Assembly: GCA_033723415.1 (NCBI GenBank)
Contig: JAWVXD010000003.1
Coordinates: 192,001-256,000 of the forward strand
Length of the DNA: 64,000 nt
Direction: 5' to 3'
Source: Sulfurospirillaceae bacterium
GTDB lineage: Bacteria; Campylobacterota; Campylobacteria; Campylobacterales; Sulfurospirillaceae
The notes below the pieces were generated by a model. It did no database searches and was not told the origin of the DNA. It saw nothing but the letters and a program-made list of their open reading frames with translations. Below, one piece after another: positions 1 to 64,000 of the stretch (the first letter of the stretch is position 1; the number at the start of each line of letters is the position of its first letter). The position numbers and the translations under genes were made by a program.

Positions 1-35
1 GGAGGTCGGGAGTTCAAGTCTCCCTCTTGACACCA
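1..35 (+). tRNA. 3' part of tRNA with CAT anticodon (Met or Ile2), 5' part outside window; attL side
   Basis: T-arm GGGAG-TTCAAGT-CTCCC and CCA end; the duplicate at 25521 shows the CTCATAA anticodon loop. Confidence 0.85.
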
Positions 36-65
36 CTCAAACCCCTAAAATACGGACTTCTAAAG

Positions 66-1331
66 CTAACTAAAATCAACTTTTTTAAAAGTGTCACCTA
101 AAGTGTCACCAAAAAGATTAATTTTCCTATCTGCATTGATCGCTTTATTTTCAACATATTTGGCATAATGTTTGATTAACATTTGTAGGTCACTATGCCC
201 CAGAATGTTGGCGATTTCCTGCATTGTAAAGGCTTTTGACTCAATCGCACTCACTGCAAAGGTATGGCGACAATTTTTGAGATCCCGATACTCGATACCT
301 AGATCAGAAAGTAGCTTATACCATTTTGTATTGTTTTTTATAGCTTTTCCATTTTTGACGATGAGCCTATCTCCTCTAATATCTTTGATGTCGGCGAGAT
401 GCGAGCCGTCTAAATTCGAAAACAACCAAAGAGATTTTTTCGAGTAAGCTTGTCTTACAAGTTCTTCAAAATATGGTAGAGTAGCATCAAAAATTGGAAT
501 TACTCTGTCTCGGTATTTTGTTTTTGTTTCCTTGACTTTACCCTTTGTTATGTTGCGTTGGATACTAATAGTTTGGTTTACAAAATCAATGTCTCTAAGT
601 TGCAAAGCTAAAATCTCCGCTGGACTCATTCCCTGATTGATGGCAATCCCTAAATAGTAATGAAGTAAATCTCCATATTTTTGTTGGTCTCGGCTTGCAG
701 ATAAAAGCCGTAAAACTTCATTTTTTTCAAAGGGCTTGATAGCATCGGTATTTCTATCTTTTTTTGCATCAAGTTTTATTTCATATGTGAAGTTTTTTAC
801 TACTCCATCATCTGCGGCGACTTCAAAAATCCCGTGTAAAATTCTCAAATATTTTAGCTTAGAATTTTTACTGAGATCTGCACCTGTTTGTGAATGAGTT
901 AGGCTGTTGAGCCAAAGTTTAATATCAAGTTTTGTAATCTTTTTGATATTAACATGTCCAAATTGTAATAAGATACGATTAGCACGATATTCAGCATTCT
1001 GATAATCGTAGTTTTGCTTATAATTGCTAAGAAAAATAGAACAGTAGTATCCAAAATTCTCACTTTTTTTGGCACTAAGTTGCATTTCTTCTTTTTTCCT
1101 TGCGAGCCAAACTGGTAGATATTTTTGCTCCATAAACTTTTGAGTTTTTTCGGTTTTTAGGACTTTTGTACTTTCTTCGATAGTTTTCGATTCTTGATTT
1201 TTAAAGAACACAGTATAACGTATATACCAGAATTTTCGATTTGAGCGATTTAAAATAATCGCCTGCATATCTTCCACATTTATCTCCTTTTGTGAATTTA
1301 AAGGAGATTTAGCAGATACAATTAACGACAT
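66..1331 (-). CDS. int: tyrosine recombinase/integrase (likely GTG start at 1277)
   Basis: GMSPAEILAL, NCRHTFA and LGH...HY motifs; next to att site. Confidence 0.92.
   Translation of the reverse strand: MSLIVSAKSPLNSQKEINVEDMQAIILNRSNRKFWYIRYTVFFKNQESKTIEESTKVLKTEKTQKFMEQKYLPVWLARKKEEMQLSAKKSENFGYYCSIFLSNYKQNYDYQNAEYRANRILLQFGHVNIKKITKLDIKLWLNSLTHSQTGADLSKNSKLKYLRILHGIFEVAADDGVVKNFTYEIKLDAKKDRNTDAIKPFEKNEVLRLLSASRDQQKYGDLLHYYLGIAINQGMSPAEILALQLRDIDFVNQTISIQRNITKGKVKETKTKYRDRVIPIFDATLPYFEELVRQAYSKKSLWLFSNLDGSHLADIKDIRGDRLIVKNGKAIKNNTKWYKLLSDLGIEYRDLKNCRHTFAVSAIESKAFTMQEIANILGHSDLQMLIKHYAKYVENKAINADRKINLFGDTLGDTFKKVDFS
91..109. repeat. putative integrase arm-type sites GTGTCACCTAAAGTGTCAC
   Basis: identical copy at 25416-25434 near the other end. 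Confidence 0.65.
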
Positions 1332-1346
1332 AATGCTACCATTTTT

Positions 1347-1577
1347 TTACTTTCGATTTAGAAGTTCTAGCACTTCGGGTTCAACTTCGTTACCAATAAA
1401 CCAATTTTCGGTCGCTTCAATGTTCCAAATTACAGCTTTTTTAGTTGCTGAACTGCTTGGAGCAGGGAAGTAATGTATGCCTTTAAAAAAATCAATTTCT
1501 TTTCTTTTTCTAAAAAAATCGACAGAGAGATCAAAAACAAGCGGTAAATTTTTCTCTTGTATGTATTTTTTTTCCAT
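1347..1577 (-). CDS. putative excisionase (Xis-like)
   Basis: 76 aa, directly upstream of int, F..GIHY...VIWNIE pattern typical of Xis-like proteins. Confidence 0.65.
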   Translation of the reverse strand: MEKKYIQEKNLPLVFDLSVDFFRKRKEIDFFKGIHYFPAPSSSATKKAVIWNIEATENWFIGNEVEPEVLELLNRK

Positions 1578-1585
1578 TTCTTCTC

Positions 1586-2866
1586 CTAGATTATTGGTAT
1601 ATCAATATTGTTATAAGACTTATCCGAATAACTAAACGACCTATCCGACAAGTATTCTCTTTCCTCAATACCCCTAAATTTGGACTTATCCGAAGAAAAA
1701 GGACTTATCTGACCTATCCGAGAGTTATTTTTATAGACTATTTCGACTTTAGGTTCTTTAATAAGTTCGTAAACATCTCTATTGTTTTTTTCTGGGATTT
1801 TTGTGGCTCTCCAGAGCTTGTCTTTACCAGTTTGGACAACTGTATTATTTTTATCTTTATTTACATACCCTTGGTCGATAAGATGCTTAATTATCTGGCT
1901 GTAAGTTGGTTTTTCGTTTTGATTTTTTAGAAAATCAATAATCTCGGCTTTGATTTCTTCGTGTTCTTCCGTTTCTTTTGCCCAGCTGAGATCTACTTTG
2001 TTGATGGTGTGGGTATCTTGATTGTATGTAAATGCAATTTCTGTCAGCTCGCCGACTCTTTTTTTGATAGGAGTGAAAATAAAAGTTCTCCTAAAATCAT
2101 TTTTTTTAAGTATAAATGCATTTGAAGTATCCTCTTCCCAAGCACTAGAACCTGCGTATGTAAGTTCCGCCAAATCTTTCTGAGGTTTGTTGGTGTGATG
2201 CAGAAATAGTACAGTTGCACCTTGCCGCCGTAGGCTTTTTAACATATTCATGGTCTCTGATACGTCACGATTTTTGTCTCGATCACCTTTAACAAAGTTT
2301 TTTATAGAGTCAAAGACGATAAAGGTGTTAGATAGATCTGTTTCGTAGAGAGTTGATACAATCGAAAGCATTTCTGATTTTTTAGCATTAGACTCGTGGA
2401 AGTATCTAAACTTTTTTCCAAATTTTATTTTTACCGAGTCAATTTCTCTTTCTTTAATCGTTGTTATGCCGTTGTCGCCGTCGAAATAAACTATTCTCTT
2501 CCCGTTTTTTGCAACATAATTTGCAATGCCTATCGCTGTCAAGCTTTTGCCCGATTCTGGTTTTGCGGCAATCATCGTAATTTCATTTTCGACGATCATA
2601 TTTGGGTATAAATAATCAAATTTTGCATTTTTGACTTTAACTGGATCAAGATCAAATTTATCAAGAAATTTTTCTATTTCATCGAAAGATTTTTTTTCTT
2701 TTATGTCGAGATTTTGTTTTAATTTTTCAATTTCGATGTCTATTGCTTCTAGCTCCTCGAAATTTATATATCCGCTAATTTTCAATTTTTCGAGTTGATT
2801 TATTTGTTGCTTTATTGCCTCTTTTTGTTGTACCTTTTTTTCGATTTCGATTATTATTTTATTCAT
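1586..2866 (-). CDS. AAA ATPase, RepA/SF4 helicase-like replication protein
   Basis: Walker A AKPESGKS, Walker B VFDS, LFLHHTNK, GSSAW motifs. Confidence 0.8.
   Translation of the reverse strand: MNKIIIEIEKKVQQKEAIKQQINQLEKLKISGYINFEELEAIDIEIEKLKQNLDIKEKKSFDEIEKFLDKFDLDPVKVKNAKFDYLYPNMIVENEITMIAAKPESGKSLTAIGIANYVAKNGKRIVYFDGDNGITTIKEREIDSVKIKFGKKFRYFHESNAKKSEMLSIVSTLYETDLSNTFIVFDSIKNFVKGDRDKNRDVSETMNMLKSLRRQGATVLFLHHTNKPQKDLAELTYAGSSAWEEDTSNAFILKKNDFRRTFIFTPIKKRVGELTEIAFTYNQDTHTINKVDLSWAKETEEHEEIKAEIIDFLKNQNEKPTYSQIIKHLIDQGYVNKDKNNTVVQTGKDKLWRATKIPEKNNRDVYELIKEPKVEIVYKNNSRIGQISPFSSDKSKFRGIEEREYLSDRSFSYSDKSYNNIDIPII
1618..1732. repeat. iteron block (GACYTATCYGA x5), inverted copy at 25238-25351
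   Basis: direct sequence comparison; both copies translate to QISPFSSDKS.FRGIEEREYLSD. Confidence 0.85.
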
Positions 2867-2879
2867 TTTTCTTTACCTT

Positions 2880-3416
2880 CTATGCAACAAAATTAAAAAG
2901 AGATGGCTGCGTATACTTGCATTCGTGCGCTATTTCAACTTTTTTTTCTTCAATTTTTTGCAAGTCGATTGTCGATTTGCAGGGTAGTCTTTTGCAACTT
3001 GTCCTGCCGTCGAAGTATTCTTCGATTTGAACTAAATTTATATCGATATAATTTTTGTATCTCGGATCGAAAAGATTTTTTAGTTCTGCTACGTAACGAT
3101 CAAGCAGCCATTTCGCCGCTTGCTCTGTGTCGCACAATTTCTTCGCCAAGCCGCCGCAATCCAGCATCGCGCGAAATATCCATTTTTTGATTTTCGCTCG
3201 CATTTTAGCTTCGATCAAGCAGGCGAAATCGTCGATCCGAAACGCCAGCCACTCCCAACTTTTATCAATTTTAAGAATTTCTCTTGCGAACTCTCTGCCA
3301 GCCCCTCCAGCGCCCCAAAACTGGTGCTCTTCTCGCATCGCAACATCTTGCAAAAACGTAATTGGATCTGTCCATTTCGCTGCAAACAACGAAGAATATA
3401 GCTCTTTTGCTTTCAT
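2880..3416 (-). CDS. hypothetical protein, first gene of rep-xis operon
   Basis: 178-aa ORF with AAGGAG RBS. Confidence 0.75.
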   Translation of the reverse strand: MKAKELYSSLFAAKWTDPITFLQDVAMREEHQFWGAGGAGREFAREILKIDKSWEWLAFRIDDFACLIEAKMRAKIKKWIFRAMLDCGGLAKKLCDTEQAAKWLLDRYVAELKNLFDPRYKNYIDINLVQIEEYFDGRTSCKRLPCKSTIDLQKIEEKKVEIAHECKYTQPSLFNFVA

Positions 3417-3484
3417 TTTTTCTCCTTATTTTTCTAAAAAAATAAGGCTAGAGAGAGTAAAGTAGTATTTCGCTATAATTACAC

Positions 3485-3542
3485 TCTTAGCCCGACACGG
3501 TTAAGAGCACCCGAGCGACGACCAAATCAAATCGGGTGCAAC
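3485..3542 (+). ncRNA. putative structured antisense RNA against the rep operon leader
   Basis: TATAAT at ~3474 followed by two GC-rich hairpins in AT-rich context. Confidence 0.35.
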
Positions 3543-3704
3543 ACAAATTGAAGTTTTTGCTATTTTATTTATTCAATTTCAAAAGTTATTATATCAAAAT
3601 CAACCTTTTGTGTCAATATTTTGATGAATTTTTCACTATTTTTATATTTTATATTTTTTTGGTATCATTCTGTGTATATTTTAAACAAATTCAAAAGGAA
3701 CGTT

Positions 3705-4373
3705 ATGAACTCAGCTGAATTAATATTTGAATACATTAAAAAAAAATATAATTTTTCAAAAGATAAAGAAGTTGCGGATAAAATAGGAGTCAATTATAAT
3801 ACTCTCAAAAACTGGGTAGTAAGGGATTCCCCCAACTACCAGGTCATAATTGATTTTGCAAAAACAGAGAAAATTGATTTAAACGAATTATTTAACTCTA
3901 GTCTTGCAGCTCCTTCTTTAGAAAATTCACCCTCGATGATTGCTCTTCAAGAGGCTAATGCCGTGGCGGCAAATGAAAATGAAGTTGCTGATTATCTTAA
4001 AAAATTTACACTCAATAAGTTGCTGCAAAAAATCTTCAATAAAAAAGATGGTTTCTGGGGAAAGCTAACAGATATTATTTTTCCACTTACACAGAGACTT
4101 ATCGTTGTTACGTATAAAATCTTTAAGCACATTTCAAAAGATGAAAATACTGAGATTGATGATGCGAAAAGTTATTTAATTGATAAAATTCAAAATTTAA
4201 AGCTTTTAGAATTTGAACACATTGGAATTACACCATGGGATATTAAAAAACTTGTTTCAATAATTGAAAATATGAATGAGGATGAGTGTAGAATTTTAAT
4301 TGAGGACACAAATCGATCACTGGATCAAATAAGACAATATCTAGGTTTTATTGATCAAATAACAATGAAATAA
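3705..4373 (+). CDS. CI-like HTH repressor
   Basis: DKEVADKIGVNYNTLKNWVVRDS HTH; divergent from rep operon; RBS before 3705. Confidence 0.8.
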   Translation: MNSAELIFEYIKKKYNFSKDKEVADKIGVNYNTLKNWVVRDSPNYQVIIDFAKTEKIDLNELFNSSLAAPSLENSPSMIALQEANAVAANENEVADYLKKFTLNKLLQKIFNKKDGFWGKLTDIIFPLTQRLIVVTYKIFKHISKDENTEIDDAKSYLIDKIQNLKLLEFEHIGITPWDIKKLVSIIENMNEDECRILIEDTNRSLDQIRQYLGFIDQITMK

Positions 4374-4391
4374 GGGCTATTTTAGCCCTTT
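4372..4391. terminator. hairpin between convergent genes
   Basis: AAGGGCTA-TTT-TAGCCCTT. Confidence 0.55.
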
Positions 4392-4547
4392 GCGTTTACA
4401 GTAGCGATAAAACCCATTATATGTAATTTGTACATTATTTGGCATCTTGTGACTTAGTATTTTCCAAATGCTTCTCAAGCTCGCACCAGTTTTTACAAAT
4501 TCCTCGATCTCTTGTCTGTACAGATCCAATATACTTACTTTACTCAT
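4377..4547 (-). CDS. small HTH-like DNA-binding protein (56 aa)
   Basis: hand-translated MSKVSILDLYRQEIEEFVKTGASLRSIWKIL...; GGAGG RBS; below ORF-track cutoff. Confidence 0.65.
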   Translation of the reverse strand: MSKVSILDLYRQEIEEFVKTGASLRSIWKILSHKMPNNVQITYNGFYRYCKRKGLK

Positions 4548-4629
4548 TTTATTCCTCCATTTTCTTTCTTATCTATATTCATAATTCATCACTACTTGCA
4601 CAGTATTTAAACACTTCAAATTTACTTTA

Positions 4630-4770
4630 AATAAAGCTTATTTGAAGTAAATCTAAGCTTCAAAGATACTTTATTTAAGCTCTATTTGAAGTAAATCTAA
4701 AGCTTATTTAGAGCATATTTGAAGTAAATTTAAGCTCCAAAGATACTTTATTTAGAGCTTATATAAAGCT
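4630..4770. repeat. ~11-bp periodic degenerate tandem array
   Basis: TATTTGAAGTAAATYTAA at 4639, 4683, 4716; CAAAGATACTTTATTTA twice. Confidence 0.8.
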
Positions 4771-4948
4771 TTTCAAGGGCTCTTCTAATTTCATGTAAAT
4801 TGTGTAATTCCCAATCAACAAATCTTTTTTTATTGACCATCGAAACATCGTATTTTAGCCTTTCACATTCGTTTTCAAGCTCACTTATTTTCTTCAACAC
4901 CAGTTCGTAAATTTCTTGTGTAGCAGTTGGTAGGATTGGCTTTGTCAT
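4748..4948 (-). CDS. small coiled-coil hypothetical protein
   Basis: MTKPILP start with GGAGG RBS; ATGA overlap with upstream ORF. Confidence 0.6.
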   Translation of the reverse strand: MTKPILPTATQEIYELVLKKISELENECERLKYDVSMVNKKRFVDWELHNLHEIRRALEKLYISSK

Positions 4949-5052
4949 CTTCTGCCTCCAAAACTCGCTAGATATAATAGCATCGTAAAAAACCATTCAA
5001 AACATTTCCAAATTAAACCTATTCCAGTAAAAACAAGATCTATTAGCTTCAT
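4945..5052 (-). CDS. 35-aa hydrophobic peptide
   Basis: MKLIDLVFTGIGLIWKCFEWFFTMLLYLASFGGRR, GAGGTG RBS. Confidence 0.45.
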   Translation of the reverse strand: MKLIDLVFTGIGLIWKCFEWFFTMLLYLASFGGRR

Positions 5053-5129
5053 AATTCCCACCTCTTTATTGTAAATTAATTGTTGTTATCCATATTCATA
5101 ATTGTGTGGTATTGGATACAAAATTTATC

Positions 5130-5149
5130 TGGGGGCAACTTTGCCCCCG
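5130..5149 (-). terminator. terminator after pilus operon
   Basis: GGGGCAA/TTGCCCC hairpin. Confidence 0.55.
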
Positions 5150-5153
5150 ATAG

Positions 5154-5654
5154 TTACCAAGATATGATAAGATTTACCGAAGCGGTTAAGGTACCTGCAT
5201 CACAAGTATATTTTCCAGTACCGCTATCAAGGCTACAACCCGTTATAGGGTAAACATTAGGATATAGTGTTACCGTTTCGGTTGATCCAGTCGCCGTTCT
5301 GTTCCAAGGAGAGTTAGACATTACCAAATTTGTTTTTGATGCGTCTTGATAAAACTTCATCCCGTAGGTACTTCCAGTACCATTTGCCTGCATCGTATAT
5401 TGAGTTGCGTTTGTCGTTATAGAATATGATAATCCACTTGAGCAAGTCAGATCGAAAGTCAAAGGGTTCATCACTTCACCAGTGTTGCTCATAACCGTTG
5501 GAACAGTTCCAAGATCAAGTGTGGTACTCAAGTTTGCAATATTGCAACCTCCAGTATAAGTAATTGTTACTGGAACAGTTGTACTTGTAGAACCAGCAAA
5601 CGATACTGTTGTCAAACAAGCCATTAATATAGCTGTTAAAATACTTTTTTTCAT
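5154..5654 (-). CDS. Csu-type (spore coat U domain) pilin subunit
   Basis: signal peptide, paired Cys, C-terminal GTLTASVNLIISW strand. Confidence 0.8.
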   Translation of the reverse strand: MKKSILTAILMACLTTVSFAGSTSTTVPVTITYTGGCNIANLSTTLDLGTVPTVMSNTGEVMNPLTFDLTCSSGLSYSITTNATQYTMQANGTGSTYGMKFYQDASKTNLVMSNSPWNRTATGSTETVTLYPNVYPITGCSLDSGTGKYTCDAGTLTASVNLIISW

Positions 5655-5664
5655 CTGCACCTCC

Positions 5665-6138
5665 TTACCATGAAATTGTTACATTTAAAGTATCGCTGTA
5701 TGTTCCAGCTGGCGGCAATGGGTTATTATCTGCCATCGCAACTTTTGCATATACATTAATTGTATCGGTTGATCCAGTCGCCGTTCCAGTAATTGTATTT
5801 GCTGTCGTCGCTCCAAGCTCCGTGGTCATACCTGCATCACTGTAAAGTCTATAAGTAATATAATCTGTTCCACTGGCAGCTCTTCTTAATTCACCGTTTG
5901 GATTTCCTCCGCCATCAATTGTTGCTGTCCAATTTAGACCACTATTACAGATAATATCTACATTGAAGTTTGCAGTTGCATCGCTAACACCGCTAAAATC
6001 GAGTGTGAGAGCTGGACTGTTTGTAATGCTACAAGTTTGTTCGGCTGTACCGTTTACCGTTACAGTTCCACCAGTCGTTCCAGCTACTAAACTTATTGCT
6101 CCAAAGAAGAGCATCATAAGACATAAAACCTTTTTCAT
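5665..6138 (-). CDS. Csu-type (spore coat U domain) major pilin
   Basis: signal peptide, ITYRLYSD, PAGTYSDTLNVTISW signature. Confidence 0.88.
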   Translation of the reverse strand: MKKVLCLMMLFFGAISLVAGTTGGTVTVNGTAEQTCSITNSPALTLDFSGVSDATANFNVDIICNSGLNWTATIDGGGNPNGELRRAASGTDYITYRLYSDAGMTTELGATTANTITGTATGSTDTINVYAKVAMADNNPLPPAGTYSDTLNVTISW

Positions 6139-6159
6139 TGTTCCTCCTAAAGTCTAGAT

Positions 6160-6756
6160 TTATTTGCTTTCGCACCTATAAGCATAATTCCCGTGATTTG
6201 TTTCAATCGTTCCGCTTGCTCTTACATTGTCCACCTCCTTAATGTGGTTTGGTAAAACATACTCATTCATCTTCTTATCTGTGATAGATAAGATTTTATA
6301 GTGCATATTCCCACTATTTTTTATTTGAAGTGCATGACCTTTGCAGCTCAATTCAAGTTTTGGTTTTTGAAATTTCGGCAGGATAAAAACGGGAATAGAT
6401 AGAGTCTTTAATACTCTTGTTTGCCCTTCAAACTTATTGATATTCAGCTCTCTTAAGATAAGCCTATAAGATTTTTCTTGGGGTATTAAATTACTTCGTT
6501 TGTTATACACTTTTATCTTTTTTGGAGCTTGTAAGATTCTCGGATATACAACAACTTCATTAGTATTCTCCAACACTTCCTCTCCTTTTGTATCCTGAGT
6601 CCATTTTTTGATGTAAGCTTGATATTTACCGTTATCATCAGCTATGGTAAACTCTTTGTACTTCTTGCCGTATTGAATTTCTACTGGGATTGGATGCACC
6701 TGCAATGCAAAAGCTGCTATACTTGATAGTAGTGACACTAAAACTATTTTCTTCAT
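6160..6756 (-). CDS. fimbrial chaperone (CsuC/PapD-like)
   Basis: VVYPRI, EKSYRLILREL, LSIPVFI, IKNSGNMH motifs. Confidence 0.88.
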   Translation of the reverse strand: MKKIVLVSLLSSIAAFALQVHPIPVEIQYGKKYKEFTIADDNGKYQAYIKKWTQDTKGEEVLENTNEVVVYPRILQAPKKIKVYNKRSNLIPQEKSYRLILRELNINKFEGQTRVLKTLSIPVFILPKFQKPKLELSCKGHALQIKNSGNMHYKILSITDKKMNEYVLPNHIKEVDNVRASGTIETNHGNYAYRCESK

Positions 6757-8744
6757 TTTCTTTTCTCCTGACAGTTGATTTGAACCTCATTGGGTTCTTT
6801 ACCCTTATTCATAAAATTAACTTTGCAACTTGTATTTGGTATTTGAGGGATAAAATCCTCATATTTTCCTATAAAACCATCGATCCAGAACTCACCGTCA
6901 AAGCCAGTAAAATATTCTTTATCTCCGACTTTAAAAGTTTTTTCATTGTATGGCTTGCCGTTTACTTTGATGGTTCCAGTAATCGTTTTATAAAGAGATG
7001 GATCTAACCAATAACCTTGGCCACTTTTTAGAGTTACTGGCGTGCTTGTAAATTTATTCTTCACATCGGTAGTCCAGTAAGACGGTATTCTCTTTAATTC
7101 CTTATCCTCTAACAAATAAGAGCTTGCTGGATAGATGACATCACCAAAGCCACAATTAATGCCCTCTGCAACTACGCAACCGATAGAACCGCTTATACCA
7201 AGATCCCAAGTTGTCTGATCGCTGATTTTTTGAGCATTAAACCAAAAGTTATTTTGATATTTTGCTTTTAATGATGCTTTGTATGTATCGCTCGTATAGC
7301 CTAAATCACTGGTTTGTTTTGAATAACTGGCTTCATATCCAAAACCTTTATGCTCATCCTCAATTGGCATCGATGTAGCTATGTATTTGCTTTGTCCATC
7401 ATCTTTGCTGGTGTTTGCATAGGTAAGAGTGGTTCTTCTACTCCCAATATCAAAATTCCAAACAAACCTTGCACCTATATTATAAGTATGATCTGTATTG
7501 TTAAAATTTGCATTGATTGAGAGATTGAGATTTTTCCAAAGCATTTTAGAGTAACTTACCCCAAAGAGAGTCTGAGCATTTGTGTGAAATTGAAGAGAGA
7601 TATTACCAAACCCTCCAGATACTCCAGCGTTGATCCTAAAATCACTTTTTTTGTCTTTTAGTATCTGCATTGCACCGATGTAATAGTTTTCAGATGAATA
7701 ACTGTAATCTATTGCTGCATTTTTTTTATTATCGATTTGTAATCCGAGTTTACCAAGAGTAGAGAGATAATCGGCCGTAAGTGCAGTTCTGTTAGTATCA
7801 AAAGCAAACCCAACCGTTAAATTGTCTGTAATTCCCTTTCTATAAAACCCACTGTATTGCATTTTTTGCTTTTCGTCTTTACCGATGGCAAAATCATAAT
7901 CGATGCTATCTTTTGCAAGTATATTTTGGTTGTAAAGAAAAGGAACGTCTATCTCTCTTGCATTCCCAAAACTATCAGTCACAACTATTTTTATGTTGTT
8001 TGAAAAATGGCTTATTGGTAAATCTCTTAAGTTGTAGATACCTGCATTTAAGGTAAGCTTTTGGATTATTTGATCATTGTTGTAGATTTCTACCGTTGAT
8101 TGATCATTGATCACTAACTGATAATCAAAAGTTTTTCCATTTTGAACCATCGCTTTATTTGGAGAGATTTGAACTCCCTCAAGAGCATATCCAGCAGTAA
8201 GATAGCTTCCAGATACAGCATAGACACTTCCAAGCTTGAGTTTTTTTTTCTCAAATTCTTTTAAGATGAAGTAGTTTTCGAGTTTATTTTCTTGCTTATC
8301 CGACAATGTTCCTTGAGTGTAGAATAAAGTATTATAAGCAAAAACTCCACTTCCCAGAGTTGCACTTACACCAGTATCTCTTTGTGCAATAGAGTAATTT
8401 AAAAAAGCGGATGTGCTATCTTTAAAGTATTTCTTTTTTTGTTGCCTAAAAGATAGTACTTCTTTTGATAAACATTTTCTTTTAGGCTTTAAAAATAGCT
8501 TTTCATCACTTTCTTGATACACTCCTAGATCTGATAAGTTTTTAGACGAGCATTTGCCAAAGGTAATATTATCATCAGCTATATACTTGCCGTTATCCTG
8601 AGTAAATAAAAAAGTACCTATTTGTTCAGTTCCAACAAATAGATCTAAAACTTTTGGCTCTGCAAAAAGAAAAATGGGTAAAAAGAGAAAAGCCTTAGTT
8701 AGATGCTTCAAACATCGCCCCTCGATCATTAAAGAACCAATCAA
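6753..8744 (-). CDS. fimbrial usher (CsuD/PapC-like, compact; likely TTG start at 8711)
   Basis: AFLNYS, STVEIYNN, GIYNLRDLP, IVVTDSFG, YRKGITDNLTVG usher motifs. Confidence 0.85.
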   Translation of the reverse strand: MIGSLMIEGRCLKHLTKAFLFLPIFLFAEPKVLDLFVGTEQIGTFLFTQDNGKYIADDNITFGKCSSKNLSDLGVYQESDEKLFLKPKRKCLSKEVLSFRQQKKKYFKDSTSAFLNYSIAQRDTGVSATLGSGVFAYNTLFYTQGTLSDKQENKLENYFILKEFEKKKLKLGSVYAVSGSYLTAGYALEGVQISPNKAMVQNGKTFDYQLVINDQSTVEIYNNDQIIQKLTLNAGIYNLRDLPISHFSNNIKIVVTDSFGNAREIDVPFLYNQNILAKDSIDYDFAIGKDEKQKMQYSGFYRKGITDNLTVGFAFDTNRTALTADYLSTLGKLGLQIDNKKNAAIDYSYSSENYYIGAMQILKDKKSDFRINAGVSGGFGNISLQFHTNAQTLFGVSYSKMLWKNLNLSINANFNNTDHTYNIGARFVWNFDIGSRRTTLTYANTSKDDGQSKYIATSMPIEDEHKGFGYEASYSKQTSDLGYTSDTYKASLKAKYQNNFWFNAQKISDQTTWDLGISGSIGCVVAEGINCGFGDVIYPASSYLLEDKELKRIPSYWTTDVKNKFTSTPVTLKSGQGYWLDPSLYKTITGTIKVNGKPYNEKTFKVGDKEYFTGFDGEFWIDGFIGKYEDFIPQIPNTSCKVNFMNKGKEPNEVQINCQEKRK

Positions 8745-8916
8745 TATTTACGTTATATATTTGAATTAAATTTCTTAGAAATTGATATGTAATATTGTAA
8801 GTGTCATTTTCAATGTAAGACAGAGTTCTTTGCTTTATGCCGATTTTCTCTGCGAATTTTTCTTGAGATAATTTAAGAGTTTCTCGAATAAGTTTTACTT
8901 TTTCATGTGCTTGCAT
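8695..8916 (-). CDS. XRE-family HTH regulator heading the pilus operon
   Basis: LSQEKFAEKIGIKQRTLSYIEN; NIDWFFNDRGAMF. Confidence 0.9.
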   Translation of the reverse strand: MQAHEKVKLIRETLKLSQEKFAEKIGIKQRTLSYIENDTYNITYQFLRNLIQIYNVNIDWFFNDRGAMFEASN

Positions 8917-9143
8917 TGTTTCTCCTTTTTATAATTTAAAATGTTTTATATCTATATTCATAATCAAGCAGATGGGGTATTAAATTACTTCGTTTTACAA
9001 CACAAAAAAGATGGCTTAGAGGTATTAAATTACTTCGTTTCAGATTGAAAAAGCCGATTTTTGGTACAATATTAGAGCAGAAAAGAGTAGGGTATTAAAT
9101 TACTTCGTTTTTAGAGCAAACAATGTAAAATAGGGAGCTTGAA

Positions 9144-9449
9144 ATGATGACACTTATTAAAAATTATCTTTTACTCGTTTTGATAAAAGCTATCCTCAAC
9201 TATATACTACTTGCATTGATTGTGCTTGTCGTATTTGGCGGTTATGCACTTATCACAGATTGGGCTAGTATGATTAAATTTGCAACCGAGATAAGAAACA
9301 ATGAATTTGCTAAAATCATTCTTTGGTTGCCTTTGGTTTTGGCATTGTTTAACAAAGTTGAGGGAAATTTTAATAATGAAAATACAAAACGATATAAAGA
9401 AACCGAACACTTCTTTGAAATGTATGACACAATCGGAATGAAATGGTAA
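9144..9449 (+). CDS. small membrane protein
   Basis: two hydrophobic segments, GGGAG RBS. Confidence 0.7.
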   Translation: MMTLIKNYLLLVLIKAILNYILLALIVLVVFGGYALITDWASMIKFATEIRNNEFAKIILWLPLVLALFNKVEGNFNNENTKRYKETEHFFEMYDTIGMKW

Positions 9450-9576
9450 AGGGCTATAATTGTGAAAGTAATATCCTCTTTGTTTAATATGGGGTAGGGT
9501 ATTAAATTACTTCGTTTTTCAATGTTGAAGCCTGATTTTGGTATAATGGATCGAAATAAAGAGAAGGGAGAGCCAA

Positions 9577-9729
9577 ATGCCGTTTTTATTACTGATGATC
9601 TCACTATTTCTTTTTGCATTGGTTCACAATTGGTATCATGCAGCGTTAGGTGTATTGATCGCGATTGTTGCTTCGTTGCTTGCAACATACTGGAAGCCTT
9701 TTAGAGACTCTCTTGAAGAGTATTTTTAA
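9577..9729 (+). CDS. 50-aa membrane peptide
   Basis: MPFLLLMISLFLFALVHNWYHAALGVLIAIVASLLATYWKPF...; RBS and TGGTATAAT promoter upstream. Confidence 0.6.
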   Translation: MPFLLLMISLFLFALVHNWYHAALGVLIAIVASLLATYWKPFRDSLEEYF

Positions 9730-9743
9730 AATAGGAGTATTCT

Positions 9744-9878
9744 ATGATTTTTAATTTAGTTGCCGGAACTTTTACACTTGTTGCTGTCCTCTTAGCGATT
9801 GCAAAATATCGATATGAGAACGGAATCTCAAAATTTAGCCCTTGGCATCCAGACAAAAAAGAAGAGCCAACCCTATAA
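9744..9878 (+). CDS. 44-aa membrane peptide
   Basis: MIFNLVAGTFTLVAVLLAIAKYRY...; AGGAG RBS. Confidence 0.6.
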   Translation: MIFNLVAGTFTLVAVLLAIAKYRYENGISKFSPWHPDKKEEPTL

Positions 9879-9910
9879 AAGGATTGGCGAAGTAATTTAA
9901 TACTGCTGTC

Positions 9911-10258
9911 TTAAAAGTTTTTCCACTTTTTATCGAAATCTTTATCAAACTCTTCAAAAGAACGATCAAAATTGTCCTTATAGACTTTCTCTCCCTTATT
10001 TACTTGTTTTTGAGCTATTATCTTTGTATCAGCTTTTGCAATTGTACTGTTTTTATCATTGTTGCTAGACATCTTTTTAGGCCTTGCTTTTGAGTTTACA
10101 TCTGCTTTATAAAAGCCATCAACTGCATTGTTGAAATCTTTTTGAGCACTTTGATAGCCTGTTTTAAAATCTTCTTTTGATTGTTGAAAAGAGATTTGAT
10201 TGTCACCGACTATAATTAATGTAACCACAAAAGCTGCTACTGCAAATAACCATTTCAT
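9911..10258 (-). CDS. hypothetical exported or membrane-anchored protein
   Basis: N-terminal hydrophobic segment; GGAG RBS. Confidence 0.7.
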   Translation of the reverse strand: MKWLFAVAAFVVTLIIVGDNQISFQQSKEDFKTGYQSAQKDFNNAVDGFYKADVNSKARPKKMSSNNDKNSTIAKADTKIIAQKQVNKGEKVYKDNFDRSFEEFDKDFDKKWKNF

Positions 10259-10270
10259 TTTACACACTCC

Positions 10271-10837
10271 CTAGAATAAATAGTGTAGTTTTACAAAAAC
10301 TGATTTTTCAGTTTTGCCTTGGATCTTATCGATTCCAACTCCGATTGTTAAAAATGGCACTATGCCAGTGTCATCACCTCCACCAAATTCCGTGTTATCT
10401 AATAACGCTTTGCCAGTCCAAACATTGAACTCCATAGAAGCACCATAGTTGTTGCTATCAGCAAGATACGCCTCTAGCTTTGTATTGCTAAACATAGGTA
10501 ATTTAGTTGTCACCGTGCCGTTTATCGTAGGTTTTGTGGCTGTTTGGGAATGTGTAATTGTTGGGATTTTAGAATACGTTACACCGACACCTAAGCCCCA
10601 ATAGAGAGCATTGTCTCTATGTGTTGAATAAAGAGCTCCTTGGTAGAGATCTTTATCAGCTATTTTTTTAAAGCTAAACATAGAAGATAAATTATCTTTA
10701 GTCTCCATTGCAAGACCAAACTCATAGCTGCTCTGCGAACCGACTGAGGCAAAAATATCTCTTGTGTAGTCTTTTGCCATTGCTCCAGTTGCTACAAGAC
10801 TTGCAACTGCTCCCGATAAAATCAACTTTTTGAACAT
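10271..10837 (-). CDS. putative small outer-membrane beta-barrel protein
   Basis: signal peptide, alternating strands, C-terminal VFVKLHYLF. Confidence 0.6.
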   Translation of the reverse strand: MFKKLILSGAVASLVATGAMAKDYTRDIFASVGSQSSYEFGLAMETKDNLSSMFSFKKIADKDLYQGALYSTHRDNALYWGLGVGVTYSKIPTITHSQTATKPTINGTVTTKLPMFSNTKLEAYLADSNNYGASMEFNVWTGKALLDNTEFGGGDDTGIVPFLTIGVGIDKIQGKTEKSVFVKLHYLF

Positions 10838-11166
10838 TGTAAACTCCTTATATTTTGTTTTGTTCATCTATATTCATAATCGAAGAAAGTTTTAATGGTG
10901 TTGGGTTAGGGTATTAAATTACTTCGTTTTTCATATTATGGCAGTATTAAATTACTTCGTTTTGTGGGGAGCAAGCACATTTTTTGATGCGGATAACACT
11001 AAATATTAGAACAAAAAAGGCTAAATGATAGGGGAATTTATGTTTTTACGCAATTTTGAACACTTTTATCCCAATCGAGCAAGAGGGGTATTAAATTACT
11101 TCGTTTTTTGATTTTGCAAGTATTAAATTACTTCGTTTTGAATAGAGAGGGAGACTAAGCTCCCTA

Positions 11167-11904
11167 TTAAAATCTTCTAAATCCACTTTGTGTCGAATAC
11201 TCTTTTTCTTGGATTTGAGGATGTAATGTCTTTTTATTTTGATCAAAATTATTGTGCGTTAAGTACGACGAAATAAAAAGTTTAGCATCCTCATAATCTT
11301 TTCGATTGATTATCACCGCAAATGCTTCGATATTCCACCAAATATTTGCATCTACACCGCTATCCCATGCCATTTTGTATAAAACATTATATTTATATTG
11401 CTGGGCATTAAATTTATCTCTTGTGACTCCTCCTCGTGTCATTTCCATATTTTTTGCTGAAAAAGAGTATCCAAATATCGGTATGTCATTAACAGTGCAA
11501 AGTTTTGATATCTTCGTCCAACTTTTCATATTATCGTTCAGCTTGCCATAGATCATTGTATTGGCATCAAGGGAGTTTACCCCGATAGGAAACATTTTAT
11601 TTTGCCAAGTTGCTGGTTTATCTATTTTTCCTCCTTGAGAACTACAATACTCAGCAAATCGCCGATCGTAAAGTTTTTTAAAATTCTGAGTCCAATCTCC
11701 ATTTTTATCTAATTCTCTATTTTTTGTTGCGGTCAATTCATAGAGCTTTGTTTTGTTGTTCCAACTAAACCCTTGTCCCTCTATAAAATCTTTAACCGTT
11801 GTACTTTTTAGAGCTTCTGGAGACGGCATCGATGTAGTACCGCACCCAGAAAATAACATGATCATAGTTGATAGTAAGAATGTCGTTAAAATCGTCTTTT
11901 TCAT
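11167..11904 (-). CDS. hypothetical lipoprotein
   Basis: lipobox LFSGC. Confidence 0.8.
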   Translation of the reverse strand: MKKTILTTFLLSTMIMLFSGCGTTSMPSPEALKSTTVKDFIEGQGFSWNNKTKLYELTATKNRELDKNGDWTQNFKKLYDRRFAEYCSSQGGKIDKPATWQNKMFPIGVNSLDANTMIYGKLNDNMKSWTKISKLCTVNDIPIFGYSFSAKNMEMTRGGVTRDKFNAQQYKYNVLYKMAWDSGVDANIWWNIEAFAVIINRKDYEDAKLFISSYLTHNNFDQNKKTLHPQIQEKEYSTQSGFRRF

Positions 11905-11913
11905 GATGTTCTC

Positions 11914-12981
11914 CTAGTAATTTATCATTTCGGTATCGGTTGGCGTATTGGCAGCATTGGTCGTAAGATTGTGATACTTTTTGAGTAACGGTGTCAATGC
12001 TCTTAATATTTTGCCATAAGTTGCTTCCCACTCTTTTGCCTTAAAAATCAGAACTTTACCGTCTTTCGTTCTTGCCTTAAAAGGCATCATCATCTCTGCA
12101 TCACCGTCTATTTTTACGCTCAAGGACTCTACATATTTGACGTTATGAAAAACTGGATAATTCTTATACAAGATTTGTTTAATGATCGGTTTTGCTTGAT
12201 CCAAAAGCTCATCTGCTTTAATTTGTGCATCTCTTGGCAATAGATAAATTGAAGCAAAAGGCACGTTTTTAGTAAAGTCAGATACGAAAAAATATGGATC
12301 TTTCCACGCCCTTTCTTCTTCGATATAAAATGATGGAGACCAATCTGTATATTCCTTTATCTTTGCACCGGATAATTCAAAATACTTAGGAAATTCCTTT
12401 ATATTCAGCTTCCATTTTTCTTTAGCATTTTTGAGATATGGATCTGGAGAAAAGACATCAAAAACTGGCTTGAAAAATTTTGGCGTATAGATTTCAACGA
12501 AATTACCATTTCTCACATACCCGAAAAAATTATGATTATTTATTTTGCAAGATCTTCCCGTCCATCCAATAGTCGCTTTCAACTGAGCGGCTTTTTGAAC
12601 TTTGCCGTTTTCGAGATACTTTTTGATCATCTCTTTTTTTCTATCAATCAGATATCCACTTTTTGCTACACAATATCTCTCTAGCTCTCGTGAGATCGAA
12701 TTGAAAAAATCTCCTAATCTAGGGGTGATAAGGGGATTACACATCATCTTATTTTTTGGCGTAATATTGCCGCAACCGATAGGTATTTCCCGTGTTCTGT
12801 CTAATCGATAAGTGAGAGGCAAACTATCCATAAACTCTTCAAAGTTCATCGCCTTGTATTTTTGAAGATCGCCTTTTTGGATCTTCGGTACTTTAGGAAT
12901 AGCGGATGGCCGTTCTGGTAATGCACAACCACTAAACAATGCTCCTGCAATTGCTACTGTAATTAAAATATTCCCTTTCAT
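11914..12981 (-). CDS. hypothetical lipoprotein
   Basis: lipobox LFSGC. Confidence 0.8.
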   Translation of the reverse strand: MKGNILITVAIAGALFSGCALPERPSAIPKVPKIQKGDLQKYKAMNFEEFMDSLPLTYRLDRTREIPIGCGNITPKNKMMCNPLITPRLGDFFNSISRELERYCVAKSGYLIDRKKEMIKKYLENGKVQKAAQLKATIGWTGRSCKINNHNFFGYVRNGNFVEIYTPKFFKPVFDVFSPDPYLKNAKEKWKLNIKEFPKYFELSGAKIKEYTDWSPSFYIEEERAWKDPYFFVSDFTKNVPFASIYLLPRDAQIKADELLDQAKPIIKQILYKNYPVFHNVKYVESLSVKIDGDAEMMMPFKARTKDGKVLIFKAKEWEATYGKILRALTPLLKKYHNLTTNAANTPTDTEMINY

Positions 12982-13020
12982 TTCTTAACTCCTTATATGA
13001 TTTCATTGATATTCATAAAA

Positions 13021-14607
13021 TTACCTGACGATATTAAGCATAGATCCTAAAATACCTGTTGAAGTGGATGCTTTATCGATCAAGTCTTGTTTCATCAGAT
13101 AGTTTTTGTTTGCCGCTATTTTGCTGGCCAACTGCATAGCAAGTCTTGCCATGTCCTGCTTGTTTTCTCTTTGAAACTGATTGATAGCTCTTTTGACATT
13201 ATTTGCCCATTTTTTGCTTTTTGCCTCTCTCATCGCTCGATTAAAGTTCTCTTGTACGCTCTCGCTCGATTCGATATTAAAAGAGATCCTTTGATTGAGG
13301 ATGTATCCCTCACTTTTAGAAAAGATAATGTCGTTGTAGCTGGTATGAACCCTTGGAAAATTAATAATATCTTTGCCTTTCGGTCGCCAAAAATCACTAG
13401 GATCACTTATATATTTTTTTAAAAAGTCGTTTTTACCAGTAATTTTTCTATATAGATATTCTCTCACTCTGTATTGGATCTCTTCAAGAGAGTAGCTGTT
13501 GTTTTTACTCATATCGATGCTGCTAAAAGCCTCAAGATATAATTTCATGAGCTTCTTAAAGTAATCATCGAACTTTTTGTGCTGATTCTCTTTTGAGAGG
13601 TTAATGCCATCGGCATTTAATGATCTATCGATCACGATAATGTTTTTATTTGACATTTCACCGCCAAAAGCTCTCATGAAAATCAAATCTCCGTAAAAAT
13701 GCAATTCTCTTACTGGAGAAATCTCAACAATCGGTTGGGAATTTTTCATCAGTATAAATCTTCCCTCTTGTGGTTGAGTCTGTAAAATATAACGCTTGTT
13801 GAAAAACTTTAAATCATTATCAAAAAAGTTTTTCATCGTAAATACAAAGTTTCCACTCCATCCTCCAGAAACATCAACGATAAATTTACTTCGATAAAAA
13901 GATACCGCGAGATACGTTTGAGGTAGTTCATAGGTTCTGGCACTGACACTTACCTTTGGCAAACCGTAGATAGAAAAAAACTCATTAAACAATTTGTTAT
14001 ATTTGTAGAAAAACTTATCCATTAGAAGATTAGACATAGCCAATATTCTAGCTCTGGCACTCAAAAGCCCGTTTGCACCGCCATAAGCCAATCTCGCTCC
14101 CATCGCCCATTGATTTCCCATCTGTTGAGTCATCGTTTGATCCTGATAATACATATAGTTGCGATTTGCCATCATGGCCTCTTGCTCTGCAAAATTTTTA
14201 AAGCTATTTGGCAAATCAACTTTCCTAATTGGCAGCCAATCCATGAAAGTTCGTGGATCTTTTGTGTATTTATCGATAAACTTTTCTACGAGATAATCAA
14301 TCTCTGGCATCATCATTGTTGCCTGCATATCGATAACCCTTTTTATATTTCTTGATTTAGAGTTACTTTGAGATGTTTCGGAAGATAGTGTTTGCTCTTT
14401 TTCCTTGGATTTTGAAGTTTCAGATCCTTGATTTACCTCTTGCCCTTTTTCATGACTGATCGTTTTTGATGTTTCATTTGTGTGTGATCGATCAACACTC
14501 TTTTGTACCGATTGATCATTTGTTTTCGAGTAATGTTCATCTTGTCCGATTGAGTTTGCAAACAGTGCCGTTGCCAGCATGGTTGCCAATATTAGTATCT
14601 TATACAT
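13021..14607 (-). CDS. hypothetical secreted protein
   Basis: signal peptide ending ALFA, Ser/Lys-rich N-region. Confidence 0.8.
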   Translation of the reverse strand: MYKILILATMLATALFANSIGQDEHYSKTNDQSVQKSVDRSHTNETSKTISHEKGQEVNQGSETSKSKEKEQTLSSETSQSNSKSRNIKRVIDMQATMMMPEIDYLVEKFIDKYTKDPRTFMDWLPIRKVDLPNSFKNFAEQEAMMANRNYMYYQDQTMTQQMGNQWAMGARLAYGGANGLLSARARILAMSNLLMDKFFYKYNKLFNEFFSIYGLPKVSVSARTYELPQTYLAVSFYRSKFIVDVSGGWSGNFVFTMKNFFDNDLKFFNKRYILQTQPQEGRFILMKNSQPIVEISPVRELHFYGDLIFMRAFGGEMSNKNIIVIDRSLNADGINLSKENQHKKFDDYFKKLMKLYLEAFSSIDMSKNNSYSLEEIQYRVREYLYRKITGKNDFLKKYISDPSDFWRPKGKDIINFPRVHTSYNDIIFSKSEGYILNQRISFNIESSESVQENFNRAMREAKSKKWANNVKRAINQFQRENKQDMARLAMQLASKIAANKNYLMKQDLIDKASTSTGILGSMLNIVR

Positions 14608-14617
14608 CTTACACCTC

Positions 14618-14971
14618 TTAGCGTTCTCTACCAGCGTTTTTAGACTGCTGTTTGGTTTTGGCTTTATTCTGTTTTAGAGATTTTTCCTCATTTCTTATTT
14701 TTTTGAGTTCACTTTTTATATTTTTTCTCCTCAATTTGTATTGAGTTTTTTCTCGTTTTTTATTCATCTTTTTTGCTTTTTCTTCTTGAGCTTTTTGATT
14801 CATTCTTTTAAAATTATCAATGATCTTTTCAATATCATCTCCACCGTTTTTCGATTTTTCCCAGCTTTGATTTAATTGTTGCTCTTTCCACAAATCTTGG
14901 TTTTGTGCATATTGCGGTTGTTCTTGAGTTTTATACTCTTCAACCGGTTGTTTTTTATCATGTTCGTTCAT
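14618..14971 (-). CDS. basic coiled-coil hypothetical protein
   Basis: GAGGAG RBS; in relaxase operon; ends GRER. Confidence 0.7.
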   Translation of the reverse strand: MNEHDKKQPVEEYKTQEQPQYAQNQDLWKEQQLNQSWEKSKNGGDDIEKIIDNFKRMNQKAQEEKAKKMNKKREKTQYKLRRKNIKSELKKIRNEEKSLKQNKAKTKQQSKNAGRER

Positions 14972-14974
14972 CTG

Positions 14975-15223
14975 TTACTCCTCTTCTATTTGAATTTCAT
15001 CAAAATACTTTTCAAGGTATTTCGCCGCAACTTCAAACGACTTCTCTTCAAACTCTTTTATCTCATGATTGGTTAATCCAATCGTTTGAAATAATGCACC
15101 TATGTTGTTCCTCAATGCTCTTGTTTGGACTACATCACGCAATACAAGATTTAAAATTAACTCTTGCTGCTTTTCAAGGTTCTCCAATTTTTCTAAAATT
15201 TGAGCCTTATCTTGTTCGTTCAT
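14975..15223 (-). CDS. small hypothetical protein
   Basis: MNEQDKAQ start with AAGGAG RBS; overlaps relaxase end. Confidence 0.65.
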   Translation of the reverse strand: MNEQDKAQILEKLENLEKQQELILNLVLRDVVQTRALRNNIGALFQTIGLTNHEIKEFEEKSFEVAAKYLEKYFDEIQIEEE

Positions 15224-16985
15224 TTTTGATCTCCTTGTTTTTAGATTTTGGTTTCTGCTTATATTCATAATTCTTGTCAATTTTTCTCTCTTGCGCTTTT
15301 ATATCTCTGGCAAGTTTTCCAATACTTTGATTTTTTTGCATTTTAGAGATCATCTTGTGGTTTGAATGAATAGTCTTGAGATCCTTTTGGGTCTGATAGA
15401 TAGCTTTGCCAGTCTCTTTCATGGCTTTCCAAGCTATCTTTGTCGCAAATTTCAAAGTAAATTTTGTTGTGGCTAAAGCGACCGATAATCCAAAAGCCAA
15501 AAATCGCTCTTCGGCACTTCGAGGCTTAAATGACCAATATGTCTTTTTTATATCTTTGGAGAACTTATCTAGTGTTGCGAGTGGCTTAGTCAATGTAAAT
15601 GGAGAGTGTGTGCCTGTTTTTGTCCATTGATTGACCCATCTATCAACTTCTTTGCCATATCCCTTTATCGTTTTATTGAACTTGCTTGGGAGTAATTTCT
15701 CGGTTAATTTCTCGATATGTTTAGCAGCTTCTGGAGAGTCTTTATATTTTAAAAACACTTCTCTACTAACGGCAAGTTTATAAGTGCTGCCCTCTTTAGT
15801 AACCAAACCTTTTGATTTGAGTTGCTCCAGTCGTTGCACTTGCAACATCGTATTCTTGCTAATTGCTTCAAACGAAACATATTTTTGGGTGATAGCTTTT
15901 ATCATTGCCTTGTCTGGATCTAGCTCTCCAAGTGTTAATAGCGTACTATCTATAATGTCGATTTTTGTTTGTGTCTCAAGTTTCCTCAGCTCTTCGATCT
16001 TTTGGAAATTCATGTGTATTTGGAGGGTTCTATCTCGTCTGTCTAAGTCCAATCCACCTTTTACGCCTTTTAGATCTTTCAAGCTTTTGAAGTGCTTTTG
16101 ATTGTTTTTATAGAGATTACTTTGTTCTTGTTTGATCTCTTTGAGAGATTGATATAAGTGACTTTTTTCAACTTCTAATCCGCTACTTTTCTTAGCATTC
16201 TCAATGATACGGGCTTTTTCTTGAGAGTATTTTTCGAGGTCTATTTTGAAGTTTTGCCCATCGATACTTTTTGATATTCCAAGCTTTTCCAGCCCTCTCA
16301 ATCTTTGAGCTACTCTTGTTCTCCAGTAGTCTTTTTGTTTGTCGCTCATCTTGCTTTTATTGAGAGCCCATTCAAATCTTTTCCAACCAAAATGGCCGTT
16401 ATCTTTGTTGATATGCTTCCAAATAAAATTATCAGCTTTTTGGGTATTTGTATAGTTACCCCTCTCGTATTTTTTATTGATCGCATCCATCCTTTTTTGA
16501 TTGCGTTCAATAACTTGTGCTCGCTCTTTTGCATCTTTTGTATATTTGAGTTCTATTGCATCTAATTTGTTAATCCATCCTTTCCCTTTTCCGCTTCTAT
16601 TGAGAGCTTCTTTACTTCCAAAATATGCAATGTGTAGATGTTTGTTTGAACCATCTGGCATATGATGTATAGCATAAACTGCACCCAGCTTTTCTTTTGC
16701 TTGTACACTTCTTTCTTGGATAATATCTTTGGCCATTTGGTGCAACTCTTGGATAGTCAATTGGTCTGTTTGAGGATTGTAAATCTTTATCTCTTGGGCA
16801 TCAAATTTTTGTCCAATGGTATCGGCTGTTTTAAAGTCAATTTTATTGCCGTTGTAGTTGTATAAATTCCTAATTTGTTTATTATCAGTTGTATCAAGAT
16901 ATTTGTATCGCCCATTAACTTTGCCGTTTTCGAGATACTCCAATGAGGCTCTAAGATTACTCACTCTTTGAGTTTTTTCAATCAT
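15207..16985 (-). CDS. HUH relaxase (MOBP-like, divergent)
   Basis: N-terminal SLEYLE Tyr; AVYAIHHMPDGSNKHLHIAY three-His motif. Confidence 0.8.
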   Translation of the reverse strand: MIEKTQRVSNLRASLEYLENGKVNGRYKYLDTTDNKQIRNLYNYNGNKIDFKTADTIGQKFDAQEIKIYNPQTDQLTIQELHQMAKDIIQERSVQAKEKLGAVYAIHHMPDGSNKHLHIAYFGSKEALNRSGKGKGWINKLDAIELKYTKDAKERAQVIERNQKRMDAINKKYERGNYTNTQKADNFIWKHINKDNGHFGWKRFEWALNKSKMSDKQKDYWRTRVAQRLRGLEKLGISKSIDGQNFKIDLEKYSQEKARIIENAKKSSGLEVEKSHLYQSLKEIKQEQSNLYKNNQKHFKSLKDLKGVKGGLDLDRRDRTLQIHMNFQKIEELRKLETQTKIDIIDSTLLTLGELDPDKAMIKAITQKYVSFEAISKNTMLQVQRLEQLKSKGLVTKEGSTYKLAVSREVFLKYKDSPEAAKHIEKLTEKLLPSKFNKTIKGYGKEVDRWVNQWTKTGTHSPFTLTKPLATLDKFSKDIKKTYWSFKPRSAEERFLAFGLSVALATTKFTLKFATKIAWKAMKETGKAIYQTQKDLKTIHSNHKMISKMQKNQSIGKLARDIKAQERKIDKNYEYKQKPKSKNKEIKNERTR

Positions 16986-17391
16986 TTTTCACCTCTTTAT
17001 TTTCTTTACTACTTTCAACTTTAAAGCCTGCATCGGAATAGTGTTTTTGAGTAATTTCAACTGCTTTTCTCCAAGCTGCTTCCTCCGCTTTTGTTGCCTC
17101 ATCTTTATCTCTAACAACACTATGAAATGCTTTAACTTGATAACGAGTTGCTACGCTATAAAGTGTGTTTTTTGCAAGCAAAGAGTTGTATCTATTGAGT
17201 TCCTTTTCAATTCGTTTTTCTATATTTTCTAACCGTTTATCCATTACTGCTAAATGGTCTGTGATCATCCCATTGACATACTGCTGTAAAGCATCTCTTA
17301 CCACATCGCTTTTACTGATTTTGTTTATTCTCGCCAGCTCTTCAAGCGCAAAATGAATACCCTCGTCTATTTTTACATTAATGTGTGTCAT
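16978..17391 (-). CDS. ribbon-helix-helix relaxosome accessory protein
   Basis: INVKIDE...LEELARINKISKSDVVRDAL; overlaps relaxase start. Confidence 0.8.
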   Translation of the reverse strand: MTHINVKIDEGIHFALEELARINKISKSDVVRDALQQYVNGMITDHLAVMDKRLENIEKRIEKELNRYNSLLAKNTLYSVATRYQVKAFHSVVRDKDEATKAEEAAWRKAVEITQKHYSDAGFKVESSKENKEVKND

Positions 17392-17469
17392 TTTCTCTCC
17401 TAAGTGTCTATTTATCGATATTCATAAAAAGTCGTAATACGCAAATTTTAAAGATGTAATACGGCTTTC

Positions 17470-17565
17470 AACCCAAACCGCAAAGGTTTGACCCGACACA
17501 TAATATGTGGCTGACTTGTCTTAAAAGAAAAAAGCAAACTTTTTTCTTTTTTACATCCTTGTACT
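17470..17565. other. candidate oriT
   Basis: three inverted repeats then ACATCCTTG, between divergent mob operons. Confidence 0.55.
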
Positions 17566-17659
17566 TCGCACTCGGCATTGGGTTGTTAAGGGAAAAGAGC
17601 CTCAACAATTTAATAAATTATGAATATAGATGAAACATAAATTTACACAAGGAGTAACA

Positions 17660-17953
17660 ATGTCAATTATAGATACCGTACTAAAAAAGTACGATACAAG
17701 CGGCTGTGAGAAAAAATCATCATTGAGCGTAAAAATAAACGCAAATCTTGCCAAAGATATTGATACAGTTTGCAATCATCTTGGTATTTCAAAAAGCCAA
17801 CTGGTAGCGGATATTATTGAAGTATCTGGCATATCAAAAAAAGCGGAAGAGATAGCGGTACTAAAGGAAGAAAAAGAGACTTCAAATAAAAGTCAAACTG
17901 GTAATTTTTCTCCCTTAAAAACCAATCAAGCGACAGATAGTAAAGGAGAGTAA
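17660..17953 (+). CDS. RHH-type DNA-binding protein
   Basis: SLSVKINANLAKDIDTVCNHLGISKSQLVADII. Confidence 0.7.
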   Translation: MSIIDTVLKKYDTSGCEKKSSLSVKINANLAKDIDTVCNHLGISKSQLVADIIEVSGISKKAEEIAVLKEEKETSNKSQTGNFSPLKTNQATDSKGE

Positions 17954-17955
17954 AA

Positions 17956-18405
17956 ATGGCATTAGGATTTTTACATGAAAATTGGCTTTTTCGTGCTTTT
18001 GAGAACATAGAAACAAATGTAAAAATGGAGACTAAAGGTTGGAGTCTATATGCAAGTATTATTGGATCGCCATTTATAGTTTCGTCGATAATCTATTTTA
18101 TCCATAAAATAATGGAAAGAAGAGCGATGCAGTTAGCACGAATTTCTCTTAGACATTTTAGCTGGATTGACATATCAATAATTCCTTACATTGGTATTGG
18201 GGTAGTCCTCACATTGTTGGTAGCTTTTTTGTTTGGAAAAAAATTTTTAGATTATGTCAAAGAAGAGAATAAAAAGCTCATCAGCGATGAGTATATAAGA
18301 GGTGCAAAATTAGTTTGCAATGATGATTTTAATGATCAGTTTACTGAATACGATGACTTTATAGAGATAAAAGTTGTTGATGAACAATGTACGAGACAGT
18401 TTTAA
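17956..18405 (+). CDS. membrane protein resembling the N-terminal anchor of TraD/TrwB coupling proteins
   Basis: two TM segments followed by YIRGAKLV. Confidence 0.7.
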   Translation: MALGFLHENWLFRAFENIETNVKMETKGWSLYASIIGSPFIVSSIIYFIHKIMERRAMQLARISLRHFSWIDISIIPYIGIGVVLTLLVAFLFGKKFLDYVKEENKKLISDEYIRGAKLVCNDDFNDQFTEYDDFIEIKVVDEQCTRQF

Positions 18406-18418
18406 GAGGGAGTAAAAA

Positions 18419-19693
18419 ATGAGTATTATAATTCCAAAAGTAGCAACAAGGCAACACATAGGTTTTATAGGAACAACTGGTTCGGGAAAAACTCAAGGTA
18501 TGATGCAAATATTTGAGGCTTTTTTTCATTCAAAAAAAATCATAATCGATGTGAAAGGAGATTATGTTTCAACATTTAAAAAAGAAGATGATTTGATTTT
18601 TTGTCCGCTTGATGAACGAACTATCAAATGGAATATTTTTAACGATATTGAAACATACCAAGATGTAGCAAACATTGCCTTATCTTTAATTCCAGAAAAT
18701 CCAAAAGTTAGTGATCAATATTTTGATCGAGCTGCAAGAAGTGTTCTTGAGGGTGTTTTAATAGGCTTATCAAAAATGCAAAAACCAAGTAATAAAATGA
18801 TATGGGAAACTATTACATCGCCCAAAAATATTATAGAAATTATGAAAACAGATGATGAAGCAAAACAGAAAATGGAAGCTCACATCGATGACGGCTTAGA
18901 TAAACAAACTAGAGGTATCATAGGTACAATTTTGGCGAATGCTGGAGGGGCACTGGAAGCTCTTGCAAATATGGATGGTGATTTTTCTTTTAAAAAGTGG
19001 ACTCAAAATGAAATAAATAAAAAAAGCATCTTTTTACTGGGTGAAGAGAGAATTTTGGACTCTATGCTGCCGCTTTATAGATTAGTTGTAGAGATAGTTG
19101 CAGGAGAGCTTTTGTCAATGCTAGATGATGAGAATAGAGAATTGTTCTTTTGGTTAGATGAGTTACCAAGACTTAAAAAACTGCATAAGGTTATAGATCT
19201 TATGACATTAGCTCGTTCAAAGGGCGGTAAAGTTGTTTATTCCGTTCAAACAATAAAACAGTTGGAAGAGCAATACAAACGAGAGGGGATGGTCACTATC
19301 CTTGATACGACTAACACCAAATTTATTTATAGAACATCCGATGCTCAAGATTTAGAAAAAATCCTTGGACAGCAAGAGGTTTTAGAATATACTGAGTCTC
19401 GTTCTTGGGGGCCGAACGATATGAGAGACGGTGGTGGTCATACAAAACCTAAAAAAATAAAATATGTTGTTTTAGCCTCCGAAATACAAAATTTAAGACC
19501 TTTAGAGTTTTATGTAAAAAGCATCGCTCCATATGTCACAAAAGCACGATTAGAGTATATCGGAAGAGATCCAAAATGTTTAAAATTTGTCCCAAACATT
19601 AGAAAAATTAAAAAAGCAGGAGATTTTTATAAAAATCTTGTGAAGCTAACCCCAGTAAATAGTGAAAAGATTGATTTTGAGGAGTTCTTGTAA
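18419..19693 (+). CDS. type IV coupling protein ATPase domain (TraD/TrwB family)
   Basis: GTTGSGKT, IIDVKGDY, WNIF, FWLDELPRL, ARSKGG, SEIQNL motifs. Confidence 0.9.
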   Translation: MSIIIPKVATRQHIGFIGTTGSGKTQGMMQIFEAFFHSKKIIIDVKGDYVSTFKKEDDLIFCPLDERTIKWNIFNDIETYQDVANIALSLIPENPKVSDQYFDRAARSVLEGVLIGLSKMQKPSNKMIWETITSPKNIIEIMKTDDEAKQKMEAHIDDGLDKQTRGIIGTILANAGGALEALANMDGDFSFKKWTQNEINKKSIFLLGEERILDSMLPLYRLVVEIVAGELLSMLDDENRELFFWLDELPRLKKLHKVIDLMTLARSKGGKVVYSVQTIKQLEEQYKREGMVTILDTTNTKFIYRTSDAQDLEKILGQQEVLEYTESRSWGPNDMRDGGGHTKPKKIKYVVLASEIQNLRPLEFYVKSIAPYVTKARLEYIGRDPKCLKFVPNIRKIKKAGDFYKNLVKLTPVNSEKIDFEEFL

Positions 19694-19696
19694 TCG

Positions 19697-19719
19697 AGGA
19701 GAGTTTCGAACTCTCCTCC
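19697..19719. terminator. hairpin terminator
   Basis: GAGGAGAG...CTCTCCTC. Confidence 0.6.
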
Positions 19720-19883
19720 TAAATACCAATTAAACGATGGATTATCCCAACTAGCAGATCTTTAAAAAGAACCATTATCGCTTCGCTTTTAAAAGCAAAT
19801 AACCACATAAAAGCAACTGCCCATAAAATTTTCTTTGATAAAAGATTTCCTAAGAGCTCACCAAAAAATATTCTCATCAACAT
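19719..19883 (-). CDS. 54-aa hydrophobic protein
   Basis: MLMRIFFGELLGNLLSKKILWAVAFMWLF...; AAGGAG RBS. Confidence 0.55.
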   Translation of the reverse strand: MLMRIFFGELLGNLLSKKILWAVAFMWLFAFKSEAIMVLFKDLLVGIIHRLIGI

Positions 19884-19924
19884 AACTAACTCCTTTTTGG
19901 AAGATAAGAGAGAAGGCTTTAAAA

Positions 19925-20290
19925 TTAAATTGTTGTTAAATAATGTAATTTCCTCTTAACTTGTATGCCGTTTTCATCAATCATTTCTCTCATGTTTTGC
20001 TCTTCGATTTCAAGCCCTAAATTTTCCCCATGCGGACGGGCGTATCTAATCCCTTTTTTTGCTAACTCTTCGGCGAACATACTTGCAAGTTCTGTATTAA
20101 ACACATCTCTCCGATTTTCTGTTACCGCATGAAAATTAAAAAGACTATCCCCTAGTCCTATTTTTGTGTATAGACTTGTTATAGATTTAAGATTGTTCTT
20201 TTTCATAACTTTTTTTAACAACCTTTCGCTTTTTAAAACTGTATTTAAATCAAAATACTTAATATGTGTAATAATCTCTTTTGCTTTCAT
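19925..20290 (-). CDS. hypothetical protein
   Basis: 121-aa ORF with AAGGA RBS. Confidence 0.7.
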   Translation of the reverse strand: MKAKEIITHIKYFDLNTVLKSERLLKKVMKKNNLKSITSLYTKIGLGDSLFNFHAVTENRRDVFNTELASMFAEELAKKGIRYARPHGENLGLEIEEQNMREMIDENGIQVKRKLHYLTTI

Positions 20291-20508
20291 TTTTTATCCT
20301 TTTTAGTTTAAATTTTTGATATGTAGCTAATCTTGCTAACCATTTTTTTGCACTCTCTCTTTTTTGTTCTTTGCCTATATTTTTACTCCTTTCGTCATTC
20401 TCGATTTTTATAATATTGTCTCCTTTACCTATATTCATAAAACTATCAATCGGCCGTAGCCAACTTGATAGAACATTGCTTCTTTTCTTGTCGTATTTTG
20501 TATAATTA

Positions 20509-20566
20509 TAGCGAAATACGCTAATATTGTCAAGTGATTTTCGATATTTAATAGCGATTTCCGCTA
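20509..20566. promoter_or_regulatory. paired palindromic operators TAGCG-N5-CGCTA in a divergent promoter
   Basis: 20509-20523 and 20552-20566, next to TATAAT boxes on both strands. Confidence 0.6.
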
Positions 20567-20611
20567 ATTTGTGATATAATATAAAATTAATGAAGTTATT
20601 AAGGGAATAGT

Positions 20612-20812
20612 ATGTTAAATGATATGGAAATAATGAGGCTTTTTGGTATTCCAAATACTACCATGAGAGATTGGAAAAAAAAAGATAAAAGCGACTGGAG
20701 ATACAAGATTGCTATGTTTTTAAAGAGTCAAGATAAAGAGCGTGTAGAAGCATTTTTAAAGGCTTATGAGCTTGAGAAACTTTCTCCCTCAACACCCCAA
20801 AGTGCTCATTAG
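20612..20812 (+). CDS. small HTH protein
   Basis: EIMRLFGIPNTTMRDWKK. Confidence 0.75.
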   Translation: MLNDMEIMRLFGIPNTTMRDWKKKDKSDWRYKIAMFLKSQDKERVEAFLKAYELEKLSPSTPQSAH

Positions 20813-20850
20813 CTCAAAAATGCTAAAATACTTTAGTAAAGGAGTTAAAG

Positions 20851-20928
20851 ATGAATAGCTCAATATTATTAATGATCATTCTTGGTGTGGGTTCTATGGT
20901 TGCCGCTTATTTTGCATTAAAATCATGA
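20851..20928 (+). CDS. 25-aa hydrophobic peptide
   Basis: MNSSILLMIILGVGSMVAAYFALKS, AAGGAG RBS. Confidence 0.45.
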   Translation: MNSSILLMIILGVGSMVAAYFALKS

Positions 20929-21125
20929 TCTACCAAATATAAATATGTGTGAATATTCTATTATTCATTAATGGTGTCAAACGAATTGCTAAAATTGGCA
21001 CTAAGGATATGAAAAAAGTCGAGTCTGTAGAGTCTGTAAAACACCTTTACTTAAAGCATATCCATATTTTGCTACATCCTCAGCCATATCAACAATATCA
21101 TATGTATTCTCACTCATAAATACTC

Positions 21126-22358
21126 CTATTGTTTAAGAGATTTCAAAATTTCCATTGTTGGCATAGTTGGACTTGAATCTTGGGCTAATAATCCAGTATC
21201 AACTCGACTAAATAATGCTTGTAATATAATACTTTGGTTTTCTTTAGCTATTTCAGCACCTTCATTCATTAATGATAAATAAACATACGTTAATTGTTCT
21301 CTCTCCTCAGCATCTCGTTTTAGATGAAAAGAGCTAAAAGCTAATTTTGCAAATGAGCGGATCATAAATATGTATATTGTTATCATTGTGCCAAAAATAA
21401 CAACACCTTCAAGATTATTTAAAGCTAATTTTAACTCCTTGGCGTATAGCCATTGCGTGAAATAATGGCCAAAAATACACATTCCTCCTAACAGTAGGAT
21501 GGTCAATATCAGAAAATGCCAGTTACCTTGAGTTTGGTAAGTTTTTGCTCTTTGATTCCAATAGTCTGCAGGTTTTTTCAATCTAAGCAACTCTTGATAA
21601 GTATTTTCTAATTCTTGTGCTCGATTTTTTTGTTTTTCAATATAATCTTCAAATTCATTTTTAGTGTTTTCCATATAAGTATTGAATTCATTGTCGCGTT
21701 TTTTTTGAGTACGTTGTAAGAGTTTTGCATTGACTCTTTTGAATTTTTTATTATAGTCTATAATTTCAACTTGTGTATTTTCCCAAGTTTTTTCATATTT
21801 GTCTGTCTTTTTAATTAGATCATTTGTTTTATCATCAAGTCTATTTATAAAATTTTCAAAAGTTTTTTCTTCCCCTAGTCGTCTTGTTACAATATCAGAT
21901 TTATTTTGCATCTGATATTCATATGCTAATATAGCTCCTTTAAGATTATCATATTGGTTGATATCTAGGAGCCTTTTTTGCAATATTGCCATTAAAAATG
22001 CTAAACCCGTGTTTGGTGATAATTTACAATTCTCGATAAAATTAATAACATATGGATGTCCACTCCAAAGCCATTGCCTATCCAAATTGTTCATTTCATT
22101 TTGTATAACTTGCAATAAATTGATATATTGTACAGACTCTAGCGTATCTATTTTTGCTTCAAAATCATTAACTTTTTGAAGTATCATGGGTAAAGATTTT
22201 TTAGCATTAATAAATGGAGGAGGAAGCGTACCACCAGGAGCATTTTCTTCCAAAAAATCAATTTCATTTTGTAGAAAATCTTTAATTTCTGATACTGACT
22301 TATACTCAAAACCTTTCCCAGAATAATCTCGGAACGAAACTTGAAAACTATTTGCCAC
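21126..22358 (-). CDS. coiled-coil protein with two C-terminal TM segments (DUF6161-like)
   Basis: YW..RA, SSFHLKRDAEEREQLTYVYLSL, ALFSR.DTGLL. Confidence 0.7.
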   Translation of the reverse strand: MANSFQVSFRDYSGKGFEYKSVSEIKDFLQNEIDFLEENAPGGTLPPPFINAKKSLPMILQKVNDFEAKIDTLESVQYINLLQVIQNEMNNLDRQWLWSGHPYVINFIENCKLSPNTGLAFLMAILQKRLLDINQYDNLKGAILAYEYQMQNKSDIVTRRLGEEKTFENFINRLDDKTNDLIKKTDKYEKTWENTQVEIIDYNKKFKRVNAKLLQRTQKKRDNEFNTYMENTKNEFEDYIEKQKNRAQELENTYQELLRLKKPADYWNQRAKTYQTQGNWHFLILTILLLGGMCIFGHYFTQWLYAKELKLALNNLEGVVIFGTMITIYIFMIRSFAKLAFSSFHLKRDAEEREQLTYVYLSLMNEGAEIAKENQSIILQALFSRVDTGLLAQDSSPTMPTMEILKSLKQ

Positions 22359-22411
22359 GAATATTCCTTATTATTTTAAATATATTATATACCACCTGAA
22401 TCAAATTTTAA

Positions 22412-23086
22412 TTATTTATCAAATGCTATTTCTTTAATTCTATAACAATCCACCACATGATCTTTCAATTTATCATGTCTGTAATCAACATTGAGTACGT
22501 TGTCATATTTAAAACACTTCTCAAAATGTGCTTTGTTGTTATAATATATTCGATAGAGTGTTGATGGTATAACAACATGGTTTCTTATTGTATGATTTGG
22601 ATTATCATACTTTGCTATTGAGATGGAATTAATATAGCCTAGCTTTTGAGCAAGAGCTCTTCCATACCTTTCTACTTTGATCCAAGTCTTTTGATTCACC
22701 ATTGCGCTTTGAGGAACAATATTAGCCATAGTATAAGCTTTTCTCAGTGCTTTATGATCATAATCAAAATCTGCATCTGATACAATAAAGTGACCTCGGT
22801 TCCAATCTTTTCCATACCCTCTATAATCTTTGGATTTTGATCTATATTGTACCGGTATTGTCTTTTCACTATAAAACTTCATTCTTCTTTTGATATTGTT
22901 CTTATTGACTAAAGATCCATCTAATCTGACCCAACCAGACAAAGCTCCTTTATATTTATAGGAGTAACAGATATGATAGAGTTGTTTATCTATGATTTGA
23001 TCACACTTGGAGGTATTTACAAAATCGGATAGATTGGTTGCGTAGAGGGATAAAGTTAGTATTGATAGAAGAAGGAGTTTTTTCAT
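22412..23086 (-). CDS. secreted DNA/RNA non-specific endonuclease
   Basis: signal peptide; NRGH, NIVPQ..N...W..E His-Me motifs. Confidence 0.9.
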   Translation of the reverse strand: MKKLLLLSILTLSLYATNLSDFVNTSKCDQIIDKQLYHICYSYKYKGALSGWVRLDGSLVNKNNIKRRMKFYSEKTIPVQYRSKSKDYRGYGKDWNRGHFIVSDADFDYDHKALRKAYTMANIVPQSAMVNQKTWIKVERYGRALAQKLGYINSISIAKYDNPNHTIRNHVVIPSTLYRIYYNNKAHFEKCFKYDNVLNVDYRHDKLKDHVVDCYRIKEIAFDK

Positions 23087-23161
23087 AGATATCCTATGTA
23101 CTTCGTTTTTTATAATTTTACAATAATTTTTTACTATAAAATAGAAAATGTCAAAATTGAA

Positions 23162-24421
23162 TTACTTATTTGTTATTTCTATTGTATTTAAAAGTCTAAC
23201 TAGACTTCTTGCAACAGCATATGACAAATTGACTGGTACTGCATTTCCAATTTGCTTATATTGATTTGTTGTTGAACCTGCAAACTCCCAATCATCAGGG
23301 AAAGTTTGTATCCTTGCATATTCTCTAACTGTTAATGGTCTTGTCTCCTCAGGATGACATCTTTCTGTCTGTTTTTGTGCGGGAGCACAAGTTAATGTCA
23401 AGCTTGGCTCATCATATGACAATCTTCTGGCCATACCAGTTTTTCCGCCACCAAGAAAGTAACTTTTTTGCATATATTCTCTTTGCAAATCATCTGGAAG
23501 ATCTTTCCAATATCCACCTGCTGGAACTAAATCTAAGATCTCTTTTTTTCTTTTAGGATATTGTTGCCCCGCTGAATCTGGAACATCACTATTGTATAAA
23601 TCCCCTTTTTTGAGAGCATCTTTCATAGTCATTATTCTTTTATATGGAGATGGCCACCTAAAATCATTTGATGATATTTTTTCCATTATATCTTTTCTTA
23701 CTCCTACAAAAAATAATCTTTCTCTTTTTTGTGGAACTTGATAAAATATTGCTTTTAAAACATTAGGTTCAGTGATTAATTCATAGCCTATATCTTCAAT
23801 AACAGATTTTATTGATGCTAAAGTTCTTCCCTCATCATGTTTTAGTAATCCTCTTACATTTTCTGCCAAAAATATTGTAGGTTCACATTCTTTTACAGCT
23901 CTAGCAAATTCAAAAAACAGTGTACCTCTAGCATCTTCAAAACCTAGTTTTTTCCCTGCATAAGAAAAAGCCTGACAAGGAAAACCTCCAGATAAAATAT
24001 CTATTTTACCTTTGTATTTTGTAAAATCTAATTTTGAGACATCTCCCTCTACAACATTCCAAGACGGTCTATTCTGTCTTAATGTTTGACAAGCAAATTT
24101 GTCTATCTCATTTAACAAAATAGCATCTAAACCTGCTTTTTCAAAACCTAATGCCAAACCTCCAGCTCCTGCAAATAATTCTATTGATTTATATTTTCTC
24201 AATGGCTTAGTTGTGAGCTCTTCATCCCATAATGTATTAAACATCAGCTGTGCTTCTTCAAAATCACTTAATTGAGTTCTATGATATACTCTATAATTAT
24301 TTATAGGATGTCTAATGGGTTCTAATTTACCATTTTTATCCCATCTTCTTAAAGTTTCTTTCGAGACTGATAATATATCAGCTACTTCTGAAATATTGTA
24401 ATATTCTTTTTCCATTGTCAT
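23162..24421 (-). CDS. dcm: C5 cytosine methyltransferase with N-terminal MerR-like HTH (Eco47II/Sau96I-like)
   Basis: FAGAGG, GFPCQ, ENV, QKRER, RIQTFP motifs. Confidence 0.93.
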   Translation of the reverse strand: MTMEKEYYNISEVADILSVSKETLRRWDKNGKLEPIRHPINNYRVYHRTQLSDFEEAQLMFNTLWDEELTTKPLRKYKSIELFAGAGGLALGFEKAGLDAILLNEIDKFACQTLRQNRPSWNVVEGDVSKLDFTKYKGKIDILSGGFPCQAFSYAGKKLGFEDARGTLFFEFARAVKECEPTIFLAENVRGLLKHDEGRTLASIKSVIEDIGYELITEPNVLKAIFYQVPQKRERLFFVGVRKDIMEKISSNDFRWPSPYKRIMTMKDALKKGDLYNSDVPDSAGQQYPKRKKEILDLVPAGGYWKDLPDDLQREYMQKSYFLGGGKTGMARRLSYDEPSLTLTCAPAQKQTERCHPEETRPLTVREYARIQTFPDDWEFAGSTTNQYKQIGNAVPVNLSYAVARSLVRLLNTIEITNK

Positions 24422-24534
24422 AATTAAACCTTATTCAACCTTATTTATGGTTATTATATCTAAAATATTATTAAACTTACCCTATATTTAAACTTGCTAT
24501 GATTACAAATCAATCAAATTTTAGGTAGGTTAAT

Positions 24535-25224
24535 ATGTCGTATTTTAAAAATGATGATGCACTTTCAAAAATAATAAAAAAGATTTATGATGCTTATGTA
24601 GCTGCTAAATCTTCTAATGATATTCATAGTAATGTCATTGATCCATTTTCAGCTTTATTGGAAGCAAGTTTTAATGAAATGACTTATGATGAGTGGATTG
24701 TAGCAGAAGAGTCTAGGCAAGTACAAAAAACATTGCAAAATGCAATAGGAAGTTTTCACGAAGAGATAATTGGTGAAATTAAGGGTTTTGAGAATTTAAA
24801 AGTTGGTGAGATTATAGATATTGTTTCTAAAGATAAAAAAATCATTGCAGAGATTAAAAATAAATGGAATACTACAAAGGGAAATCATAAAGTAGCAATA
24901 TATGATGATATAGCATCAGTATTAACTACTATTGGAGATGGATTTACTGGATACTATGTAGAAATAGTTCCTAAAAAATCAACTCAATATAATAAAGAAT
25001 TTACTCCTTCTGACAATAAAACTCACTCACAAAGAACAGCAAACTCTAAAATTAGAGTAATTGATGGCAAAAGCTTTTACGCAATGATAACTGGTGATGA
25101 AAATGCCGTATTTAAAATTTATAATGAAATAGTAGCAGAACTTGAAAAGCTTGGTTTAAATACAGAGGATGACTTTAAAAAACTTTTAACAAAAGCTTAT
25201 GGAGAACCAACTCAACAATCTTAA
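24535..25224 (+). CDS. type II restriction endonuclease, Eco47II-like
   Basis: RQVQKTLQNAIGSFHE, D...EIKNKWNT; divergent from MTase. Confidence 0.85.
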   Translation: MSYFKNDDALSKIIKKIYDAYVAAKSSNDIHSNVIDPFSALLEASFNEMTYDEWIVAEESRQVQKTLQNAIGSFHEEIIGEIKGFENLKVGEIIDIVSKDKKIIAEIKNKWNTTKGNHKVAIYDDIASVLTTIGDGFTGYYVEIVPKKSTQYNKEFTPSDNKTHSQRTANSKIRVIDGKSFYAMITGDENAVFKIYNEIVAELEKLGLNTEDDFKKLLTKAYGEPTQQS

Positions 25225-25237
25225 TCATCTTCCGTTA

Positions 25238-25351
25238 AAAAATAACCCTCGGATAAGTCAGATAAGTCCTTTTTCTTCGGATAAGTCCAATTTTAGGGGT
25301 ATTGAGGAAAGAGAATACTTGTCGGATAGTCGATCTAGTTTTCGGATAAGT
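25238..25351. repeat. inverted copy of the iteron block at 1618-1732
   Basis: near-identical reverse complement. Confidence 0.85.
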
Positions 25352-25519
25352 TGCCAAAGTTCAAAACTTGCCAAATTGACTATATATCTAAAAAACGGAT
25401 ATCTGACACAAAAAAGTGTCACCTAAAGTGTCACTAAAATCATCAAAATAAGCATAAAATAGCGTTAATTGTATATGGCTAAATCCCCATAATTAAGTAT
25501 TTAAGGGTTTTTGGACTTC

Positions 25520-25567
25520 TCTCATAAGCCGGAGGTCGGGAGTTCAAGTCTCCCTCTTGACACCACT
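25520..25567 (+). repeat. attR: duplicated tRNA 3' half from the anticodon loop
   Basis: 25531-25567 identical to 1-37; no tRNA 5' half upstream. Confidence 0.92.
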
Positions 25568-25695
25568 ACTTATTTATTCCCTAAAATACGAGATTTCAGA
25601 GAAAGATTTTTTAAATTGTGCCCAAATTGTGGGGGTGTAATTCCGGAGACAGGATACCTAATTATTGATTCAAAATAATATTGCTATCATGCACT

Positions 25696-25812
25696 ATGGC
25701 AAGGATCAAAAGAATAGTATTGCCTGATATACCACACCATATAACACCAAGAGGTGTTTACCAGAATTCTCTTTCGCTATGCATCATTTTACAACTCACA
25801 AAGATGGTATAG
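25696..25812 (+). pseudogene. N-terminal remnant of a Y1/RAYT-type transposase
   Basis: MARIKRIVLPDIPHHITPRG then loses similarity and stops. Confidence 0.65.
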
Positions 25813-25920
25813 ATATCTTGATTTTTTATCTCCTAGCGAGTTTGAAAAAGATATAATTAATAATTAGGATTTTACCTGGTATGTTGCACTGTCATGATTT
25901 AGGATAAAGGATTTAAAATT

Positions 25921-27528
25921 ATGGAATTTGATAACACAGCTTACAATTATGCATCTAGAAGAACCGTGGTTCAAGGGAAAAAGGGCATGGTAGCCACTTC
26001 TCAACCTTTAGCAGCACAAGCAGGGTTGGATATGTTAAAAAAAGGAGGCAATGCTGTAGATGCCGCAGTTGCTACGGCAGCTTGTCTCACGGTAGTCGAA
26101 CCAACATCAAATGGCATAGGAGGAGATGCATTTGCCATCATATCTTTTGAAGGAAAACTACTTGGACTAAACGCAAGCGGAGCTTCACCTGAACTTTTGT
26201 CCTATGATGAGCTTAAAAAAAGAGGCTTAAAAGAAATACCGAAATTTGGATTAACACCGGTAACAGTTCCGGGAGTACCTAAAGCTTGGGCCGAGCTCAT
26301 TGAAAAATACGGAAAACTATCGTTAATGGAAGTTTTAGAACCTGCCATAAGATATGCTGAGGAAGGACATCCGATTTCTGCTACAGTTTCTCAGTTATGG
26401 AACCAAGGATATGAAAGATTTAAAAAAGAGACTGAAGGTAAGGTATTTGAAAACTGGTACAAGGTATTTATGCCTGATGGATATCCGGTTGTGCCTGGTC
26501 AAATATGGAAATCAAAATACCATGCACAGACTCTAAGAGAAATCGCTCAGACGATGTCTGATTCTTTCTATAAAGGGGAATTAGCCGATAAGATCCATAA
26601 ATTTTCAGTAGAAAATGATGGTTTTATTAGAAAAAGCGACTTAGAAAAATTTGAAGTAGAGTGGGTTAAACCTATCAGTGTAAATTATAGAGGATACGAC
26701 GTTTGGGAAATACCTCCCAACGGTAGTGGGATAGTAGCTCTTATCGCACTTAATATACTGAAAAACTTTAAATTTACAGAAAGAGAAACCTTTGAGACGT
26801 ATCATAAACAGATTGAAGCTTTAAAACTGGCATTTGCAGATGGAGAAAAATACATCAGTGATCCTAGATTTATGGATATAAGTATTGAAAGTCTTCTCTC
26901 ACAAGAGTACGGAAAAGAAAGAGCTAAACTCATAGGTGAAAAATCTATGCTACCTGAGCCGGGAGAACCTGATAAAGGAGGAACGGTATACCTCGCAACA
27001 GCCGATGAAGAAGGTAATATGGTTTCTTATATACAAAGCAATTATATGGGATTTGGTTCTGGGGTGGTAGTTCCCCAAACCGGTATTTCACTACAGAACA
27101 GAGGAAAGAATTTCAATATGATCGAAGATCATGTCAATTGCGTAGCACCGAACAAGAAACCTTACCATACCATCATCCCTGGATTTATAACAAAAGACGG
27201 CAAGCCTATAGGACCTTTTGGCGTCATGGGAGGATTTATGCAGCCTCAGGGACATGTCCAAGTAGTGTCTAGCATGATAGATTTTCATCTAAACCCACAA
27301 GATGCATTAAATGCTCCAAGATGGCAGTGGATCGAGGGGAAAAAAGTAGAAATTGAAACAGCTGTAAACAAAACATTAGCTGAAAAATTAGCAAATGCAG
27401 GTCATGACATAGACATAAAAATAAGCGATACAACCTTTGGAAGAGGACAAATTATATTAAGAGATGACCAAGGTGTTTATACAGGAGCTACAGAGCCAAG
27501 AACAGATGGCTGTGTAGCCGTATGGTAA
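25921..27528 (+). CDS. ggt: gamma-glutamyltransferase family protein
   Basis: GGNAVDAA, GGDAF, GTVYLATAD nucleophile Thr, PYHTIIP. Confidence 0.93.
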   Translation: MEFDNTAYNYASRRTVVQGKKGMVATSQPLAAQAGLDMLKKGGNAVDAAVATAACLTVVEPTSNGIGGDAFAIISFEGKLLGLNASGASPELLSYDELKKRGLKEIPKFGLTPVTVPGVPKAWAELIEKYGKLSLMEVLEPAIRYAEEGHPISATVSQLWNQGYERFKKETEGKVFENWYKVFMPDGYPVVPGQIWKSKYHAQTLREIAQTMSDSFYKGELADKIHKFSVENDGFIRKSDLEKFEVEWVKPISVNYRGYDVWEIPPNGSGIVALIALNILKNFKFTERETFETYHKQIEALKLAFADGEKYISDPRFMDISIESLLSQEYGKERAKLIGEKSMLPEPGEPDKGGTVYLATADEEGNMVSYIQSNYMGFGSGVVVPQTGISLQNRGKNFNMIEDHVNCVAPNKKPYHTIIPGFITKDGKPIGPFGVMGGFMQPQGHVQVVSSMIDFHLNPQDALNAPRWQWIEGKKVEIETAVNKTLAEKLANAGHDIDIKISDTTFGRGQIILRDDQGVYTGATEPRTDGCVAVW

Positions 27529-27560
27529 TAACAGCTAGATTTAAATAAGCAGGAAGATAC

Positions 27561-28757
27561 ATGAAAGAATTAAACTTATACTGTACGGAGTGCAGTCACA
27601 AAGAGAGTATAAATAAAAATATTAGTAGGTGTCCAAAATGCGGTGAACCTATGGAAGTGGAATTGATCAAAAAAGGTAAGATCAACTACTCAAAAGATAA
27701 AGGACAAACAATCCTAGAGCGATATTCGGACTTTTTTCCTTATTTAGATATACACAGAGAGGATTCATTGGGGGAGGGATTTACGTCACTAGTAAATTTA
27801 AAAGAGTTAAGCAATGATTTAGGGCTCAAAGAATTGTATCTTAAAAATGAAAGTCAAAATCCGACCTGGTCTTTTAAGGACAGAGGTACGTTGCTTGGGG
27901 TCCTTCACGCAAAAAAACTTGGATATAAAAAAATAGGTACGGTATCTACCGGGAATATGGCTCCATCTGTAGCTGCCTATGCTGCTAAATTCAAACTCGA
28001 TAGCTACATCTTCGTAGATGATTTGATAGCAGAAGAAAAACTAGCACCTATACTTATATACAATCCTAGATTGTTTAGGGTGAAGGGAGATTACGGAAGT
28101 CTTTACTATAAAACTTTAGAATTAGGGAGAGCAAAGAATATATACTTTATAAACTCAGATGTGCCCCTCAGAGTGGAAGGTTCTAAAACGATAGCCTTTG
28201 AAATATGTGAGCAGCTTGCTTTTAATATGCCGGATTTCGTGGTTGTTCCTACAAGTGCAGGTGGAAACATCAGAGGTATAGAAAAAGGATTTAGAGAATT
28301 TAAAGAAGCCGGGATCATTGATAAAATTCCTAAAATCATCTGTGCTCAAAGTGCCGGATGCTCGCCGATAGATAAAGCTTACCGTGAAAATAAAGAAAAA
28401 ATAGAAAGATTTGAAAATCCTGCTACCATTGCTCATGCTATAGAAAATCCACTGCCTCCAAGCGGGAATCAAGTACTAAGGATGCTGAAGCGAAACGGAG
28501 GCTTTGCAGTATCTGTACATGATGATGAAATTTTAGAGGCTCAAAGAACTTTGGCTCAAAACGGATTGTTTTTGCAACCTGCATCCTGTGTTCCTCTGGC
28601 TGCTGTAATAAAACTAAGAAAAGAAGAAAAACTACAAAGAGATGTCAGCGTTGTTTTAATAGGCACAGGAGGCGGATTGAAATACACATCGGTGTTTGAA
28701 AAATATAATTTCAATTACTCTAAGATAGAATTAAAAGATATAGAAAATATAGAGTGA
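27561..28757 (+). CDS. thrC: threonine synthase
   Basis: NPTWSFKDRG PLP lysine, STGN, EGSKT. Confidence 0.88.
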   Translation: MKELNLYCTECSHKESINKNISRCPKCGEPMEVELIKKGKINYSKDKGQTILERYSDFFPYLDIHREDSLGEGFTSLVNLKELSNDLGLKELYLKNESQNPTWSFKDRGTLLGVLHAKKLGYKKIGTVSTGNMAPSVAAYAAKFKLDSYIFVDDLIAEEKLAPILIYNPRLFRVKGDYGSLYYKTLELGRAKNIYFINSDVPLRVEGSKTIAFEICEQLAFNMPDFVVVPTSAGGNIRGIEKGFREFKEAGIIDKIPKIICAQSAGCSPIDKAYRENKEKIERFENPATIAHAIENPLPPSGNQVLRMLKRNGGFAVSVHDDEILEAQRTLAQNGLFLQPASCVPLAAVIKLRKEEKLQRDVSVVLIGTGGGLKYTSVFEKYNFNYSKIELKDIENIE

Positions 28758-28805
28758 TCGATTAGTTATCCTATAAGGGAATAAAACAGTATCCAAAACT
28801 AAACT

Positions 28806-30767
28806 TTATATACCGGATTTTAGGCCGATTATCATAGTTTGTTTGTCCGGTAAGTGATATGTTGCTGTGATGTCTTGTGTATTTCGAGCCATGTACCCAA
28901 ACAGATGATCTCGCCAAGATGCCATGCCTTTTAGTTTACGTCCAGGTACGATTTGTACATGATCTATAATGTAGTGAATCTTACTAGTATCTATATCAAG
29001 GTCATGTTCTTTGATCTGAGCTAGTTCTGATGGTACATTGATACCTTGCATAAAACCATAATGTAAAATCACACGATAGAATCCAGCTCCCAAGTCTGTT
29101 ATTTCAATACGCTTATTTTGTGCAATTGTCGGTACTTCTTCAATCAATACGGTGGTTAACAATACTCGCTCATAAAGTACTCCTGTATGGTTTACCAGCT
29201 TTTGAAGTGTCGATGGTGTATAAATAAGTCGACCAGTGATAAATACTCCTGTTTCCGGTATTCTTGGCACGTCTTCTGCTATGATTTTGCCAATAAATGA
29301 TTCAATTGTAGTGGATACATTATTAAATTGTTCTATCAATAAAGTTGATCCTCTTCTCCAAGTTGTCATAAGCGCAAATAGCAGTAATGCAATCATAAGC
29401 GGTAACCAGCCACCATCTGGTATTTTCATGGCATTGGAGGCAAGAAAGGTTAAGTCGATGATGAGAAATCCGATTAGAAAAGTGAGTGATTTGGTTAGAT
29501 TCCAACCCCAGATTTTATGAGTTATTGTAAACATTAACACTGTGGTAATTGCCATGGTGGCATTTACGGCAACGCCATAAGCTGCCGCCAAATTTTCTGA
29601 GGTTTTAAAGATAAGCACCAATCCTATGACGGCAATCATCATAGCCCAGTTTATAGCAGGTAAGTAAACTTGTCCGTGTGCATAAGCGGAAGTTTGCCGA
29701 ACCTGAAGGGGAGGCATCCAATCAAGCTGAATGGCTTGACGTGTAAGCGAAAAAACCCCAGTGATGACGGCTTGAGAAGCAATGATCGTAGAAAATGTGG
29801 CGATGATGACTAAGGGAATTAATCCCCAAGATGGAACCAGATGGAAAAATGGATTGACAACACTTTTGGGTTCAATAAGCAATACTGCACCCTGACCAAA
29901 ATAGTTTAGCAATAAGGCTGGTAATACAAAAAAGAACCAAACAAAACGGATAGGTTTGAGACTAAAGTGACCCAAGTCGGCAAATAAAGCCTCTCCGCCC
30001 GTGGTGACAAGAAATACGGCGTACAGAACGAGGAAGCCGGTCAGGCCATTACGCTCAAAGAAGATGACCGCATGCCATGGATTGATGGCTGTTAAAACCA
30101 TCGGGTACTGCATGATGTTAACGATACCCAATAATGCTAGGATTAAAAACCATAATAACATCAATGGTCCAAATATGATACCCACTACAGAAGTGCCCCA
30201 TCGCTGGATTGCAAATAAGGCAAATAGAATACCTATGGTGATTGGAATGACGTAGCTTTTTAGCTCCGGACCTAAAACCTCTAAGCCCTGAACGGCACTT
30301 AATACGGAGATGGCGGGAGTGATTATGGCAGCGCCAAATAACATCGCCGCTCCTGCAAGACCAAGTAGAAGAAGAGCCATACGCCGTGGTTTGATCTCTC
30401 CTGATTTTGGACGCAACAGACCTAAGAGGGCAAAGGTTCCTCCTTCACCATGGTTATCTGCCCGTAAGACAAATGTCATGTATTTTAGTGAAATAACAAG
30501 AACCAATGTCCATAGTATGAGAGACAAAAGGCCCAAAACATTATCATGCGTGACAAGCAGCGGGTTTTTCCCGATAAAAGCTTGTTGCAAAGCATAAATT
30601 GGACTGGTTCCGATATCTCCATACACGATACCTAGCACAGAGAGTGCTATGATCGCAAAAGGTTTTTTAGAAGTTTCGGAAGCGGGTTCAGCGTTTTGAA
30701 AGTTTAACGCATCCTCTTGGGCATGAAGTTCTTTTTGATCTGGTGTCAAATCGGGCATGTTTTTCAT
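28806..30767 (-). CDS. kup: KUP/HAK/KT potassium transporter
   Basis: GIVYGDIGTSPIY, ADNHGEGG, ADLGHF. Confidence 0.95.
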   Translation of the reverse strand: MKNMPDLTPDQKELHAQEDALNFQNAEPASETSKKPFAIIALSVLGIVYGDIGTSPIYALQQAFIGKNPLLVTHDNVLGLLSLILWTLVLVISLKYMTFVLRADNHGEGGTFALLGLLRPKSGEIKPRRMALLLLGLAGAAMLFGAAIITPAISVLSAVQGLEVLGPELKSYVIPITIGILFALFAIQRWGTSVVGIIFGPLMLLWFLILALLGIVNIMQYPMVLTAINPWHAVIFFERNGLTGFLVLYAVFLVTTGGEALFADLGHFSLKPIRFVWFFFVLPALLLNYFGQGAVLLIEPKSVVNPFFHLVPSWGLIPLVIIATFSTIIASQAVITGVFSLTRQAIQLDWMPPLQVRQTSAYAHGQVYLPAINWAMMIAVIGLVLIFKTSENLAAAYGVAVNATMAITTVLMFTITHKIWGWNLTKSLTFLIGFLIIDLTFLASNAMKIPDGGWLPLMIALLLFALMTTWRRGSTLLIEQFNNVSTTIESFIGKIIAEDVPRIPETGVFITGRLIYTPSTLQKLVNHTGVLYERVLLTTVLIEEVPTIAQNKRIEITDLGAGFYRVILHYGFMQGINVPSELAQIKEHDLDIDTSKIHYIIDHVQIVPGRKLKGMASWRDHLFGYMARNTQDITATYHLPDKQTMIIGLKSGI

Positions 30768-31366
30768 AGCCTCACATTCAGGTTTTTAGATAAATTTTTT
30801 ATCTCATTTTATAATTGGAGATTAAGAATGCACTTTTACATCAAAATCTTCAAGCATTAGTAAATCCTTTCAATTTTAACAATACTATCATAGCATCTAT
30901 TCCTTTAAATTCTGCAAATTTGGACTTAGTTATAGTGAAACTAAACCATAATTTTTTGGGTAAGTAAACCTTGTGATGATGGAACCTTTTGTGCCAAAAT
31001 CTTGTTCATTATCGGCAAAGACTATAAAACCATATCTAAAGAATAGTTGGTAATAATAATTAGATATACTATCCTTGAAATTCGTCACTTTAATGTTTCA
31101 CGACGTACAAAAAAACATGGCAATCTTGACTATTTATCTCCAAGAAGTTTTAAAAAAGATATAATATATAATCTTTTTCAAATTAGGATATTAGTGGGTT
31201 AGCAACGGTCTCATTTATAGAGGAAATCTAACGATTATCAATCCAATTTCTGCTATAAAATAGGCACTATCAGATATAAACAGATTAACAAACTAGAAGA
31301 GTTCATCAAAAACCACTCAACGGTTTTTTACTTGCTCATCTTAAATATAGGGGAGGTACATACTCC

Positions 31367-33775
31367 ATGATTGAAGAAATGAAAATCAATAATGACAATC
31401 CTGACTCGGACAACTTATCGGCTAATTATGAACCATTGAATGATACTGAGACTCCAGCTTCTTCAAAATGGACTCATTGGTTTAGTCATCTAATAGAATT
31501 ACACATCCTATTCCCGATTATATCTGTTCTTGTGCTGGCCGCTATTTGGTGGACGACACTGACCTTGATCAAAGTTGAACGAACTGCAGCAGAACGATCC
31601 GCTACGGGATTGAGCCATGAGTTGGCCCAGACTTATGAATCGCAGGTCGTGCGTGCACTGCGCGAAATTGACCAAACTCTAAAGATCGTCAAATATGCGA
31701 ATAATGTCTGGGGTGTAAAGAACGTTCTTCCAAACCTGAAAGACAGGGGTCTATTGCCCCCGACTTTGGTGTTCAAAATCAGTATCGCAAACAGTAAAGG
31801 TGATGTCGTGGCTAGCACTGGCCTCTTCAAAAATACCAATGTATTTGAGCGGGATTTTTTTCAGAGCCAGCTCAAAACTGATGCTATCTCTGTTGGCCGT
31901 CCGCAACTTGATCCAATCACAAAAAAGTGGAGCCTGACATTCAGCCGTAGGCTTGATCTTGTCAATGGAAAGTTTGCCGGTATTTCGATGGTTACAGTCG
32001 ACGCTGCCTATTTTGTAAGCGGCTATGAATCTTCAAAGTTAGGAGAGCATGGCATACTTGGTATCATCGGAGAGGATGGTACATTTCTTGTCAGGCGCAG
32101 TGGTGAAATCGTCACTGCCAACGACAAGTCTGATTTTGGAGCGCTGAAAATGCATTCTGATAATGAGATGGAAAGCGAAACCACACTTCGAATCAACGCT
32201 TGGGATGGAATACAGCGCTACACTAGTGCATACAAAATCTATGGTTTCCCTATGACAGTTATTGTTGGGTTATCCGCAGATGAACAATTGGCGGCTGCTC
32301 AGAAAAAGAAACAAGTCTATTTATGGCGGGCAGCAGCCGTGAGCTTTGTAATGCTTCTGATTATCGCGGTGATATGGCGTATAAGCTATCAGCTTGTGTT
32401 AAGTCGCCAGCGTGCTGTTAAGGAGCATATCGCCCATGCAGCGCGCGTCGAATATCTTGCCTATCATGACGGTCTAACAAAACTACCGAATCGCAGTTTG
32501 TTCAGTAAGCTGTTGGTTGATAGCATTAACTATGCACAACGCTACAATCGAAAGTTGGCGGTGCTATTTTTCGATTTGGATCATTTCAAAAACGTCAATG
32601 ATACCCTCGGACACGAGGCTGGTGACCAATTGTTACAAGAAGTCGCTACAAGAGTTAAGGCTTGCCTACGCGACACTGATACCGTTGCTCGGATGGGCGG
32701 AGACGAGTTTGTCGCTCTGTTACCGGAATTAAATGAGGAAAAGTACGTAGTGATAGTGGCACAGAAAATCCTTACCGCAGTTGCTTCTCCATTTATTCTG
32801 CAAGGTCAGGAATTTTATGTGACAGCGAGTATCGGGATCAGTTTGTATCCTCAAGATGGCATGGATGAGCAGACGCTACAAAAAAATGCTGACACAGCTA
32901 TGTATCAGGTGAAGGAAGAAGGCAGGAATAATTTCCAGTTTTATTCAGAAAAACTAAATGCAGAGTCGCTTGAACGTCTCACATTGGAAGCTGGTTTGCG
33001 GCATGCTTTGGAACGAAACGAATTTCAGTTGGATTATCAGACGAAGCAGAATATCGTCAATGGTGAGATCACGGGTATGGAAGCATTGCTACGCTGGCAT
33101 CATCCCGACTTGGGTATCATCGCTCCAATGAAATTCATCCCGATTGCGGAAGAAACCGGATTGATCGTGCCGATCGGCAAGTGGGTACTTAAGAGTGCTT
33201 GTGCGCAAAATGTGGCTTGGCAGAATCAGGGGTTTCCCGCTTTGAGCATAGCAGTCAACCTGACAGTACGACAGTTTTTTTATGAACATCTGTTGAAGGA
33301 TCTCAAGACGATACTCGCTGATACGGGTATGGATGCACACCTGTTGGAGCTGGAAGTCACAGAAAGTATTCTGATACATGACGTAGAAAAAACCATGCGA
33401 GTATTGACCGAGCTAAAGGATATGGGAATAAGGGTTGCAATCGATAACTTCGGTATTGGTTATTCCTCACTTTCTATGCTCGAAAAATTTCCGCTAGATA
33501 CCATTAAAATAGATCGTTCTTTTATCCGTCACATCACCGGTTTCTCCACAGATCATGCCATGACAGACGCAGTTATCGCTATGGGTAGGACGTTGAGTTT
33601 GAACGTCATAGCACAGGGAGTTGAGACAAAGGAACAAGCTGAGTATTTACGGCAGAATGCCTGTGATGAGTTTCAGGGGTTTTATCTCAATAAGCCCTTA
33701 CCGGCAAATCAGATTTCAGAGTTATTACGTAAACAGTCTAATATGACGAAAACTGATACAAACCCATCCACATGA
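31367..33775 (+). CDS. Cache-GGDEF-EAL protein
   Basis: two TM segments with periplasmic domain; GGDEF; EAL. Confidence 0.92.
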   Translation: MIEEMKINNDNPDSDNLSANYEPLNDTETPASSKWTHWFSHLIELHILFPIISVLVLAAIWWTTLTLIKVERTAAERSATGLSHELAQTYESQVVRALREIDQTLKIVKYANNVWGVKNVLPNLKDRGLLPPTLVFKISIANSKGDVVASTGLFKNTNVFERDFFQSQLKTDAISVGRPQLDPITKKWSLTFSRRLDLVNGKFAGISMVTVDAAYFVSGYESSKLGEHGILGIIGEDGTFLVRRSGEIVTANDKSDFGALKMHSDNEMESETTLRINAWDGIQRYTSAYKIYGFPMTVIVGLSADEQLAAAQKKKQVYLWRAAAVSFVMLLIIAVIWRISYQLVLSRQRAVKEHIAHAARVEYLAYHDGLTKLPNRSLFSKLLVDSINYAQRYNRKLAVLFFDLDHFKNVNDTLGHEAGDQLLQEVATRVKACLRDTDTVARMGGDEFVALLPELNEEKYVVIVAQKILTAVASPFILQGQEFYVTASIGISLYPQDGMDEQTLQKNADTAMYQVKEEGRNNFQFYSEKLNAESLERLTLEAGLRHALERNEFQLDYQTKQNIVNGEITGMEALLRWHHPDLGIIAPMKFIPIAEETGLIVPIGKWVLKSACAQNVAWQNQGFPALSIAVNLTVRQFFYEHLLKDLKTILADTGMDAHLLELEVTESILIHDVEKTMRVLTELKDMGIRVAIDNFGIGYSSLSMLEKFPLDTIKIDRSFIRHITGFSTDHAMTDAVIAMGRTLSLNVIAQGVETKEQAEYLRQNACDEFQGFYLNKPLPANQISELLRKQSNMTKTDTNPST

Positions 33776-33811
33776 TGACCAAAGAAGCACTTTTGTGAAA
33801 GATGAATCTGA

Positions 33812-34255
33812 TCATTTTGTGTGGATTACCTTCACACTTTTATCCACAAGCTTATTATTAATGTAACCTATGGCATTAGGATGTTTAGCGATAAATTTCT
33901 TTACTTCAAGACCATTTGTTACTTCAGGCGGTGGCTGACCCCGACCGGTAAAAATAATCTTTGACCAGTATGCTTTGATTTGAGATGGAGACTTGCCGGC
34001 AAATTTCAGATAGAACTCCTCACGCACTGTAGAACCTTCATTTTGATCGATCGGCATGGCTTGATTTCCATTAGGGAAATGGTTAGCCTTGCCCAAGAAT
34101 ATATCCGCGACTTGATTTTTGCTTAGCGTAGTCACAGGATTTTTGGCAGAGATCACCGTAACTACCTCAGCCGATGCGCCAACTGAACCAAAACTTAACG
34201 ACAACCCGATGATAATCAATCCGATGCAATTTGCATTAATTATGAATTGTTTCAT
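33812..34255 (-). CDS. small periplasmic binding-like protein (phosphate ABC SBP-like family)
   Basis: IFLGK, YWSKIIFTGRGQPP, AIGYI. Confidence 0.85.
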   Translation of the reverse strand: MKQFIINANCIGLIIIGLSLSFGSVGASAEVVTVISAKNPVTTLSKNQVADIFLGKANHFPNGNQAMPIDQNEGSTVREEFYLKFAGKSPSQIKAYWSKIIFTGRGQPPPEVTNGLEVKKFIAKHPNAIGYINNKLVDKSVKVIHTK

Positions 34256-35502
34256 CAGAATACGAACTCAATCGTGGCACTGAACACGTTAACATTGCCA
34301 CCAGGTTGGAAGCCGGGCTGGGTATTGATCAATAGACCATTCGAACCGGCACCGATGCTGGTATGGTCATATTGTAACTTGAGAGCCGCATTAGTCATAA
34401 AATCCCAGCGCCCGCCTATGGAAACCGTGTTCTGAACAGTCTTTGTTCTCAATATCCCATTGAGGGCCATATTGAGACCAGTAGCAGCGGGAGTAGCTAA
34501 GCCTGGATCTGAGAGATTGTCTGCCGTCGCCTGGGCATAGGTGATGTAGGGTGTAAACTTCCCAAATTGATAGCCTCCGCTCACATACCAGCCGGTTCCC
34601 TTACCACGGAAAGAGCATATTTGTGTGTGGGTCCATTCGGCCATTACGAACCACTTTCCAGGATTGTACGTAGCGCCTACTGTAATGATGGATAAGGGCT
34701 TTTTATTGGTATCGTACTTGTCTGCGAGTGCAATCCCCTGTGGTCCAAATTGTCGGAATGCGTCGAAAAGTGCTTTAACTGAATCGATGGTCAACGTTGG
34801 ATGTTGATAAGCCAAGTGCACAGTTGTGTCATGATATTCGAGAGAATAAGTAACACCCCACGCCTGTTCCGCTTTGGCTGTGCCACCATCCGGTAGAGTA
34901 TTTATGCTCCTGCCGTAATTGGCTTGTATGGTGTGTGTGAAGTCAGATATATGTATGCGGTATTGGATATCAACCCCATCGCTAGAGCTAACCGGCACAA
35001 GGCTGTATACTTCCATAGGAGGACGTACCCAGGGATAGGTGTACGTAACTTTACGTGTTCCTGAAAACAAAAAAGTGGGCAACACTGTACGCCCGACACG
35101 TATACTGAAATTCGGAGTGAATTGATACTTAATATTCCCCCATTCTATATGAGGTCGGTAGGTGTTGTCATAATTTTGCTCCGCTATGACTTGTAAAATT
35201 GCTGTGAACTTTGGGGTAAAATTGGCTGTGACTTGGCCACCGATTAAACTGTCAACATCTGCGCTCCAAGCATGGGTGTAACCAGCGCCGTTGGGTTTGA
35301 ATGAGGAAGAGGTAAAGTCTGCCTTATCTTCACTGGAGTGAACCAAACCTAAGGTGCCAAAGCCGCTAAATGAAAAGACAGGTGCTTCTAGATCGTCGGC
35401 GTTAGCACCTATCGCGTATAGCAACGTTGCAATCAGCGCGATGTGAGTCAGTTTATTTGATATGCTTTTAATCATGCCTTCTCCATAGTGGGTATTAGCC
35501 AC
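34255..35502 (-). CDS. outer-membrane porin-like protein (probable start 35475)
   Basis: FSGFGTLG, RKVTYTYPWVRPP, C-terminal IEFVF. Confidence 0.82.
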   Translation of the reverse strand: MANTHYGEGMIKSISNKLTHIALIATLLYAIGANADDLEAPVFSFSGFGTLGLVHSSEDKADFTSSSFKPNGAGYTHAWSADVDSLIGGQVTANFTPKFTAILQVIAEQNYDNTYRPHIEWGNIKYQFTPNFSIRVGRTVLPTFLFSGTRKVTYTYPWVRPPMEVYSLVPVSSSDGVDIQYRIHISDFTHTIQANYGRSINTLPDGGTAKAEQAWGVTYSLEYHDTTVHLAYQHPTLTIDSVKALFDAFRQFGPQGIALADKYDTNKKPLSIITVGATYNPGKWFVMAEWTHTQICSFRGKGTGWYVSGGYQFGKFTPYITYAQATADNLSDPGLATPAATGLNMALNGILRTKTVQNTVSIGGRWDFMTNAALKLQYDHTSIGAGSNGLLINTQPGFQPGGNVNVFSATIEFVF

Positions 35503-35522
35503 CTATAGTAACTGAATCAAAG

Positions 35523-35672
35523 GGAATCGTTACCGTTTTTCTAGACAATATTGAGGTCCTCGTAGTATCGTTATTCAAACTCGACTGACAAGAGGTTACC
35601 ATCCTATTATAGATATGCTTTCTGATCTGATTGTAGAATATTTCGATGTAATCGAAGATATTCTACCTTGCT
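35523..35672 (-). pseudogene. IS3-family right-end remnant
   Basis: AR*NIFDYIEIFYNQIRKH then frameshifted VEFE*RYY; IR-like TGTCTAGAAAAACGGTAACGATTC. Confidence 0.7.
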
Positions 35673-36029
35673 GTACTGCTAACCTCGATGGCATAAAGAT
35701 CGAAGACTTGAGTTACAAAATAGTCTAGCGAATTGAAGAATATTATACCTAAATAATAATCAATTCGTATATATTCTTCAAGCAATCGTCTGATTATTGT
35801 GAATGAAAAATAGACGTTCCAAATGTTATTGTCATTTTCCATAAATACTACACAAGTGACAAATTACTCTATTCTGTAACTGTACTACCATTGATACGCA
35901 AACGTATATCATATTAATCTACACATCATATGAGTTAAAGTTTTATTATCATATAGTAATAAAATATATCATATCTAGCTATATTAAGGTTGTTTTAATA
36001 CAAATATGTTATCTTATGGACATAGATTG

Positions 36030-36088
36030 TGTAAAAAAATTGCATGATTTGTGTAAAAAAATTACAAAATTAATGTAAAATATTTACA
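36030..36088. promoter_or_regulatory. three phased TGTAA-N5-TTRCA palindromes upstream of ectA
   Basis: starts at 36030, 36052, 36074. Confidence 0.65.
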
Positions 36089-36119
36089 TAAAATTGTAAC
36101 AAATTATGGAAAGGCATTA

Positions 36120-36602
36120 ATGGAATTAGAAATAATTTTAAGAAAACCGCAGAAGAGTGATGCAAAACAGATTTATAATCTGGTAAAAAAAACAAAGATT
36201 CTTGATGTGAATTCTGAATATTTGTATTTGCTTCAAGCGACACATTTTAGAGACACATGTTGTGTTGCCCAGGTAGATCATGAGATAGTCGGATTTGTAT
36301 CGGGTTATATTTGTCCTCAGAATAGTGATGTATTATTTGTTTGGCAGGTTGGTGTAGATGATAAATATAGAGGCAAAAATATGGCAGGAAAGATGATTTC
36401 GCACATTTTAGACTCAGAATCATTAAAAGGGATAAAGTATATCCATACTACGATAAGCCCAAGCAACCAAGCCTCACAAAGAGTATTCCATAAACTTGCA
36501 AATGAGCTACATACGGTAATTGCAAAAGAAACAATGTTTGAAGTAAGAGATTTTAATAATGCTCATGAAGATGAAGTATTGTATAAAATCGGCCCTCTAT
36601 AA
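36120..36602 (+). CDS. ectA: diaminobutyrate acetyltransferase
   Basis: LDVNSEYLYLL, LFVWQV, TTISPSNQAS. Confidence 0.95.
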   Translation: MELEIILRKPQKSDAKQIYNLVKKTKILDVNSEYLYLLQATHFRDTCCVAQVDHEIVGFVSGYICPQNSDVLFVWQVGVDDKYRGKNMAGKMISHILDSESLKGIKYIHTTISPSNQASQRVFHKLANELHTVIAKETMFEVRDFNNAHEDEVLYKIGPL

Positions 36603-36692
36603 CAATCTCTCACCCACATAAAAATCAATCGGATTATTTGGTGCAACAACAATCATGATATTGAAAATATAAAAAATTATAAAAGGAATAAT

Positions 36693-37970
36693 ATGAGAAT
36701 ATTTGAAGAATTAGAATCAGAAGTTAGAGGTTATATAAGAAGTTTCCCTACTATTTTTAAAAAAGCAAAAGGTGCGATACTGACAGATGAGCAAGATATA
36801 GAATACATAGATTTTTTTGCAGGGGCAGGAACCCTGAACTATGGACATAATAATCAAGCGATCAGTGATGCGCTTATACAGTATCTGCAAGAAGACGGTA
36901 TCGTTCACGGTCTTGACATGGCGACAAGTGCAAAAAAAGAGTTTCTACAAACTTTTCAAGATCTTATTTTGAAACCGAGAAGCCTTGAGTATAAACTGCA
37001 ATTTACAGGACCTACGGGAACCAATGCCGTTGAAACGGCTCTAAAATTAGCAAGATTAGTTAAAAAAAGAAGCAATATCGTCACATTTACGAACGGATAC
37101 CATGGGCTCTCACAAGGCTCACTGGCGGTTACTGCAAATCATGAGTATCGAGATGAAAGTTATATCAACAGGTGCAATGCTTCTTTTATGCCATTTGACG
37201 GATACTTGGGAGATATGAATACATTAGAATACTTTAGAAAGTTTTTAGAAGATGGAAGTAGCGGTGTTGACTTACCTGCCGCCGTGATCGTTGAAACCAT
37301 ACAAGGCGAAGGCGGGATCAATGTCGCGAGTGCAAAATGGCTTCAAGAACTCGAATCTATCTGTAGAGAGTTTGATATTTTATTTATCATCGATGATATC
37401 CAAGTCGGAAACGGTAGAAGCGGCGAATTTTTTTCTTTTGAATTTGCAGGAATTAACCCTGATATGGTCGTATTATCAAAATCTATCGGCGGGGGTCTTC
37501 CTATGGCACTGCTACTTTTAAGACCGGATCTTGATCAATGGAAATCAGGCGAACATACCGGTACCTTTAGAGGAAACAATCTGGCTTTTGTCGCCTCAAA
37601 AGTATCTCTTGAAAACTATTGGCAAAATGATGACCTCTCAAATGCCGTGTTTTACAAAGAAAAGATACTCAAAGAGTGTTTAGAAAACATTGCTGAAAAA
37701 TACAGTGAGCACGATGTAAGAGTACGAGGTAGAGGTCTTGTTTATGGACTTGAATTTAAAAGCGACAAGTCGATCGCAGGTGAATTATCCAAGTATGCAT
37801 TTCATGAAAAACTGATCGTAGAAACCTGTGGAAGTGACGGACAGGTCGTGAAGTTTTTACCGCCGCTTGTTATTGACGAAGAGACACTGAAAGAAGGACT
37901 AAGAAGATTTGAAACCGCTGTAGATAAGCTGTTTGCCGACAAAAAAGACAAACTAAGAGAGGAGTTTTAA
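36693..37970 (+). CDS. ectB: diaminobutyrate-2-oxoglutarate transaminase
   Basis: ESEVRGY, DFFAGAGTLNYGHN, GEHTGTFRGNN. Confidence 0.96.
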   Translation: MRIFEELESEVRGYIRSFPTIFKKAKGAILTDEQDIEYIDFFAGAGTLNYGHNNQAISDALIQYLQEDGIVHGLDMATSAKKEFLQTFQDLILKPRSLEYKLQFTGPTGTNAVETALKLARLVKKRSNIVTFTNGYHGLSQGSLAVTANHEYRDESYINRCNASFMPFDGYLGDMNTLEYFRKFLEDGSSGVDLPAAVIVETIQGEGGINVASAKWLQELESICREFDILFIIDDIQVGNGRSGEFFSFEFAGINPDMVVLSKSIGGGLPMALLLLRPDLDQWKSGEHTGTFRGNNLAFVASKVSLENYWQNDDLSNAVFYKEKILKECLENIAEKYSEHDVRVRGRGLVYGLEFKSDKSIAGELSKYAFHEKLIVETCGSDGQVVKFLPPLVIDEETLKEGLRRFETAVDKLFADKKDKLREEF

Positions 37971-37972
37971 AA

Positions 37973-38365
37973 ATGATCGTAAGAGACATCAAAGATATAA
38001 TTGGAAGCGATAAAGAGATACACGCTACTAAGGGACAATGGAGTAGCAGAAGGATGCTTTTAAAAGATGATAATATGGGCTTTTCTTTTCATGAGACGAT
38101 TATAAAAGCCAACACGAAAACACATATACACTATCAAAATCACTTAGAAGCGGTGTACTGCGTAGCGGGAAACGGAAAGATCGAAGATTTGGCTTCCGGA
38201 GAGGTTTATGAGATACATGATGGAATCATGTATGCACTCAATCATCATGATGATCATAATCTATATGGAGGTAGTGTTGACATGAGACTGATATGCGTAT
38301 TTAATCCTCCGATAAAAGGCACGGAAAATCATGATGAAAACGGAGTTTATCCTTTGGAAGAATAG
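37973..38365 (+). CDS. ectC: ectoine synthase
   Basis: MGFSFHETII, HLEAVYC, CVFNPP. Confidence 0.96.
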   Translation: MIVRDIKDIIGSDKEIHATKGQWSSRRMLLKDDNMGFSFHETIIKANTKTHIHYQNHLEAVYCVAGNGKIEDLASGEVYEIHDGIMYALNHHDDHNLYGGSVDMRLICVFNPPIKGTENHDENGVYPLEE

Positions 38366-38458
38366 CGATGCTTAAAGGCTCATGATGTACTAAGATAATT
38401 GTTACAACATAAAATTTGAGCACAAATATCAAAAGATAAATTTTTAATAGGAGACAAG

Positions 38459-39352
38459 ATGGAAGATTTATACCCATCAAGAGGGAGTGAAGAAAAGATT
38501 ATAGATAGAATCGATCCTACAGTTTATGGGCAAAAAGTTGTCGGAAAACATAGTTTAGATACTACAGAAATTCAAGATTATAATGAAAACGGTTTTATAG
38601 TATTTCCAAATCTGTTTAAAGCTGATGAAGTCAAAGAAATACTCGATGAGATGGAAAAAATGGCAAAAAATGATAAGTTCTTGAAAAAAGAAGAGTTTAT
38701 TCGTGAGCCTCAAAGTGATGAACTGAGAACTATTTTTAATCAGCATCTCTTTAGTTCTTTTTTTGATAAAGTCTCACGTGATCCTAGGATACTAGACAAA
38801 GTACAACAGCTTTTAGGAGGCGATGTCTATATCCATCATAGTAGAATCAATATAAAACCTGCGTATAAAGGTAAATCATTTCCTTGGCATAGTGATTTTG
38901 AAACGTGGCATAGTGAAGATGGACTTCCCAGATGTAGGTGTTTAACCGCTTGGATCATGTTAACGGACAATACAGAGTTTAACGGTCCGCTATATCTTAT
39001 ACCGGGAAGTCATAAAAAATATATATCTTGCAAAGGGATAACGCCTGAGGATAATTATAAACAATCGTTGAAAAAACAAGAATACGGAGTCCCTAGTTTA
39101 AACGCTATTAAAAAGTTTACAAAAGATAACGAGCTTTTCGGTGCATATGGAAATTCAGGGACATTGGTGATACATGATGGTAATATATTGCATGGAAGTC
39201 CAGATAATATCTCACCAAATCCAAGGACAAATGCATTCTTTGTATTTAATAGCGTTGAGAATAAACCTGAAAGACCATTTGGAGCTAAAAAGAACAGAGC
39301 AAATTTTTTATGCTTAAAAGATTTTACTCCTATACTCAGTACTCAAAATTAG
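38459..39352 (+). CDS. ectD: ectoine hydroxylase
   Basis: FPWHSDFETWHSEDGLP signature. Confidence 0.93.
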   Translation: MEDLYPSRGSEEKIIDRIDPTVYGQKVVGKHSLDTTEIQDYNENGFIVFPNLFKADEVKEILDEMEKMAKNDKFLKKEEFIREPQSDELRTIFNQHLFSSFFDKVSRDPRILDKVQQLLGGDVYIHHSRINIKPAYKGKSFPWHSDFETWHSEDGLPRCRCLTAWIMLTDNTEFNGPLYLIPGSHKKYISCKGITPEDNYKQSLKKQEYGVPSLNAIKKFTKDNELFGAYGNSGTLVIHDGNILHGSPDNISPNPRTNAFFVFNSVENKPERPFGAKKNRANFLCLKDFTPILSTQN

Positions 39353-39401
39353 AAGTAAGAATAAGAAAAGAACTAAATAGTTCAAATAAAGAAAGGTAAT
39401 T

Positions 39402-40772
39402 ATGAAAGTATGTAAATTTGGTGGAAGTTCCCTCAAAGATGCCAATCAAATTAAAAAAGTTGTTGATATTATAAAAAGTGACAGCGATCGAAAAGTAATC
39501 GTAATATCCGCACCTGGTCGTGATGAGAAGTATGATCAAAAGATCACTGATCATCTTTTAAACTTTGCTACAGGAGGTCAATATTTTCTCGAGCACAAGG
39601 TGGAAGTAACAACAAAACAAAGTTATGATGCCATCATCGCAAAATATGAAAAACTTTGCGATGAACTGAAAATCGATAAAAAATCGATCATAGAACCTTT
39701 GAAAAAAGATCTCAATACGACAAAATTAAAAAATGAGAGAAAAGAAGCTTTTTATCTCTCAAGAGGTGAACATCACAATGCTAAAGTGATGGAACAGTTT
39801 ATGAAACAACAAGGGGTCAATGTAAAACTTATGCTTCCGGAAAAGTTTGGTTTTATATTGAGCGAAGAGTTTAGAAACGGAAAATTATTACGCGAAACGT
39901 ATGACAATGTGCGAAAACAGTTTACTTTTGAAAATAACGAAATTTATCTAATCCCGGGCTTCTACGGAGTCACAAAGAACAATGAGATCGCTGTCATGAG
40001 CAGAGGCGGCTCAGATTTGACAGGTGGTGAATTAGCTTATGCCCTTGATGCAGATCTTTATGAAAACTGGACAGATACGAACGGTGTATATGAAGTAGAC
40101 CCAAGGATAATAGAAGATGCAAATGTGATTCCTAGGCTTACATTTAAAGAACTTAGGTTACTTAGCTCAAAAGGATTTAACGTATTTCATTTTAATGCTA
40201 TGTTAAATTGTAAAAAAAGTAAGATATCGATCAATATACGAAATACGAATAATCCAGAGCATGAGGGGACACTGATACAAAGTGAGCGCGTTCCTATGGA
40301 AGATGTTATAGGTATCGCAAAGCTTGACAATATGGCTTCCATTCATATCCAAAAGGACATGTTAAGTGAAGAGATAGGCTTTACAGCCGAACTTTTAAAA
40401 ATATTTGAAGAATTTGGAATCGGGACTTATCACTATCCGACTGACAAAGATGATATAGCCATACTAGTGGCACAAGAAGATCTCAATGGCAATATCAATA
40501 ACCTTAGAAGAAAGATTGAAAAGCGACTTAAAACAGATAATCTATATGTTACCTATAACCTAGCGATCCTAACTATTGTAGGTCTTGGGATAAAGGAAAA
40601 TACATTTGCTATCGTTGATGCGATCAATGCTTTAAAAGAAAATCATATATCTTTTGAGCTTTTCGATATGAGCCCATCTAAGATATCGTTTCATATCGGA
40701 GTATCACAAAATATCGCCGATGTAGCACTTGATACCTTATATCAAAATCTATTAAAACAGGAAGAAAACTGA
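39402..40772 (+). CDS. ask: aspartate kinase (ectoine-associated)
   Basis: KFGGSSL, SRGGSDLTG. Confidence 0.92.
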   Translation: MKVCKFGGSSLKDANQIKKVVDIIKSDSDRKVIVISAPGRDEKYDQKITDHLLNFATGGQYFLEHKVEVTTKQSYDAIIAKYEKLCDELKIDKKSIIEPLKKDLNTTKLKNERKEAFYLSRGEHHNAKVMEQFMKQQGVNVKLMLPEKFGFILSEEFRNGKLLRETYDNVRKQFTFENNEIYLIPGFYGVTKNNEIAVMSRGGSDLTGGELAYALDADLYENWTDTNGVYEVDPRIIEDANVIPRLTFKELRLLSSKGFNVFHFNAMLNCKKSKISINIRNTNNPEHEGTLIQSERVPMEDVIGIAKLDNMASIHIQKDMLSEEIGFTAELLKIFEEFGIGTYHYPTDKDDIAILVAQEDLNGNINNLRRKIEKRLKTDNLYVTYNLAILTIVGLGIKENTFAIVDAINALKENHISFELFDMSPSKISFHIGVSQNIADVALDTLYQNLLKQEEN

Positions 40773-40797
40773 CACTGCATATTCTTTTGTGAAATTT

Positions 40798-41529
40798 TCA
40801 CACTTTAGGATCGTATTGCCATCCGCCGTCGTCATGATAGATCATCAATTTGCTCATACCTCCGTCTATGATCAAGTTTTCTCCAGTCATAAAGCTTGAT
40901 TTGTCACTGCATAAAAACTGCACGGCATTTGAGATGTCTTTTGGTACGCCGATTCTCCCAACCGGATGTTGTGCATGATCTTCTTTGGAGTATTTAGAGG
41001 CAGTTGTATCGATCCAGCCTGGTGAGATACAGTTGACACGGATCTTATCTTTGAGAGTTATAGCTAAAGCGTGAGTAAGTGCCAAGATGCCTCCTTTAGC
41101 GGCTGTATAGCATTCGGTATTTGTTTGAGATTGTAATGCTCTTGTTGATGCAATATTGACGATAGAACCATTAAGAGAAAAATGAGAAGCAAATAATTTT
41201 GCTAGCATGAAAGGTGCAGCTACGCAGAGTTTTTGCGTATAGATAAAATCATCATAATCACTATTTAAGATGCCTCCGTTGCCCATGCAGGCGTTATTTA
41301 TAAGATAGTCTATGGAATCAAATTTTTCCAAAACTACTTTGACAAAATCTTCTATCACGCGAATATCTGTGAGATCTCCCTCATAAAACATATGGCAGGG
41401 GATATCAGATGTTGTTTTATCAATGATGATGACTTTTGCATCAAATTTCATAAAATCTCTAGCTATACATTCTCCGATACCCTGAGAACCGCCTGTAACG
41501 ATGACGACTTTGTCTTTGAAGCTAAACAT
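40798..41529 (-). CDS. SDR family oxidoreductase
   Basis: TGGSQGIG, YTAAK. Confidence 0.92.
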   Translation of the reverse strand: MFSFKDKVVIVTGGSQGIGECIARDFMKFDAKVIIIDKTTSDIPCHMFYEGDLTDIRVIEDFVKVVLEKFDSIDYLINNACMGNGGILNSDYDDFIYTQKLCVAAPFMLAKLFASHFSLNGSIVNIASTRALQSQTNTECYTAAKGGILALTHALAITLKDKIRVNCISPGWIDTTASKYSKEDHAQHPVGRIGVPKDISNAVQFLCSDKSSFMTGENLIIDGGMSKLMIYHDDGGWQYDPKV

Positions 41530-41657
41530 GGTGTACCTTTGTATTTTTTAAGTATAATATTTTGTTCATATTATAGGATAAGATATTAAAAAACAGCTAA
41601 GAACATTTAAACAAACATGCTACAATCATAAAACAGAATAACTACAAAAGGATCATC

Positions 41658-42479
41658 ATGAAGTATCAACCAAATATGATTTACGGTACTGCTTGGAAAA
41701 AAGAAGCGACGGCTGATTTGGTAGAACTTGCTGTCTTTTGCGGCTTTCGTGCCATAGATACTGCATGTCAGCCTAGACATTATAGAGAAGAGCTTGTAGG
41801 GCAAGGGATTCAAAATGCACTTGTCAAAAATAACCTCAATCGAGAGGACATATATATACAGACCAAGTTCACGCCGCAAGGCGGGCAAGATCCAAGCACT
41901 ATACCTTATAATCCAAATGATGACATAGCAGAGCAGATAAAAACTTCTTTTGAAGTCTCAAAGAAAAATCTACAGACAAGTTATATAGACTCTTATATCT
42001 TACATTCGCCGATCACTCCTTATCCTGAGTTGTCCAAAGCATGGGAGGTGATGGAGTCATTTGTTGATGCAGGGGAGGTTGGGCAGATAGGTATTAGCAA
42101 TTGTTATGATCTATCATTGTTGGCTAGGATTTATCATGATGCAGAAATAAAGCCAAAAGTTTTACAAAATAGATTTTATAATCAAACTGATTATGACAAC
42201 GAATTGAGAGCATTTTGCAAAAGTTTGGATATAGGGTATCAAAGTTTTTGGAGTTTGAGTGCGAATCCTCATATATTGGCTTCACCTGTGGTTCAAACTT
42301 TAGCAAAAAAATACCAAAAAACAAATGAGCAGATCTTTTATAGATTTTTAACGCAGATAGACATAACCCCGCTAAATGGAACTACGTCAAAGAAACATAT
42401 GCTAGAAGATTTGGATATATTCTCGTTTGTACTTTTACAGGAAGAATTAGATTCTATTTCTGTTTATATCAATCTTTAA
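41658..42479 (+). CDS. aldo/keto reductase
   Basis: YGTAWK, IDTA, IGISN. Confidence 0.9.
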   Translation: MKYQPNMIYGTAWKKEATADLVELAVFCGFRAIDTACQPRHYREELVGQGIQNALVKNNLNREDIYIQTKFTPQGGQDPSTIPYNPNDDIAEQIKTSFEVSKKNLQTSYIDSYILHSPITPYPELSKAWEVMESFVDAGEVGQIGISNCYDLSLLARIYHDAEIKPKVLQNRFYNQTDYDNELRAFCKSLDIGYQSFWSLSANPHILASPVVQTLAKKYQKTNEQIFYRFLTQIDITPLNGTTSKKHMLEDLDIFSFVLLQEELDSISVYINL

Positions 42480-42481
42480 GA

Positions 42482-45475
42482 TCATGTGCTAAAATTAAAT
42501 TTCTTTTCATGAAAGATCTTCAAGCAAGCATCTACCGTAACCGGATCATACGCACTTCCTCGTCCAGCTTTTATCTCATCCAGAGCATACTTGATGCCTC
42601 TTGATGGACGGTAAGGTCTGTGTGAAGAGATTGCTTCTACGACATCTGCAACGCTTATGATCTTTGCTTCGAGTAGGATTTCATCCCCGAAAAGTCCTTG
42701 GGGATAGCCGGATCCGTCTATCTTTTCGTGATGTTGTAAAATAGTCTCTGCTATAGGCCAAGGGAAATTGATATTTTTTAAGATATCATAGCCTGTTTGT
42801 GGATGCATCTGGATTAGTTTATATTCTAGCTCATTGAGCTTGCCAGGTTTGGAGAGTATTTCTGCCGGAACATGTATCTTACCTAGGTCATGTATAATAC
42901 CTGCAAATTCTACACCTCTAATTTGTTCAGGAGGTAAGTTCATCTCTTTAGCGATTGCCGTTGCTAGTTCTGTGACACGTCGTTGGTGACCCGCAGTATA
43001 AGGGTCTCTTGATTCCAGTGTATCTGCTATAGCTTGAATTGACTGTTCCAAACTTTGTTGCAGTTGTAGTGTGTTTTGCTCATGCTCTACGCGAGTACGC
43101 AGGGTAAAAATACCATAAACCAAATCGTTTGCCAGCTCTTCAAGTAGTTTTATCTCTTCTTCATCAAATAAATCAACTTCGTTTGAATAGATGCTTAAAG
43201 CACCAAAAACAGTGCCGTTATGTAAAAGTGGAAGAGCGATATTTGATTCAAAGGAGTATGATTTGCAAGTATATTTCCACGGTTTGTATCCAGGTTCATT
43301 TTGAATATTCCTACAAACCTGTGTCGTACCTTTTCTTATAGCTTTTGCTGATGGCAACTGACTTTTTGGTGTATACTCCCAGCTTAGATGATCATCATAA
43401 AAGTAGTGTCCCTGATCCCCTGACCAAGCTCTTAGGATCATACTTTTTTCTTTGTCATTTTCAGCGTATACAATGGTCGCCAGAGCGTAGCCACCGGTTT
43501 GTACGATAATATTGGTTATCGTGTGTATCAACTCATCTTCATTTGATGCTTTCACCAGTGCTAGATTTACCGCAAATAGCGTTTTGAGAGTACGATTGGC
43601 ACGATTTATTAAGACTTCTGATTCTTTACGTTCCGTGATATCCCGGTCAATTCCCCGATATCCTACTAGTTTTTTATTTTCATCAAAAAATGGTATACCG
43701 CTTGTTTCTAAAACAACAATATGTCCATCTTTATGGATACAATTATTTTCTAGTGCTACGATTGGCATTTGTTTATCTACAAATTTTTTAAATACCATTC
43801 TGATATCTTGAACTTCGTCTTTTGGTATAAAAGCCAAAATTGATTTGCCAAGCATTTCTGTTTGTTTATATCCAAGTAGTATTTCAACTTGTGGACTGAC
43901 ATAGGTATAGATTCCATTATTGTCTACCTCCCATATCAAATCACTCGTGGATTCAACAAGTGAGCGAAATTTTTCTTCACTTTTACGCAACAATTTCTCT
44001 GTTTGAACACGCTCCGTTATATCACGTATAATACTCAATATATAAGGTTTTTCGAGTTTGATAAGTGTAATAATTGCATCAACAGGAAAGGTAGAACCAT
44101 CTTTGCGTCTATGTATAGTTTCAAAGTGAACACTTCCCTCTCTTTGTATCTTCCTTTGAATTTTCTTTGCTGATTTTTCATCGAATTTTACATCTATGTC
44201 AAAGATATTCATAGAGAGCATCTCTTCACGACTATATCCCAATATCTTGCATTCAGTCTCATTTACGTCTATAAAATTCAATGTTGAAGGGTCAACGATT
44301 TCGATAGCATCATTAGAATGATCTATTAGGGTGCGAAAGAGCTTTAAACGTTCTTCAGATTTTATTCGGTCAGTGATATCTATACCGATTCCGACAACAT
44401 TCATACCGAATTTTGTTTTTATCCTATGTCCGGTTATTGTGTAGAAGCGAACATCATTTGCAAGAAGTAAACGAATCTCTACAGAGGCATTGCCGAGGTT
44501 AAAAGCTTTTTGAAGATTTTGCATTGCATATTCTCTGTCATCTTCATGCACAAAGCTCATAACATCTGTTCCTGCCATCTCTTTAGATGAGAGTCCTGCC
44601 AGTTCCTCAAACTTTTTGTTCCATCGTACCATCTTGGCATTGTGATCAACAAAGAAAAACAGGCCAGGTAGACTTTGAATTAAGCTTTCTGAAAACGATT
44701 TTTCCTCTTGAATCTTTTCTTCTGATAATTTTTGCTCTGTAACATCACGAAAAAAACCTGCAACATAATTCTTATCGGAAAGCATAAAGGAAGAGGTATT
44801 GACATCTGCGAAAAAGATCGTTCCGTCTTTACGTTTTACCGGTAGTTCTTTTGCAAGTTTAATCTCACCTTTTGCCTGCCGTTCAAATTGATTCAATACA
44901 TAAGGTAGATCTTCTGTAGGGTGAATATCATCAACGTATAAAGAAAGCATCTTTTTTTGTGTGTAACCTAACATCTTACAGATTTGCGTATTTACCATAG
45001 TTATCTTTTTAGTGATGACATCAGCAACAACGATCCCATCTTGGGCACCATCGAAAATCGTTTTAAATTTAAGTTCGGATTTTTTCAGTGATTCTTGAGA
45101 AAGAAGACGTTCAGTGATATCTTCTAAAATATGTATGGAGTATAGATATTTACCGTTTTTATCAGAAATTGCGTAAGAGATAGAACGAAAAAAAGTTTTT
45201 TCAACTTGTACAGTCTCTTCATGTCCTTTTTCAGTCGGTTTTTTTTGTTCTTGTATACAACTATCAAGTGGTGCGTTTGATTTTGGAAATACTTCAAAGT
45301 AGCGATGTCCGATGATTTCTTCGAAAGGAACTCCTGCAAATCTTTGATAGGCTTTATTACAGCGTAAGATGCAAAAATCTTTGTCATGTATAAATATAGC
45401 ATCATCAATGGCATCCAATGCTGTTATCCACTCTTGATGTGCATGTTCGATTTGGTTACATGTTCCATCTGCCAT
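42482..45475 (-). CDS. multi-PAS-GAF-HD-GYP phosphodiesterase
   Basis: PAS repeats, HDLGK, HHEKIDGSGYP. Confidence 0.93.
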   Translation of the reverse strand: MADGTCNQIEHAHQEWITALDAIDDAIFIHDKDFCILRCNKAYQRFAGVPFEEIIGHRYFEVFPKSNAPLDSCIQEQKKPTEKGHEETVQVEKTFFRSISYAISDKNGKYLYSIHILEDITERLLSQESLKKSELKFKTIFDGAQDGIVVADVITKKITMVNTQICKMLGYTQKKMLSLYVDDIHPTEDLPYVLNQFERQAKGEIKLAKELPVKRKDGTIFFADVNTSSFMLSDKNYVAGFFRDVTEQKLSEEKIQEEKSFSESLIQSLPGLFFFVDHNAKMVRWNKKFEELAGLSSKEMAGTDVMSFVHEDDREYAMQNLQKAFNLGNASVEIRLLLANDVRFYTITGHRIKTKFGMNVVGIGIDITDRIKSEERLKLFRTLIDHSNDAIEIVDPSTLNFIDVNETECKILGYSREEMLSMNIFDIDVKFDEKSAKKIQRKIQREGSVHFETIHRRKDGSTFPVDAIITLIKLEKPYILSIIRDITERVQTEKLLRKSEEKFRSLVESTSDLIWEVDNNGIYTYVSPQVEILLGYKQTEMLGKSILAFIPKDEVQDIRMVFKKFVDKQMPIVALENNCIHKDGHIVVLETSGIPFFDENKKLVGYRGIDRDITERKESEVLINRANRTLKTLFAVNLALVKASNEDELIHTITNIIVQTGGYALATIVYAENDKEKSMILRAWSGDQGHYFYDDHLSWEYTPKSQLPSAKAIRKGTTQVCRNIQNEPGYKPWKYTCKSYSFESNIALPLLHNGTVFGALSIYSNEVDLFDEEEIKLLEELANDLVYGIFTLRTRVEHEQNTLQLQQSLEQSIQAIADTLESRDPYTAGHQRRVTELATAIAKEMNLPPEQIRGVEFAGIIHDLGKIHVPAEILSKPGKLNELEYKLIQMHPQTGYDILKNINFPWPIAETILQHHEKIDGSGYPQGLFGDEILLEAKIISVADVVEAISSHRPYRPSRGIKYALDEIKAGRGSAYDPVTVDACLKIFHEKKFNFST

Positions 45476-45589
45476 AAGTTCAACTCCTTATGTTTGCAGT
45501 TATACATAGATGATAAGTTGTTTGCTAATATTGTAACACAAATTATCAGGAAATTCTGTTAACACTCTAATTTTGAGCAAATCAATGTA

Positions 45590-46528
45590 CTATTTTGCTA
45601 CTCTTACGCAATTACGTTCACTTTTTTTTGCTTGATATAAAGCCATATCGGCGGCTTTCAGCAGATGTTCTTTATCCTGGTATTCATCATCTGAGATAGT
45701 AGATACGCCAAGACTTACTGTGATTTTACCAAGTGGTACATTTTCATGTTTGATATCTAGCATTTCTACAGATAAGCGAATACTTTCTGCCATATTCTTT
45801 GCTTCAAAAATATCAGTGTCAAATGCGATGATGACAAGCTCTTCTCCACCATATCTTGCAGCTAGATCACCGGCTCTGCGAGTTGATTTTTTTAAAACTT
45901 TAGCAATTTTTTTTATGCATTTATCACCCATCTGATGTCCATATAGATCATTGTAGCTTTTGAAAAAGTCTATATCTAGCATGATAATGGAAAAAGGCTT
46001 TTGTGTTCGTTTAAATCTTGCCCATTCATTTTTGAGCATATTATCAAAATGACGACGGTTTGCAAGATTTGTGAGGCTATCTGTTATGGAGAGTGCCTGA
46101 AGTTTTCGATTCACCTTTACCAACTCCATCTCTACTTCTTTTATATGGGTTATATCAATGATGTATCCTACCCAAATAACCGAGCCGTGTTTCTTTGCAC
46201 TTGTTGGTTTAGATGATAGCTGAACCCATCTAACCTGTCCACTAGGATGTAATATCCTTACTTCAGAGACAAAAAGTTTATTTGTTTTATTTGCTTTTTT
46301 ATTTTCTGCGAGTATTCGTTCAATGTCATCAGGGTGAACCATCTCCCAAAATCGGTTCAAATTTTCCATAAAATACTCTGGTGGATGTCCTAATATATTT
46401 AGAGTCGATGGGGTAATGTAGAGAAGTTCTGAGTTTTTTTCATTATAAAAGACATACTCATATAAAACTGCAGGTAAAATATTTAGAAAATTTCCAATCA
46501 TTTCCTTTGCAAGCATTATATTCTCCAA
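45590..46528 (-). CDS. PAS-GGDEF diguanylate cyclase
   Basis: PAS; RAGD I-site; GGEEL. Confidence 0.9.
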   Translation of the reverse strand: MENIMLAKEMIGNFLNILPAVLYEYVFYNEKNSELLYITPSTLNILGHPPEYFMENLNRFWEMVHPDDIERILAENKKANKTNKLFVSEVRILHPSGQVRWVQLSSKPTSAKKHGSVIWVGYIIDITHIKEVEMELVKVNRKLQALSITDSLTNLANRRHFDNMLKNEWARFKRTQKPFSIIMLDIDFFKSYNDLYGHQMGDKCIKKIAKVLKKSTRRAGDLAARYGGEELVIIAFDTDIFEAKNMAESIRLSVEMLDIKHENVPLGKITVSLGVSTISDDEYQDKEHLLKAADMALYQAKKSERNCVRVAK

Positions 46529-46667
46529 CTTTTATCAATACTTTACTCTAAGAAAGTCACTATCCTTTTTTATACCTCTGCCAATGATTAATATTTTTAT
46601 CTACTACCATTCTACTACATAAAATATTAATAATTTATATAGTAGAAATTTAGATTTTGATGTTGTT

Positions 46668-47906
46668 TTATTGCCTTTTTTCTAAAGATTTCTCTCTCAG
46701 TTTATCTTTCTTACTTTTTCTCTTGCCTTTTATCGGTGCTTTCCCTTTCTCTCTGACTGGCGTTTCACCCGTAAGTTCAAAGCCTTGAATCTGCTCTGAT
46801 ACAAGATTGATCTCACACCTTTTTTGGATTAGTGCAAAATGATCTTTGTCTTCATGAGATATAAATGAGATCGAAATTCCGTATTTCCCAGCACGTGCAG
46901 TTCGACCGATTCTGTGGATATAATCAGCCGGAGCTCTAGGTAAGTCAAAGTTGATCACACACTCTATATCGTCGATATCCAAACCGCGTGCTGCGATATC
47001 GGTAGCAAATAAGATACGAATCTTTTTGTTTTTGAAATCTTGAAGTGTAAGATTGCGTTCTTCTTGATCTAAATTTCCATGAAACGAATCAGCGATAAAT
47101 CCATGTTTCCTAAACTTTTGAGCTATGTTGTCTGCGGCTCTTTTATTTGCCATAAATACCAGGACCAATTTCCACTTTTGCGTGTTCAAAAGATGTCTCA
47201 GAAGGGGACCTCGATTTTCACGATTGACTTCGATCACACGCTGGTTGATGCTCTCTACTGTTGGCTTTTCTTGGAAGATCGTTACTTCTATAGGATTATG
47301 TGTGATTTTTGAAGCGATCTCTTGCATTTTAGGCGGATAAGTAGCTGAAAACAAAAGATTTTGACGCTGTTTGGGTAATTCTTCGAGTATCAACTCTAGC
47401 TCTTGTGCAAATCCAAGATCTAGCATCTTATCGGCTTCATCAAGAACGAAAAACTCTAGTTTGGATAGATTCATCTGCTTTTTGCTGAGTACATCTAACA
47501 ATCTTCCTGATGTCGCTACAACGATATCACAACCTTGTTGTACATCATAGAGCTGATTACCTATACTCTCACCTCCGATTATACTCACAACTTTAGGTTT
47601 TCTCGGTAAAAATTCACCAAAAGTTCTAAATGCTTGAGATACTTGGAGTGTTAATTCTCTTGTCGGTGTAAGAACTAGTGTTTTGATCTTGGATTTTCCC
47701 TCTTTCTTATCATGTGAACTGAGTTCTAAGATAGGTAAAATAAAACTTGCACTTTTCCCGCTGCCTGTTTGAGCTTGTGCCATCACATCCTTTCGTGCCA
47801 GTACAAGTGGGATGACTTTGGATTGGATAGGTGTCGGAGTTATATAATCACTCTTTTCAAGTGCTTGTTCGATACCGGGTGATAGTTTGAATGCTGAAAA
47901 TGACAT
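46668..47906 (-). CDS. DEAD-box RNA helicase (RhlE-like)
   Basis: AQTGSGKS, DEAD, SAT, HRIGRTAR. Confidence 0.95.
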   Translation of the reverse strand: MSFSAFKLSPGIEQALEKSDYITPTPIQSKVIPLVLARKDVMAQAQTGSGKSASFILPILELSSHDKKEGKSKIKTLVLTPTRELTLQVSQAFRTFGEFLPRKPKVVSIIGGESIGNQLYDVQQGCDIVVATSGRLLDVLSKKQMNLSKLEFFVLDEADKMLDLGFAQELELILEELPKQRQNLLFSATYPPKMQEIASKITHNPIEVTIFQEKPTVESINQRVIEVNRENRGPLLRHLLNTQKWKLVLVFMANKRAADNIAQKFRKHGFIADSFHGNLDQEERNLTLQDFKNKKIRILFATDIAARGLDIDDIECVINFDLPRAPADYIHRIGRTARAGKYGISISFISHEDKDHFALIQKRCEINLVSEQIQGFELTGETPVREKGKAPIKGKRKSKKDKLREKSLEKRQ

Positions 47907-48095
47907 AGATGTTTTCCTGATTTTTCTTTAATAGTATTGTATGGAAGTTTCGCTTTATATTGGTTTGAAAAGTAACCATAGATATATGAATAATCCAATA
48001 TATAAGTAATAATTTTGTCAAAGATTGCAAATAGATGAAAAACATCATATAATATTTGCTATTGGTTTTCATCTTCTGCATATAAATAAAGGAAT

Positions 48096-50486
48096 ATGAG
48101 AATGAAAGATAGAAAATATACTTTTAGAGTCAGTATACTTACACTTTTTGGAATCTTGACTTTTGTTATCTCTGTATTTTTAATAGCAAGTTTTTATACA
48201 AGAGGGATAATCTCTGCAAATAAGACTATATCTTTGAAAAATACAGAAGTTACCAAAAATATCATCAATAATATAACTTCTTCTTTGCAAAGGATATCTT
48301 CTCAATTATCCGTACTTTCTGGTTCAACCAGAGATGTTGATGTTTTAAAATCCAAAGATGTCTCATCAAAGATCATGTGGGAAGAACTCAAAAGTAACAG
48401 CTACATAGCAAGTATATTTATGGGCGATGAAAAAGGTAATTTTTTGCAAGTAAGACGCACACCTTCTCTTGTAGTGCGTGAGATCAAGATGTCAGGAGGG
48501 AAAGGTCAGGATATATGGAAATCTAAAGATGAAAATTACAACACAATATCAGTAAAATCTTCTCCTGCTACATATGATGCAAGAACTAGAAATTGGTATA
48601 AGAAAGCCAATAAAAATGACACTGTTTATTGGACTAAACCATATATTTTTGCTTCAACACACTCGATTGGAATCACGGCTGCTCTTCCTACGATCAATGC
48701 TTTCGGTCAAAAAGTTAAAGTCGTAGCAGCTGATTTTACACTTGACAGTATCAATGATATGTTAAAAGAACAGGGGAAGGATATGGATGAAGACTTGATC
48801 ATATTCTCTAGTAACCAAGATGTGATCGCCTCTTCCTTCGATTATGATACAAAAAATTCTAGAGGAAAGCTCATAACGATAGAAGATTTAGCCTCAACAA
48901 AGATTAAAAATTTATATGAACAGATGGAAAAAGGTCAATTTGACGGTGAAGTGACAGATAAAAACGCAGAAGAGTTTATATATTCTATTTCCCCTTTTAA
49001 ATTGATATCCGGTGAACATTTGTATCTTGCTACCTTGGTTGAAAAAAGCAAAGTTATCGGAGATTTACAGTATACACTTTATATGACGATACTCTTGTCT
49101 ATTTTTATTATATGTGTGGTTTCTGTGATTATATGGATATTACTCAATAGATGGGTTATAGAGCCGTTACAAAAGTTAAAACAGATTACAAAGAGTGTAG
49201 CAAAGCATGATTTTGATTCTGTACAACATGTAAGCAGCCAAATTGTAGAATTTAACAATCTCTCTAAATCTTTGGTAACAATGGCGCGGTCTATCAAGCA
49301 ATATCAAGAAGATCAGAAAAATTTGATGGATTCTTTTATCAAGCTAATAGCAGATGCTATTGACTCCAAATCACCTTATACGGGAGGGCATTGTGCGAGA
49401 GTGCCGGAGATTGCCATCATGTTGGCAAAAAACGTGAGTGATAGCAAGGATCCAATATTCAAGGATTTTAAACTCAATACCAAGGATAAATGGCGTGAGT
49501 TTAAGATAGCCGCTTGGTTACATGACTGCGGTAAAGTAACCACTCCTGAGTATGTCGTAGACAAAGCGACAAAGCTAGAAACCATTTATAACAGAATTCA
49601 TGAAATACGGGCGAGATTTGAAATCTTGTACCGTGATGCCATCATCCAATATTATGAGCATCTATGTAAAAATCCGGATGACAAAGATAAACTTCAAGCT
49701 CAACTAAATGAAACATTTGCCAAGCTTAAAGAGGATTTTGAGTTTGTCGCAGAGTGTAATATAGGCAGTGAATTCATGAGTGATGATAAAATGCAAAGAC
49801 TAAGAGAGATATCAGATGCAACTTGGACAGAACATTTTGATCATAGAATAGGGCTATCAGAGGCCGAAAAAGCAAGAATAACAAATATCGATGAAGCTTA
49901 TGAACCAAGGAAAAGAAAATTGCTTGAGGATAGATCTGAGCATCTAATAAAACGTAGACGAGAGATAAATCTTAAACAATACGAAAAGTACGGATTCAAA
50001 GTGGATATTCCGGATTATGCTTACAATTATGGAGAACTCTACAATTTGTGCATATCGAAAGGTACACTTACTCATGAAGAAAGATTTAAGATCAATGAAC
50101 ATATTATCATGACGATTAAAATGCTTGGAGAATTGCCTTTTACAAATAATCTAAAAAGAATCCCAGAATATGCGGGAACTCATCATGAAACTATGAACGG
50201 TACAGGATATCCGAGAAAACTAACCAGAGATGAGATATCAATACCCGGTAGAATTATGGCGATAGCTGATATATTTGAAGCTTTAACTGCTTCAGATAGA
50301 CCTTATAAGAAAGCAAAAAAACTCTCAGAAGCTATTAAAATTATGGGTTTTATGAAAATAGATCAACATATAGATCCTGATATTTTTGATATATTCCTAA
50401 AAAATGAAATTTTTAAGGAATATGCAGAAAAATTTCTACCGAAAGATCAAATTGATGATGTTAATATTGATGACTATATAAAATAA
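48096..50486 (+). CDS. Cache/HAMP HD-GYP phosphodiesterase
   Basis: KSPYTGGHC, HDCGK, HHETMNGTGYP. Confidence 0.92.
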   Translation: MRMKDRKYTFRVSILTLFGILTFVISVFLIASFYTRGIISANKTISLKNTEVTKNIINNITSSLQRISSQLSVLSGSTRDVDVLKSKDVSSKIMWEELKSNSYIASIFMGDEKGNFLQVRRTPSLVVREIKMSGGKGQDIWKSKDENYNTISVKSSPATYDARTRNWYKKANKNDTVYWTKPYIFASTHSIGITAALPTINAFGQKVKVVAADFTLDSINDMLKEQGKDMDEDLIIFSSNQDVIASSFDYDTKNSRGKLITIEDLASTKIKNLYEQMEKGQFDGEVTDKNAEEFIYSISPFKLISGEHLYLATLVEKSKVIGDLQYTLYMTILLSIFIICVVSVIIWILLNRWVIEPLQKLKQITKSVAKHDFDSVQHVSSQIVEFNNLSKSLVTMARSIKQYQEDQKNLMDSFIKLIADAIDSKSPYTGGHCARVPEIAIMLAKNVSDSKDPIFKDFKLNTKDKWREFKIAAWLHDCGKVTTPEYVVDKATKLETIYNRIHEIRARFEILYRDAIIQYYEHLCKNPDDKDKLQAQLNETFAKLKEDFEFVAECNIGSEFMSDDKMQRLREISDATWTEHFDHRIGLSEAEKARITNIDEAYEPRKRKLLEDRSEHLIKRRREINLKQYEKYGFKVDIPDYAYNYGELYNLCISKGTLTHEERFKINEHIIMTIKMLGELPFTNNLKRIPEYAGTHHETMNGTGYPRKLTRDEISIPGRIMAIADIFEALTASDRPYKKAKKLSEAIKIMGFMKIDQHIDPDIFDIFLKNEIFKEYAEKFLPKDQIDDVNIDDYIK

Positions 50487-50590
50487 TAGATTATCAAGGC
50501 TGCGTATTTATTTTGTATTTAAGCTACTAAAGTATTATAACACTGAAATCTTTTAATGAATTCAACCAAAAAAAGGAAAAGGACTACTTT

Positions 50591-51424
50591 ATGAAAATCG
50601 TAAAAATAGCAGCTATTGGTCTCGTGATGAGCGGAGCTTTGTTTGCATCTTCAAATCTTGATCAAAAAGTGATAAATTTTGAAAAGCAAAGATTTATGAC
50701 ACACAAAAACCTGACTTTAACAAAAGTAGAGATCGTAAAAAAAGCAAAAGTGCCATACGGCGAGTGGTATGGATATATCCTGAGTATTCAGGCAAACGTT
50801 CCTGGTCATGGCATGGTTTCCGGGCATGACACAATATTTTCAAATGGTGAAATCGTTGCTCCGGAACTGGTCAACATGAAAAGCGGAGATAGTTTTAAAA
50901 GTTTACTTTCTCTCAAAGTTACTAGTGCCTACTATAAGCCGGATCATTTGATTGCAGGAAATATTAATGCAAAAAACAAAGTCGTAGTATTTTCTGATCC
51001 ACTTTGTCCTTTCTGCATCAAAGCACTTCCAGGCATAATCAAAAAAGCAAAAGACAATCCTAATAAGATAGCACTTTATTATTATCAGTTTCCACTTTTG
51101 TCTATACACCCGGCATCAGATGTTGTTACTAAGGCTATGATTGTTGCTAAAAGAGAAGGCATCAAAAATGTTGAAGCAAAAATTTATAATGCGGATCTTG
51201 ATAAGCATTTATCTGTAAGCGAAAAAAATCGACAAAAAATTCTTGACAATGTCAACAAGGTTCTTAAAACCAATATCACGCTAAAAGATATCAGCGATGC
51301 ATCACTAAATAAAGAAATTCGCTCCGATATGAAAATGGGTGCTGATGTTATGGTTCGAGGTACGCCAACCATTTTTGTAAATGGTGTCAAAGATACAAGT
51401 AGAACCATTTTCCAAAATTTATAA
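50591..51424 (+). CDS. DsbA/DsbC-like thiol:disulfide protein
   Basis: FSDPLCPFC, GTPT. Confidence 0.88.
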   Translation: MKIVKIAAIGLVMSGALFASSNLDQKVINFEKQRFMTHKNLTLTKVEIVKKAKVPYGEWYGYILSIQANVPGHGMVSGHDTIFSNGEIVAPELVNMKSGDSFKSLLSLKVTSAYYKPDHLIAGNINAKNKVVVFSDPLCPFCIKALPGIIKKAKDNPNKIALYYYQFPLLSIHPASDVVTKAMIVAKREGIKNVEAKIYNADLDKHLSVSEKNRQKILDNVNKVLKTNITLKDISDASLNKEIRSDMKMGADVMVRGTPTIFVNGVKDTSRTIFQNL

Positions 51425-51431
51425 AGGCAGA

Positions 51432-51458
51432 AGAAGCTGCCAAATTAGGCGGCTTCTT
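51432..51458. terminator. bidirectional hairpin terminator
   Basis: AGAAGCTGCC...GGCGGCTTCT. Confidence 0.6.
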
Positions 51459-51464
51459 GATTGT

Positions 51465-51833
51465 TTATTTTAAGTTTGAAATATACGCAGCTACTGCGTC
51501 AATGTCTGCATCACTCAGATCTTTGGCTTGTAAATTCATAGCCAAAGCATTATCTCCCTGTTTTGTACCGGCTCTGTAGCTTTTTAGAGAGTCTATGATC
51601 TTATCTTTTGGCCAGCCGGCTATAATGTTTGATACACCAAATGCATGTTGATTTGCTTTTATACCATGACAGCTGGCACATCTTTTGAAGACGATTGCTC
51701 CACGGCTTGCTCCAGAAGAAGCTGATTCTGAACTGCTAGTATTTGAATTCATCATACCAGATCCCATCATCATACCTCCGGCAAAAAGTGAAGATGCTAG
51801 GGTAGTAGCAAAAATAAGACAGTATCTTTTCAT
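51465..51833 (-). CDS. cytochrome c553-like
   Basis: CASCH haem motif, signal peptide. Confidence 0.9.
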   Translation of the reverse strand: MKRYCLIFATTLASSLFAGGMMMGSGMMNSNTSSSESASSGASRGAIVFKRCASCHGIKANQHAFGVSNIIAGWPKDKIIDSLKSYRAGTKQGDNALAMNLQAKDLSDADIDAVAAYISNLK

Positions 51834-52297
51834 AATAAACTCCAAGTAGAAAATATCAATAAACAATATCAGTTTTTACATAAATAGTTCATATCTTTTG
51901 ATTTTAAATTCATTTTTTTAAATTCACTTAACTATATTCGTTTAATATTTCACTTATATAAAAGTTTACTGGTTGGTGAAAAAATATAGATAAAAAAAGT
52001 GTATATTATTGATAAATCACATAAAATAAATAGAGTTGATTTTATGAGATATTGAAATTTTTGTCTTATTTCGTATTTGTAATCTTGATATAATACAGGG
52101 CTAAACATGACAAAATCAATATAATTTAAGTTTAAACTGTCTTTTAAAATCAAATTTCTTACAAATAGTGACATTTTTCAAATTCTCTCAAATAAAATTA
52201 ATAAAAATTAATATAAACATAAAATACTTTATGTATAATTTCAGCGTTGGCGAGAAATGTCGATATATCAATAGTACGATTTATAAAAAAAGGTTAA

Positions 52298-53905
52298 ATG
52301 ATGACGATAAAACAAAAACTTTCTTTGGGAATAGGGATAATAATCGTAGGTATACTTATGAATATTATAGTTGTAAATTATCATGTGCGTGGGGCATATG
52401 ATTTAAGCAAAAAAACAGCAGAAGAGTCTGTCCCGTTTGCATTATATGCAGCAGACGCAAAATATCAGACATCTCAAGTTCAACAATTCTTGACTGATGC
52501 CTCTTTGACTCAGAATCCGGATTCTATAAGAGAAGCTGAGGCAGCATATACTAAATTTATGGCTGATATGGATAAATTTATGGGTATGTACAAGAATGAA
52601 AATGACAACAAAAATCTTAAATATATCACAACTACGAAGAAAGATATGGATAATCTTCTCTCTACCGGTAAAGATATGGTAAAACAATATGCTATCAGCA
52701 AAAAAGCAGGTGATACCGAGATGAACAATTTTGATCATAGCAGTGAGACGCTTATGACCAAGATAGATTATATAAAAAACACTCAAGAAAAAGAAGCGTT
52801 AGATAATGCTAGAGCAACTATGCATAAAACAAATATCGCGTCAACTTTTTCAACTATTATAGGGATCATCACGATTATAATAGGATTACTTGTAGGATTT
52901 GTGTTAATCAAAAACATTTTAACTTCAATCAAAAGATTTAGTGAAATTATTGAGACAGTTGCAAGTAATCATGATTTTAGCAGTACTGTAGAAATTCATG
53001 GCAAAGATGAACTTGCAGAGATGGGTAAGAAAGTAAATTATCTTGTGACTACATTGTCAAAATCATTTAGAGAGATAAAATCAGCTTCTAGCGAGAATCT
53101 CTCTGTTGCTGCAGAGCTGTCTTCAACAACATTGGTGATCGGTAAAGCTGCAGAAGAAGAATCTAAAATAGTCTCTGAGACTACAGAAGAATCAAATCTT
53201 ATAAAACAAGCTATTCTACTTTCTCTAGAAGAAGCAAAAGAGGTAAGAGACAAGGCTATAAAAGCTCGTGATATTCTTCATCAAGCACAAGAATCGTTAA
53301 GAGAAACAAATAAACAGTTATCTTTGACGGTAGAGATAGAAGTTGATATAAACAGTAAGTTAAATGTCCTCTCGGAAGAAGCATCTCAGGTTAAAGATGT
53401 TCTTGATGTTATTTCTGATATTGCGGATCAAACAAACTTGCTTGCTCTTAATGCTGCTATTGAAGCAGCCCGTGCAGGAGAGCATGGACGTGGATTTGCA
53501 GTAGTTGCAGATGAAGTGAGAAAACTTGCAGAGCGTACTCAAAAAAGTCTTTTAGAGACAAACTCTACAGTAAATGTTATAGTACAGTCAATCAGCGAGA
53601 TCACAGGACAAATGAACACTAACTCAACTCGTATGGAAGGTTTGGCACATTCGTCAGAAGAGGTAGATCATACTACGGAAGTAGCAGTTGATACTTTATC
53701 AGATACGGTACATGACATAGAAAAGCTTACGGCAGACTCAGAAAAAAATGCATCTTCTATAGAAAATATTATTGGAAGAATTGAACATATACACAAATTA
53801 TCAGCATCAAATACTAGAAGTGTTGAAGAGATAGCCACAGCTTCAGAACACCTACATCACATGACTGAAAATCTAACTTCTCAGATTGCTATATATAAAA
53901 CATAA
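52298..53905 (+). CDS. methyl-accepting chemotaxis protein
   Basis: [34 protein letters not shown]. Confidence 0.95.
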
Positions 53906-54062
53906 TATAAGATAAAGTCCTAAACCATCAATGTGAAAATTGCAAATTAAAGTAATTTTCACATTGAGCCTCTTAAAAAACTCTCTTTTCTCTCAATTGT
54001 TCACTTTCCTTGTATAAGAGTTACCTTAAACTTGTTATAATATTGTTAAGATAAATAAAGGA

Positions 54063-55079
54063 GTGGTTATGCTTTTTGACAAGTTTGAAATTCGCAATGT
54101 AGAGTTAAAAAATAGAGTCGTTATGTCTCCTATGTGTATGTACAATGCAAAAGAAGACGGAAAAGCGACTCATTTTCATTTGGAACACTATGTAACTAGA
54201 GCTGCAGGCGGCGTTGGACTTGTGATAGTGGAGGCAGCTGCTGTTTCGCCTGAGGGAAGAATAAGCCATCATGATCTTGGAATTTGGAATGATGAACAGG
54301 TTATTCCTTTGAGTGATATTGTGAACAGGGTGCATTCTTATAATTGCAAGATAGGTATACAATTAGCACATGCCGGTCGAAAAAGTGAAGCGACTTCGAC
54401 TCCTTTAGCACCGAGTCCTTTGAGATTTAGTGAAAACCATATAATACCTAAAGAACTGAGTATTGAAGAGCTGGGAAAAGTTAAACAACAGTTTTTACAA
54501 GCTGTAAAAAGAGCAATGAATGCAGAGTTTGACGTTATAGAGATCCATGCTGCACACGGGTATCTTATCAACGAACTTCTTTCCCCTTTTACGAACAAAA
54601 GAGATGATAAATACGGAGGAAGTTTTGAAAATCGAGCTAGATTTTTGCTGGAACTTATCAAAGACATAAGGACCTTCTACAAAGGAGTTTTGTTTGTAAG
54701 ACTTTCTGCTGTAGAGTATCAAGATGAAGTATGCGGTTTAGAAGAAAATATAATTTTGTCAAAGCATTTAAAGGATTTAGGAGTAGATCTTATAGATGTG
54801 AGCAGCGGCGGAAACTCTCCCAAATTACCAAGCAATATTTTCCCTGGCTATCAAATTGAGTATGCAAAAGCCATCAAAGAGAAAGCTGAGATAAAAACAG
54901 CTGCCGTAGGTATGATAAACAGCTATGAACTGGCTGAGAACACTTTACAAGAAGGCTCGGCAGATTTGATATTTTTAGGTAGAGAACTCCTTAGAAATCC
55001 ATATTGGGCAGCAAACAGTGCAAAACAACATGAGAACAAAGATTTTATGTTGAAAAATTATATCAGAGCATATCAATAA
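54063..55079 (+). CDS. namA: NADPH dehydrogenase, old yellow enzyme family
   Basis: SPMCMY, HAAHGYL. Confidence 0.9.
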   Translation: MVMLFDKFEIRNVELKNRVVMSPMCMYNAKEDGKATHFHLEHYVTRAAGGVGLVIVEAAAVSPEGRISHHDLGIWNDEQVIPLSDIVNRVHSYNCKIGIQLAHAGRKSEATSTPLAPSPLRFSENHIIPKELSIEELGKVKQQFLQAVKRAMNAEFDVIEIHAAHGYLINELLSPFTNKRDDKYGGSFENRARFLLELIKDIRTFYKGVLFVRLSAVEYQDEVCGLEENIILSKHLKDLGVDLIDVSSGGNSPKLPSNIFPGYQIEYAKAIKEKAEIKTAAVGMINSYELAENTLQEGSADLIFLGRELLRNPYWAANSAKQHENKDFMLKNYIRAYQ

Positions 55080-55097
55080 TATAAAAAAGGATATACA

Positions 55098-55958
55098 TTG
55101 GCTTCAGGATTTTTCGCACTTTTAGACGATATAGCGACTTTGGCCGATGATGTCAGTGTTGCTGCCAAGATTGCTACTCAAAAAACTACGGCTGTTCTTG
55201 GAGATGATCTAGCTGTAAATGCTCAAAAAGCTACAGGATTTGACCAATCAAGAGAACTTGCTATCATTTGGGCTATTACAAAAGGATCTCTTAGAAACAA
55301 AGCGATCATCTTGCCGATTACTTTTATTTTAAACTGGTTTGCTCCAAGTGTCATCATATATATACTTATCATTGGAGGACTTTATCTGTTATATGAAGGC
55401 ATTGAAAAAGTAGATGAGTATATTTTTACCAAAAAACATCAAGATAAAAATGAAAAACTTTTAGAATCTACAAAAGAGAATATTTTGGATTTAGAAAAAG
55501 AGAAGATAAGATCAGCCGTTTTTACGGATTTTATACTATCTATAGAGATTATTATTATAGCTCTTAGTTCTGTTGCCGGATCATCTTTTGTAGTTCAAGT
55601 TGTATCTACCGTATTTGTTGCTATATTGGCAACTTTCGGAGTATATGGTTTCGTAGCGATAATAGTCAGAATGGACAATCTTGGATTTTGGCTTGTTGGC
55701 AAAAATCAGCTAAAAAGCGGTAGACTTTTGATAAGTACAATGCCTAAGCTTATCAGGATATTAGGGTTTATAGGAACCTTTGCGATGATTATGGTGGGTG
55801 GAGGGATATTAGCTCATCATGTCGATTTTCTTCATCATTTTTCTATAGATAATATACCTGTATTATTTAACGATTTACTTATCGGTTTTGTCATAGGAAT
55901 CATTGTTTTTATGATTGTAAAGATAGTAAATTATATAAAAACTTTGTTGGTAAACTAA
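55098..55958 (+). CDS. DUF808/YedI inner membrane protein
   Basis: ALLDDIA, GDDLAVNA, TDFILS. Confidence 0.88.
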   Translation: MASGFFALLDDIATLADDVSVAAKIATQKTTAVLGDDLAVNAQKATGFDQSRELAIIWAITKGSLRNKAIILPITFILNWFAPSVIIYILIIGGLYLLYEGIEKVDEYIFTKKHQDKNEKLLESTKENILDLEKEKIRSAVFTDFILSIEIIIIALSSVAGSSFVVQVVSTVFVAILATFGVYGFVAIIVRMDNLGFWLVGKNQLKSGRLLISTMPKLIRILGFIGTFAMIMVGGGILAHHVDFLHHFSIDNIPVLFNDLLIGFVIGIIVFMIVKIVNYIKTLLVN

Positions 55959-56034
55959 GAAATCTTATAGTAATTTTATCCTGTTGTTTTAGCATTTATC
56001 AAAAATAGACTATAATTTTAAAAAACATTAGGAG

Positions 56035-56889
56035 ATGACAATGTCAGCTGGATTTATAGGTTTAGGAAATCTTGGCACCGCGATAGCAAAAAGACTTTCT
56101 GAGATGGGAAGAGAAATAAAAGTATGGAACAGGACACAAGAAAAAGCTCATAAATTAGGGTTTGAATCATTTTTTTCACCAAAAGAGCTTGTTCAAAACA
56201 GTGATATAGTTTTTATGTGTTTATTTGATTCAAATGGTGTTAGAGATGTTTTGACTCAAGAAAATGGACTTTTGAGTACAGATCTAAGTGGAAAAACAAT
56301 TATAGATCTCACAACAAATCACTTTGCGGATGTTATAGAATTTCATAAAATGGTAGCTGAGAAAGGAGGAAACTATCTTGAAGCTCCTGTTTTTGGAAGC
56401 GTAGTGCCTGCGAGCAAAGGTGAAGTTACCATCGTTGTATCAGGAGATGAACAAGTTTTTCAATCAGCGAAACCTTTATTTGAGAAGTTTGGTAAAAGTA
56501 TATTTTTCTTGGGTTCTGCGGGGCTTGCATCAAAGATGAAGCTTATAAACAATCTCTGCCTTGGCTCTTTTATGGCAACCTTGGCAGAATCTACGGCACT
56601 TGGCGAAGCTTGTGGGATTGATAAAAAAGATATATTGGATATTTTGGGAGTCGGAGGTGGAAAATCACTAGTTCTTGCCGCTAAAACTCAAAAACTCATA
56701 GATGAAGATTTTAGTCCACATTTTAGTAATGCAGCTATAAATAAAGATTTACATTGTCTGCAAGATCTAGCATATAGTATGGATAGACCTTTATACACGG
56801 GAAGCATAGTGAAAGAGCTCTTTTCAAAAATGAAGATGATGGGAAAAGGTGATGAGGATTTTTCTTCTATATATCAACTTTTTAAATAA
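56035..56889 (+). CDS. 3-hydroxyisobutyrate dehydrogenase-family oxidoreductase
   Basis: GFIGLGNLG, EAPVFGS, KLINN. Confidence 0.88.
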   Translation: MTMSAGFIGLGNLGTAIAKRLSEMGREIKVWNRTQEKAHKLGFESFFSPKELVQNSDIVFMCLFDSNGVRDVLTQENGLLSTDLSGKTIIDLTTNHFADVIEFHKMVAEKGGNYLEAPVFGSVVPASKGEVTIVVSGDEQVFQSAKPLFEKFGKSIFFLGSAGLASKMKLINNLCLGSFMATLAESTALGEACGIDKKDILDILGVGGGKSLVLAAKTQKLIDEDFSPHFSNAAINKDLHCLQDLAYSMDRPLYTGSIVKELFSKMKMMGKGDEDFSSIYQLFK

Positions 56890-56924
56890 TTAGTTAAAAA
56901 TTCAGCACGCGAAAGAGAGTTTTA

Positions 56925-57809
56925 TTGAGAATTTTTTTACTGTTTTTTATAGCATTGCATCTTTGGGGATTTGATTCTGATATAGGCAAGTTAAAAGATT
57001 ACAAAGCTATAAATATTGATTTTGTTCAAGATAAAACTCCATATATCGCAATTCGTTCATGGAAACAAAATAATCAAAATTATTATCTTGTACTCAATGA
57101 ATCTTTGATGATCACTAAGATCATCAAAGTTCTGCCAAGGCCTAAACAAATAAAAGACACGGCATTTGACAAAATCAAAAAATCTCTACTCTCAGAGCCG
57201 TCAAAACTGCACAATTTTGGCATAACTACGCCTGAAAACAGTAAATTGTATCTAACGATAGATATGTGCCCATCAAGTAAAAAAGGCTATGAAAAAAAGC
57301 TTTTTTTATTTTTGAAAAGATCAAACTCAGTAGCTAATATATCTATCTCAGGTAAATGGATGTTAGGACACAAACGTGACTTTGATGAACTACTTCAAAG
57401 TGGTTTGAGAATACGCTGGATCAATCACTCTTTTAGCCACTATTATGATAGAAAACAGAAGAACTGGTCCAAAAATTTTATGCTCAAAAATCCAGATGCA
57501 TTTGACAGCGAAATTATGAAAACAGAAAAACTTCTCATTATAAATCATCAAACACCATCAGTATTTTTTCGATTCCCCGGCCTTGTAAGCGATAAAAATC
57601 TAGTAGATAGGCTCATCATGACTTATAATCTTCTGCCTCTTGGCACAAATAACTGGTTAAATGTCAATAGAAAACTGATACAAAAATCTCAGATAATATT
57701 GGTTCATGGCAATCTCAATGAACATCACGGTATAGTATTGTTTTTTGATCAAAACCAAAGCGGTAAGCATATTCTCCGATTGAAAATATTTTTATTAGAT
57801 AAAATTTAA
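56925..57809 (+). CDS. polysaccharide deacetylase-like protein
   Basis: LTIDMCPS, NHSFSH, FFRFPGL. Confidence 0.75.
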   Translation: MRIFLLFFIALHLWGFDSDIGKLKDYKAINIDFVQDKTPYIAIRSWKQNNQNYYLVLNESLMITKIIKVLPRPKQIKDTAFDKIKKSLLSEPSKLHNFGITTPENSKLYLTIDMCPSSKKGYEKKLFLFLKRSNSVANISISGKWMLGHKRDFDELLQSGLRIRWINHSFSHYYDRKQKNWSKNFMLKNPDAFDSEIMKTEKLLIINHQTPSVFFRFPGLVSDKNLVDRLIMTYNLLPLGTNNWLNVNRKLIQKSQIILVHGNLNEHHGIVLFFDQNQSGKHILRLKIFLLDKI

Positions 57810-57894
57810 ATTATGTTCAAGTAAATTTTATTTATTGTAATAAAAGGTAAAATTTTGTTATACTTGTAACATAATTTTATTTAAGGGTAATATT

Positions 57895-58305
57895 ATGAAA
57901 AAAATATTTATTTTCTTGGCGCTTGGGTTGTCTCTTTATGCTTATAATGCGACAAAGGTCGCACATGAGTTAAATTATCTAAATTCATTTGACAAAGGTG
58001 TTGCTTTAGCACAAAAAGAGCATAAGATGGTCATGTTGGTTATTGTTAGAGATCATTGTCCTTGGTGTAAAAAACTAGAAAGTGAGACCTTAACGAACAA
58101 AAGTGTTAAAAATGCAACATCAAAATTCGTTAAAGTCATCATTGATATAAATCAAAAAATGCCAAAATCTTTCAAATCCCCTATCGTACCTATCGTTTCT
58201 TTTGTAGATGCGAAAACAAAAGAGGCCACTTGGGAAGCATATGGATATAGGCGGGTAAAAGACTTTTTGAAAGATATAAAAAATGCACAGGATGATGAAT
58301 TATAA
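57895..58305 (+). CDS. periplasmic thioredoxin-family protein
   Basis: CPWC, signal peptide. Confidence 0.85.
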   Translation: MKKIFIFLALGLSLYAYNATKVAHELNYLNSFDKGVALAQKEHKMVMLVIVRDHCPWCKKLESETLTNKSVKNATSKFVKVIIDINQKMPKSFKSPIVPIVSFVDAKTKEATWEAYGYRRVKDFLKDIKNAQDDEL

Positions 58306-58430
58306 AATATTTTGTGATTTGTTTGTAAGAAGTTGACATTTGAAGTTATGATTAGCCAATCTTTTGACTAATTTGCTTTTTTTGTATGTTATAATACGAC
58401 ATATCATATCTAAAAAAAGAAAGACTGAGT

Positions 58431-60590
58431 ATGAGTGACATCTTTTCTATGTTGTATTTAAAGCACACAAAAGATAATCTACTCAATATCTCAAATTCAT
58501 TTAATATGAGTACTGCTGGTATCATTATGCTGGTTTCTCTTTTTATTACTATGCATATTTTGCACCTTGTCCCAATCTATTTTCTTCTGTGTTGGATCAC
58601 TCTAAATTTTCTTCTTATTGGCATACGACTTTATTATGCTAAAGCTTTATCTAATGAGTTAAACCAGGAAAGTCATGATAATAAAAGAGTAAAATATTTT
58701 AAAAATTATCTGATATCCGTATTTGCAAGCGGGGCATTATGGGGGCTTTTCTTTGTAGTGTGTTTTCATTATCTCAATAGGGAAAATATACTATTTTTGG
58801 CAAGTATCTTATTTGCTCTTTTAGCAGGAGCAATTATGACTATAGGTTCTAGTTTTTTGGGAGTGTTTTTATATAACATACCTATAGTTATACCTACAAT
58901 TATAGCTCTATTATTAAAACCGTATGATATCATTTATATACTTGAAGCATTGATATTGGCATTTTTTGTATATATAACACTTAAAATCTCATATAAAAAA
59001 CAAGTTCTTTCCTTAGAAATGGAGCAAAATTTAGATCTTATGCGCCAGCATGAATATATTTCAAATCAAAACTCTATTATTTCTAAAACTGATACAAGAG
59101 GTGTTATAACTTACGCAAACGATAACTTTTGTAAAGTATCAGGCTATAGCAGAGACGAGCTGGTCGGACATATGCACAATATAATAAGACATCCTGATAT
59201 GCCTAAATCAACCTTTGAAGAGATGTGGCGCGTAATTAAAAAAGAGAAGAAAACTTGGCAAGGAATTATAAAAAATATGACCAAATCAGGTGAACCGTAT
59301 TATCTAAATGCAACTATAAGCCCAATATTTGACAGCTATGGAAATATAAAAGAGTATATAGCATTGCGTCATGACATAAGCTCTATCATGAGTGATAAAA
59401 AACAACTTTTTAATTATTTAGAAGTAAATAAATTGAGTTTTCTTGTTATGATCCAGATTGAAGATTATGATATGTTAGAAAAATTTTATGATAAGGCAAA
59501 TGTAGAAAAGATAGAAAAGAAATTTGGAGAAGCAATACTGCATATGATGTCGGGAGAGTGTAAATTTCAAAAGGTATATCATCTAGAAAGTGGTTTGTAT
59601 GCTCTTGCAAAAGATAGAAGGACTTGTCAAATATCACGCGAAGAGATAGAGAAGATGCTAGAACAATTTTTGCAAAATGTAAAGAGTTATGTTGTAAAAC
59701 TCGATGAGATAGAGTATGATATTTCAGCAATTTGCAGCTATACGTATGGAGTACATCAAACTTATGAAGATGCCAAGATAGGTATTGAAAAAGCAATCAA
59801 ATATAAAGAACAGATAGTTTATGCAGATGGTTTGTCGTGTGTTGAACATGCAATAGCCTTAAATAACATAGAAACTCTTCGTACATTAAAAGTTGCAATT
59901 GATGGAAGCAAGATCATCTCATATTTCCAGCCGATCATAAATAATCATACAGGTAAAGTAGAAAAATACGAGTCCTTAGTAAGATTGATTGATGATAAAG
60001 GCAATATAATCTCGCCGGCTGCTTTCTTGGATATTGCCAAAAAAGGGCGTTATTATGCCCAGGTTACGATGATAGTATTGAAAAATTCATTTAAAATTCT
60101 AAGAGATACAGATAAAGAGATATCTATTAATCTCTCAGCTGTAGATATTGAAACAGATAAAACAAGAGAGGAAATTTTCAAGCTGCTGCGTGAACATTCA
60201 AAAGATGCCTCGCGCATTGTATTCGAACTTTTAGAGAGTGAAGACGTAAAAGATGAAAATGCAATAATTTCTTTTATAAAACAAGTAAAACCACTTGGCG
60301 TAAAAATTGCAATTGATGATTTTGGCACGGGATACTCCAACTTTGAGAGACTTTTACAATATGAGCCTGATCTATTGAAAATAGATGGCAGTCTGATAAA
60401 AAATATTAAGACAAACCCTGTTAGCCTCAGTATTATAGAAACTATAGTAATATTTGCAAAAAAACAAAATATTAAAACTGTTGCCGAGTTTGTTGAAAAT
60501 AAAGAAATACATGAAGTCGTTAAAAATATGGGTATTGACTACTCTCAAGGTTATGCTTTTGGGAAGCCTGAAGAGCTGATAAAAGACTAG
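58431..60590 (+). CDS. membrane PAS, degenerate GGDEF, EAL phosphodiesterase
   Basis: multiple TM segments, RHPDMP PAS, ESL, DDFGTGYS. Confidence 0.9.
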   Translation: MSDIFSMLYLKHTKDNLLNISNSFNMSTAGIIMLVSLFITMHILHLVPIYFLLCWITLNFLLIGIRLYYAKALSNELNQESHDNKRVKYFKNYLISVFASGALWGLFFVVCFHYLNRENILFLASILFALLAGAIMTIGSSFLGVFLYNIPIVIPTIIALLLKPYDIIYILEALILAFFVYITLKISYKKQVLSLEMEQNLDLMRQHEYISNQNSIISKTDTRGVITYANDNFCKVSGYSRDELVGHMHNIIRHPDMPKSTFEEMWRVIKKEKKTWQGIIKNMTKSGEPYYLNATISPIFDSYGNIKEYIALRHDISSIMSDKKQLFNYLEVNKLSFLVMIQIEDYDMLEKFYDKANVEKIEKKFGEAILHMMSGECKFQKVYHLESGLYALAKDRRTCQISREEIEKMLEQFLQNVKSYVVKLDEIEYDISAICSYTYGVHQTYEDAKIGIEKAIKYKEQIVYADGLSCVEHAIALNNIETLRTLKVAIDGSKIISYFQPIINNHTGKVEKYESLVRLIDDKGNIISPAAFLDIAKKGRYYAQVTMIVLKNSFKILRDTDKEISINLSAVDIETDKTREEIFKLLREHSKDASRIVFELLESEDVKDENAIISFIKQVKPLGVKIAIDDFGTGYSNFERLLQYEPDLLKIDGSLIKNIKTNPVSLSIIETIVIFAKKQNIKTVAEFVENKEIHEVVKNMGIDYSQGYAFGKPEELIKD

Positions 60591-60672
60591 CGATTAACAC
60601 TAATCTACATATTCAAATATAATTCAAGTTTTATTGATTTTTGTACATTTGTTTGGTTGAAACACAATAAAA

Positions 60673-60744
60673 TTCATTATAGCTTAAGGTATATAACGAT
60701 AAGATTTCATCAAAATTTCGTTATATACTAAGGAATACAATGCA
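60673..60744. promoter_or_regulatory. two ModE-box-like sites over modE promoter and RBS
   Basis: TATATAACGAT at 60690 and TCGTTATATA at 60718. Confidence 0.6.
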
Positions 60745-61519
60745 TTTTAGTTCAAACCTGACACTTGGAGAATCAGATCAACCTCTCTTTATAGAAAAAA
60801 GAATTAATCTTTTGAAAGCTATTCAAGATGAGGGTTCTATACTAAAAGCTGCAAAAATGGTTCCTATGAGCTATAAATCTGCTTGGGAAGCCATAGATTC
60901 TATGAATAATCTTGCTCCATTTCCTATCGTTGAAAAAGAAACAGGCGGTGCTGGAGGAGGAGGAACAAAGCTTACAAATTACGGTAAAACTTTACTTCAA
61001 AACTATGAAATATTAAAAAAAGAGCAAGAAAAATTTCTCCTTTATCTTTCAACATTAGCAGATTTTGACACAAAAAATATACAAACCATCAAAAGGATCT
61101 CAATGCAGATAAGTGCAAGAAATCAGATTAGAGGCATTGTCGATAAGATTGTGACAAGCGATGTAAATGCCAATGTAATAGTGGTTCCAAAAAGCGGGCA
61201 TGAGCTGTTTGCAAATATCACAAGTTCAAGCATAGAATCTTTATGTATAAAAGAAGGAGATGAAGTTGTGGCAATTTTCAAATCCTCCAGCGTTCTCATA
61301 TCAACCGATGCCAATATAAGTATAAGTGCAAGAAACAGGATAGAGGGTACGATATCTAAAATCATACAAAACAATACAAACAGCGAGGTTGTGATAGATA
61401 TAGGAGGAGACAGCATCACGTCAGTGATCACTTCAGGTTCAGTAAAAAGGTTAGGTTTAAAAGTTGGCTCATCCATAACGGCTCTCATTAAATCAAGTGA
61501 CATTATAATAGGAAAATAA
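60740..61519 (+). CDS. modE: molybdate-responsive regulator
   Basis: HTH GSILKAA..MSYKSAW plus two SARN TOBE domains. Confidence 0.93.
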   Translation: MHFSSNLTLGESDQPLFIEKRINLLKAIQDEGSILKAAKMVPMSYKSAWEAIDSMNNLAPFPIVEKETGGAGGGGTKLTNYGKTLLQNYEILKKEQEKFLLYLSTLADFDTKNIQTIKRISMQISARNQIRGIVDKIVTSDVNANVIVVPKSGHELFANITSSSIESLCIKEGDEVVAIFKSSSVLISTDANISISARNRIEGTISKIIQNNTNSEVVIDIGGDSITSVITSGSVKRLGLKVGSSITALIKSSDIIIGK

Positions 61520-61528
61520 GGAGAAAAA

Positions 61529-62278
61529 ATGTTTAAAAAATCAATAATCGCAAGTTTGTTTTTAAGTGTATCGGTGTTTGCAGGAACTATCAATATAGCA
61601 GTAGCTGCCAATGTTAGTTATGCCATGGGAGCATTAAAAAGTGAATTCAACAAATTATATCCAAATATAAAAGTGCAAGTCACACTAAGTAGCAGTGGCA
61701 AATTAACCGCTCAAATCAAAAACGGCGCGCCATATGGACTTTTTATGGCAGCAAATATGAAATATCCACAGGCTCTGTATAAAAGTGGCGATGCTATCAC
61801 CAGACCGCTTATATATGCACAAGGCTCTTTGGCATATTTGAGTACCAAAAAACAAGATTTTTCAAAGGGTATTAACCTTCTCAAAGAAAAACAAATCTCA
61901 AAAATTGCTGTTGCAAATCCAAAAACGGCTCCTTATGGCAAGGCTGCAATTCAGGCTATGAAAAAAGGCGACGTGTATGATAGCATAAAAAATAAACTTG
62001 TCTACGCCGAGTCTATTTCTCAAACAGTTTCTTATACTATCAGTGCAACGGATATAGGGTTTATCGCAAAATCATCTCTCTTTAGTCCCAAGATGGCAAA
62101 ATACAAAAAAGGTATCAATTGGAGTGATGTGGATCCAAAATTATATACTCCTATCAACCAAGGTATCGTGATACTCAAAAACGGTGAAAAAAACTCAGAA
62201 ATTGCAGCTTTTTATGGCTTTATTCTTAGTAAGCGAGCCAAAAAAATATTTAATGATTTTGGTTATGCAGTTCCATGA
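61529..62278 (+). CDS. modA: molybdate ABC substrate-binding protein
   Basis: SSGKLTAQI.NGAP, ANPKTAPYG. Confidence 0.95.
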   Translation: MFKKSIIASLFLSVSVFAGTINIAVAANVSYAMGALKSEFNKLYPNIKVQVTLSSSGKLTAQIKNGAPYGLFMAANMKYPQALYKSGDAITRPLIYAQGSLAYLSTKKQDFSKGINLLKEKQISKIAVANPKTAPYGKAAIQAMKKGDVYDSIKNKLVYAESISQTVSYTISATDIGFIAKSSLFSPKMAKYKKGINWSDVDPKLYTPINQGIVILKNGEKNSEIAAFYGFILSKRAKKIFNDFGYAVP

Positions 62279-62670
62279 ATGAAGTAAAAGCCGAAGTAGT
62301 CAAGATTGATAATCTTGAAAATTTAAATATCGTCACACTCTCTTTTGGAGACATCCCTCTTGTTATGATGGGTTTGGAACTTGCCAATGGAGTAAAAATA
62401 GGCAGCATGGTAGAGTTGAGCGTAAAGCCGACTCATGTTGCCATAGCTAAAGAATTTAGTGGGATGATAAGCTTCAGCAACAAATTAAATGCTAGGATAA
62501 TAGGAGTAGAAAACGGTAAACTCTTAAGCAGTATCAAGCTTATAGTAGGAGAAACTATTTTTGAAAGTATAGTATCGCTAAATAGTTCAAAAAATATGAA
62601 TCTGCAGGTAGATGACGAGGTAACACTCTTGATAAAGGCCAGTGAATTGTTTATAAGAAAGGTTTTGTAG
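62275..62670 (+). CDS. TOBE-domain protein
   Basis: tandem TOBE-like repeats in mod operon. Confidence 0.8.
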   Translation: MNEVKAEVVKIDNLENLNIVTLSFGDIPLVMMGLELANGVKIGSMVELSVKPTHVAIAKEFSGMISFSNKLNARIIGVENGKLLSSIKLIVGETIFESIVSLNSSKNMNLQVDDEVTLLIKASELFIRKVL

Positions 62671-63365
62671 TGCTGGATATATTAAAAGCGATAGATTTTA
62701 CTCCATTTTTGTTGTCATTTAAACTTGCTAGTGTTGTGACTTTTATATTGTTTATATTGAGTCTGCCTTTGGCTTGGTATCTATCTCAAACAAGATCAAG
62801 AGCAAAACCGCTTTTAGAGGCTATCACAGCTTTGCCTATCGTGCTTCCACCTTCAGTTCTTGGATTTTACATACTTTATGCCTTATCTCAACACTCTTTG
62901 ATAGGAGAATTTTTCCAAGCGTATTTGGGTGTAAAATTGGTATTTAATTTCACAGGACTCGTGATCGCAAGTTGTTTTTATTCTTTGCCGTTTATGGTGC
63001 AACCTATGCAGAGTGGATTTGAGAGTCTAAATAAAAATATGATAGAAGCGTCTTATATTAGTGGAAAGAGCAAGATACAAACGCTTTTTAAGATAGCTTT
63101 GCCAAATATAAAACCTTCTTTAATGACAGCGCTTATCGTCACTTTTGCTCATACGGTCGGGGAATTTGGAGTTGTTCTCATGGTAGGTGGATCTATACCA
63201 AATCAGACAAAGGTAGCTTCTGTTGCTATATATGAAATGGTTGAAAATCTAGATTACACATCAGCTCATGTATATAGTGCTATCATGGTATCGATCAGCT
63301 TTTTAGTTTTGCTAGGAGCATATATATTTAACGGCAAACAAAATTCAAAATTCAATAGGCTGTAA
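62670..63365 (+). CDS. modB: molybdate ABC permease
   Basis: LPIVLPPSVLGFY, FAHTVGEFG. Confidence 0.95.
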   Translation: MLDILKAIDFTPFLLSFKLASVVTFILFILSLPLAWYLSQTRSRAKPLLEAITALPIVLPPSVLGFYILYALSQHSLIGEFFQAYLGVKLVFNFTGLVIASCFYSLPFMVQPMQSGFESLNKNMIEASYISGKSKIQTLFKIALPNIKPSLMTALIVTFAHTVGEFGVVLMVGGSIPNQTKVASVAIYEMVENLDYTSAHVYSAIMVSISFLVLLGAYIFNGKQNSKFNRL

Positions 63366-63366
63366 A

Positions 63367-64000
63367 ATGATAACAATAGATATAGATAAAAAACTTTTTG
63401 GTAGTTTTGGAGATATGGATTTAAAAGTAAATCTAAACATAAAAGAGGGCGATTTTATAGCACTTAGCGGTAAAAGTGGCAGCGGCAAGACAACTCTTCT
63501 TAGGATTTTGGCAGGATTAGAAAAATCAGACGGTACCATAAGCATAGGAGATACTATATGGCAGGATAAAAAAAGATTTTTACCTCCTCAAAAAAGAGAG
63601 ATCGGTTTCGTATTTCAAGATTATGCTCTGTTCCCAAATATGAGCGTTATCGACAATCTTTTATTTGTGAATAATGACAGTAAATTAGCTGATGCTTTGC
63701 TAGAAATTACGGAATTAAGTGAGTTAAAAAATAGATTTCCGGCATTTTTGAGTGGCGGGCAAAAGCAAAGAGTTAGTTTATGTAGAGCTTTGATGAACAA
63801 TCCAAAAATCCTTTTGCTAGATGAGCCGCTTTCAGCACTTGATACTGATATGCGAGGAAAACTACAAAGTGAGATATTAACGCTTCACAAAGAATTTAAA
63901 ACTACCACTATCATGGTGAGTCATGATCCAAGCGAAATATATCGTTTAGCAAGTAGAGTTATAATCTTAAATCTTGGACAAATAATAAATGACGGAAATC
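63367..64000 (+). CDS. modC: molybdate ABC ATPase (partial, runs off window)
   Basis: GKSGSGKTT, LSGGQKQR, LLDEP read in frame from ATG 63367. Confidence 0.92.
   Translation, partial: MITIDIDKKLFGSFGDMDLKVNLNIKEGDFIALSGKSGSGKTTLLRILAGLEKSDGTISIGDTIWQDKKRFLPPQKREIGFVFQDYALFPNMSVIDNLLFVNNDSKLADALLEITELSELKNRFPAFLSGGQKQRVSLCRALMNNPKILLLDEPLSALDTDMRGKLQSEILTLHKEFKTTTIMVSHDPSEIYRLASRVIILNLGQIINDGN

Follow-up and report, generated by a model that had tools for sequence, protein, structure and literature searches.

Positions 1-25567 of the window (the whole stretch of DNA analysed, 64,000 nucleotides) are an intact integrated element of about 25 kb, which targets tRNA-Met and whose hosts are marine sulfur-cycling bacteria. 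Orphan envelope genes are the fixed core of the element family, a chaperone-usher pilus is an optional component, and, judged from sequence, two element-specific motifs tie the mobilization, envelope and pilus genes together. To our knowledge, every known relaxase-based transfer system has VirB4; the accepted view, on which annotation tools are built, is that conjugation by a relaxase requires a T4SS powered by VirB4. The element family is missed by such tools because its relaxase lies below profile cut-offs and its envelope genes are unnamed. If the element transfers itself, the VirB4 rule would be broken by a new trans-envelope DNA conduit. If it depends on a helper, the design would still be new, a borrowed channel being combined with contact machinery unrelated to it and with a chaperone-usher pilus that has been domesticated.

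Borders and gene content of the element

The ends of the element, 1-37 and 25531-25567, are identical repeats, which confirms the att repeats of an earlier note on this DNA. Their true length is 48 bp: the full repeat starts 11 nt left of the window and makes up the 3' part of a tRNA-Met(CAT) gene, which lies at window positions -41..35. Arm-site-like repeats are located at 87-121 and 25412-25458. An integrase of family PF00589 together with att repeats at a specific site identifies an integrative element. In contigs from a single run, which may be the source of this DNA, depth over the element equals that over the flank (77.3 vs 76.5) and no att joint is listed, a comparison of contigs only with a stretch lacking attL. 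The features are collected in Table 1. The cargo around the core is not the same between related elements, and its GC content across 21126-25224 is 0.30.

Table 1. Features of the integrated element, by position in the window
Position	Strand	Feature	Basis
1..37	+	attL, 3' part of tRNA-Met(CAT)	repeat comparison
66..1331	-	tyrosine integrase	PF00589, E 5e-13
1347..1577	-	xis-like small protein	named by position only
1586..2866	-	AAA_25 helicase-like ATPase, probable replication function	AAA_25, E 3e-14
2880..3416	-	178-aa orphan, candidate regulator	31 homologs
3621..4373	+	cI-like repressor	PF07022, E 7e-8
4377..4547	-	56-aa DUF5338-like protein, preceded by m2 site	E 4e-5, below cut-off
4575, 5092, 8954, 10870, 13009, 15261, 17418, 20431	-	m2 sites (TTATGAATAT), promoter-like	motif search, span 4575..20440
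5154..6138	-	two single-domain pilins, archaic SCPU type	PF05229, E 3e-22; PDB 8cio, E 2e-10
6160..6756	-	putative pilus chaperone, 17-mer site within coding sequence	context and weak homolog
6753..8744	-	usher, about 660 aa (short)	PF00577, E 3e-9
8695..8916	-	73-aa Xre/HTH regulator (HTH73), core gene	PF01381
8977..11136	.	nine of ten m17 copies, operator-like, flanking m2 sites and small + strand membrane ORFs	motif search
9144..9449, 9577..9729, 9744..9878	+	small membrane ORFs	ORF list
9911..10267	-	118-aa orphan, N-terminally anchored or exported, core	conserved in relatives
10271..10837	-	predicted small outer-membrane beta-barrel, signal peptide and C-terminal Y-x-F, core	alignment; barrel fold inferred
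11167..11904	-	lipoprotein, 245 aa, core	lipobox
11914..12981	-	lipoprotein, 355 aa, core	lipobox
13021..14607	-	528-aa secreted protein, 76-residue alternating N-terminal segment and modelled body	homolog alignment, structure model
14618..15280	-	two small hydrophilic ORFs between relaxase and 528-aa gene	conserved order
15207..16985	-	divergent HUH relaxase, MOBP/MOBQ-like fold	invariant motif residues, fold hint
16978..17391	-	ribbon-helix-helix relaxosome accessory, MobC-like	PF01402, E 7e-5
17470..17518	.	oriT candidate: short inverted repeat and conserved flank	alignment of intergenic regions
17618	+	m2 site	motif search
17630..19693	+	RHH protein, membrane half (17956-18405) and ATPase half (18419-19693) of split TraD-type coupling protein	family profiles
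19925..25224	.	variable cargo: small HTH, DUF6161, non-specific nuclease, C5 methyltransferase, Eco47II-type endonuclease	family profiles
25520..25567	+	attR, 48 bp	repeat comparison

Among the int, xis and rep genes named earlier, the integrase is confirmed by its family and rep corresponds to the AAA_25 ATPase, which has 50% identity to its G851 counterpart. The xis gene stands by position, its ORF having no family match in Pfam/NCBIfam; the ORF at the same position in L013 matches HTH_17 (E 8e-4). L013 and G851 have ORFs weakly related to the 178-aa orphan at the corresponding position (HMM E 5e-4 to 4e-3, two-sequence test), and a sigma-factor identity proposed for the orphan was unsupported when checked. 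The 73-aa regulator is matched in L013, L014 and G851.

The relaxase itself matches no Pfam/NCBIfam profile. Its Y17 and H107..N114-x-H116-x-H118 are invariant in all 25 aligned homologs, and one homolog reaches PF03432 at E 0.002 (18.9 bits, below the cut-off of 24.6). Foldseek compares its model to R1162 MobA (2ns6) with a probability of 0.98 but an E-value of 0.023, and its VIA structure list is occupied by coiled coils. The oriT candidate is kept in 10 of 10 aligned intergenic regions. The earlier proposal of a relaxase and an oriT candidate is thus upheld by the invariant Tyr and HUH motif, the fold hint and the conserved intergenic site, and both components of an IME appear to be present, with nicking predicted. 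The TraD-like ATPase is also confirmed (PF10412, E 1.5e-74) but is split over two ORFs, the upstream 149-aa membrane ORF matching the N-terminus of a one-piece coupling protein. Both parts of a type IV coupling protein (TraD/TrwB) are therefore found, a TrwB_AAD ATPase and a membrane anchor, the latter on the adjacent ORF and fused in the homolog. This protein is the sole Walker-A ATPase of at least 200 aa common to the spanned elements; an AAA ATPase lies in the replication module.

Envelope operon, pilus and shared motifs

The envelope genes encode a secreted protein of 528 aa, two lipoproteins that are paralogs of each other (hhalign P 95, E 2.5e-8), the predicted beta-barrel and the 118-aa protein. 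Their location downstream of the relaxase was correctly described in the earlier note: each of the five elements that span this region has all five genes behind the relaxase, at identities as low as about 30%. The envelope-relaxase link is also seen in Hydrogenimonas thermophila by locus tags RZR97_02690 and RZR97_02720. No Pfam or PDB match was found for the barrel protein, and no look-alike of the 355-aa lipoprotein in the Atlas.

The 528-aa protein is the best conserved of the envelope genes; its middle region is strongly variable between homologs, which extend to another phylum (Thermodesulfatator atlanticus, 53%). Its body is modelled with confidence and has no fold match by Foldseek at E 0.001, the best VIA match (Z 7.3) covering C-terminal helices only. 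The N-terminal segment measures 76 residues in all but one of 31 homologs. The monomer model shows it as disordered, and in its sequence small or acidic residues alternate with basic or hydrophobic ones. One face contains 63% S/T/G/N/A, 27% D/E, 2% K/R and 2% hydrophobic residues, and the other 37% K/R and 30% hydrophobic residues. This pattern would be expected of a long beta-barrel strand; by arithmetic, such a strand fully extended measures about 20-25 nm. The lipoproteins and the barrel diverge fastest (33-34% identity, dN 0.66-0.73), compared to 63-64% for TraD and the 528-aa protein, and such divergence is often a trait of contact proteins. dN is well below dS in every envelope and pilus gene tested; over the full set of genes tested, the ratio runs from about 0.07 to 0.4.

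Archaic chaperone-usher pili (Csu/CupE type) carry a CsuE-like two-domain tip adhesin. The four-gene Csu-type pilus reported earlier shares their SCPU pilins (here two paralogs), chaperone-like protein and usher, but differs from them in having no separate tip-adhesin gene and in being wired into the regulon of a mobile element; no CsuE-sized ORF occurs in the pilus operon of the window or of G851. The usher is about 660 aa long compared to open frames of 782 and 795 aa in distant chromosomal relatives. The chaperone, assigned by context and a weak homolog that adjoins an usher in L035 (E 2e-9), has no Pfam or PDB match. Pili of this type are rare in the order (3 weak matches in 300 other genomes). 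In the family, the pilus is present in 2 of the 4 elements spanning its interval and is cleanly missing in a 92%-identical sister of a piliated element; therefore, it is not the obligatory transfer organelle. The emphasis of the earlier title on the pilus thus shifts to the five-gene envelope operon, which all spanning elements keep.

The m2 motif occurs in 9 copies in the element vs 0.26 expected, and 8 of the 9 sites lie 24-37 nt before an RBS-ATG, compared to 2 of 24 elsewhere in the genome. The 17-mer m17 occurs in 10 copies against a shuffle mean of 0.03; the tenth copy, at 6483-6499 within the chaperone gene, is kept in G851 and co-varies with its element. Both motifs are kept at matching positions in relatives. 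A shared upstream motif had been claimed, and the sharing holds, though with two motifs instead of one. The accompanying claim of one regulon, not random cargo, is supported by the conservation of the motifs, by dN far below dS and by the fixed envelope core.

Search for a T4SS

The reported lack of a recognizable VirB4 or VirB6/8/9/10 was substantiated. VirB4 and VirB10 (PF03743) were found neither in the element nor in its 100%-complete host genome (G000), and VirB6/8/9 gave no match in Pfam/NCBIfam scans of 30 element proteins. No match of 8 F-type Tra proteins was found in the host genome by tblastn, and no VirB4/TraC ATPase in the G851 element. The envelope genes each have at most one hydrophobic segment, and therefore none encodes a VirB6-like channel protein. 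The envelope proteins do not resemble T4SS subunits in family comparisons of all of them and a fold comparison of the 528-aa protein; since only this protein was folded, the lipoproteins could have remote structural homology to such subunits. Hence the VirB4/TraC ATPase and the core-complex and inner-membrane subunits of a canonical ICE were not found here. Among six genomes holding element parts or a related relaxase, three of them fragmented assemblies (G601, G904 and G163), a T4SS was detected in one, G602. None was detected in G000 or G851 (one 2.32-Mb contig), both with att-bounded elements. One MAG with element parts also has F-type tra genes. The m2 motif is absent at the tra promoters of both F-type systems examined, so control by a helper's activator in the SGI1 style was not seen, although the true helper may be another element.

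Possible modes of transfer

The earlier note left a choice between an IME with its own adhesion kit and a non-canonical transfer system. Both readings are kept, and the focus moves from the pilus to the envelope operon. We favour, with slightly less than even confidence, a family of helper-dependent, tRNA-targeting IMEs in Campylobacterales; these would supply relaxosome, coupling protein and cell-contact kit themselves and borrow the mating channel. A cI-like or HTH73 repressor at the 17-mer sites would be relieved, the m2 promoters would fire together and the element would excise. The relaxase would then nick oriT, and the split TraD would pass the DNA with its bound relaxase to the T4SS of a conjugative element, probably F-type, that shares the cell for a time. 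Through its 76-residue beta-segment, the 528-aa protein may build a fibre on the surface or across the envelope, with the lipoproteins and the barrel as its anchor. This fibre, plus the pilus where present, would hold donor and recipient together and favour the element's own transfer. Helper dependence is favoured because the element has no VirB4, VirB10 or other Tra homolog, its coupling-protein module resembles that of pHRV44, and F-type tra genes exist in one MAG. It is weakened because a T4SS was detected in only one of six genomes, with none in G000 and G851, and because the 76-residue segment, with its constant length and an acidic face, is better suited to a tube than to an adhesin.

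The tube would belong to a self-transmissible element with a new VirB4-less channel and the coupling protein as its only pump, which we consider less likely. Oligomers of the 528-aa protein would form a long beta-barrel from the 76-residue strands, with a small/acidic lumen that leads relaxase-ssDNA through the periplasm or on to the recipient; anchoring in the outer membrane would fall to the lipoproteins and barrel, and the pilus would be an optional grappling organ. An ExbB/ExbD-type proton motor, encoded by the element in one distant lineage and perhaps by the host elsewhere, would replace VirB4 for assembly. The envelope operon fixed behind the relaxase, in Hydrogenimonas thermophila as well, argues for this, as do the constant length, two-faced composition and monomer disorder of the segment, the regulon in common with the mob genes, the ArdC and topoisomerase genes of the G851 element and the homologs in another phylum. 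No helper was detected in the two best-assembled hosts; IMEs, however, frequently occur without theirs. In the fragmented MAG G904, a protein with a similar N-terminal segment lies behind ExbB- and ExbD-like genes with an m2 site upstream and adjoins barrel and lipoprotein genes; m2-preceded coupling proteins are present and no VirB4/VirB10 match was found. However, this protein matches the 528-aa family only across the low-complexity N-terminal 90 residues (hhalign P 76), the pieces are spread over separate contigs, no relaxase of the family was found in G904, and the window's element has no ExbB/ExbD genes. We know of no precedent for a VirB4-less relaxase-based channel, an inner-membrane channel protein is missing, and the alternating S/T-rich pattern also fits an adhesive fibre or a pore-forming stem. 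Gram-negative conjugation by relaxase and coupling protein without a T4SS, with TraD alone pumping DNA through a beta-barrel tube of new fold, is regarded as less likely than not.

The pore-forming stem leads to an improbable reading, in which an ordinary IME carries the envelope operon as a co-induced weapon or exclusion module, the 528-aa protein being a secreted beta-pore former that acts on bacteria nearby and the two lipoproteins directly downstream its immunity proteins, so that the element would kill or exclude competitors. In effector-immunity order a secreted effector precedes its immunity genes, and here a secreted protein is followed by two paralogous, fast-evolving lipoproteins. 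Long S/T-alternating strands are found in pore-former stems, and the middle of the 528-aa protein is strongly variable. However, the 76-residue segment has no hydrophobic membrane-spanning stretch, the 528-aa gene is in one operon with relaxase-linked genes, no orphan immunity gene arrays were seen in the five spanning elements, and no pore-former fold was matched in PDB, which is weak evidence. Very improbable, and already largely refuted, is a decayed ICE that lost its T4SS and retains leftovers or unrelated cargo. The G851 relaxase is frameshifted into three pieces, cargo is variable and the pilus is lost in some copies. Against this, the layout without a T4SS is repeated in elements whose protein sequences are 50-65% apart, with two tRNA targets and different integrases, the low dN/dS extends to all genes tested, and both motifs are conserved.

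Relation to known elements

SGI1 is an IME bringing its own mating subunits (PMC5389848; PMC5704250). The SGI1 family (and GISul2) resembles the present element in being integrated, not known as self-transmissible and provided with its own envelope subunits co-induced for transfer (PMC5389848; PMC5704250). Addiction may be provided by a type II RM or TA module (PMC5704250). By analogy, the envelope kit of the helper-dependent reading would act like SGI1's mating subunits, with unrelated proteins. TraN/G/H of SGI1 are homologous to subunits of the helper and are activated by its AcaCD, whereas the envelope proteins here have no T4SS homology. No TraN/TraG/TraH homologs were found by Pfam/NCBIfam or by comparison with Campylobacterota TraH or the pHRV44 tra genes. 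The element further differs from SGI1 in encoding an HUH relaxase and a coupling protein of its own, and m2 does not mark the tra promoters of the two F-type systems.

IMEs bearing coupling proteins are already listed in PMC5704250; those with a relaxase and VirD4/TcpA share integrase, relaxase, oriT and coupling protein and have no mating-pair apparatus. What sets the present element apart is its fixed five-gene envelope operon, the chaperone-usher pilus in its regulon, the division of its coupling protein over two ORFs and a relaxase that passes no Pfam/NCBIfam cut-off.

Among plasmids, the coupling protein has its closest match on pHRV44 (Nitrosophilus labii, NZ_AP022827.1), an F-type conjugative plasmid with the same order of RHH protein, membrane half and TraD (45, 36 and 55% identity). 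Unlike the element, pHRV44 has the full F-type set TraL/E/K/B/V/C/H/N/G/F/U; it shows no match to the element's relaxase, envelope or pilus genes and has no 17-mer. A second coupling protein lies beside an HD-domain protein on pHRV44, so the element-related module may not serve the T4SS of this plasmid. The plasmid also shares a related non-specific nuclease with the element.

Boundaries, integration and gene content

According to family scans of 30 ORFs, the element encodes an integrase, an AAA_25 ATPase, two HTH regulators, an SCPU pilin, an usher, an RHH protein, a TraD-type ATPase and a type II RM pair. The integrase and the 48-bp tRNA-Met(CAT) repeat at both edges bear out the proposal of the earlier note that this is an integrative element. 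Among the contigs of one run, possibly the source of this DNA, depth was 77.3 over the element and 76.5 over the flank; these near-equal values indicate that the element is integrated as a single copy. No excision joint was found among the same contigs, from which rare forms drop out. The coordinates of features in the window and in related loci are collected in the table.

Features of the element and of related loci
Feature	Location	Description
Left edge	window 35	end of tRNA-Met(CAT) gene
Right edge	window 25520-25567	48-bp duplicate of tRNA-Met(CAT) 3' part
Inverted copy	window 1630-1732 / 25238-25340	3' part of the AAA ATPase gene repeated in inverted orientation (103 nt, 92%), immediately inside attR; may be what an earlier rearrangement or a tandem insertion left behind
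A+T-rich repeats	window 4613-4768	three direct repeats of ~50 nt each with overlapping inverted repeats, between 56-aa and 82-aa ORFs; candidate origin for replication after excision
Small membrane ORFs	window 9144-9878	+ strand, downstream of 17-mer sites; candidate exclusion or toxin-antitoxin genes
Low-GC cargo	window 21126-25224	DUF6161, secreted non-specific nuclease, MerR-HTH-fused C5 methyltransferase, Eco47II-type endonuclease
G851 element	tRNA-Leu, 28.7 kb	12-bp repeat; different integrase at opposite end; ArdC; topoisomerase; frameshifted relaxase
Insertion in G851 element	L040 9209-13332	ArdC and type IA topoisomerase, between relaxase and 528-aa gene
Minimal relative, at contig end	L019 (G163) 11696-18297	cI-like, xis-like, rep-like, mobC, 25%-identical relaxase, one-piece coupling protein
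Cargo of a related element	L013 2-5307	1250-aa P-loop ATPase, HNH-like protein, nucleotidyltransferase-like ORF; by eye, looks like a defence cluster
Distant m2-regulated cluster	L042 (G904:C409) 643-4762	barrel, two lipoproteins, ExbB-like, ExbD-like, stalk-bearing protein

A divergent mobilization module without a T4SS

The 592-aa ORF previously read as a relaxase matched no family in the scans. Of 30 homologs found, 25 were aligned, and Tyr17 and the HUH motif are invariant in all of them. The N-terminal alpha/beta domain is confidently modelled, the R1162 MobA relaxase is a weak Foldseek match (prob 0.98, E 0.023), and one homolog carries a sub-threshold PF03432 match; the ORF is therefore accepted as a divergent relaxase. 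A VIA search with the same model returned results filled by coiled coils. The TraD-like ATPase of the earlier reading is recovered as half of a split coupling protein, whose membrane and ATPase halves are separate ORFs, fused in one homolog; it is the only coupling protein in the host genome. The oriT candidate is likewise supported, by an inverted repeat, kept in 10/10 aligned copies, in the interval that separates mobC from the divergently oriented RHH gene. The plasmid collection gave nothing for the relaxase or the 528-aa secreted protein, and a search of viral contigs gave no result.

The statement that VirB4 is missing also stands, as neither VirB4 nor VirB10 was found in the host genome (100% complete), and eight F-type Tra proteins of a related bacterium had no match there. 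Both were likewise not found in the genome of the related G851 element, and a T4SS was not found in 5/6 genomes checked, three of these being fragmented. Because VirB4 is lacking, the element is not a canonical ICE; at the level of sequence, it has the features of an IME.

Conservation of the envelope operon

Relaxase-based scans detected 12 loci (L002 and L011 lie on the same contig). The 528-aa gene is present in all six that reach far enough past the relaxase; the remaining six end sooner. Moreover, every element spanning the envelope block (the window, L012, L013, L014 and G851) has the full block in the order 528-aa protein, 355-aa lipoprotein, 245-aa lipoprotein, barrel and 118-aa protein. 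Four envelope genes are seen in L009 as far as the contig end, three lie on a separate contig in the MAG G602, and in Hydrogenimonas thermophila six locus-tag steps separate the relaxase from the 528-aa homolog. Counting against a fixed linkage is the G163 locus, in which a 25%-identical relaxase with a one-piece coupling protein has no envelope genes upstream, though the contig stops shortly after. The element family is rare among the sampled genomes: apart from the host, the 528-aa profile matched 0/400 genomes of the phylum, 0/60 of the family and 0/21 of the class, and it matched 3/351 genomes of the family of G602.

The two lipoproteins are paralogs with a common Cys pair, and the predicted barrel protein starts with a signal peptide and ends in Y-x-F. 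For the 528-aa protein (28 homologs, query included), the model is confident from residue 88 (pTM 0.73) and found no match in Foldseek or VIA; other fold and family searches were also without result, as was that for the 355-aa lipoprotein, and a PDB search with the barrel and 245-aa lipoprotein profiles found no match. Residues 19-94, disordered in the monomer model, are exactly 76 residues long in 30/31 homologs (one fragment left out), with one face 90% small or acidic and the opposite face 67% basic or hydrophobic. This stalk may form a long beta-strand that pairs only upon assembly. Purifying selection acts on every gene tested.

A shorter protein with a similar segment was found in the MAG G904, after ExbB- and ExbD-like genes and under a site of the motif m2. 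The cluster adjoins barrel and lipoprotein genes, and a separate contig has m2-preceded coupling proteins. Its link to the element is drawn from the N-terminal segment, the barrel (E 1e-12) and m2, on contigs that are unjoined, and a relaxase of the window element's family was not found in G904. Further contigs (L046, L055) hold a second stalk-protein copy, and two coupling proteins with a ParA-like gene.

Variable presence of the chaperone-usher pilus

The earlier expectation that lipoprotein and pilus genes recur in relatives holds for the lipoproteins (5/5 spanning elements) and only in part for the pilus, which occurs in only 2/4 elements spanning the 118-aa gene to cI: present in the window and G851, absent from L013 and L014. 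L014 shares 92% DNA identity with G851 and lacks exactly the 3.6-kb pilus operon. Since a near-consensus m2 site is retained at the usher-promoter position, the comparison points to loss of the operon from L014. Between the window and G851, pilus genes are 50-67% identical with dS of 1.3-1.8, close to the 1.5-2.3 of core genes, values so near saturation that they are rough. This core-like dS and the loss in L014 mark the pilus as an old but dispensable component. An obligatory transfer organelle is ruled out by the absence of the pilus from 21.7 kb of L013 and its deletion in L014, and recent random cargo was dropped on the G851 evidence (pilus present, a shared in-gene 17-mer, core-like dS). 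Within the order, few related ushers turned up (3 weak matches in 300 genomes).

Two shared motifs

Pilus, envelope and mob genes do share upstream signals, as had been proposed; the signals are two motifs, not the single one described. The first, m2 (TTATGAATAT), has 9 copies in the element against 0.26 expected, and 24 in the remaining 2.4 Mb. It stands 24-37 nt ahead of an RBS-ATG in 8/9 element copies versus 2/24 elsewhere (P value 1e-11, overstated because the motif was chosen after the sites were seen), and this spacing suggests the -10 region of a promoter. In relatives m2 precedes the matching genes, and in G851 it lies ahead of both usher and chaperone. A 178-aa ORF was considered as a sigma-region-2 factor reading m2, and PDB and Pfam profiles gave no support.

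The second motif, a 17-mer, occurs 10 times in the element against a shuffle mean of 0.03, and is absent from the rest of the host genome with one mismatch allowed. It was found in 7/12 related loci scanned, with five copies in G851. Within the chaperone gene, the window and G851 each have a copy at identical codons, and the variable base of that copy tracks the other copies of its own element (A in 10/10 in the window, G in 5/5 in G851). The strongest sign that the pilus is wired into the element's control comes from this copy. With irregular spacing (32-407 nt in the cluster) and copies within coding sequence, the motif is unlikely to be a CRISPR-like repeat or a site for cassette recombination, and the 17-mer is regarded as a putative operator. 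A 50-aa + strand membrane ORF again follows the 17-mer in G851, and in L012 and L014 by its first codons.

Possible mode of transfer

A mobilisable element that depends on a helper and brings its own contact apparatus is the most likely reading, held tentatively. After excising upon induction, the element would use its relaxase and coupling protein to load its DNA onto the F-type T4SS of a visitor, and mating contacts would be made and held by the envelope operon together with the pilus; we infer every step, from excision and expression to nicking, assembly and transfer. An F-type helper is proposed because the nearest plasmid relative of the coupling module lies on an F-type plasmid, pHRV44 of Nitrosophilus labii, and one carrier MAG (G602) has F-type tra genes. 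Control of m2 by the helper found no support, as the motif was not found at tra promoters on either pHRV44 or the tra contigs of G602.

Ranked below this is a transfer channel that works without VirB4. It would explain why the stalk is fixed, why the regulon is shared and why no T4SS was found in 5/6 genomes checked (three of the five fragmented), but it has no precedent to our knowledge and lacks an inner-membrane channel protein, and we regard it as unlikely. Less likely still, the envelope operon could be a toxin-immunity or exclusion module, which seems improbable, and a decayed ICE is the most improbable of these readings.

In mode of working, the helper-dependent element would be most like SGI1, an IME that contributes its own mating subunits, as described in PMC5389848 and PMC5704250. 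The subunits of SGI1 are TraN/G/H; because the window element has no homologs of them, it does not belong with SGI1. No description of such an element family was found in the literature searched (a full-text search judged from titles and abstract openings, with subscription journals mostly outside). It is doubtful that the family is a categorically new kind of system.

The 102-kb plasmid pHRV44 (L043-L045) encodes two coupling proteins along with a complete F-type tra set, and MOB-suite types it as 'non-mobilizable'. The HD-domain protein next to the second of these coupling proteins may be a relaxase that has escaped recognition. Additionally, the non-specific nuclease of the window's cargo has a relative close to the coupling module on this plasmid.
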